From assembly GCA_001275005.1 (NCBI GenBank), contig JWZX01003335.1, positions 1 through 42,529 of the forward strand: a DNA stretch of 42,529 bases, given 5' to 3'. The first letter of the stretch is position 1. The number at the start of each line of letters is the position of its first letter. Source of the DNA: Chrysochromulina tobinii (Eukaryota). The position numbers were made by a program, and so were the translations under genes. The notes under the pieces were generated by a model. It was not told the origin of the DNA, made no database searches, and saw only the letters and a program-made list of their open reading frames with translations. Positions 1 to 42,529 of the stretch are shown here, piece after piece.

Positions 1-272
1 CCCCCCCGCGACGCGGAGCTTCGCGAGATGAAGCGCGCCAAGCGCAGCGGCCAGCGCGGGCCGGGCCCGGGGCGCCCCCGGCCCCGCGCCCGCGGCTCCC
101 GCCCGGCCCGGGAGCCGGGGCTACTATCGCGGCGGTCCCACGTCGTTTCACGTCGTCTTACTTCACACACTTTTCACAATCTAGCACGTGGATGGCAGAC
201 CGGCCGTTCTCGCAAAACATCGTGACTCCGAGGCGCGGGGGCGCGGGAGCCACTCGAGACTTCGCATTAACT

Positions 273-848
273 TCAGCCAAACTGCTCGCGCTCTCTCAAG
301 GCTTGCATGCGCGCCCGGAGCACCGCGCTTTCACGTGTCTCCTGCACAAATTTGGGGATCCCCGTGGCATACCAGAGCGTCTGCGCGCGCACCGTCAAGC
401 CCAATCGATCGCTCAATTGTCGTGCGGCACTCACAACACCGCACCAGATTTGCCAGGCTCGCATCGCCAGCTCATTGAAGCGCCAGCTCATGCCCGTCGA
501 TTGGTCCCACTCGAGGAGGCGATTACGCACGCATTCCAGGCGCGCGATCAGTCCCGACTCCTCGCTCATGCGGACCAAGTCATTCCACGCCATCTCGGAG
601 CGCTTGAGCGCATTGCGCGAGAGACTGTGTGTGTGCCAACCCGCCATACGCAGCCGGTCGCCAGATGGGCCTGCCGAGAAGGCCATGAGCGGCCCGAGGA
701 ATTGCACACCAAGCAATGCGCCGATCATGCCCGACCCTAAGAGCGGAACGCCTAGCACAGCACCTGCCATGCCTCCGAGGATGCAGAGCCCTTCGACCTC
801 CTCCTCGAGGGGCTCATCAGACGTTTTCATGGCTGACAATCGTCGCAT
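273..848 (-). CDS. Hypothetical protein (~191 aa) with a Gly-rich hydrophobic (glycine-zipper-like) segment
   Basis: First ATG in the 273..1016 ORF is at 848 (MRRLSAMKTS...). It contains LCILGGMAGAVLGVPLLGSGMIGALLGVQFLG followed by helical sequence. No family recognised. Confidence 0.5.
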   Translation of the reverse strand: MRRLSAMKTSDEPLEEEVEGLCILGGMAGAVLGVPLLGSGMIGALLGVQFLGPLMAFSAGPSGDRLRMAGWHTHSLSRNALKRSEMAWNDLVRMSEESGLIARLECVRNRLLEWDQSTGMSWRFNELAMRAWQIWCGVVSAARQLSDRLGLTVRAQTLWYATGIPKFVQETRESAVLRARMQALREREQFG

Positions 849-1161
849 CTCCCGCTCGCTCAGCCCGAATGCTGCACGTGGCGAGGGGGTGGCCGAACGT
901 GCGATGTACCCGTGCGGAGCGTGAAGCGGCGGGCTGACGAAGTCCAGCGAAGGCGAGCAGCGAAGGGCACAGCATTTTCGCAGCGTGTGAAGAGAAACTT
1001 GAAATGGAAGGTGCAAGGGGATTGAAATGAATGCTCACTCTCCCTCGCACATGTTTAGCACATCTGTTTCGCATGCAAATCAGCCGCGCAAGAATTCCGT
1101 TTCTTACTTAGCGGACCCGAGTTCTGCACAGAGTCCACACTCTCCCTGTTCCTCGCGATCG

Positions 1162-1914
1162 ATGGCGCGGGCACTTGACCAATACGAACGCAAAACGGAA
1201 TTCTCGTCCAGCAAGCGCATCGGTTCATCAACGTACTTGACTGAGTCTCTCAAAGTGGGGGGCCTCACGTCTCCTCGCGCGTGCTTCAAGTACGACTCTG
1301 CAAATAAAGACTCTGAGACGATCAACATCTCATCACGATCGAGGCAGCTAACACCCCGCGCGCAAGGTCCCCGTCACCGCCCCGACCAAATCCTCAGTGA
1401 GTCCGGCCGGCTGCTTAGTCTGACGCCTGCGTTCGCCGCTATGGATCGGCGTCCTGCCATCTCACCGAGGACATCTGGCCACGGCTCGTCCCCGGGGAAC
1501 ATGTCCTTCCATCGAACCTTCAAGACGAGCCTCACGCCCGAGCAGTTCCAAACTTGCTATTCGTTCGGGCCACAACCATGGAGCGCCGTCAAGCCAGATG
1601 TTGACAACGATCGGCCGACCCCGTGGGATAGGAGAGACGATCAGCTTACGAGCACTGTCGAGCAGCGCATCCTGAGCCACAACCCGTTACCGCACAAGCC
1701 CTACGTCCCCTCGCACGCCATGCAGCCAGCGCCAGCCGATCCGCTGCACGATACTTTTCTCTCGAGCCGCAAGATGATGCGCATCGAGCAGCACGAGCGC
1801 GAGCAGTGCAAGCAGCGCCTTGAGCACGAGCAGCCCGAGGGCCAACGTTACAACCCGGAACGACGTGCGCGCTGGATAGTGAAGGGCGACGGCGGCAGCT
1901 GGTGCGTGGCGTGA
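1162..1914 (+). CDS. Hypothetical hydrophilic protein (start could be 1027 or 1162)
   Basis: Long ORF with protein-like composition (MARALDQYERKTEF...), divergent from the previous gene. No motif recognised. Confidence 0.45.
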   Translation: MARALDQYERKTEFSSSKRIGSSTYLTESLKVGGLTSPRACFKYDSANKDSETINISSRSRQLTPRAQGPRHRPDQILSESGRLLSLTPAFAAMDRRPAISPRTSGHGSSPGNMSFHRTFKTSLTPEQFQTCYSFGPQPWSAVKPDVDNDRPTPWDRRDDQLTSTVEQRILSHNPLPHKPYVPSHAMQPAPADPLHDTFLSSRKMMRIEQHEREQCKQRLEHEQPEGQRYNPERRARWIVKGDGGSWCVA

Positions 1915-2072
1915 AGAGCTGTACAATGAGTGAACGTGCGCAAGGCCCATGCGCGCCGGGGGATGTGGAGCGCCTGATAGTGCGCCTGATGTGATCGTTA
2001 CGGAAGAAGTGAAGAACGCCAAGCATGGTTTACATAGAGGCGCGCGCGCGCTCGCCGCGCCGCGGAGTGAGT

Positions 2073-2075
<3 letters not shown>

Positions 2076-2119
<44 letters not shown>

Positions 2120-2144
2120 GAGACTGAGAGAGACTGAGAGAGAG
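2076..2144. repeat. (GA)n microsatellite upstream of eIF3h
   Basis: Direct reading: an imperfect GA run ending ~75 bp before the ATG at 2220. Confidence 0.95.
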
Positions 2145-2219
2145 TTGTGGAGAGACGAACCGCGCGACTCAAAATCATTCACAGCTCGCGAGAGCCTCGC
2201 TCACAGCGCGACGTGCCCG

Positions 2220-3437
2220 ATGGCGTCTGGCTCGTCCACCGCGCCGTGGGCCAAGGCCGAGGCACCAGCTGCTGCGCCGCCAACTGCGCCTGCCAAGGCG
2301 CCAAGCTTCGCGACGAGCACCATCAGCGTTGTGGAGCTCGACGCACTGGTGCGTGCTGACGCACACGCTGGCACACGTCAGCTCGAGCTGCGCGTTCTCT
2401 GCGCTGCTGCATGTCTCGCTCTGCGCTCGGGTCTGCTGACGCTCGCTTGCCACCGCGTTTGCTGCCGTCAGGTGGTGCTCAAGATCATCAAGCACTGCCA
2501 GCAGGCGCTGCCAGCCTTTGTTACCGGCCAGCTGCTCGGTCTCGATGTGGGTCCCACGCTGGAGGTCACCAACAGCTTCCCATTCCCCGGCAAGGAGTCG
2601 GTCAATGGCGAGTCGTCGGCGATGGACGACGATGCATCCTCCGAGTACCAGATCGAGATGATGCGCTGCCTGCGCGAGGTCAACGTCGACAACAATACTG
2701 TTGGGTGGTACCAAAGCACCTACTTCAGCTCCTTCATTGACGAGCAGTGCGTGGAGACGCAGTTCAACTATCAGAGCAACCTGAAGAACTGCGTGGTGCT
2801 CATCTTCGACCCGTCGCGCGCGCGCACGTCGGGCATCGCGCTGCGCGCCTTCCGGCTCACCGATTCCTTCATGACGCTCTACTCGGTAGGCAAGGTGACG
2901 TATGATGCGCTCGCGGGCGCCTCGAGCACCTCCAAGAGGGCAGGGGTCTTCGAAGAGGTTCCGATCAAGGTGCGCTCTTCGCACCTGAGCTCGGCGCTCC
3001 TCCTCGAGCTTCAGGACGAGTGCGGCTTCTCGGCCAACGCCGCCGACTTTTCGCGCCTCGAGCTGAACACGAACCCGTTCCTCGAGAAGCAGTTGCAACT
3101 CCTCATCGAGTGCATCGAGGACCTTCAGCAGGAGTCGTCGAAGCTGCAGCACTACGAGCGCGCGGTGCAGCGCCAAAAGGGCACGCAGTCCTCCTACCTC
3201 GCCAAGAAAAAGGCCGAGGCCGTCGCGCGCCGCGCGCGCGGTGAGGAGCCGTTGCCGGAGGAGGACCTGACGCACAACTCGCTCTTCAAGCCCATCGCGA
3301 AGCCGTCGCGCCTCGAGTCGCTGCTGATCACCGATCAGATGTCGGCCTACTGCCAGCAGATCAACCAGTTCACTGGCCAATCCTTCGCCAAGCTCTTCCT
3401 GCTCCAGTCGCTCAACAACGGCGCCGACAAGGCGTGA
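2220..3437 (+). CDS. EIF3H: Eukaryotic translation initiation factor 3 subunit H (MPN domain); exons 2220-2348 and 2472-3437
   Basis: The spliced product reads VELDAL|VVLKIIKHC...VTGQLLGLD...LEVTNSFPFP...YQIEMMRCLREVNVDNNTVGWYQS...PSRLESLL...FAKLFL, which matches the eIF3h consensus throughout. Confidence 0.95.
   Translation: MASGSSTAPWAKAEAPAAAPPTAPAKAPSFATSTISVVELDALVRADAHAGTRQLELRVLCAAACLALRSGLLTLACHRVCCRQVVLKIIKHCQQALPAFVTGQLLGLDVGPTLEVTNSFPFPGKESVNGESSAMDDDASSEYQIEMMRCLREVNVDNNTVGWYQSTYFSSFIDEQCVETQFNYQSNLKNCVVLIFDPSRARTSGIALRAFRLTDSFMTLYSVGKVTYDALAGASSTSKRAGVFEEVPIKVRSSHLSSALLLELQDECGFSANAADFSRLELNTNPFLEKQLQLLIECIEDLQQESSKLQHYERAVQRQKGTQSSYLAKKKAEAVARRARGEEPLPEEDLTHNSLFKPIAKPSRLESLLITDQMSAYCQQINQFTGQSFAKLFLLQSLNNGADKA
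2349..2471 (+). other. Spliceosomal intron, 123 nt, phase 0, in frame and stop-free
   Basis: GTGCGT donor and ...CCGTCAG acceptor. Removing it restores the DALVVLKIIKH motif. Confidence 0.9.
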
Positions 3438-3793
3438 GCGCGCGGTGCAAGATGGTGCGGGTCGGATGCCGATGAGCGATCGGTGTGGCGGCCCGCGCGG
3501 ATCTGCCTTCTTGGGGTTACCGCGCGCGCCACTGCCCGGTATTTCCCAGAGGTCTTATTGTTGTCACCGATCTATCGAAAGAAGGCATGACATGTTTTGC
3601 AAACCCTGATAACTGACTGTATCGTCATCGACGCGTTGTGATGAGCGCGTTGCTTCAGAGCGTTGATCTCCGGACTCCGCACGCGCACACCCGAGGACCC
3701 CCCAAAGTGGACAATCTGAGTCTTGTTATCATTGTACATGGCCGGACCAGCGGCAGTACCGGACCGAAGCACGACTGCACATGTTCCAGACCA

Positions 3794-6700
3794 TCATCTG
3801 CGTAGTGCGTTCGCGCCACCACGGCGGGCGCGCGGAAGCGCTCTCTGGAACAGGCTACCAAGACCGTTGCCGCCGCGGCTGCGTGCAGCCTCGGCAGCCT
3901 CCCTCTTGGCCTCGGCCTCGGCCGTCTGCTGCTCGTGCACGGCACGCAACACCGATGCAACGGCCCGTACCGCCGCCATTCCCGCGGTCGCGATGTCGGC
4001 GTCACTGGCAGCATCGACTGCGGTCACATCGGACTCATTGGCCGTCAATGATGCGTCCGGCTCCGCAACGTGCGCGGTCACCTCCACTACCCAGCGGAGG
4101 AAGGCCGCGCGCGCCTCATGGCCGTCCGCGAGCAGCTTCGCAAACTGGAGTCCACGCATACCGGTAGAGTCCTGCGACACTCGCCCGCCAGGTGGCCGGC
4201 TGGGGAGCGCTGGCCGCGCCGGCGCCGTCCGCGCCGCCGGCGCATCTGCCGCCGTGAGTGCTGCGACTCTCTGCGCGCCCGCTGGCAATATCGCCGGCCC
4301 GGCTGCCACGGCCGGCACGGCCAGAACGGCCGATGGGGAGGCGGCGGGCGGGGCGAGCGTGGCGGGCGCCGTGGCGGGCGCATCCGGGGCTCCGGCTGCG
4401 AGCCCATCCAAGAGCGCACCAAGGCCGCCCGCCGCTTGGTCCGCCGTGCCTGCTGGGGACTCTGCGGCCTTGATGCGCGTAGAGTCCGTGAGAGGGCTGA
4501 GGCTCGATAGCCATCCGAAGAACTCGGAGAGCGGCTGTTGCTGCGTTGCTGCCGCTGCCGCCTCGCCTGTTGCTGCCGCCTCGGCCCCTGCCTCAGCCGA
4601 TGCGTCCCTTTCGTCCTCCTTGCCCCCCTTCTCCTCCCCGGCCGCGGCCATCGAGAGGCGGCTGCCCCGAAGAGTTCTCGACCGGCGCACCGGTCTCGGC
4701 TTCGAGACGCCTATGGGCAGCACGTCTCCGCCGGATTCGAAGTAGGTCACAAGCTCGGCCTCGCTCAGGCTGGCGAAGCTCGCGAGATCATACGGCACGT
4801 CGTTGGCAACACAGTCGTTGCGGATGTCCTCAATCTCCGCCGCGGTCCAGGGCTTCTTGGAACTTGGCGCAGCCATGATGGCGGAGGCGGCCTGTACCGT
4901 TGACATCTCGTCTCGCCCGTCGGCGAGCGGCGACGGCGGCGGCGAAGCAGGTACGCGGCGAAGCAGCGCGTGCGCATCGCAAACCAGCATGTAGCCAGCC
5001 GCCAGTACAATCGCCACCACCATTGCAGTGATCAGGTAAGGTGTAGAGGCGAGCCCCAACGCCGCAGCGAGCACGAGCCACATGAACGGACGGCGGCGGG
5101 TAGGCAAGCCTACAGGGTGCCCCTCGCGCCATGCTCGCTCCAAAGCTTCAGTCTCGAGTGCCTCGAGGGCCGTCAACACCGCCCCCACGTCGCGAACCTG
5201 AGCCTCATCCGAGTCAACCAAAGCGTCGACACAGATCGGGAGTTGAGTGGAGAGCCGACGGTAGAGGTCATGCCGAGTGCCTACCTTCCCACCGCCCGTG
5301 TTGAGCGGGGGGCGTGCAGGGCGGCTGGCGAGGCCGAGCAAGCACATAAGCCAACGCCACCACACTGCCCACACGCATCGGGCCGCGCGGAAGATGCCCC
5401 CTCTCGAAGCCTCTGCCGCCGCCTCCGCCGCCGCCGCCGCCGCCCCTTCGCGAGCCGTCTGCTCCTGCCGCTGCATTTGCCTCTCCGTCGCCGCGTGCAG
5501 CTCGCCATGGACCTCGCGCACCTCGCGAGACAACTGGGCGAGAGGCTCTCGCAACCCACTGACGAGCTTGCCACTCCGCACGAGCGCGACCAAAGGCACG
5601 ATCTCAAAGAGCTGGAAGAGCTCGCGCAGGTCGTCTGAGGCAGCCGCATCCGAGGCAGCCGCCGCCGATGCAGCCGCCGCCGAATCGGGGGCGCCAGCGG
5701 TGGGGAAGACGCTCAACACGAGCCCACCCTTTCGGCTACGCTTCTCCTTGGGCTTCACCTCTTCGGCCACGTGACGTGCCATCCCGGGCAGGTGAGGCGC
5801 CGTACCGGGCAGGTGAGGCGCCGTACCGGGCAGGTGAGGCGCCGTACCGGGCTTCGCCTTTGGGGCCTTTGGTTTACACCCGGCGGCCGCCCCGGCGCCA
5901 CTGCCCGCGCCGATGCCGCCAGCGCCCGCGCCGCCATGATGCGCCTCGATGGCAGCGGCTGCAGCGCGCTGCCACCTAGCTCGCCTCAGAGCCTTTAGAC
6001 GCTCCGCTTCCGCTGCGGCGCTGGCGTGCCGCAGATGCAACGCAAACTCGTGTAGCGCTGCGTCCGTCGTGGGCACGCGCGCATATGCGCCGCCGCCCTT
6101 GCCGCCCTTGCCGCCAGCCGCCACGGCCGTCCCTCGCTGGTAGCCTAACTTGCTCGCATCGAAGGCGCCGAGCGCCTTGAGCGCGCCACCATCCCTCCAA
6201 AGCAACTGCAAATCTCGCGCGAGCTCGCGGAAGCGCTTGCGCTCGCGCCGAGAGGCGTACAGAGCAAACAGCTGTATGATCAGCATCGCAAGCACGAAAG
6301 GCACGAGCAGCGCAAGCAACAACCGGAGGAAGCCGGATCGACGCGGCGAGCGCACGCACAGCGGCGGCGCCAGGCGCACGTGGTCGCATGCCGGGTACAG
6401 GTAGTTGAGCCCGTCGAGGTCGTCCTGCGTGAGGCACGCGCGCGCGCGATGGGTCGTCGTCGAGAACATGATCGACCCATCCGAATCACCACCTGCAGCT
6501 CCGAAATACCCAGCATAACCGACCCGACGCTCGAGGCTGCTCAGCGGCTGCTGGCAGAGGGCGGGGCCCATCGGGCGCACCGCCGGCTCATAGATGGCAT
6601 GGCCCTGCGTGTCCGGGTGGTGGAAGCCGAGGATGTGCCCGATCTCATGCGCTGTCGCGGCCTCGAAATCAAAGCATTCGACACACGGTAAGTAGACGCG

Positions 6701-7792
6701 AACGTACACAATCGGCGGCGCGATCAGTAGGAGGAGGCACAGGGTAGTCGAGGCCACGCCAAGCGCGCCGCTGAGCCGCTCGAACTTGTCCAGCAGCGTC
6801 GAGCCGGCCACGACGAAGACGCGCGCCGTAGATCCCACACAGCCGCTGCAGCCGCTGCAGCCGCAACAGCCGCAGCAGCCGCCGTCGCGCCGACCGCCGC
6901 GCCGGGGACCAGGGCGGTCGAGATCGAGGTCGAGGTCGAGCGGCTTGTCGAAGTTCTGCCATCCGCCGACGATGGTCCGTCGGGTGGTGGCGGCGCCCGC
7001 ATGAAGCTGGTGAATCGCGGAGTCGAACCACGCGAGCAGGAACCAGATGACCATCGCGCACCCCACAATAAAGCAGACAAGCAACGTGATCCGCAAAGCT
7101 AGGTCACCGTTCGCGCCGTTCAAATGGAGGCCCGAGCAGAACGTATTGTCCAGGTACCAGCACTGCGCCGAGTTGAACTCCATTTCAGCGTACGCGATGG
7201 AGTAGTCGCCGCTCACCCAGACGCCCGCGGTCGTGCGTCGGCCGGGGCCCGGCGGCGACACCCATCCTCGGTCCTTGGCGGGGTAGTTGAGCACCCACGC
7301 CGCGCGCCCTGCCTCTTCGGCATCTCGCGGCACAGTGGCTGTAACGGACACCTCAGCAAGCGTGCAGTCGTTCGATGCCCAGCCGCCGGCAGCACACACT
7401 GAGCTCACATCCTTAAAGCTGATGGCCTTGTGATTGGCAGCCCACGTGTTGAATGCTCGACCGATGGCGTCGGAAATCTCGGCGCAATCGACGAACGTAA
7501 ACCCCATGTTGAGGATCGCCTCCCACCACGTGAATGACTGCTCCCGGAACCGCGCGAGCATCATCGTGCAGAAGCTCGGATCGATGGCATACGTGATGCC
7601 GCCGCCCAGGCCTGATGAGTCGGCCGCGAGGGCTGGCAGCGACCAACTGAAGTGGCGTTCCGTTCCTCCGTTGGAAGTCAAATTCCACGGGGCACTAAAG
7701 TATGAGTAGGCGGCTGCGCGCTGGGGCGCGAACGCCACGAGAGCGATCAGCACCTGGAGCGGCGGCGGGACGGCCACCACCCATACCGCCAT
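3794..7792 (-). CDS. Multi-pass membrane metzincin (matrixin/M10-like) zinc metallopeptidase
   Basis: Signal-peptide-like N-terminus; matrixin-like AIGRAFNTWA...ISF; HEIGHILGFHH (HExxHxxGxxH) at 6617-6649; Met-turn GSIMFS; DDLDGLNYLY; several hydrophobic helices; long Ala-rich tail. Hidden in-frame introns are possible. Confidence 0.8.
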   Translation of the reverse strand: MAVWVVAVPPPLQVLIALVAFAPQRAAAYSYFSAPWNLTSNGGTERHFSWSLPALAADSSGLGGGITYAIDPSFCTMMLARFREQSFTWWEAILNMGFTFVDCAEISDAIGRAFNTWAANHKAISFKDVSSVCAAGGWASNDCTLAEVSVTATVPRDAEEAGRAAWVLNYPAKDRGWVSPPGPGRRTTAGVWVSGDYSIAYAEMEFNSAQCWYLDNTFCSGLHLNGANGDLALRITLLVCFIVGCAMVIWFLLAWFDSAIHQLHAGAATTRRTIVGGWQNFDKPLDLDLDLDRPGPRRGGRRDGGCCGCCGCSGCSGCVGSTARVFVVAGSTLLDKFERLSGALGVASTTLCLLLLIAPPIVYVRVYLPCVECFDFEAATAHEIGHILGFHHPDTQGHAIYEPAVRPMGPALCQQPLSSLERRVGYAGYFGAAGGDSDGSIMFSTTTHRARACLTQDDLDGLNYLYPACDHVRLAPPLCVRSPRRSGFLRLLLALLVPFVLAMLIIQLFALYASRRERKRFRELARDLQLLWRDGGALKALGAFDASKLGYQRGTAVAAGGKGGKGGGAYARVPTTDAALHEFALHLRHASAAAEAERLKALRRARWQRAAAAAIEAHHGGAGAGGIGAGSGAGAAAGCKPKAPKAKPGTAPHLPGTAPHLPGTAPHLPGMARHVAEEVKPKEKRSRKGGLVLSVFPTAGAPDSAAAASAAAASDAAASDDLRELFQLFEIVPLVALVRSGKLVSGLREPLAQLSREVREVHGELHAATERQMQRQEQTAREGAAAAAAEAAAEASRGGIFRAARCVWAVWWRWLMCLLGLASRPARPPLNTGGGKVGTRHDLYRRLSTQLPICVDALVDSDEAQVRDVGAVLTALEALETEALERAWREGHPVGLPTRRRPFMWLVLAAALGLASTPYLITAMVVAIVLAAGYMLVCDAHALLRRVPASPPPSPLADGRDEMSTVQAASAIMAAPSSKKPWTAAEIEDIRNDCVANDVPYDLASFASLSEAELVTYFESGGDVLPIGVSKPRPVRRSRTLRGSRLSMAAAGEEKGGKEDERDASAEAGAEAAATGEAAAAATQQQPLSEFFGWLSSLSPLTDSTRIKAAESPAGTADQAAGGLGALLDGLAAGAPDAPATAPATLAPPAASPSAVLAVPAVAAGPAILPAGAQRVAALTAADAPAARTAPARPALPSRPPGGRVSQDSTGMRGLQFAKLLADGHEARAAFLRWVVEVTAHVAEPDASLTANESDVTAVDAASDADIATAGMAAVRAVASVLRAVHEQQTAEAEAKREAAEAARSRGGNGLGSLFQRALPRARRGGANALRR
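5784..5852. repeat. 21-bp tandem repeat x3.3 (encodes PGTAPHL on the minus strand)
   Basis: CCGGGCAGGTGAGGCGCCGTA repeated perfectly three times, plus a partial copy. Confidence 0.95.
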
Positions 7793-8164
7793 TCTCCTAC
7801 GTGCGGTTGCCTATTCATGTTAATACACACAACACGTAAGCAGCACAGCTGTGAAGACAATACAATACAATTCAGGCCAGGCCTCGCATGAGACACATGC
7901 AGACAGAGAGCTGAGAAACAGCCTAAGGAGAAGATCGGCGAGACCCATGTATGAACTCGGGAGGGAGCGCGCCCGATTCACACCGGAGTCGAGACCTGGA
8001 TGCCTGTGAACGTTAACACGACAGACGCGTAACCGGTGTCAAGCAAAACACTCCACAACCACATCTTACATTGGTGCAGTACTTTCCTTTCGAGAATGCA
8101 TCTTTGCACCCCTTGACACTTGCTCACTTTCTCGCTTGCACCCGCTGACGAGAGCTTGCCCCAG

Positions 8165-9142
8165 TCACCACCAAATGTCCGCCTCAACCGCCGGCGTGGC
8201 TTTGCCAGGCACACGCAGCGTCGCATGCGCTCGTCCCTGTACCGCGCTTGTGACGGCGCTCGTCTCGACCAGCCGCGGCTTCGCCACGTCGACCGCCCCA
8301 AGCAGGCTTACATGCATGCGCTGCACCGCTGGCGGCGCGTCGGTTCCGAGCGCGGCGCAGTAGCTCGCCGCGGCCGTCTCGTCGCACAGCATCGCCGCAC
8401 ATCCCCCGTGGAGCGTGCCGCCTGGATTGCCGTACTTGCGCGTCATGGTGGCCGTGAACGCGATCGGCGCCGCCGTGTTCGACAGCAGGGGTGCACTTGT
8501 CAGAAAGGGATCGGCTGCCGAGGAATCGGCGCTCGCCGTCATCGACAGGTTCTCCCGTCGCGAGGCATCCGAAGCTGGGAAGGGCGGCGGCGTGCTCTCG
8601 GCCAGTCGCGTGTGCCAATGACGGACCGCGGAGTAGAGAGCCGGACGCAAGAGCGGATGCGCCACGATGTCCCAGCCCGGCGGCATGCCCGTAGATTGGA
8701 ACTTGAGGTGCCGACCCGTCGCAAGAACCTCACCGTCAGCGTTCGAAACGTCTATGTGCAGCCAGGCGAGCGTCTGGCCGCCCTTGATGAGTCGGGAATT
8801 GAAGGTGAGCGGCTCTCCAGCTCGGACTGGCGCATGCGAGACGCGCTGGCCTGAAAGCGTCACGGACACGCCTGGGCGGTGCCTCGCGTCCCACGCAGCC
8901 AGACCAAACGTGGATGCCTCGTCGCAGGCGGCGAGCGCGCTGGCGAGGCACAGTTGGCCGTCGGCACGGCAGAGCCACGCTGGCCAATTGAACGTCATGC
9001 TGCATTGATTGGAGTCGAAGTGGTCGACGCGGACGCTTCCGCCATCTTCAGGCAGCCGAAGCCCCAGCATATCGGCTCCAAATGAGCGTCGCAAAGCGCT
9101 CACGCGGAACAAGGTGCGCGTGACGAGGTGGAGCGTAGTCAT
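8165..9142 (-). CDS. Double hot-dog-fold acyl-CoA thioesterase (PaaI/ACOT13-like)
   Basis: C-terminal domain has NPGGTLHGGCAAMLCDE. N-terminal domain has LAACDEAST...PGVSVTLS...KGGQTLAW...GEVLATGRHLKF. ATG at 9142 (MTTLHLV). Confidence 0.8.
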   Translation of the reverse strand: MTTLHLVTRTLFRVSALRRSFGADMLGLRLPEDGGSVRVDHFDSNQCSMTFNWPAWLCRADGQLCLASALAACDEASTFGLAAWDARHRPGVSVTLSGQRVSHAPVRAGEPLTFNSRLIKGGQTLAWLHIDVSNADGEVLATGRHLKFQSTGMPPGWDIVAHPLLRPALYSAVRHWHTRLAESTPPPFPASDASRRENLSMTASADSSAADPFLTSAPLLSNTAAPIAFTATMTRKYGNPGGTLHGGCAAMLCDETAAASYCAALGTDAPPAVQRMHVSLLGAVDVAKPRLVETSAVTSAVQGRAHATLRVPGKATPAVEADIWW

Positions 9143-9320
9143 TGACCACGGTAGGTCCAGAAGGCACGAATGTGATGAGGGTATACGGACCCGCGCGCGC
9201 GGACCGCGCGAAGAGAGAGTCAAAGTTGACTCATGTGCTGTGAACCCGTTTATCCGCACCACATGTGGAAGTGTGCGGAAGCCAAGCGGAAGCCTTTCGA
9301 ATGTGCTCCGGAAGCCCGAA

Positions 9321-9348
9321 GACATGACTTGACTTGACATGACTGGAC
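9321..9348 (+). repeat. Degenerate (GACTT)n pentamer array
   Basis: GACAT GACTT GACTT GACAT GACTG GAC, in the divergent intergenic region. Confidence 0.8.
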
Positions 9349-9419
9349 GGAGAAGCTTCCGAGAACGCCATCGAGCGAGTTACGATCGGCACGACTTCAA
9401 CCCAACGCGCACGAGCACC

Positions 9420-10043
9420 ATGATGGCGCCTCACCTCCATGTTCCCGAAGCACGCGACGCCCACTACTCCGATGGCAATATGGCTCAGTACCTCGTCGAC
9501 CTGCATGACTCAAAGGCGACCTTCAACTTTTGCGGCGGCATGATGTTTCAGCTCATTCTGTCCGACAAGCTCAGGGAGCACCTGGCGAGCGGCAATGCTC
9601 AGACCCCTGTTGTGTACGATGCGAAAGCAAATCGCATGGCGCGGATCCCAGGCTACTCGAAATCGGCAGAGGCGGACAATGCCAAAATCTTCCACGGACG
9701 TGAGGTCCGACAGGTGCCCACTGCGACGGGGGGCATGGGCTTCGCAATCCATCTGACCAAGGCCGGCGGAGACGACCCAGAGGGCTGGACAGCGCCTGAG
9801 CTCGCGGGCTACGACGGCTGGGGTCACGACGCCAGCCGCCAGTGGCGTACAGGTGAGCATCTCGAGAAGGAGGGATTGGTCGGATTCCGCAAGAAGTTTG
9901 GCGACAAAGCCTACACGCTGCACCATAGGTTTTACTTGCATCTCGATCGGGTGAATCAGCTCTGGCTCTCAGCCGAGGACGGGTGCGAGGGCCATCCGTC
10001 TCCTGCCGCGCCCGCGAAGATCGGCTTCGGGCGCGCGTTCTGA
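9420..10043 (+). CDS. Protein of unknown function (~207 aa, globular-looking)
   Basis: Complex, motif-like sequence (QYLVDLHDSKATFNFCGGMMFQL...FHGREVR...YDGWGHD...LHHRFYLH...LWLSAEDGCEG) with coding-type codon usage. Confidence 0.7.
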   Translation: MMAPHLHVPEARDAHYSDGNMAQYLVDLHDSKATFNFCGGMMFQLILSDKLREHLASGNAQTPVVYDAKANRMARIPGYSKSAEADNAKIFHGREVRQVPTATGGMGFAIHLTKAGGDDPEGWTAPELAGYDGWGHDASRQWRTGEHLEKEGLVGFRKKFGDKAYTLHHRFYLHLDRVNQLWLSAEDGCEGHPSPAAPAKIGFGRAF

Positions 10044-10223
10044 GCGGCGGAGGCAATTGAATTGAACACGAAGTCCTCAGTAGCAGTAGAGCGCCGCTCG
10101 AATCGTGGGGATTATTTTCGTGTTTGTGATTCGGCAATTCTGCGCGTCGTCGTGAGCGAAATTCTGAAAACAGGACCAGAGAGCCGACAGCCGAGCGCGA
10201 GTACGTGAGCAGACGCGGCCGGC

Positions 10224-12829
10224 ATGGTCATCGAGTCCGCCTCGCCGCTCACGCTAAGCGATCATGATTTACAAATTATGACCGTGGGGCTGAAGACGCC
10301 CCAAAACTTTGGCGCTCTCTATCGCTTGTGTGGCTGCTTCGGCATCACACAGGTCCATCACGTCGGCGCATGGACCTGGCGAGGCGGTGCAAACGATGCA
10401 AGAGGTGAGGGCCTTCACGAAATGGGTCCCCACGAGCGAGCACTCATGTCAGCTAACGCCAAGGGTTGCGAAAGGTACGTCACGTGCAATGTCTGGAGCT
10501 TCAATCGCCTGCTCGAGTGGCTCAGCGAGCACAAGGATGGTGGTTCGCGGTTGCCGATTGTTGCTCTTGAGATCGTCGACGGAGCTGTGCCGCTTTCCTC
10601 TTTCACGTTCCCGAGCCGCTGCGTGCTCATGGCCGGCGCAGAGGGATCTGGCGTCGACCATCGGATCCTGCAGCGCCTCGTAAAGGGGTACGACCACAAG
10701 GTGTTCATCGAGATGCAAGGCGCACATCAATCGCTCAACGTGACGCACGCCATCGGCATGGCAATCTGCGAGTTCCGGAGCCAGCAGGCGATGGGTGCGC
10801 GCAAGTCGACAGCGTCAGCTGCAGCGCCAACCGCCGCTGCTGACGAGAGCCACAGGCAACTTGTAGGCTCAGCACCCACAGCCGGACATTCACACCTTCC
10901 AACCATTCACAGCTCGGCACCCGCGGCCGGACTTGTTCAAAGGTTGATCGTTTGGCTGCGACAAGTGCCTGCACCGTGGCCGATGCTTAGGGCTTGTCAG
11001 CTTCGTCAGCTTCGTCACCTCCAAGGCGACGATGATGGTCCACTCGCCCGCCTCGCCCGGCGCCTGCAAGACGCCGTCGCTCGAGTTGCCAGTATGCTCG
11101 GTAGCATGACCGGCAGCGCGCCAACGGTCGGAGGCAAGTCCGTCGGGCCGCCATTCACACCTGCCGGGCCGCCATTCACACCTGCCGCCCTCTCAACGGC
11201 ACCCGCACAGCTCAGTGTAGCTACCACGTCGCCTGCCGTCGCGTGCGAGCCACTGCCAGCTGGGCTGTTGCAAGGCGATGCTGAGCTGCGCCTGGTCGAT
11301 GAGGGCGAGGTGCGCCTTCTTGTCTCACCTGCCCTCGCCCAGGCCCCTGGAAGCTCTGTTGGCTTTTACAACCCCAAGATGACGCTACGACGCTCGCTGT
11401 GCGTGCACTTGCTCGCGGCGGCTGTCGCACCGGGCGCTTGGGCCAATACGACAGGCGAGGGGCTGGGCGCGGCCGGGCATACCCTACGTGTCCTCGATGG
11501 CTTCTCGGCCTCAGGCTCAATTGCCATGCGATGGCTCGCCGCCCTTCGCCGCCGGCCGGGCGCCACGCGGAGCGCTCTGCCGGGCGCCGTGACAGGCGCC
11601 GTGGCGAGCGCCGAGGCTCTTGAGGGAGGTGCATCGCACGAGCGCGCTATCGAAGTGACCGCGGCTGATCTCGACGCCGGATGCTGTGCGATGATTGCTC
11701 GCAACGCGGCACTCAACGGCTTTGCGTGCGAGCGGCTCAGTCTGCCATCGGTGGCGGCGTCGCCATCCTCGTTGTCCTCTCTGGCGTGGTCGTCATCGCC
11801 CTCCCCGCCCTCGATGGCTCCGAGCGTGTCGGAGCTCGTGCCGCTGCGTGTGGCATGTGCCGACTTCCGCGCGCTGCTGCTGCACGCGCCGCCGTTTGAT
11901 TTTGTGCATGTGGACCCTTTTGGCTCATGCGTGCCCTTCCTCGATACGCTCGCCAGCCGCGCTGCGCATGGCTCGGTCGTCTCCGTCACGGCCACCGACA
12001 CCAGCGTGCTCTTCGCCAACTATCCCGAAGTGATGACCTCTGATGACCTCTGATGACCTCTGATGACCTCTGATGACCTCTGATGACCTCTGATGACCTC
12101 TGATTGCATCTGATTGCCTCCCTCATCAGGCCAACTATCCCGAGGCGACTCTTCGCGTGAGTACGGCGCTGATGACCTCTGATGATGACCTCTGATTGCC
12201 TCCCTCATCAGGTGACTCTTCGCGTGTACGGCGCGACGGCCAGCCGCAAGGACGGTAACTGGCGTGAAGTCGGCGTGCGAATCCTCTGTGCGGCTTTGGC
12301 CGATGCATGCGCTCGCCATGGACGCGGCGTCGATGTGCTCCACTCACATAGCCCTCCAGGGACACACTTTGTCCACGTGACTGGCCGAATTCGCAAGGGC
12401 GCGGCGGCCTCCGACGCGTCGCGAGCCCTGATTGGGCGTGCAAATACCCCCGACGGCCACGAAGTGGGCCCGCTTTGGCTGGGGCCGCTGCAGAGCGCCC
12501 CCTTTTTGCGACGCTGCCTCGCCTCGTGCGCTGCCGATGAGCCGCCGCCCGACGCGAATGGTGGCGGCGCTGGCCGAAGGTTGCCGCCGGCGCCAGCCTC
12601 GTCCGCTGAGGAGGAGCTGCAACGAGAGGCGCGCAAGGCGTTTGAGCTGGCGCTCGCGGATGCGCCCGGGCTGCCGCCGTTTAGCGTGCACACGGGCAGT
12701 CGTTCACCCACCGCGCTCGTCGAGGCGCTTCGGGCGGCTGGGCACAGCGCGAGCCGCTCGGCCTTTGACCCGATGCGTTTGCGGACAGATGCGCCCGGCG
12801 GGAAGGTGGGGGCCCTGTGGTGCTCTTAG
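10224..12829 (+). CDS. Fusion of a SpoU/TrmH-family SPOUT RNA methyltransferase and a Trm1-like tRNA (guanine-N2,N2)-dimethyltransferase; exons 10224-12029 and 12212-12829 (~807 aa)
   Basis: SPOUT motifs: LKTPQNFGALYR, MAGAEGSGV, IEMQGAHQSLNVTHA. Trm1 motifs: GFYNPKM, VLDGFSASG, FDFVHVDPFGS..PFLD, VSVTATDTSVL, EVGVRIL, GPLWLGPL, RTDAP. Confidence 0.85.
12030..12211 (+). other. Repeat-built (introner-like) intron, 182 nt, containing an internal copy of the exon junction
   Basis: GT donor at 12030; (TGATGACCTC)x7 at 12031-12100; TGATTGCCTCCCTCATCAG acceptor present twice (ending 12129 and 12211). Splicing joins ...NYPE|VTLRVYG in frame. Confidence 0.85.
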
Positions 12830-13446
12830 ATACCCCGTTCGGTTTTCAGTGCGAACAGAATCTCCTACAGACCGCAGGGTGGGGAGTCGGGAGACATCAA
12901 GACGTCGCGCGCGCGTATTTGCTTCTCTCCACGTCGTACTCGACTTTGAAGTAAAAGTCGTGTCGCTTCTCTTCGGTCACACCTCACACTCTGCGCGTGC
13001 ATATCCATATGCCTGCTGCAGATCGTCACTTACACACTTCTTACAATCGTTAGCGTTAGCCGACGTCTTAGCTCGGCTCGAGACGCCTCGCCCCCCCCGA
13101 TGAGCGCGCTCGGACGACGAAAGCACTTGCTTATGGTAGCAGCCCCGTGCGCGCACACTCTCTCTGCTCTGACTCTCTTCCCACAATCCGTCGCCGTTCA
13201 TGCTCTTGCTCGCTTTGGCTGCGAGCCGACCATTGCGTGTCGCGTGCCGAGGCTGTGTCAAAGCCGCTCGTCCGTGTCCAGGCTCCGCTCCACAACCTTC
13301 CACTCTATCGCTCCTGCTGTTGCTCCACGCAAGTCTACACGCAAGTCTGTCGACAAGTCCGCGCGCTGTCTGTCCCAAGGCTTTCACGCCGAGGGCTCGT
13401 TGCCGCGGGAACCTCAGTGACACTCATTCTTGTGCTAGTCTCGTGC

Positions 13447-15672
13447 TCACGTCTCGATGATCGCACCGAGGGGCTTAGGTGCCTCCTTGGGCTCGGGGTT
13501 GGCTGCTTGCCAGTCCGCGAGGGTCGTGTAGAAGCGCTGGGCCGTCTCCAGCCCGTCGGCTCTGAGCTCTTCGGGGTCGCCACATTGCAGGTAGACAGTC
13601 TTGACGAGGCCTTTGACGATGATCGATCCGTCCGAGCCGCTGACTTGAAGATCCGAGTTTAGTTGCTTGTACGAGTTCGCACCGAAGATGCTCCATTCGA
13701 TCGAGTCCTTGACGGCGGGTGTGCCCCACCCTCTGGAGAGGCAGCTGCTGCCGCCCCATGCCCCATTGTTCGTTAGCTTGCAGCGGCGCGGCAGCACGCT
13801 CTGCAGCTTTCGCAGAAGAGTCGCTCTGGTTACATACGAGTGCGGCACTGTGAGATCGCCTTCGGTGCCATCAGCAAAGTCATGCCGACTGACGTCGATC
13901 TCTTCCATGAGACGCTCTTTTTCGACCAAGGGGTGGTTGAAGCTTATCCAACCCTTGACCCAGCTCCAGTCGCCGATGAAGGTGGAGAAGAGCTGGAAGG
14001 GCGGCAAGCGCAGCGTCGAGAGCAGCTTCATGCCACGCACCGCCTCGATGAGCGCTTTCTCGTCGATGAGCGCTTGCTCATCGACTCCGAGGTACTTGCC
14101 GCAGTTGAGGTCGAGGAACGTCAAGTTGGTGCAGTGCTTGCCAATCTCCTTGAGCGTGGTCGAGTTGATCAAGGACTCGCCTTGCAGTGAGAGCGAGGCT
14201 AGCCGTGCGCCCACGACCTTGATTGAGGCCTTGATGGCTGTTAGTGGCGTGTCGCCGCCCGTAAAGTAGAGATGGCGCACCACATGCTGCTTCGCGTGCA
14301 GCAGGTTGGCAAAGTGCGAGGCAGGGCAGAAGATCGCATCCTTGTCTCGAACGGTGCATTTGAGTTGCGATGTGAGCTTGACGCTGTCACAGTGGTGCAG
14401 CCGTAGCGTCGAGAAGAGCTCGGGCTCGAGGCGCATCATGCGGAACGACTTATTCGTAAACTCCGTGAGAACGAGGCGCGAATGCAGCGGGCAGTGCTCG
14501 AGGACCTTGAGGAAGACCTCGACGCCGAGCTCGTGGAACAATCCGCAGTCGCCACCCCATCCAGCGGCGCGATCCGAGCCGCTTGCATCAGGGTTGGCGA
14601 GCTTAGCCATCTTAAAGGTAGGCTTACGCGGTGCCTGTGATGCATCGCGCGGCGAGAAGGCTGCGAGAGCCTGCAGGAGCTGCAGCGTCGCTGGGCTTGT
14701 CGTCATCTTGTTCTGATGGCTGCCCACCGTCTTCTTTCCCGCCGCCGTGCTGCTGGAGGCCGTCGAGCCAGCCGCCCCCGCGGCGCCTCCGTCGCATGCG
14801 TCGCCGCCGTTGGTCGCCGCCGCTGCGCCCGAGGCGGCGGCGGCGAGAGGCATCGCGAGCGGCTCCCACAAGTGCAGGGCGACGCCGTTGCCGATGCTCT
14901 TGGCGGGGTTCTTCTGGCCATGCCCACCAAAGGAGCCGCCAGGCGGATCCTTGAGTATGCGCGCGTGGTACAGCAGCCGTTCGCGAAGCTTAGCCGCGTC
15001 GTCGCGCGGCACGAGGTCCGCCTTGGCCTCGGCCGCACCGATGAGCAGCGTCGTGAGCTGCTGGTCACTGAGCTTACCGAAGCATCCGTACGGCTTGCTG
15101 GGCACGCTGACGGTGCGCAGTTGCTGCCTCAGGCTTTTCATGCCCGCGACGGTGCGTTCGGCAAAAAGCTGAGCACGATAACCACTATCGCGAAACACCA
15201 TCATCTTCAGCATCGCCACAGCCTGCGGCTTCTTCTTGTCGTTGATCACGTACAGGTGAACGCCGAAGTAACTTTTAGGGCAGTTCACAACGAAGCTGTT
15301 CTCGACGAAGCAGCAGAAGGCACGCTGGTCGTTTGGCCACCGCAATGCAACGAGCGTTGCCGTCGATGTCTGAGATCTGACATCTAGATCCGAGCCCCCA
15401 TCCATCTGCTGAGAGCAGCGGCAGAGCACCTCGAAGTGCGTGTGCTCGAGAAGGATCGCGGCGACGGCGCGCTCGCCGTCCAGTTGGTTCGCCCACAGAC
15501 CAGATGTGTCCACGAGCACAGGCGCGCCGCAGCTGAGTGCATCTAGCACCTTGGCAGCCGTGTCATTGTCGAGAGGCCCCGCAGCAGAGGGCAGCACGAT
15601 CGGTAACTTCCTTAGTGCTTCCTTGGCTGACTCGACATCCATCAAGGTGGTCGGCGCCGGCAGAGATGACAT
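13447..15672 (-). CDS. F-box/LRR protein with a long N-terminal region of unknown fold (~741 aa)
   Basis: F-box-like LFHELGVEVFLKVLEHCPLHSRLVLTEFTNKSFR...LFSTLRL, then LRR-like LASLSLQGESLINSTTLKEIGKHCTNLTFLDLN and LLSTLRLP. ATG at 15672. Confidence 0.7.
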   Translation of the reverse strand: MSSLPAPTTLMDVESAKEALRKLPIVLPSAAGPLDNDTAAKVLDALSCGAPVLVDTSGLWANQLDGERAVAAILLEHTHFEVLCRCSQQMDGGSDLDVRSQTSTATLVALRWPNDQRAFCCFVENSFVVNCPKSYFGVHLYVINDKKKPQAVAMLKMMVFRDSGYRAQLFAERTVAGMKSLRQQLRTVSVPSKPYGCFGKLSDQQLTTLLIGAAEAKADLVPRDDAAKLRERLLYHARILKDPPGGSFGGHGQKNPAKSIGNGVALHLWEPLAMPLAAAASGAAAATNGGDACDGGAAGAAGSTASSSTAAGKKTVGSHQNKMTTSPATLQLLQALAAFSPRDASQAPRKPTFKMAKLANPDASGSDRAAGWGGDCGLFHELGVEVFLKVLEHCPLHSRLVLTEFTNKSFRMMRLEPELFSTLRLHHCDSVKLTSQLKCTVRDKDAIFCPASHFANLLHAKQHVVRHLYFTGGDTPLTAIKASIKVVGARLASLSLQGESLINSTTLKEIGKHCTNLTFLDLNCGKYLGVDEQALIDEKALIEAVRGMKLLSTLRLPPFQLFSTFIGDWSWVKGWISFNHPLVEKERLMEEIDVSRHDFADGTEGDLTVPHSYVTRATLLRKLQSVLPRRCKLTNNGAWGGSSCLSRGWGTPAVKDSIEWSIFGANSYKQLNSDLQVSGSDGSIIVKGLVKTVYLQCGDPEELRADGLETAQRFYTTLADWQAANPEPKEAPKPLGAIIET

Positions 15673-15724
15673 CCTTGGGCTTGGCGGGATTCTTGAGTCT
15701 TTGGTTCTTGTTTGTATATTCCTC

Positions 15725-15754
15725 CAAGTCAAGTCAAGTCAAGTCAAGTCAAGT
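15725..15754. repeat. (CAAGT)6 pentamer microsatellite
   Basis: Direct reading; lies ~52 bp upstream of the F-box gene ATG. Confidence 0.95.
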
Positions 15755-16572
15755 AGATTTTCGTTTGCATGCAAGCAGCTGCACTGCAATGATTAGATCG
15801 GCCAAGGCCTCTAGTAGAGGGAGGCGAGCTATTTCAGCCCCCTCCACACGCCACAGACACGAGAGCCACGAGGGATCCAGCGGAGCGCGCGCCACACAGG
15901 CACCGCCAGTCGCGATTCACAGGTCGGCACACCCAGCGAGGGCCCGAGGGGCAAGCCCAGCGCGAGCCAGCGTGCGGCGACCGGCGAGGCAGAGGCGCGA
16001 GCGCCCGAGCGGATATGTCGTCTCCTCTATGTCTATCGTCGCGCGGCGTGTTCGACCGGACTGTCTCCTTGTCATTCGATTTTTGTTCCGTTCTGACGTG
16101 TTCGTAGATATAACGATATAGTGAGCGCATCACACATGCACATCGCGTCGCATCGCATGGCCCATATCTCTCCACGATCAGACACCCAGATCGGTCGCAC
16201 AGCTCTCAGTCTCACGGACGACACGCGCGCTCCCCCCCCGCTGCTCTCGATCCATGCTCTACACAGCGCGAGCGGTGCTCACACGCGGCAGACGCCCGCA
16301 TCGCGCCCGCTCATTACATGCGCGCACTCCACACTGGCGCCCGCTTCCATTCTGCACTCATGCCTGCACATGCCACCTGGCGCGCGCGCGCTCCTCCCCA
16401 CGGAGAGAGCGAGTCACGCCAGCGCGGGGAGCAAGCTCAGTTCGCCGACCCCCACTCAGCCGCGACCACGGATCCATCACACAGACTCACTGTCAACAAA
16501 CCACAACGTAAGCGAGAGGTGCTGCGCGCGTGCGCTTATGCGACGCCCGAGCCCCCTCATCCCCTCAACTGC

Positions 16573-19500
16573 CTAGGCGGCTGCCACCACCTTATGCTCG
16601 TCGCTCGTGCCGGCCAAGTTGGCGAGGAAGCCAGCGACGCGCTGGGCGTCTGTCATCTTCGCCACCTTGGCGTACTTGACGGCGCCGCACAGCGCCAGCG
16701 CCATCTTGTAGTCGCCGCCGCTGCACAAGAAGGCAGCGCTCGCGTCCAGCCACGTGAGGTCGCAGCGCAGATCGCCCACGATCGCGCCACGCACGAGCTT
16801 CTTGCCCTGCAGCTGCTGAATGAACGAGGCTTCGCTGAGCGGGCTGGGCGGCGCAGGCGCTGTGCCGAGCGCCGCCTGCACGTCCGCATCCGCCTTGAGC
16901 GGCGCGAGAAGCTCCGCGAGCTTCGCCTTGCGCGCCGTGCGAGAGAGGTTGCTCTCGATCATGATGCGGAGGGCCACGGGGGCGGTGGCACCTCCGGCGG
17001 TGCCGCCGCCATTGATGGCGTACGCGAGCTGCACGATGAGCTGGAAGAACTCGTGCAGCTCGAGATCGCTGTCGGTCGCGCCCGTCTGCTTGTTCACCTC
17101 GTCGAAGAGCTTGACGATCTTCGGAAGCCCATAGTGAGGTGCGGCGAGCCCGCAGCCGGCCACAAAGTCCACCAGCTCCGTCTGCTGCATGTTCTTATCC
17201 GCGCCCGCGTAGTACAGGAAGATGGCCTCGAGGTCGTCGTACGCCGCCTCGAGCAGACCATACACCTCCTCTTCCCACTCGGGGAACCCGTTGACGCGCG
17301 ACAGGTCCATCTTGCTCCAGTGCGCAGCGAGCCTGCCCCCCTTGGGCGGCTTGTACCGCTCAACTGGCCCGCCCGCGCTCGCGACAATGTCCGAATCGGA
17401 GCTGGTGCCAAGGAACTCCTTGGCGATGCCCTCGATCTTGGCGTTGCGGTCCATGGAAGCCACGTCAGCATACTTGAGCATGCCGCACATGGCGAGCAGC
17501 AGCAGGAACTCCTCAAAGTCGATCGAGTCATTGCCGCCGTCGGCCGCATGCTCGCCGTTCTGGCACAGGATGAAGGCAGACTCGACGTCGAGCGCCGACA
17601 GGCCGACTTCGACCTCCGCGGGCGGCGCGCCCGTCGTGGGCGGGCGCGGGTTGGCCTTCTTGATGACGACGAGGTTGCGATCCTTGAACTCGCCCACGAT
17701 CGTGGGCCTCGTCAAGGTCACCGTCCCGAAGAACATGAGTGCCTTCTTCTCTCGCTTCTTCTCAATCTTCTCAAACTCCTTCTTGAGCGCCGAGCGCGTG
17801 TTCTTGAAGGGACCTGAGAGGTCGAGAGCCATCAGCTCGGTCTTGATCTTGACGATCCGATTCTTCTTGGCCTTGCCGAGGATGTTCTTGGTAAGCGCGG
17901 CCTCAAAGCAGCCCGGCAGCGGATCCTTGACGCCTTCGCCGATGCCGCCAGAGCCAGCGAGCTTCGGGTTCGCACGGTGGAGCGAGATGTGCAGCAGCAG
18001 CGCCATGAAGGCAGGCAGGTCGAGACCCTCCTTGAGCTTGGGCGAGTTGTTGCACAGGTCCTTGTACAGCGACTGCACGCGCGCGATCGAGAACTCGGCG
18101 GTGATCAGTCCGCTGTCGCGGCAGAAGGAGGCGAGCTCGTTCTCCTGCAGCGTGACCGCCTGCCACGCCGTCGACTGCAGCTGACCGCCCGTGATCGACT
18201 GCGCATAGTTGGAGAAGATGCCATAGATCTCCTCGAAGTTGGGCTGCAGCAGCTTGAAGACCGCCTCCTCCCAGACGGGGAAGCCGACGATGTCTGTGAT
18301 GACCATCTCCTTCCAGCAGTTGACGAACTGCGCGTGCAGCTGCGGCCCGCCGGTCACCGCCGGGTTGGCCTTTTCGAAGAACTTGTTGCGCGGCGGCTCC
18401 GGGAAGAGTGCGTCCGTGAGCACGTCCTGCTCCGACTTGCGCTCCATGAGCTGGTTGATCGCGCCCCCGACGCACTGGCTGAGCTTCATGCCGTCCTCGA
18501 TGGCCGCGCGGTACTTGATGAAGCCGCACACGGCCAGTGCGACCATGAACTCCTCAAAGTCGACAAATTGCCGCGCGTCGCCTACGGCGAGCTTCTGCTT
18601 CTCGGAGCCGTCCTGAGCGGCCGCAAAGGCGCTCTTCGCATCGATGGACGAGAGACCCATCGCGTACTTCTTCATCGGCTGGCCGACCACGGGCGGCCGC
18701 GGCGCGACCGTCGTGTCGGAGACAACCTTGGAGTCGTACATCGCGTCGTAAAAGTCGTCCATCTTCATCGAGAGACCGTCGATGTTCTTGGAGGAGGCGG
18801 CCGAGAGCTTGCCGCCCTGCTCTCCTTTGCCCGCGATCAGCACGAACTTGTTGGCGAGCTCGGCGCGGTGCGCCTTGAAGAGCTTTTGGCACTCGGGATC
18901 CTCCTTGATCTTCTTGACGAGCGCGGGCATCTCGTCCCGCTTGGCCTTGGTCAGGATGTTCTTGGTAAGCAGCGTCTCGAGGCAGCCAGGCAGCGGGTTG
19001 GCGACCTTGTCGACCGTGTTCTGGCCGAGTTGGCCAAACTTGGGGTTGGCCTTGGCAAACGCGAGCATCACGAGCACCTCGTAGAACTCGTGGATCTCGA
19101 GGCCGTGGTCGCCCGCCTCGGCGCCTTTGCCCACCTTGACGCGCTTGTCCGCCTTCGAGGCGACCTGCGTGTCGTCGACCTGGTCGCCGCGCTCATAGAT
19201 GCCGGTGACGCGCACCATCGGGAACTCGGTGTCGTTCGAGGACGAGATGCCGCAGTCGAGAGCAAAATTGGTCAGCTCCGTCTTCTGCATCGTGAACAGC
19301 GCAGTCGCGGTGCTCGAGCCGGCGGTGCCGCTCTTGGCGTAGCCCGAGAAGATTATCTTGAGCTCGTCGTGCGCCTTGGCCAGCAGCATGAAGACCTCCT
19401 TCTCCCACGTCGGGAAGTAGAAGACGTGCGTCAGGTTCATCTTAGACCACACGGCGAGGAAGCTCTTGTCGGCGGACGAGGCGGTGGGCGTGAAGCGCGG

Positions 19501-22500
19501 AGCGGGGGGCTGGAGCACCTCGGAGACCACCGAGTGGGCGTCGCGCGTCTGCAAGTAGTTGTCGTACATGCCCGCCACCTTCTGGCCGAGGGTCATCTTG
19601 TCATCGGGCACGTTCTCGTACTTGATCACGCCGCAGAGCGCGAGCGCGCTGCACCACTCCTCGAAAGTCACAAAGCCGTCGCTGTCGTTCTGGCACGTGA
19701 CGAAGGCGCCCTTGACGTCGAGCCACGAGAGGTTCGACTTGATCGGCACGACGACATCGCCGGTGATCGCCGGAGTCGGCTTGATCGTGAGGTCCTCGCA
19801 GCACATGCGCGGAAGGTGCGTGTTGGGGTTCTCCGCGATGTCGGTGTTGAACATCTCGATGCCGAGCAGCGAGCTCGAGCCGTCCTCTTCGCCGCCCGCG
19901 TTGCCGAATTGGTCCTTCGTGCCCGTCATCGTCGTCGCGTCGCGCTGCGAGGCGGCCTCGAACTGAAGCTTGAGAGCTGCCTTGCGAACGCGAAGCGCCT
20001 CGACGCACTCGGGATCCTTGTCGACCATCTTCTTGTACTTCATCAACACGTCGCGCTTGGCCTTCACCAGGATGTTCCTTGTCAGCATCGACTCGAGGCA
20101 GCCCGGGAGCGGCTCCTTGACGTACGCCTCCGAGCTCTTGCCGACATCGCCAAACTCGGGCTGCGCGCGCGCGAACGCGATCATCACGAGGCACTCGAAG
20201 AACTCGGGCATGGTGAGCGCCTGGTTGCCCTTCTCCGCCGTCTTGCCCTTGATCGATCCCGCGCGGGAGTCGGCCTTGTTGACCTCGAACGTGTCGTCTT
20301 TCTGGTCGGCGCGCATGAAGATGTTGTTGATGCGCGCCATCTTGAACTGCTCGGTCGCGAGCTCGCAATCGAGCGCGAGGTCGGTGAGCTCCGTCTGCTG
20401 CATCGTCATGGCGGACAAGGCCGAGCCCGAGCCGGCCGAGCCGCTCTTCGCGTACTGCGCAAAGATCGACTTGAGCTCCGGGTACGCGCGCTGGAAGACG
20501 CCAAAGAGCTCCTCCTCCCACAGCGGGAAGCCGAAGACGTGGCTCAGGTCCATCTGAGACCACACCTTGAGCAGCGCCTTGTGCTCCGCCTCGGCCTGGT
20601 CCTTGAGCGGCTTCGCTTTGGATGTGTCGTAGCGCGGCGGCGGCGGCACGACCGCCTCGCTCACGATGAACTGCTCGTCCGCCTCGTTGAGGTAGTTCTG
20701 GACCATGCCGCTGAAGCGCGTCGCAAGTGTCATCTCAGCGATGTTCTCGTACTTGATCGAACCGCACAGCGCGAGCGCGATGACAAACTCATCAAAGTCG
20801 ATGCTCTCGTTGCCCTCCTCGCCGCCGTCGCCGCGCTGCGCCGTGGTGAACGCGCCCTTGGCGTCGAGCCACGAGAAGTTGCACTTCTGCACGGGGAAGA
20901 CCTGGCCCTTGACTTTGGGCGTGGGCTTGATCATCAGGTCCTGGATGCATCGACGCTCCTGCAGCTGCTTCTGGAACATGTCCATCGACATCACCTGCTT
21001 GCCAAAGACCATGCGCACACCCACCTTGGTCGTCTCGATGAAATCCTTCTCCAGAGCCTTCCGGATACCGGGCATGATCATCTGGCAATCGCGGTCCGTC
21101 TCGAGCGACGCCTTGATGAGCGCGAGCTTATCGCGCTTGGCGTTCTTGAGAATGTAGCCGTTGAGCACGGACTCGAGGCAGCCGGGGAGCGGCTTATCCA
21201 CCGAGAAGTTGTGGCCCAACTCACCGAAATCAGGGTTGGAGTAGTAGAGGGACATCGCCACAACAGCCTCGAGGAACTCCTCGAGCTTCAGCCCGTGGTC
21301 TCCCGCCTGGGCAAAGTCGCCCTTCATGACGGTGATCTCGACCTCCTGGATGCGGTCCGCTGCGCGCTGCAGCGTGTTGACGTTCGCCTTGTCGGACCCG
21401 TCGCCCGCCTTGGCGTCCTTGTTGACGCCGAGCGTCTTCACCTTGGTCGCCTTGAGAGTATCGTCCACCTGGTCGGCGCGCGTGAAGATGTTGGTCACGC
21501 GCGTCGCGTTGAAGCCCTGCTCGTGGTTGCTCACGACGCCGCAGTCCATGGCGAAGTTGAAGAACTCGGTCTTCTGCATCGTCTGCAGCGAGGTGGCGCT
21601 CGCCGAGCCGGCGGTGCCGCTCTTCGAGTACTGCGAGAAGATGGATGAAAGCTCGCCGAAGGACTTCTCGAGCAGCGCGAAGACGCCCTCCTCAAACTCC
21701 GGGAAGCCGAAGAGGTGCGACAGGTCCATCTTCTTCCACGTGTCCATGAAGGTGGCCGAGGGCACGGGGCCGCCCGTGTTGCGCTTGACCGCCGGGTTGA
21801 AGCGCGGCGGCGGCGGGTAGCACAGGTCGATGCACTTCTGCTCGTCCGTCTCGCCCAGGTAGTTAGTGTACAGGCTGTCCACCTTTTGGGCGAGGCTCAT
21901 CTTCTCTACATTCGCGTACTTGATCGAGCCGCAGAGCGCGAGGCACACCATGAACTCGTCGAAGTTGATCGTGGTCGCCGTGTTCTCCTTCTCGACCTTT
22001 TGCGAGGTGACGAAGGCGCCCTTGGCATCGATGACCGAGAGCTTCGTCACGACCGGGTCGAGCTTCTTGCCCTTGACCGGCGAGGTGGGCGTGATCTCAA
22101 CGTCGCGCGCGATGCCGCGCTCGAAGAGGTCCTGCGTGAACACGTCCATCGAGAGCGTTGGCCCGCCCTTGCCCGGCTTCTGCTTTTCGCTCTTGCACAG
22201 CTTGTCGAAGACTCGCTTGAGACCGTCGCGCCGGCGCTGCATCGCATCCTGCACGCCGTCCTGCTTCAGCTGCGCCTTGACGGCGGCCAGCTGGTCGCGC
22301 TTCGCGTTGAGCAGCAAGTTCTCCTTGAGCATGGTCACGAGGCAGTCGGGCAACGGCACGTCCACCTTAGTCGCGTCGCCCGCGAGCGTCATCGACGGGT
22401 TGGCGCGGAAGAGCGCGAGCATCACGACCGCCTCGAGGAACTCGAAGAGCTCAAGGGCGCCGTCGCCGGGCTTGGGCGCCTCGCCAGGCTTCGCGTCGGC

Positions 22501-25500
22501 CATGTCGGCGCGCTCGAAGAGTTCGATGACGCGCGACATCGGGAACTTGTCCGTTGCGAGCGAGCAGTCAAGGGCGAGGTCGGTGAGCTCTGTCTGCTGC
22601 ATCGTGAGCTCCTGGTCCTTGGCCGCCTTGGCGTTGCCGCTCCCACTCTTGGCATACTGCGAGAAGATGGAGATGAGCTCGTCAAAGGAGCCGTAGAGCG
22701 TCAGGAAGACGCCCTCCTCCCAGAGCGGGAAGCCGGCGAGGTGTGAAAGGTCCATCTTGGCCCACGTGCCCAGGAAGGCCTCCGAGGCACCACTCGCCGC
22801 CGGGTTGTAGCGCTCAATCGGCGGGTAGAGCGCGTTCGAAACGACGACCACCTCGTTGCGCGTTCCGAGGAAGTTGTCGATGGCCCCCAGACAGCGGCCA
22901 GCATTGTCGATGCCTGGCTTGCCCGCCCCGGGCTTCTCCTTCACCTCGGCGTACTTGATCAGGCCGCACAACGAGAGCACCATCATGAACTCGTCAAAGT
23001 AGACGGTCTCCGTGTCCGCGTCGCCCGCCTGCACGGTGACGAAGCACTGCTTCGCGTCCTGCCACGTGAGGCACACGTGCACATCCTCGACGGCCTCGCC
23101 CGCGACCGCGGGCACGGGCTTCACCACCAGGTCGCACGCGAGCTTTCGATCCTGCACCGCCGCGACGAAGGCGTCGATCCCCAGCTTGGGCACCGGGGCC
23201 TTGGGCCCTTTGGTCTTCTCGGCCGCGCAGAGCTGCTGGAAGAGCACCTCAGCCGCCTCGCGGCGCGAGCGAATCTTGTTCAGCACGGCGCGATCCTTCT
23301 GGACGATCTTGAGCTGATTGGCCATCTCATCACGCTTCGCGTTCACGAGCACCTGCTTCGAGAGCAGCGACTCGAAGCACGCGGGGAAGGTCTCCGTCGG
23401 CACCGCCTTCGCGTCCTTCTTCAAGGCCTCCTCAAACTTGGGGTTGGCGCGGTAGAAGGAGATCATCACGAGCGCCTCGAGGAACTCGTGCAGCTCGAGG
23501 GCGCCGTCGCCCTTGCCCGCCTTTTGGCCGGATTTGGACTTGCCATCTTTGGCATCGTCGACCACATCGGCGCGCTCGAAGAGCTCGATGATCTTCGTCA
23601 TCGGGAACTCGCCCGTCGCAAGCGAGCAGTCGACGGCAAACTCGGTCAGCTCCGTCTGCGCCATCATCGTCGACTCGGCCGCCGAGCCCTTGCCCGACTT
23701 GTAGTCCTTGCCCTTGGCGTAGAGCATGAAGATCGAGAGGAGCTCACCATAGTTGGCCTTGATGAGCTCGAAGATCGCACCTTCCCACACCGGGAAACCG
23801 TACAGGTGTTGCAGGTCCATCTTGTTCCACGTGGTGAGTGCCTGCTCGTACTCGTCGATTGGCTGGCCGCCCGAGGGCGCCGAGTACTTGGGATCGAAGC
23901 GCAGCACAGGAGCGACGACGGCCTCCGTGATCACCGCGTGCTCGTCCTTCTCGTGGAGGTAGTTGGCGATGATGCCCGCGACGCGCTGCGCCAGGCTCAT
24001 CTCCTCGATCTCCTCGTACTTGACGTAGCCGCACAGCCCGAGGCAAATGCACCACTCGTCGTAGTCGACGGTCTCCTTGGCGTCGTCCATGCCCTTCATG
24101 TCGCCACTCGTGATGCTGACGCTCTGCGCCGTCACGAAGCAACCCTTGATGTCGAGCTGCGACAAGTTGGAGTGGTACTCGGGCATCTTCATGCCGCGCA
24201 CGGCGGGGGTCGGCGTGACCGTGATGTTCTTGACCAGCTGGTGCGAGTGCTTGGCCGACGAGTCGTTCATCTGGCCGCAGTCATCGCAGAACATCTCCAT
24301 GTTGATCACGAGCTTGCCCGCGACCTTCATCGGGCCGCTCTTGCCCATGTGATCAAACTCCTTGCGCAGCTTGGCGCGGTAGGCTTTGAAGATCTCCTGG
24401 CACTCGGCCGAGGCGATGATCTCCGCCTTGACGAGAGCGAGCCCGTCCGTCTTCGCCTTCTTGAGCAGAAAGTTCTTGAGCAGCGTCATGAAGGCGGTGC
24501 CTGCGTCCACGTCCGCCGCAAAGTTGTTGCCAACCTCGCCGTACTTGGGGTTGGCGAGCGAGAAGCCGAGCATCACCATCGACTCGAGGAACTCGTGGAA
24601 CTCGAGGCCGCGGTCGCCGCCCTTGGCGTCCTCGCCGATTTCGACCCGGTGGTCAGAGGCGCTCTTCTTGATCGTGTCGTCGACCTGGTCGGCGCGCCGG
24701 TAGATGTTGACGATGCGCGTCATGTTGAACGACTCGGTGAGGATCCCGAGGTCGAGCGCGAGATTGCCGAGCTCCGTCGCCTGGATCGTCATCGCCTGGT
24801 CGGCGCTGGTGGCGCCGGCGGTGCCGGACTTGGCATAGTAGGTGAAGATGCTCGTGAGCTCCTCGTATGAGCCGGCGATGCCCTTGAACACGGCCTCCTC
24901 GAAGATCGGGAAGCCGAAGACGTGCGACAAGTCCATCTTGCCCCATGTGTCCAGGATGCGCGAGGCGAGCTTCTGCGGCAGCTGCACGCTCTTGGGGTCG
25001 AATCGCGGCGGCGGCGGGTAGAGGCAGTCGCTGATGACCTTCTGCTCGTCAGCCTTGACGAGGTAGTTGAGGTAGATGGACTTGACGCGAGTTGCGAGGT
25101 CCATCTTCTCAATCTCCTCGTACTTGATGTGGCCGCAGAGCCCCAGGATGCACAGGAACTCCTCGAAGTCGATGACGACCGAGCCGCTCGACTGGCCGCC
25201 CACGCCGCCGGCCGCGCCGCCGGTGCTCTGGCCGGTGACGAAGGCACCGCGGATGTCGAGCTGCGACAGGTTCGAGTGCACGTCGGGCACGAACGCACCC
25301 GAGATGGCGGGCGTCGGCTTGACGATGATGTCCTTGGCGACGTGCCTCTTGTTGCACTGCTCGATGAACTTTTCGAGCGTCATCGTCGCCGCCTTGGTCG
25401 CCGCGAACTCCTTGTTGGACGCGCCCTCGAAGGCCTTCTTGAGCTCGGCCTTGTATTGGTTGATGACCGCACGCACCTCGGGCTCTTTTTGGATGCGCTT

Positions 25501-28500
25501 GAGCGTCTTTGTGAGCTGGTCGGTCTTCGCCTTGGTGAGGATCGACTTGGTCAGCAGCGTCTCGAGGCAGCCGGGCAGCGGGTGTACGAGGACGTCGCCG
25601 CCGTCCTTGGAGGTCGTGTTGCCCACCGTGCCGTACTTGGGGTTCTGGCGGTAGACGGCCATCATCACGAGGCACTCGAAGAACTCGTGCAGCACGAGGC
25701 CACGGTCGCCGCCCTTGGCCGTCTCGCCCTTGACGATGCCAGTCGTCTCGTCGCGGTACATGGTGTCGTCCGCCTGGTCGGCGCGCTCAAAGATGTTGAT
25801 GACGCGTGCCATCGAGAAGGTCTCGTTGGCGAGCTGGCAGTCGAGTGCGAGGTTCGTCAGCTCCGTCTTCTGCATCGTGAGCGCCGAGATGGCAGAACCC
25901 GAGCCGGCCGCGCCCGACTTGGCATACTGCTGGAAGATGGACGAGAGCTCGGGAAAATACTTGCCAAAGAGCATGAAGACGCCCTCCTCCCACATGGGGT
26001 AGCCGATGACGTGCGACAGGTCCATCTGCTTCCAGCAGGCGAGGTACGAGGGGTCCGTGCCCGCGGGCGGCTCGTAGCGCGGCAGTGGCGGGTAGAGGCA
26101 GAGCGACACCCACGCGTGCTCGTCCTTGCGCCCGTGCTTGTGCTCGACGCCCTTGCTATGCTTACCCGCGGCCGCCTCGCCCTCGGTGAACAGGCGGTAG
26201 TTGTAAAAGATGCCCTCCATGCGCTGCGCCACCGTCATTTGCTCGATCTCCTCGTACTTGATGTGGCCGCACAGCGCGACGCACATGTAGAACTCGTCGA
26301 AGGTCATCGACGTGTCGCTCGTCGATTTGGTGGTCTTGCTCATCTTCTCAAACTGACGAGCCTGGCACGTGGCGAAAGCGCCCTTGGCATCGAGCCACGA
26401 CAGGTTGACGTGCACCGTGGGCGGCGTGGTGCCCGAGACGGCGGGCGTCGGATGGATGATCTGGTCATTGAGCAGCTTGCGGTCGAGGAAGTCCTCCATC
26501 ATCGCCTCGAGGGTCCACGTCTCCTGCTTTCCACCCTCGATTGAGTCCACCGCGCGCTTCGAGAACGCCTCCTTGAAGTACGCCCGGTGCTCCTTGAACA
26601 CGGCCTGGCAGGCGACGTCCGTCTCCATGATCTTCTTGATCTTGGCGAGCGTGTCCGTCTTCGCCTTCTTGAGCAGCACGTCCTTGAAGAGCGTCTCAAG
26701 GCAGCCGGGCAGCAGGATGTACTCCTCCTTAGCGGCCTTCTCGACGCGCACCGAGCCGTCGGCCTTGATCGAGAAGGCCTTGTTGTTGCTGCCGACCTCT
26801 CCCCATTTCGGGTTAGCGCGCTGGAAGGCGAGCATCACGACGGCCTCGAAGAATTCGTGCAGCTCGAGGCCCTTGTCGCCCGCCTTCGCGTTTTCGCCCT
26901 CGAGCACGTTCTTGTTCACCTTGGACTCTTTGATGGTACCGTCCACCTGGTCGGCGCGCTTGAAGATGTTAATGACGCGCGTCATCGAGAACTTGTCGGT
27001 GGTCATGCCCGTGTCGAGAGCGAGCGTCTGCAGCTCCGTCTGCTGCATCGTTAGCAGCGCGCCCGACGAGGACGAGCCGGCGGTGCCGCTCTTGGCATAG
27101 TAGTCGAAGATCGACGAGAGCTGCTCGAAGTTGTCGTGGAAGAGCTTGAAGACGCCCTCCTCCCACAGCGGGAAGCCGTACACGTGCTTCAGGTCCATCT
27201 GAGACCACACCTGCTTCACGCGCGCAAAGAGCTTCTTGTCCTCGCCATCGTTGATCTTGGCCGTCTCGCAGTCGTAGCGCGGCAACGGCGGGTAGCAGTA
27301 CTTGCTGATGACCCTGTGCTCGTCCTCGTCCTGCAGGAAGTTTTGGATGATGCCCTCGACGCGGTCCGCGAGGCTCATCTCCTCAATCTCCTCGTACTTG
27401 ATGTGGCCGCACAGGCCGAGCACGTGCAGGAACTCCTCGTAGTCGACGCCGCTGTTGCCCGTCGACTCGCCCGTGCGCTGCGCAGTCGAGAAGACACCCT
27501 TGAGGTCGAGGTTGGACAGATTCGAGTGCCGCGGCCGCTCGACGGTGCCAGAGACCTGAGGCGTCGGGTTGACCACGATGTCCTTGAAGAGGCCACGTCC
27601 CTTGCCGGTGCCGTCAAAGTCGGGTCCGAACCAGTCGGTGAGAGTTTGGAGCGTCAGCGTGACCACGCCAAACTTTTGGATGCCCGATCGCGTCTCGAAG
27701 GCTTTGGCCTCGAACATCTTCTTGAGGCCGCGGTCGGGGTCGGAGGTGCCACCTGTGCCAAACATGTTCCGGTTGACGATGACCTCCTTGATGTACTCGT
27801 ACTTCTTAAAGTGCTTCTGCACCTCCGGATCGACCTTGAGCTTCTCGAGCACCTCGCGCAGCTTGTCGCGCTTCGCCTTGGGCATCACCTTCTCGGCGAG
27901 CATCTTCTCGAGGCACTCGGGGTACTTGCCGTGCGAGCAGTCGCGGTTGCCCACCGAGCCGTACTTGGGGTTGAGGCGCTGGAAGGAGACGCGCATGAGG
28001 AGCTCGAGGAACTCGTGGAACTCGAGCGAATTATCACCGCCCTTGCGCACCTCGAGGCCGCCGCCGCCGCGGTGGGCCGCGCCGCCCGCGCCGCCGATCT
28101 CCTCGATCGTCGCATCCTGTTGGTCGGAGACCTCCATGAGCGAGTGGATGCGCGTCATCATAAAGTCCTTTGTGGTGAGCTCGCAGTCGAGTGCGAAGTT
28201 GGTCACCTCCGCCTGTTGCAGCTTGAACGCCGAGTCGGCCGACGTGCCCGTTCCGCCGCTCTTTGCGTAGTATGAGAAGATGGAGCCGAGCTCCTCGAAG
28301 TACTTTGCAAAGATGATGAAGACGTCCTTCTCCCACAGCGGCCAGCCATGGCAGTCGTCCAGGATCATGCGCTTCCACGTGGCGACGAAGTCGGGGTTGG
28401 TGAGCTTCTCGTCGGCCTTCTCGTCTGCGCTCAGGTCCGCGTCGGGGTTGAAGCGCTTGAGCGACTTGGTGAGCGAGTACTTGACGGCCTCGAACACCCT

Positions 28501-30735
28501 CTCCTCGACGATGAAGTCGAGCGCGTGCGCCTTGTTGCCAATGTTGCAGAGCATGCGCGCGAAAGCCTCGACCTTCTCGGCCGGAGGCAACTCGGGCACG
28601 TTGCGGAACATGTTGAGGCCGCAGAAGGCGACCGCGCCGCCGTACTCTTCGAAGACCATCGAGGCGGACGACTCCATGAGCTTCTCGTCGCCCGTGATCA
28701 TCGCGAGCATCGCCTCCGCGCCGTCCTGCGACTCGATGAACGCGCGCTCGCCATCGACCCTCGAGAGCTCGACGTTGCACTCGACCATCTTCTCGCCCGA
28801 GATCGGGTTGTCGACCATGATCTTCTTGTCGATGAAGAGCTTAGCCATCTCGACGTCCTTGATGAAGTTCTCGACCGACACCTGCGCCACCTCGACGGCC
28901 TCGGGCTTGGTGCCGTCGCCCTTGGGTTTCTTCTTCGGGTCGAGGATCTTAGTCTTGCGCTTGGCCATCGCGTTGAAACGCTTCTCGAGCGGCTCCTTCA
29001 TCGCGTCGAGCACCGCGAGCACCTCGGGGCTCGCCATCGTCGCGCGCATGATCGCCATCGAGTCCACCTCGGCGAGCGGCAACAAGTACTTCTCGAGCAG
29101 CCGGCGGAAGCCCTCGCCGCCATTGCCGGCCTTCAGCGCCTTGCGGCCCGAGGCAGAGGTGGCGAGCAGCTTGACGGAGAGGCGGAGGAGCGCCTCGAGG
29201 AACTCGGCGCAGTCGAGGGCCTTGTCCGAGCGCGCGGGCCCCTTGCCCACCGTCTTGGCCGCCTCTTTGTCCTCCTTGGACGCGCGATCACACCGGCGGT
29301 GCGCGTCGTTGATCTCTCCGATCGAGACGGGCACCGCGCCCGCCTTGCACATCGAGACCCACTCACGCTGGCTCATGTTGAAGTTGTCGGCGCCGCCCTT
29401 GCCCGCGGTGCCGGGCGCCGCGCTCTTCTTGCAATACTCGAAGAAGATCGCCACGATCTTCATCAGGTTGCGGTGCACCAACTCGAAGGCCGCCTTCTGC
29501 CAGAAGAAGTAGCCGGGCAGGTCCTCTGCCTCGATCTTCTTCCACATTGCGACCAGGGCCTTGAATTGGAGCTCGTTCTCACCCGGGAGCGCGCGCGCAT
29601 CGAGCGACGCATCGAAGCCGCGCCCGTCGGACGGCTTCGCCACCGGCCCGCGCGCCGACTCGGCGATCCCCGCCGCGAGGGCTGCCTCTTGACGGCCGGC
29701 TGCCGAAAGCCAGCGCGCCGAGCGCGGCGCGGTGGCGGCGCGTGCCGAGGCGGCCTTGGGCTTGGCGCGCCCGTAGCCCTTGAGCAGCGTGAGCAGCTCG
29801 CCCGTCTGCTTCATCTCGCCCACGGGGTCCATGGTCTGGTGCACGCGCACCGACACCTTGACGCCCGATCCTCCCTTTTGGCCTGCGCCGCGCCGCGCGG
29901 CGCACACGCGCAGCATCTCGATCTCGCGGCCGCAGTGCGCGTCGAGCTCACCCATGTGAACCTGGATGGTCGTGTCGTACCCTGGGCACTGCTCGACGCA
30001 CTGGATCAGCGTCTTCACGCGGAAGCCCTCGAGCTCCGCCGCGAGATGCACCTTGAGTAGGTACGGATCCAGCGTGGGCATCGGCAGGATCATCGCCGAT
30101 GCGCGGTCGGCGGTGCCGAGCAGCACCTGCGGCGAGAAGGCGATGATGGCCGAGGCCTTGAGGACCAGACCCGCGCGGATCGCCGCGTAGCCGCCCATCG
30201 ACGAGCCCATGCAAACCACCTCGCGCGGCTTGATCAGATCGATCTCCTTGCCCAGCTCGTCGATGACGCTGTCAAAGCCCTGATTCGGATCGATGCCGGC
30301 CTTGAGGCCGCGCTGGTACCAGCAGTGCGTCGCGTCGCGCACGAAAATAGCATACTTGACGTTGGCCTTCTTGCACAGCTTGAGGAACGCGGTGTGCGTG
30401 ACGCCCTCAGTCGCGCCGTTGCCGCCGAAGCAGTCATTCTCGCCGCCAAAGCAGATCATGAGGACGTCTTTCGAGGCGGAGCCTTCGTCCTCCGCCGAGT
30501 ACGACTTGGAGACCGCGGCGCCATCGAGGCGCGAGCGCCGCGCGGCGCACTCCTCCGAAAGCAGCAGCTTCATTTTGGCCATGTCGTCGCCCGCGTCCAT
30601 CGAGGCGAGCTTGTCGAGGATTTCGTCATCGTACTCCTCTGTAAACACGTCAGTCACCCACTGGGAGAAGGCAGTGACGTCAAAAAGCGGAGGCGGTCCC
30701 GCCGACAGCGGCGCCTCCGGGATCTGGCGATCCAT
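16573..30735 (-). CDS. Giant repeat protein A (~4720 aa): N-terminal alpha/beta-hydrolase-like domain plus 12 tandem ~350-aa units with p25alpha/EF-hand-like halves
   Basis: 14.2-kb uninterrupted ORF with strong GC3 bias; first ATG at 30735. GSSMGG...FSPQ hydrolase motif. Recurrent WxKMDLSHVFGFPxWE...IFxxYAKSG...MQQTEL...LELHEF...NPKxG...HSNLSxLD.KGAF...DFDEF..LCGxIKYE. Confidence 0.9.
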   Translation of the reverse strand: MDRQIPEAPLSAGPPPLFDVTAFSQWVTDVFTEEYDDEILDKLASMDAGDDMAKMKLLLSEECAARRSRLDGAAVSKSYSAEDEGSASKDVLMICFGGENDCFGGNGATEGVTHTAFLKLCKKANVKYAIFVRDATHCWYQRGLKAGIDPNQGFDSVIDELGKEIDLIKPREVVCMGSSMGGYAAIRAGLVLKASAIIAFSPQVLLGTADRASAMILPMPTLDPYLLKVHLAAELEGFRVKTLIQCVEQCPGYDTTIQVHMGELDAHCGREIEMLRVCAARRGAGQKGGSGVKVSVRVHQTMDPVGEMKQTGELLTLLKGYGRAKPKAASARAATAPRSARWLSAAGRQEAALAAGIAESARGPVAKPSDGRGFDASLDARALPGENELQFKALVAMWKKIEAEDLPGYFFWQKAAFELVHRNLMKIVAIFFEYCKKSAAPGTAGKGGADNFNMSQREWVSMCKAGAVPVSIGEINDAHRRCDRASKEDKEAAKTVGKGPARSDKALDCAEFLEALLRLSVKLLATSASGRKALKAGNGGEGFRRLLEKYLLPLAEVDSMAIMRATMASPEVLAVLDAMKEPLEKRFNAMAKRKTKILDPKKKPKGDGTKPEAVEVAQVSVENFIKDVEMAKLFIDKKIMVDNPISGEKMVECNVELSRVDGERAFIESQDGAEAMLAMITGDEKLMESSASMVFEEYGGAVAFCGLNMFRNVPELPPAEKVEAFARMLCNIGNKAHALDFIVEERVFEAVKYSLTKSLKRFNPDADLSADEKADEKLTNPDFVATWKRMILDDCHGWPLWEKDVFIIFAKYFEELGSIFSYYAKSGGTGTSADSAFKLQQAEVTNFALDCELTTKDFMMTRIHSLMEVSDQQDATIEEIGGAGGAAHRGGGGLEVRKGGDNSLEFHEFLELLMRVSFQRLNPKYGSVGNRDCSHGKYPECLEKMLAEKVMPKAKRDKLREVLEKLKVDPEVQKHFKKYEYIKEVIVNRNMFGTGGTSDPDRGLKKMFEAKAFETRSGIQKFGVVTLTLQTLTDWFGPDFDGTGKGRGLFKDIVVNPTPQVSGTVERPRHSNLSNLDLKGVFSTAQRTGESTGNSGVDYEEFLHVLGLCGHIKYEEIEEMSLADRVEGIIQNFLQDEDEHRVISKYCYPPLPRYDCETAKINDGEDKKLFARVKQVWSQMDLKHVYGFPLWEEGVFKLFHDNFEQLSSIFDYYAKSGTAGSSSSGALLTMQQTELQTLALDTGMTTDKFSMTRVINIFKRADQVDGTIKESKVNKNVLEGENAKAGDKGLELHEFFEAVVMLAFQRANPKWGEVGSNNKAFSIKADGSVRVEKAAKEEYILLPGCLETLFKDVLLKKAKTDTLAKIKKIMETDVACQAVFKEHRAYFKEAFSKRAVDSIEGGKQETWTLEAMMEDFLDRKLLNDQIIHPTPAVSGTTPPTVHVNLSWLDAKGAFATCQARQFEKMSKTTKSTSDTSMTFDEFYMCVALCGHIKYEEIEQMTVAQRMEGIFYNYRLFTEGEAAAGKHSKGVEHKHGRKDEHAWVSLCLYPPLPRYEPPAGTDPSYLACWKQMDLSHVIGYPMWEEGVFMLFGKYFPELSSIFQQYAKSGAAGSGSAISALTMQKTELTNLALDCQLANETFSMARVINIFERADQADDTMYRDETTGIVKGETAKGGDRGLVLHEFFECLVMMAVYRQNPKYGTVGNTTSKDGGDVLVHPLPGCLETLLTKSILTKAKTDQLTKTLKRIQKEPEVRAVINQYKAELKKAFEGASNKEFAATKAATMTLEKFIEQCNKRHVAKDIIVKPTPAISGAFVPDVHSNLSQLDIRGAFVTGQSTGGAAGGVGGQSSGSVVIDFEEFLCILGLCGHIKYEEIEKMDLATRVKSIYLNYLVKADEQKVISDCLYPPPPRFDPKSVQLPQKLASRILDTWGKMDLSHVFGFPIFEEAVFKGIAGSYEELTSIFTYYAKSGTAGATSADQAMTIQATELGNLALDLGILTESFNMTRIVNIYRRADQVDDTIKKSASDHRVEIGEDAKGGDRGLEFHEFLESMVMLGFSLANPKYGEVGNNFAADVDAGTAFMTLLKNFLLKKAKTDGLALVKAEIIASAECQEIFKAYRAKLRKEFDHMGKSGPMKVAGKLVINMEMFCDDCGQMNDSSAKHSHQLVKNITVTPTPAVRGMKMPEYHSNLSQLDIKGCFVTAQSVSITSGDMKGMDDAKETVDYDEWCICLGLCGYVKYEEIEEMSLAQRVAGIIANYLHEKDEHAVITEAVVAPVLRFDPKYSAPSGGQPIDEYEQALTTWNKMDLQHLYGFPVWEGAIFELIKANYGELLSIFMLYAKGKDYKSGKGSAAESTMMAQTELTEFAVDCSLATGEFPMTKIIELFERADVVDDAKDGKSKSGQKAGKGDGALELHEFLEALVMISFYRANPKFEEALKKDAKAVPTETFPACFESLLSKQVLVNAKRDEMANQLKIVQKDRAVLNKIRSRREAAEVLFQQLCAAEKTKGPKAPVPKLGIDAFVAAVQDRKLACDLVVKPVPAVAGEAVEDVHVCLTWQDAKQCFVTVQAGDADTETVYFDEFMMVLSLCGLIKYAEVKEKPGAGKPGIDNAGRCLGAIDNFLGTRNEVVVVSNALYPPIERYNPAASGASEAFLGTWAKMDLSHLAGFPLWEEGVFLTLYGSFDELISIFSQYAKSGSGNAKAAKDQELTMQQTELTDLALDCSLATDKFPMSRVIELFERADMADAKPGEAPKPGDGALELFEFLEAVVMLALFRANPSMTLAGDATKVDVPLPDCLVTMLKENLLLNAKRDQLAAVKAQLKQDGVQDAMQRRRDGLKRVFDKLCKSEKQKPGKGGPTLSMDVFTQDLFERGIARDVEITPTSPVKGKKLDPVVTKLSVIDAKGAFVTSQKVEKENTATTINFDEFMVCLALCGSIKYANVEKMSLAQKVDSLYTNYLGETDEQKCIDLCYPPPPRFNPAVKRNTGGPVPSATFMDTWKKMDLSHLFGFPEFEEGVFALLEKSFGELSSIFSQYSKSGTAGSASATSLQTMQKTEFFNFAMDCGVVSNHEQGFNATRVTNIFTRADQVDDTLKATKVKTLGVNKDAKAGDGSDKANVNTLQRAADRIQEVEITVMKGDFAQAGDHGLKLEEFLEAVVAMSLYYSNPDFGELGHNFSVDKPLPGCLESVLNGYILKNAKRDKLALIKASLETDRDCQMIMPGIRKALEKDFIETTKVGVRMVFGKQVMSMDMFQKQLQERRCIQDLMIKPTPKVKGQVFPVQKCNFSWLDAKGAFTTAQRGDGGEEGNESIDFDEFVIALALCGSIKYENIAEMTLATRFSGMVQNYLNEADEQFIVSEAVVPPPPRYDTSKAKPLKDQAEAEHKALLKVWSQMDLSHVFGFPLWEEELFGVFQRAYPELKSIFAQYAKSGSAGSGSALSAMTMQQTELTDLALDCELATEQFKMARINNIFMRADQKDDTFEVNKADSRAGSIKGKTAEKGNQALTMPEFFECLVMIAFARAQPEFGDVGKSSEAYVKEPLPGCLESMLTRNILVKAKRDVLMKYKKMVDKDPECVEALRVRKAALKLQFEAASQRDATTMTGTKDQFGNAGGEEDGSSSLLGIEMFNTDIAENPNTHLPRMCCEDLTIKPTPAITGDVVVPIKSNLSWLDVKGAFVTCQNDSDGFVTFEEWCSALALCGVIKYENVPDDKMTLGQKVAGMYDNYLQTRDAHSVVSEVLQPPAPRFTPTASSADKSFLAVWSKMNLTHVFYFPTWEKEVFMLLAKAHDELKIIFSGYAKSGTAGSSTATALFTMQKTELTNFALDCGISSSNDTEFPMVRVTGIYERGDQVDDTQVASKADKRVKVGKGAEAGDHGLEIHEFYEVLVMLAFAKANPKFGQLGQNTVDKVANPLPGCLETLLTKNILTKAKRDEMPALVKKIKEDPECQKLFKAHRAELANKFVLIAGKGEQGGKLSAASSKNIDGLSMKMDDFYDAMYDSKVVSDTTVAPRPPVVGQPMKKYAMGLSSIDAKSAFAAAQDGSEKQKLAVGDARQFVDFEEFMVALAVCGFIKYRAAIEDGMKLSQCVGGAINQLMERKSEQDVLTDALFPEPPRNKFFEKANPAVTGGPQLHAQFVNCWKEMVITDIVGFPVWEEAVFKLLQPNFEEIYGIFSNYAQSITGGQLQSTAWQAVTLQENELASFCRDSGLITAEFSIARVQSLYKDLCNNSPKLKEGLDLPAFMALLLHISLHRANPKLAGSGGIGEGVKDPLPGCFEAALTKNILGKAKKNRIVKIKTELMALDLSGPFKNTRSALKKEFEKIEKKREKKALMFFGTVTLTRPTIVGEFKDRNLVVIKKANPRPPTTGAPPAEVEVGLSALDVESAFILCQNGEHAADGGNDSIDFEEFLLLLAMCGMLKYADVASMDRNAKIEGIAKEFLGTSSDSDIVASAGGPVERYKPPKGGRLAAHWSKMDLSRVNGFPEWEEEVYGLLEAAYDDLEAIFLYYAGADKNMQQTELVDFVAGCGLAAPHYGLPKIVKLFDEVNKQTGATDSDLELHEFFQLIVQLAYAINGGGTAGGATAPVALRIMIESNLSRTARKAKLAELLAPLKADADVQAALGTAPAPPSPLSEASFIQQLQGKKLVRGAIVGDLRCDLTWLDASAAFLCSGGDYKMALALCGAVKYAKVAKMTDAQRVAGFLANLAGTSDEHKVVAAA

Positions 30736-31073
30736 GGTCGATGCGCGCGGCGCCCAGTGCACTCGCGATGAGGACCGAGAGAAAAGCCACCCTTCGTGCG
30801 CCCAAAGTCGCCCAAAAACTTGGCTGACCGAGGAATCTCAAAACGACGTTGCGCGAAAGTAACCACCTTTTTGAGTGCCCGAAAGACGCACAAAAGTGGA
30901 AAATGTGTGGATGCCGAAAGGGGGGGGATGCTGCCCTGCCGCCACCAATTCTTCAGACTGACAGTCGAACCTTATCGAGTGTTCTCGCGATCGTTTTCGG
31001 CGCCTTGGACGTCAAGATCGCGACCTCCCCTTCTCCAAGGGCCCCTTGTCTTCTCTCTCCGGTCAAAGAAATC

Positions 31074-31484
31074 ATGGCTCTCCTCGTCTCAGCCCTAGCG
31101 CTCAACGCGTTCGTGCTGATGGGCCCGGCGGTGTCGCCGGTGCGCACCACCGGCGCGGTCATGATTGCGGATGACGCTAAGGCCAAAGCGGCGTGGCTGG
31201 CGAAGCAAAACGCGCCGAGCTTCGGCCCCAAAGACGCCGCCAAGACGCGCGACGCTGCGCCGCCGGCAGGGGCTGCTGGCGCTGCCGTGCGATATGCCGC
31301 GCCTCCGGGCAAGGCGTACGGCCAGCCCCAGATTGCAGGTCTCACGGTCGCCCAGATCTACAAGAAGCAGGCTAAGGCTAAGAAGGATTACGAGGGCAAG
31401 GCCGTGGAGAGGTGCGAGGACCGCACTGGCAAGGGATGGGACACCAAGTCGAGGTACTGGCCGATTGGCACTCCGCACCTCTAA
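31074..31484 (+). CDS. Small (136 aa) protein with a signal peptide and transit-peptide-like leader, probably plastid-targeted
   Basis: MALLVSALALNAFVLMGPAVSPVRTTGAVM, then AKAKAAWLAKQNAPSFG and a Lys-rich C-terminus; coding-type codon usage. Confidence 0.6.
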   Translation: MALLVSALALNAFVLMGPAVSPVRTTGAVMIADDAKAKAAWLAKQNAPSFGPKDAAKTRDAAPPAGAAGAAVRYAAPPGKAYGQPQIAGLTVAQIYKKQAKAKKDYEGKAVERCEDRTGKGWDTKSRYWPIGTPHL

Positions 31485-32610
31485 GCAAGTGGCCTTGCGG
31501 ACGAAGACTCCCAACCATGACGACGGCTTGGGCTTGTCCAACCCAGGCTGCGAGGCTGGAGGCAGACACCTTTTTGTCGGATTGATCACAGTGCTGGGAT
31601 TGATCGCGCCGTGCCTTCAATGTTACGAACGGTCCACATGGTGGTGAGCCGACGGCGTACACCACACCCGTACTTTTACATGGATAGCACCGTTGCGGCT
31701 GCTCACACAACGATAACGTGTGTGTGATTGTGTGAACCCGACAGCGACACGGCCATGTCAGAAATGTCAAATGAGAAATGACCGGATGTAATGTCTAAAT
31801 ATGTGACGAAAGGGCCGGGCCGGAGCGCGGACAGGCGATGGCGCGGCTCGTTTTCGTGAGTTTCTTTCTTTACCATCTCGATGGATCTGAACCTATACAC
31901 TTAACGTGAAGAACCTGTACACACACCGAGATACTACACAGATACACGGAGCGCTCCACGTTGTACACACATGTACCTCAGAACACGGTCAGTTGTCCGG
32001 TCAGAACTTTTAGTACCTGCTCTGAGAAAACCTCGAATGCCGTACACATAGAGTTCGACTGTTCGAGGTCACCCAACGATGGCTTCGGTGCGCCCGCCCG
32101 TCGGTGCACGGCCACGGTGGACAAGACGTTGGACCGTCTCGACGTCTCGAGCGACCCATGCTGACACTTTTCCCTGACGAGCGACGTCCTTTCTTCTCTC
32201 GGGGCGCGGCCCGCTCTGTTGCGTCTGACCTTCCTTCAGGGCGGTCAACGAACTTTTCCTAAACGGGTTAGACTATGCGCCCACCAGAGCGCGGTTTTCT
32301 CGCCCACCGGCCATCGCTTTTGGCGGCTCGCGGGTGTGTGCTCTCACGCGCGGCCGTCGCCGGCAATCCACCTGCTCTGCACCAACCCGCGCATCGAGAG
32401 GACCGTTCGCACCCCCTGGCGGCTGTATTTGTAGCTGCTGTGCACGCTCCGCCAGCCGTGGCGGCAGATGATGCCTCAGAGGCCGGCGCGGCCCTCCGCT
32501 GCCTCCGCTCACCTGCCGTGGCCTGCGGCAGCCTGCCTATGCGTGCTCATCGCCCACATTCGTCTCCCGCTCTTGCTACTTTCACAGCAGTCGTCGTCGC
32601 TGCTACCGCC

Positions 32611-35600
32611 ATGCCCAAGCCGGCGACGGATGGCTCTGGCTTCGTGGCTGAGCGCGATGCCGTCAAATTGGAAGGCGAGTCCGAGGCCTTTTTCAAAGGC
32701 CTTGTCAAGATGTGGGTCAAGATCGAAATCGAGGACCACCCGAACTGGTTCGACTGGCAGCTGCGTGTCTGGGATAAGATCCACACCAACCTGCCTGCCA
32801 TTGCCGGCCTGTACTTCGAGTACGCTAAGCGCGGCGGCTCGGCGGCGAAGAGCCCGACGGAGGGCTTCACAATGTCGCAGCGCGAGTGGGTGCAGTTTGT
32901 CAAGGACATGAAGCTTCCGATCCCGATCACGGAGATCAACGACGTGTTCCGGCGTGTCGATCGTGCCGACAAGGAGGAGCGTGAGAAGAACCCGAAAGCC
33001 AAGAACGACAAGCAGATGGTGCTCGCCGAGTTCCTTGAGGCGCTCACGCGCGCCGCTGTCAAGTGGATGAACGTGTCCAAGCAAGGCAAGCAGGACTACA
33101 AGGATGGGAAGACGGGCGAGTGGTTCGAGCGGCTGATCGACGAGTATGTGCTGCCGCTCGGCGAGCGCGACGTCATGAAGGAGTGGCGCGAGCATCTCGC
33201 CTCTGCCGAGATGGACGAGGTGCTCGCGCCCTTCAAGCCGAAGCTCCAGGAGAAATTCGCCGAGATCGTAGCTCGCACGCGCGCCTCGGGCGACCAGGGC
33301 AAGAAGGACTCTGCGCTAGAGGGCAAGAAGGGCGGCCCAGCCAAAGCGCAGACACAGAAGGGGAAGGCCTTTGAAGGCAAGGTACGCCGACGATGGAGGG
33401 TCGAACGCGCCGCTGCCGCCGCCGCCGCCGCAGCAGCAGCAGCAGCCGCCGCCGCCGCCGCCGCCCGCGCTCAAACGCACACACGCACGTGCGCACGCAC
33501 GCACGCACACCTACATTTACACATACTACCGTCATCCGACCGGCTACCCATCCGACCGCCTACGGCGGCTCCTCCCACAAACGTCCATGTGCCAGTCTCG
33601 TGGAGGCGATGGCAGTGGCAGCGGCTCGCCGCAGCCACAGCCGCTGCAGCGTTGAGACACTCGCGGCAGCGGCGATGACTGAGGCGGCGAGGTGATGGCT
33701 GAGGCGGCGAGGTGATGACGGTGGCGGCGAGGGGATCACGGAGGCGGCGAGGCGCCCCCAGTCCGCGTTCAATCGCAATGCCGGCGGTGTCAGGGTGCTC
33801 AACCCTGGCATGCACTGCCGTCGTGGCCGCTCCATCAGCTTCCGCTGCTTCCGTCCTTGCCACCGTTGCAGCAGCATTCGCGCTCTGGGTGGCTGCAGCC
33901 GCGGCCGCTACTGCCGCCGCCGCTGCCGCCGCTACTGCCGCCACACAGAGGCTACGCACAGGCTTCACACACATTCACAAGCACACCCCGCACGCGCGCT
34001 CGCGTCGCCCGCCGCGTCCGAGGCGTCACCTCCACGCTTGCCCCACGTTTCGCGAGCTCACGCCCCCTTCCCTGTTCCTTTTCCATTCTGACCCTCGCTC
34101 ACCCTCGCAGGCCAACGAGAAACAGAACAAGAAGGCGGCGGCAGAGGGGGCTGAGCTCGACGGTCCGGCAGCCGTGGTCAAGGACCTCGAGATGTGCAAG
34201 CTGCTGCTGGACATCAAGTGTGTCGTCGAGAACCCGGTCACGGGCGAGAGGCCCCTGATCTACATGATCGAGCTCTCGCGAATGGATGTGGAGCGCGGTT
34301 TCATCGAGTCACAGAACCGCGAGGAGGCGCTCGAGGCGATCGTCTCGGGCAACATGAGCAAGCTCGCGGACTCGAATGAACTCAACCTGGAAGAGTTCTA
34401 CAGGTGCATCGCCTTCTGCGGCCTCAACATGTTCCGCAACGTGAAGGAAATGCCGCCAACGGACCGCGTGCAGACGCTGCTTGAGATCTACGTGGGGGAT
34501 CCAGACAAGGCCACGCCAGCGGACCGAATCCGCGCGACCGTCAAGAAGGTGCTCTCAAAGGGGCTGGTGCGCTTCAACCCTTCGACGGACCTGAGCCCAG
34601 AGGAAGTGGGCGCCTCGAGCGTGAGCGAAGAGTTCATTGCGATCTGGAGCAAGATGATCCTCGACGATTGCCACGGCTGGCCGCTGTGGGAGAAGGAGCT
34701 GTTCCTGCTGCTCAGCTCCAAGTACGAGGATCTCTATTCCATCTTCACCTTTTACGCCAAGAGCGGCGGCGTGGGCACGAGCTCCACGAGCGGCTTCATG
34801 CTGCAGCAGCAAGAGCTCACGAACCTCGCGCTGGACTGCCAGTTGCCCACGCCCGACTTTGCCATGGCGCGCATTCAGCTGATCTGGAAGATGTCCGACC
34901 AGGGCGACAAGAAGCTCTCGGGCGACGCGGCCGTCGACCTGCGCCACGCGGCCACAGGCTCGGGCGACCGCGCTCTCGAGATCTTTGAGTTCTTCGAGGT
35001 GCTCGTTCGCCTCTCGCTGCAGCGCCAGAACCCGAAGCTCGGCTCGGTCGGGTTCGAGCACACCGTCGAGCAGCCGCTGCCCGGCTGCCTCGAGTACGTG
35101 CTCAATGAGCACATCATCAAGCTCGCCAAGAAGGACTCTCTCAAAGAGGTCCTGGACGCGCTCAAGGTGGACAAGGTGGCGCTCGCGCACTTCGAGACGC
35201 ACAAGAAGCGTCTGAAGAAGGCCTTCGAGGAGTTGGCCCTGAAGACGCGCGACGGCTCGCGCATGTTCGCGCAGGTGATGCTCACACCGCTCGTCATCGT
35301 CCAGGACTATGTCGACCGCAAGTGCACCAAGGATACGATGGTGACGCCCACGCCCGCAGTGACCGGCGACGACGTGCGGCCACGCCATTCGAACCTGTCG
35401 CAGCTCGACGTCAAGGGCGCGGTCACCACTGCGCAGGACAAGTCCGAGTCGACCGGCAACGCGGGCTCCAACTATGACGAGTGGTGCATGTGTCTCGGGC
35501 TGTGCGGCCACATCAAGTACGAGGAGATCTCGGAGATGAGCCTGGCGCAGCGCGTCGAGGGTATGATCCTCAACTACCTGGGCGAGAAGGATGAGCACGC

Positions 35601-38600
35601 GGTCATCAGCGACTGCCTCTACCCGCCGCTGCCGCGATACGACGTATCGAACGCCAAGCCCCTCATGGGTGAGGAGACGCTAGTCTTCAAGAACTTCGTC
35701 GCGTGCTGGAAAAAGTGCGACTTTACGCACGTGTACGGCTTCCCCATGTGGGAGGAGGAGGTCTTCAACACGTACCATGAGGTCTTCGAGCGATTGAGCT
35801 CCGTCTTTGACTATTACGCCAAGTCCGGGACTGCCGGCTCCTCCTCGGCGGGCACCGCGATGACGATGCAGCAGACGGAGCTGCAGAACCTCGCGCTCGA
35901 CGTCGGGCTCGCGTCAGCGCAGTTCTCGATGACGCGCGTCATCAACATCTTCAAACGCGCCGACCAGGTCGACGACACCTTCGTCGTGTCCAAGGCAGAC
36001 AAGCGCGTGGTCAAGGGCGAGACGGCCAAGCACGGCGACAATGGGCTTGAGCTGCACGAGTTCCTCGAGTGCGTCGTCATGCTCGCCTTCCAGCGCGCCA
36101 ACCCCAAATATGGAGAGGTCGGCTTCTCGGGCGACTCACTCAAGGTGGGGGTCGACGGCTCGAGCGTGCGCGAGACGAAGAGCAAAGGGAAGCCAGCCGA
36201 GCTGATCCCCGTGCCCAAGGCGCTGCATGAGCTGCTGCACAATGTGATCCTCAAGAAGGCCAAGACGGACGGGCTCGCCAAGGTGAAGAAGCAGCTGCTC
36301 GTCGACCCCGAGTGCGTGCGCGTCTACAAGGAGCGGCGTGCGGCCCTCGCCAAGGAGTTTAAGAAGCTCTCCGTGGACGGCGTCGAGGCGGGCACGGACG
36401 CGACCACGACGCTTGATAAGGTGATGAACGACTTCTTCGAGCGCCACGTGACCAAGGACATTCACGTGAAGCCGACGCCTGCCGTCACCGGCGACACGCC
36501 GCCTCCCGTGCACTCGAACCTTTCGTGGCTCGACTGCAAGGGCGCCTTCGTCACTGCGCAGGATAAGGACAGCAAGAACGCGGATAACACGACAGTTACC
36601 TTCGACGAGTTCCTCATTTGCCTCGGGCTGTGCGGCCACATCAAGTACGAGGAGCTGCTCGACATGTCGCTCGCCACGCGCCTCGACGGCGTCATTTGCA
36701 ATTACCTAATGGAGAAAGACGAGCATGCGGTCATCACCGAGTTCCTCTTCCCGCCCGTCGAGCGGTTTGTGCCGCCCGCGGGCATCGACCCTCTCTTCCT
36801 CGCCGTGTGGAAGAAGATGGATCTGTCGCATGTCTTTGGCTTCCCGACGTTTGAGCAGGGCGTCTTCGCGCTGCTGTACAAGTCGTTCGGTGAGCTCGCG
36901 TCGATCTTCACCTACTATGCCAAGAGCGGTACCGCCGGCTCGACGTCGGCGAATGCGCTGCTCACCATGCAGCAGACCGAGCTGCAGAACCTCGCGCTCG
37001 ACTGCCAGCTCTGCAATGAGCAGTTCTCGATGACGCGCGTCATCAACGTCTTTGAGCGCGCCGACCAGGTCGACGACACCTTCGTCGTGTCCAAGGCAGA
37101 CAAGCGCGTGGTCAAGGGCGAGACAGCCAAAGGCGGCGACAATGGGCTCGAGCTGCACGAGTTCTTCGAGTGCCTCGTGATGCTCGCGCTGCAGAAGGCC
37201 AACCCCAAGTTCGGCTCGGTGGGGCACAATACGTCGGTCGAGTTCCCGCTGCCCGGCTGCCTCGACACGCTGCTCAACAAGTCGATCCTCAAGCGCGCCA
37301 AGTCCGACAACCTCGCGAAGACGCTCAAGCGCATCAAAAAGGAGCCCGAGGTGCAGGCTGTCATTGCCCGGAACAAGCCCGAGCTTCATAAGATCTTCTT
37401 GTCCAAGTCGACGGCCGCGCACTCGAAGACGGCGAACCCGACGATGACCATGGAGACCTTTGTGGCACAGTGCGTCGAGCGGCGCGTCTGCAAGGACACG
37501 ATCGTCAAGCCCGAGCCCAACGTGTCGGGTGCCATCGTGCCCGACGTGCACTCCAACTTGTCGCAGCTCGACATCAAGGGTGCCTTCGTGACGGCGCAGG
37601 GCGAGGGCAAGGATAAGGACAAGATCGACGCCGACGAGTTCCTCAACATCCTCGCGCTGTGCGGCTCGATCAAGTACGAGGAGGTCGAGGGCATGACGCT
37701 CGAGCAGCAGGTGGCCGGTGTGTACGCCAACTTCCTCATGCTGAAGGATGAGGAGAAGGTGATCTCGGAGGTGCTCTACCCGCCCCTCGAGCGCCACGTA
37801 CCGCCCGCGGACACAGATCCGAGGATGCTCGAGGTGTGGAAGAAGATGGACCTGTCGCACATGTTTGGCTTCCCGATGTGGGAGAAGGTCGTCTTCGAGC
37901 TCACGCTCAGATCGTTCCCGGAGCTCGCCTCGATATTCGACTTCTATGCCAAGAGCGGGACCGCCGGCTCCTCCTCGGCGGGCAAGGCGTTGACCATGCA
38001 GTCGACCGAGCTCACCAACCTCGCACTCGATTGCGACTTCGCCACCAAGGACTTTCTGATGGCGCGCATCAACACCATCTTCATGCGCGCCGACCAGGTG
38101 GACGACACGTTCAAGGAGTCGGCGGCAGACCACCGCGTCATGGAAGGCGAGACGGCCAAAGGTGGCGACCGGGGGCTCGAGCTGCACGAGTTCCTCGAGT
38201 GCCTCGTCAACATCGCCTTCTCGCGCGCCAACCCCAAGTACGGCTCGGTCGGTTACAATGGCAAGGCTGAGATCGACGTGGGCACGGCGTACGCGATGCT
38301 GCTAGACAAGAACGTGCTCAAGATGGCTAAGAAGGACTCGCTGGCCGCGGTCAAGGCGCAGCTGTCCACCGACGCTCGCATCCTCGAGCTCTTCAAGGAG
38401 CGTCGCTCGCTCATCGCCAAGGAGTTCGAGAAGCTCGCGGCCAAGGGCCCGCGCAAGATCTTCGGCAAGAGCGTTGTCACCATGGAGCTGTTTTGCGATG
38501 ACATGATGGACCGCTCGGTGGCGGACGACAAGATGATCTCGCCCACCCCGGCGTTCACCGGCCAAATCCTCCCTCTGGAGCACGCGAACCTGTCGCAACT

Positions 38601-41600
38601 CGACTGTAAGGGCGCCTTCGTCACGTGCCAGGCCAATGTTGGCGCCGAAGGCAAGGAGGGCGCCGAGACGATCGACTTTGACGAGTTCCTCGTCTGCCTC
38701 GGGTTGTGCGGCCACATCAAGTACGAGGAGGTGCATCAAATGGACCTCTACGCGCGCGTCGCGGGCATCCTCGGCAACTACCTGCGTGAGACCGACGAGC
38801 AGTTCGTCATCTCCGAGGCAGTCGTGCCCAAGCCCGAGCGCTACGATCCGAAGTCGAGCGCCGCCCTCAAGAACCAGGAGCCTGAGGAGCACAAGCGCTG
38901 GCTCGCCACGTGGACGAAAATGGACCTGTCGCACGTGTTTGGCTTCCCGGCGTGGGAGAAGGAGGTCTTCCTTCTGCTCCAAGGCTCCTTTCCCGAGCTG
39001 GCGAGCATCTTCGCCTACTATGCCAGGTCGGGCTCGGCCGGCTCCGGCTCGGCCAAGAGCGCGGAGACGATGCAGCAGACGGAGCTCACCGATCTCGCGC
39101 TCGACTGCGACATCGCCTCCAAGGACTTTCCGATGGCGCGCGTCAACAACATCTTTGAGCGTGCCGACCAGGTGGACGACACGTTTAAGGTGTCTGCCTC
39201 CGATAAGCGCGTGGTGCTTGGCGAGACGGCCAAAGGCGGCGACAATGGGCTCGAGCTGCACGAGTTCCTCGAAGCGATCGTGATGCTCGCGTTCGCCAAG
39301 GCGAACCCGAAGTTTGGCACGGTCGGGAACAATGCGTCGGCCGAGTTCCCGCTGCCCGGCTGCCTCGAGACGCTGCTCAAGAAGCACCTGCTCACGAAGG
39401 CGAAGACGGACACGCTCGCCAAGGTGAAGAAGATGATCGAGAAGGACCCGGAGGTGCAGCTGGTGCTGCGTCCGCGCAAGGCGCAGCTCAAGGCATGCTT
39501 CGAGAAGTTGGCCAAGTCGGACTCGACGATGACGGTGGGCTCGACGCTGATGATGTCGATGGAGAAGTTCTGCGACGACCTGTTCGAGCGCAAGGTGACC
39601 AAGGACATCATGGTGGACCCGACGCCGATCGTCAAGGGCGTGCCTCTGCCGCGGCGCCACTCGAACCTGTCGTGGCTCGATGCCAAGGGGGCGTTCGCCG
39701 TATGCCAGACCTCGGGCGCTCTGGCCGGCGACGGCTCTTCACAGGACGGCTCTTCACAGACGATGACCTTCGACGAGTTCGTCGTGTGCCTCGGGCTGTG
39801 CGGCCACATCAAGTACGAGGAGATTACGGAGATGAGCCTGCCGCAGCGCGTGGACGGCATCATCGCCAACTACCTGGGCGAGAAGGACGAGCACGCGGTG
39901 ATCACGGAGGCGGTCGCGCCTCCCATGGAGCGCTTCACTCCGCTCAAGTCGGGAGCTGACCCCAAGTTTGTCGCCGTGTGGAGCAAGATGGACTTGGGCC
40001 ACGTGTTTGGCTTCCCGGCGTGGGAGAAGGAGGTCTTCATGCTGCTCATGGCAGCGCATCCCGAGCTGTCCAATATCTTCATCCATTATGCCAAGAGCGG
40101 CACTGCAGGCTCCGTGAGCGCCACCGCCGTGCTCACGATGCAGCAGACGGAGCTCGTCGACCTCGCGCTCGACTGCGGTCTCACCTCGTCCACGTTCTCG
40201 ATGGCGCGCGTCCAAAACATCTTTGAGCGCGCTGACCAGGTCGATGACACCTTCGTGGCGTCCAAGGCGAACAAGAATGTCATCCTCGGCGAGACGGCCA
40301 AGGGCGGCGACAATGGGCTCGAGCTGCACGAGTTCTATGAGTGCGTCGTCATGCTCGCTCTGGCGCGCGCGAATCCAAAGCTCGGCACTGTGGGGAACAA
40401 TACGATGGATGCGGTAACCGAGCCGCTGCCCGGCTGCCTCGACTCTTTGCTCCAGAAGAACCTGCTCAAGAATGCAAAGCGCGACAAGCTCTCCAAGGTT
40501 CGCAAAGCCGTGATGGAGCTGCCCGAGGTGCAGGCGGCGCTCAAAGCGGCGGCGCCCAAGCTGCGGCCGCACTTTGAGGCGGCGGCAATCAAGGACGCGA
40601 CGGTGATGAATACTGGCAACAAGGCGATTGTGATGGGCATGGACGCCTTCTGCCAGGACCTCGTCAGCCGGGGGCTGACCAAGGATCTCATCGTCAAGCC
40701 GACCCCGGCCGTCAAGGGCACGGTGCCACCCGACGTCAAGTCGAACCTCTCGTGGCTCGACTGCAAGGGTGCCTTTGTGACCGGCCAAAAGGCGGACGAG
40801 AAGGCCGCCGACAAGCTCACGCTCGGCTTCGACGAGTGGCTCACTATCCTCGCGCTCTGCGGCCATGTGAAGTACGAGGAGGTGCAGTGCATGAGCCTCT
40901 TGCAGCGCGTCGAGGCCATCATCGGCCAGTACCTAGGAGAGGTGGACGAGCACTATTCCATCACGGCCGCCATGTTCCCGCCCATTGAGCGCTTCGTACC
41001 CGCCGAGCGCACGGATCTGGTCGTGGGCGCGCGCAGCCTCTTGGGTACGTGGAAGGCCATGGACCTGTCGCACGTCTTTGGCTTCCCGACGTGGGAGAAG
41101 GAGGTGTTCACGCTCTTCGAGGGCAGCTTTGCCGAACTGAGCTCCATCTTCGACATGTATGCCAAGTCCGGGACCGCCGGCTCCTCCTCGGCGGGCACCG
41201 CGATGACGATGCAGCAGACGGAGCTGCAGAACCTCGCGCTCGACTGCGGACTCTCTAATGAGCAGTTCTCGATGACGCGCGTCATCAACATCTTCAAGCG
41301 CGCCGATCAGGTCGATGACACCTTCGTGGCCTCAAAGGCGAACAAGAATGTCATCCTGGGACAGACGGCCAAGGGCGGCGACCGTGGCCTCCAGCTGCAC
41401 GAGTTCTTCGAGTGCCTCGTGATGCTCGCGCTGCAGAAGGCCAACCCCAAGTTCGGCTCGGTGGGGCACAATACGTCGGTCGAGTTCCCGCTGCCCGGCT
41501 GCCTCGCCGCTCTGCTGACCAACTCGCTGCTCAAGAATGCCAAGCGCGACAAGCTTGCGTTGGTCAAGGCAGCTCTCGGGACCGATGCCGGCGTCCTCAC

Positions 41601-42529
41601 GGCGATGCCGCAGATCAAGCAACGTCTCCAAAAGAGTTTCGAGACGATGGCAGCCAAGGGCGTGCGTAAGCTTTTCGGCAAGCCGGTTGTCTCCATGGAG
41701 CAGTTCAACACCGACCTGCAGGAACGTAGGGTGACCAAGGATGTGATGGTCGTCCCAACGCCCGCCGTCGTGGGCACCGTCATGAAGCCGGTGCACTCGA
41801 ACCTGTCGTGGCTCGATGCCAAGAGTGCGTTCATCACGTGCCAGGATGGGCAGCACGGGCAGGATGGCGCGGAGACGATCGACTTTGATGAGTTTGTCAT
41901 CGCCCTCGCGCTGTGCGGCTCGATCAAATTCGAAGAGGTCAAGGAGGCGACGCTCGCCCAAAAGGTGCTCGGCATCGTCGACATCTACCTCGGTGAGAGG
42001 GATGAGCACGCCGTCATCACCTCGGCTGTGGTGGTCCCAATGGAGCGCTACGATCCAAAGTCGAGCGTCGCCCTCAAGAGCCAGGATTCCCTCGAGCACA
42101 AGCGCTGGCTCACCACGTGGGCGCAGATGGACCTGTCGCGCGTGTTTGGCTTCCCGGTGTGGGAGAAGGAGGTCTTCCTTCTGCTCCAAGGCTCCTTTCC
42201 CGAGATGCTGTCCATCTTCGCGCGCTACGCCAAGGCAGGGAGTGCCGGCTCCACCTCGGCCAACGCCGCGCTCACGATGCAGCAGACGGAGCTCACCGAT
42301 CTCGCGCTCGACTGCGACATCGCCTCCAAGGACTTTCCGATGGCGCGCGTCAACAACATCTTTGAGAACGCCGACCAGGCGAACGAGGGTGGCGTGCTCA
42401 GGGGCGGCAACAATGCGCTCGAGCTGCACGAGTTCATGGTGGCGATCGTGATGCTCGCGTTCGCCAAGGCGAACCCGAAGTTTGGCACGGTCGGGAACAA
42501 TGCGTCGGCCGAGTTCCCGCTGCCCGGCT
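32611..42529 (+). CDS. Giant repeat protein B (>3060 aa, 3'-truncated by the window), paralogue of A; exons 32611-33381 and 34111->42529
   Basis: ATG at 32611 (MPKPATDGSGF...) aligns with A's AKPSDGRGF. Exon 2 (ANEKQNKK...KDLEMCKLLLD...ELSRMDVERGFIESQ) matches A's KDVEMAKLFID...ELSRVDGERAFIESQ. The frame stays open to the window end. W..M.L.H..GFP.WE-type motifs occur near 34645, 35707, 36808, 37837, 38911, 39979, 41050 and 42118. Confidence 0.9.
33409..33463. repeat. (GCC)n/(GCA)n trinucleotide run within the intron
   Basis: Direct reading. Confidence 0.9.
33681..33752. repeat. 20-bp-period minisatellite x~3.6 within the intron
   Basis: GAGGCGGCGAGGTGATGGCT / GAGGCGGCGAGGTGATGACG / GTGGCGGCGAGGGGATCACG / GAGGCGGCGAGG. 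Confidence 0.85.

What the first reader, a model, noticed from the sequence alone, without database searches (positions are those of the whole stretch)
16573..42529. Head-to-head pair of giant paralogous repeat proteins: candidate undescribed Ca2+/microtubule cytoskeletal giants
Seen: two divergently oriented genes with starts ~1.9 kb apart encode ~4720 aa and >3060 aa proteins. Both are built from the same ~350-aa unit (12 units in A, at least 9 in B), and the early units are collinear: both unit 1s have MILDDCHGWPLWE, and both unit 3s have PPAG[T/I]DP and KTLKRI.KEPEV. B's main exon is missing from the ORF track. Established: giant modular proteins (titin, nebulin, Sfi1-type centrin-binding proteins) scaffold contractile and cytoskeletal fibres, and haptonema coiling in haptophytes is Ca2+-dependent and microtubule-based. 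Inference: A and B may be co-regulated subunits of a filament or ruler that bundles microtubules, for example in the haptonema or flagellar roots. I do not recognise this architecture as a named family.
Basis: partly seen in the sequence, partly recalled or inferred. Interest (0 to 1): 0.9.

Follow-up and report, generated by a model that had tools for sequence, protein, structure and literature searches.

The report
Giant twin TPPP-like repeat proteins
Two neighbouring algal genes encode giant related proteins built from tandem repeats whose predicted fold matches known microtubule-surface domains, so they likely coat and stabilise microtubules, possibly those of the fast-coiling haptonema.

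Summary
Observation confirmed, with corrections. Gene A (30735-16573, minus strand) encodes 4720 aa: a hydrolase-like N-terminus and 12 units of about 365 aa. Gene B (32611 to the window end, one intron spliced in RNA runs) encodes over 3063 aa with 9 units; an ortholog has 12. A third small gene lies between the starts, so A and B are not directly head-to-head. Each unit is predicted to hold two TPPP/p25alpha-like lobes, 24 in A. The top structural matches of both lobes are chains on ciliary central-pair microtubules (Z 11-12), above ordinary EF-hand proteins. The unit is homologous to a single C-terminal domain of a Chlamydomonas axonemal protein, probably FAP78 (E 4.9e-10). Unit order is kept in 37 of 37 A-type fragments. 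Named tandem-array relatives are all haptophytes (Prymnesiales). No canonical Ca2+ loop was found, so the calcium claim is weak. Best reading: multivalent microtubule-coating stabilisers of fixed length (0.55). The location (haptonema, roots or axoneme) is untested. Described TPPP-like proteins carry one to three such domains; I found no paper describing these arrays.

The parts
16573..30735 (-). Gene A, single open frame, 4720 aa (about 518 kDa, pI 5.6): hydrolase-like N-terminus plus 12 two-lobed TPPP-like units
   Evidence: RNA-library contigs cover 22600-30803; full-length ortholog P0325 with 12 units, 55% identical
29761..30480 (-). Alpha/beta-hydrolase-like domain of A (about aa 86-325) with a G-x-S-x-G-G nucleophile elbow; activity unknown
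   Evidence: Pfam Abhydrolase_6 E 0.002, below the curated cut-off; A 120-385 is 74.5% identical to the start of P0325
28468..29580 (-). A unit 1, divergent (20-23% to other A units, 42% to B unit 1)
16576..28467 (-). A units 2-12 (265-400 aa each; unit 12 shortened). Unit 9 holds the one near-canonical EF loop
31074..31484 (+). Small unrelated gene (136 aa, hydrophobic signal-like N-terminus) between the A and B starts
   Evidence: ORF; no Pfam or NCBIfam hit; poly(A) loose end at 31786 in run X1
32611..33381 (+). Gene B exon 1 (aa 1-257, most of divergent unit 1); an in-frame upstream ATG lies at 32539
33382..34110 (+). Gene B intron, 729 nt, GT-AG, phase 0
   Evidence: skipped in 3 of 3 RNA runs laid
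34111..42529 (+). Gene B exon 2, rest of unit 1 and units 2-9, cut by the window end; 12 units and a basic Pro/Lys tail inferred from orthologs
   Evidence: P0287 (4274 aa, 12 units, 67% identical) and P0007
38875..39408 (+). Lobe 1 of B unit 6 (modelled): TPPP-like helical lobe with an N-terminal packing segment
39409..39912 (+). Lobe 2 of B unit 6 (modelled alone): second TPPP-like lobe

Best explanation
A and B are paralogous giant proteins of tandem repeats, each repeat predicted to hold two TPPP/p25alpha-like lobes, that likely act as multivalent, fixed-length coats or braces on the outer surface of stable microtubules in the flagellar or haptonemal apparatus. Shown: the genes, the unit counts, the paralogy, the splicing of B, the conserved unit order and the sequence homology to an axonemal protein domain. 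Predicted: the fold of both lobes. Inferred: each lobe, or one lobe per unit, docks weakly in a groove between tubulin subunits as TPPP-like domains do on central-pair microtubules; 12-24 weak contacts add up to tight binding; the coat holds bent microtubules together or bundles them; the action does not need Ca2+ bound to the repeats. The basic tail of B orthologs would add a MAP-like contact. A's hydrolase-like domain would be a cargo or an anchor.
For: Lobe 1 model (unit pLDDT 80): top matches among 48,161 chains are 7n6g_5Z, C1 central pair (Z 12.3, rmsd 3.2, 121 aligned), 9nw3_2A, ciliary-tip central pair (Z 12.0, rmsd 3.0, 117) and microtubule-bound TTLL11 (Z 9.9, rmsd 3.0, 103); EF-hand proteins follow at Z 8.0 or less. 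Lobe 2 alone (pLDDT 90, pTM 0.86): 9nw3_5A residues 865-1062 (Z 11.5, rmsd 2.8, 120), 7n6g_5Z (Z 11.1), TTLL11 (Z 7.7), then EF-hands at 6.7 or less. That range matches TLP2's TPPP-like domain 889-1064, which binds between protofilaments at high curvature (PMC11642885). Foldseek ranks TPPP3 and CGI-38 first or third for both models. Pfam p25-alpha passes its cut-off on whole B (26 against 22.6) and on relatives P0031 and P0001 (35 bits). A 66-sequence profile hits residues 2161-2358 of the 2520-aa Chlamydomonas axonemal chain 8glv_LO at E 4.9e-10. Unit order is conserved. A C. tobinii B-type gene peaks at D6 and L1 like alpha-tubulin (r 0.93 and 0.85 over 7 points). Haptonemal microtubules are strongly curved and coated with unidentified proteins (PMC6398456). 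The isolated TTLL11 bundle does not bind microtubules alone (PMC12366701), which fits a need for multivalency.
Against: No binding was tested. Z 11-12 lies under the tool's caution line of about 13 for helical folds, and no Foldseek row reached E 0.001. No single unit passes the Pfam p25-alpha cut-off (best 18.6 bits); whole A has no hit and the B ortholog P0287 falls short (19.9). In FAP78 the C-terminal EF-hand-like domain, probably the homologous part, is not resolved on the microtubule and is named apart from the microtubule-binding domain (PMC10266980). All 21 units are net acidic and both proteins have pI near 5.6; the GxGxGxxGR motif of long TPPPs is absent in 6 of 6 proteins. In the expression check 1 of 3 unrelated control genes also correlated (r 0.78), and the gene used is only inferred to be the 3' part of a B-type gene. 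The whole-unit pTM is 0.57, so a rigid lobe-to-lobe geometry is not established.
Confidence: 0.55

Rival explanations
1. They are an EF-hand-like scaffold or elastic fibre that does not bind the microtubule lattice directly, for example a connecting fibre of the flagellar root system or a platform for partner peptides.
For: EF-hand, EH and S100 proteins fill most rows below the top three in both fold searches. The homologous region of FAP78 is probably the unresolved EF-hand-like domain. The units are net acidic.
Against: The top three matches for both lobes are microtubule-bound chains and the top two stand 4 or more Z units above the EF-hand rows. Pfam p25-alpha outscores EF-hand models on B.
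Confidence: 0.2
2. They are the Ca2+-switched microtubule-associated proteins that drive haptonema coiling: Ca2+ binding at non-canonical loops would change the pitch of the array and twist the microtubule bundle.
For: The coiling model in PMC6398456 calls for Ca2+-binding MAPs. The final glutamate of three loops is kept in 87-100% of 86 units, with an aspartate and a second acidic residue common in loop 2. Named A/B-type relatives come from Chrysochromulina, Haptolina and Prymnesium polylepis; C. tobin has a long coiled haptonema.
Against: 0 matches to the canonical EF-loop pattern in 7 proteins. The one near-canonical loop (A unit 9) recurs in only 3 of the other stored proteins and not in the full-length ortholog P0325. 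Presence or absence in haptophytes without a coiling haptonema could not be tested.
Confidence: 0.13
3. They are 96-nm longitudinal rulers or accessory filaments of the axoneme: 24 lobes at 4 nm, or 12 units at 8 nm, equal one axonemal repeat.
For: 12 units in A, in P0325 and in the B ortholog P0287. The single-copy relative is an axonemal protein. The related TTLL11 bundle is argued to fit both intra- and interdimer grooves.
Against: The arithmetic is a coincidence until the rise per unit is measured. Other paralog groups have about 8 units (P0364, P0031). The B-type gene keeps a second peak at L1 (L1/D6 1.03) that the six dynein, IFT and radial-spoke rows shown lack (0.08-0.40).
Confidence: 0.1

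Closest known systems
Multidomain TPPP-like proteins with short or truncated p25alpha domains (Orosz 2012, PMC3498115)
   Same: N-terminal-type p25alpha lobes without the Rossmann-like tail; in-protein multiplication of the domain; flagellated algae.
   Different: The paper lists one to three such domains per protein in green algae, stramenopiles and Naegleria (passages). These proteins have 24 predicted lobes in a fixed order, are 4.3-4.7 thousand aa, and score only marginally on PF05517.
Tetrahymena TLP1 and TLP2, ciliary-tip central-pair proteins (PMC11642885; PDB 9nw3)
   Same: Best structural match of lobe 2 (Z 11.5); TPPP-like domains with long loops; a large protein with more than one such domain.
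   Different: TLP2 has two domains joined by a long helix plus an armadillo domain (1694 aa). A and B are almost pure tandem arrays, and Pfam found no armadillo domain in them.
Chlamydomonas axonemal chain 8glv_LO, probably FAP78 (distal protrusion; PMC10266980)
   Same: Sequence homology of lobe 1 and the first half of lobe 2 to its residues 2161-2358 (E 4.9e-10). A Diplonema papillatum protein carries a similar single C-terminal copy.
   Different: One matched copy behind armadillo repeats, against 12 copies. The identity of chain LO with FAP78 is inferred from size (2520 aa; 267 kDa in PMC11151096) and the described C-terminal domain.
TTLL11 microtubule-binding helix bundle (PMC12366701; PDB 9hq4)
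   Same: Third-ranked structural match for both lobes; a five-helix bundle that docks in the groove between tubulin subunits.
   Different: Single copy on an enzyme. The structural alignment spans a wider residue range than the bundle, and Z is 9.9 and 7.7.
Sfi1, titin and nebulin
   Same: Very large modular proteins whose length may set a spacing.
   Different: Different modules: here a globular helical unit of about 365 aa. Pfam found none of their domains in A or B.

Membership tests
TPPP-like superfamily (p25alpha-domain proteins) | Pfam PF05517 match at the curated cut-off | tested here: inconclusive
   Whole B 26 bits against 22.6 as a sum of weak stretches; whole A no hit; 0 of 21 units or unit parts pass, best 18.6; 2 of 7 relatives pass at 35 bits
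TPPP-like superfamily (p25alpha-domain proteins) | TPPP-like helical fold | tested here: met
   Predicted models of both lobes rank TPPP3, CGI-38 and central-pair chains first; prediction only, Z 11-12
TPPP-like superfamily (p25alpha-domain proteins) | Binds or polymerises tubulin or microtubules | not testable with these tools
   Needs a bench assay
TPPP in the strict sense (long or short type) | One p25alpha domain and no other domain | tested here: not met
   12 two-lobed units, plus a hydrolase-like domain in A
Long-type TPPP | C-terminal partial p25alpha segment with GxGxGxxGR | tested here: not met
   0 matches in 6 proteins; motif from PMC3498115
FAP78 family | C-terminal EF-hand-like domain | tested here: met
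   Profile hit to 8glv_LO 2161-2358, E 4.9e-10; chain identity inferred
FAP78 family | N-terminal armadillo repeats | tested here: not met
   No armadillo hit in Pfam; apart from A's first 385 aa, both proteins are filled by the repeat unit
Ca2+-binding EF-hand proteins (calmodulin, centrin type) | Paired helix-loop-helix fold | tested here: met
   Secondary structure of the models and EF-hand matches at Z 5-8
Ca2+-binding EF-hand proteins (calmodulin, centrin type) | Canonical 12-residue Ca2+ loop | tested here: not met
   0 matches in 7 proteins to a recalled PROSITE-type pattern; one near-canonical loop in A unit 9
Sfi1-type centrin-binding proteins | Short centrin-binding helical repeats (recalled: a few tens of residues) | tested here: not met
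   Repeat is about 365 aa and globular; no Sfi1 hit in Pfam
Alpha/beta hydrolases (N-terminal domain of A) | Nucleophile elbow and complete Ser-acid-His triad | tested here: inconclusive
   Elbow present and conserved in P0325; Pfam, NCBIfam and PDB hits are weak; no model was made, so the triad is unassigned
Pfam PF27858 (name not available) | Profile match | not testable with these tools
   Precomputed on 5 of 30 and 6 of 23 homologs; it did not appear in my scans with the local Pfam copy, which seems to predate it

The most novel reading that the evidence does not exclude
A and B are the unidentified coat proteins of haptonemal microtubules: fixed-length arrays of 24 TPPP-like lobes that either run 96 nm along the lattice (one lobe per tubulin monomer) or wrap the 12 non-seam grooves of a 13-protofilament tube, hold the extreme curvature of the coiled state and, alone or with a Ca2+ sensor, drive motor-free coiling.
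Probability: 0.2. Interest if true: 0.9.

Novelty: new variant of a known kind. Interest (0 to 1): 0.66.

Why it matters
Haptonema coiling takes milliseconds, uses no visible motor, and is proposed to depend on microtubule-associated proteins that have not been identified (PMC6398456). These genes give named, testable candidates with a fold that sits at high-curvature sites on other microtubules. Even if they work elsewhere in the cell, they raise the number of TPPP-like domains in one chain from the one to three listed in PMC3498115 to a predicted 24, kept in a fixed order across species, which would be a new design for a microtubule ruler or brace.

Tried and rejected
No whole genome is held for the window, and the record behind locus L002 is not held, so the 3' end of B could not be read. 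RNA cover of A downstream of 22600 was not obtained, and no contig spans a whole gene, so full-length transcripts are not shown. Conserved A-B linkage: the metagenome scan gave 4 loci, three 97-100% identical to the window and one short fragment, so linkage in other species is untested; I saw no contig length shared by A-type and B-type pieces in the hit tables, which is weak. A complex prediction of lobe 1 with lobe 2 gave no answer (score 0.01); it is not evidence either way. Profile comparison of lobe 1 with lobe 2 aligned them in register but weakly (probability 3%, E 0.015); their kinship rests on the fold searches. A sequence search of PDB with lobe 2 alone gave only weak troponin C hits. 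The ESM Atlas returned unnamed, mostly haptophyte clusters, one with 15% p25-alpha members, at a recognition score below its mark. NCBIfam gave nothing for the unit. Assembly artefact rejected: units differ in DNA (mostly 60-87% identical) and independent orthologs keep the order. Membrane or secreted role rejected: no 21-residue window above hydropathy 1.5. Taxonomic absence cannot be claimed: the three homolog searches covered proteins up to 2510 aa only and most hits are unnamed. Earlier findings of this scan: three look-ups returned nothing. Ten paper searches found no description of these proteins; subscription papers are outside the library, and one supplement of PMC10266980 was unreadable.
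Full report
Observation. The window is GC-rich eukaryotic DNA. Gene A is one stop-free frame on the minus strand from ATG 30735 to the stop at 16573, 4720 aa. Gene B starts at 32611, has a 729-nt GT-AG intron (33382-34110, phase 0) and runs off the window after 3063 aa. The spliced model equals a stored public protein, P0292. An HMM of the units finds 12 in A and 9 in B; complete units average 365 aa. The closest named relative is a Chrysochromulina parva protein, 99.7% identical to B over 2018 aa, so the organism is a Chrysochromulina-type haptophyte.

Expression and layout. Of 19 runs listed as holding 26500-36400, 14 are RNA libraries, all mixed-culture runs of one year and possibly one campaign. 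I laid 3 of the 14 and 1 run of unknown kind on 22600-42529. The B intron is skipped in 3 of 3 RNA runs and not in the fourth run. RNA contigs cover A up to about 30800 and B from about 32324. No contig spans a whole gene, and these libraries can hold DNA. A 136-aa plus-strand gene (31074-31484) with a poly(A) end at 31786 lies between the starts. A therefore shares its upstream region with that gene, and B's promoter lies downstream of it. A shared bidirectional promoter for A and B is unlikely.

Paralogy and fixed order. A tree of all 21 units pairs A1/B1, A2/B2, A3/B3, A4/B4 and A8/B8 with strong support and A5/B5 at 90/97; 9 of 18 inner branches are open. The array therefore existed before the gene duplicated, and B later copied unit 6 into unit 9 (79%). 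Two unnamed full-length orthologs were found: P0325 (4688 aa, 55% to A, 12 units, each best matching the same-numbered A unit) and P0287 (4274 aa, 67% to B, 12 units, basic Pro/Lys tail). C. tobinii P0007 matches the end of unit 9 and units 10-12 of P0287, so B is probably 12 units long. Of 101 stored proteins with two or more unit hits, 37 were A-type and all 37 follow consecutive A units; they fall into 22 groups at 90% identity, five of them nearly identical to the reference P0325. Of 38 B-type or mixed proteins only 18 are collinear, the rest mostly with small score margins; 26 were distant or unassigned. More distant paralog groups have about 8 units: P0364 (Prymnesium sp.) and P0031 (Prymnesium parvum).

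What the unit is. The AlphaFold model of B6 (pLDDT 80, pTM 0.57) has two helical lobes, each a pair of helix-loop-helix motifs plus extra helices. For lobe 1 the best of 48,161 chains are 7n6g_5Z from the C1 central-pair microtubule (Z 12.3, rmsd 3.2, 121 residues), 9nw3_2A from the ciliary-tip central pair (Z 12.0, 3.0, 117) and microtubule-bound TTLL11 (Z 9.9); EF-hand proteins follow at 8.0 or less. Lobe 2, modelled alone (pLDDT 90, pTM 0.86), matches 9nw3_5A 865-1062 (Z 11.5, 2.8, 120), 7n6g_5Z (11.1) and TTLL11 (7.7), with EF-hands at 6.7 or less. The 9nw3_5A range agrees with the first TPPP-like domain of TLP2 (889-1064), which binds between protofilaments at high curvature (PMC11642885, passages). 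Foldseek ranks TPPP3 and CGI-38 at the top for both models but none at E 0.001. Pfam p25-alpha passes its cut-off only as a sum on whole B and on two relatives. A 66-sequence profile hits 8glv_LO, a 2520-aa Chlamydomonas axonemal chain, at residues 2161-2358, E 4.9e-10 (E 0.098 with window units alone). This is probably FAP78, which is 267 kDa (PMC11151096, passage) and has a C-terminal EF-hand-like domain that was not resolved on the doublet (PMC10266980, passages). A Diplonema protein has a similar single C-terminal copy. The unit is thus an old flagellate module, and its expansion into long arrays is seen, among named hits, only in Prymnesiales.

Calcium. A recalled PROSITE-type EF-loop pattern finds 0 matches in 7 proteins. 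Loops 1, 2 and 4 keep the final glutamate in 87-100% of 86 units, and loop 2 often has two further acidic residues, but the first ligand positions are replaced or displaced by insertions. One loop in A unit 9 is nearly canonical and recurs in 3 other stored proteins, not in P0325. Ca2+ binding is not excluded but has little support.

Other anatomy. A's residues about 86-325 resemble an alpha/beta hydrolase (Pfam E 0.002, below cut-off) and A 120-385 is 74.5% identical in P0325, more than the repeats. The other A-type fragments that I aligned begin inside unit 1, so the fusion is shown in two sequences only. Both proteins are net acidic, lack the GxGxGxxGR motif and have no membrane segment.

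Timing. In the C. tobin day-night series (PMC4580454; section 11 and supplement rows) the B-type gene Ctob_006009 peaks at D6 and L1, the pattern the paper links to tubulin and microtubule terms. Its correlation is 0.93 and 0.85 with two alpha-tubulin rows, 0.34-0.78 with six axonemal or IFT rows, and -0.34, -0.80 and 0.78 with three unrelated rows. These were the rows the search displayed, with seven points each and no replicates. This is weak support. The timing of A was not examined, so co-expression of A and B is untested.

How it most likely works. I commit to a multivalent microtubule coat of fixed length (0.55). Single lobes would bind weakly, as the isolated TTLL11 bundle does (PMC12366701, passages), and 12-24 of them in series would clamp a stretch of lattice. 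Two geometries fit the count of 12: 96 nm along a protofilament (8 nm per unit, 4 nm per lobe) or the 12 non-seam grooves around a 13-protofilament tube (lattice figures recalled). Neither was measured, and the 8-unit paralogs show that the count is not universal. The haptonema is an attractive site because its microtubules are highly curved and coated with unknown proteins (PMC6398456, passages and introduction), but nothing here places A or B in it. Rivals are a scaffold that does not bind the lattice (0.2), a Ca2+-switched coiling protein (0.13) and an axonemal ruler (0.1).

Novelty. The domain type is known. The passages of PMC3498115 list multidomain proteins with one to three short p25alpha domains. 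Ten paper searches found no account of these arrays; I also saw passages of bioRxiv 2024.04.02.587733, PMC13406575 and PMC7596323. Pfam PF27858, precomputed on some homologs, may already name the unit. Verdict: a real finding, a new variant of the TPPP-like kind, interest 0.66.

Noticed in passing
window 31074-31484 (+): Small expressed gene with a hydrophobic signal-like N-terminus and no Pfam or NCBIfam hit, between the A and B starts; poly(A) at 31786 in one RNA run.
   Followed up: partly
proteins P0024, P0030, P0271, P0355, P0358: Fragments 84-91% identical to B units 4-6 are joined to pieces of acetyl-CoA carboxylase in a C. tobinii model and in metagenome proteins; they look like degraded chimeric copies.
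   Followed up: partly
proteins P0364, P0185, P0190, P0033 and P0031, P0037, P0098: At least two further paralog groups with about 8 units, partly collinear within each group, named from Prymnesium sp. and Prymnesium parvum.
   Followed up: partly
window 33382-34110: The B intron holds long GCC/GCA-type low-complexity runs; several database proteins (P0295-P0303) are exon 1 read through into it.
   Followed up: no
window 3794-7810 (-): 1338-aa open frame with a matrixin (Peptidase_M10) zinc motif and apparent membrane segments.
   Followed up: no
window 10209-12829 (+): SpoU rRNA methylase domain and TRM1-type tRNA methyltransferase domain in one open frame, probably continuing past an intron.
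   Followed up: no
window 2013-3437 (+) and 8165-9379 (-): eIF3h and a double hot-dog thioesterase.
   Followed up: no
window 13447-15738 (-): 763-aa open frame just downstream of A with no Pfam or NCBIfam hit; its C-terminal half looks F-box/LRR-like by eye.
   Followed up: no
PDB chain 7n6g_3C (FAP216): Weak profile hit (E 0.023) of the unit to the central-pair protein FAP216.
   Followed up: no
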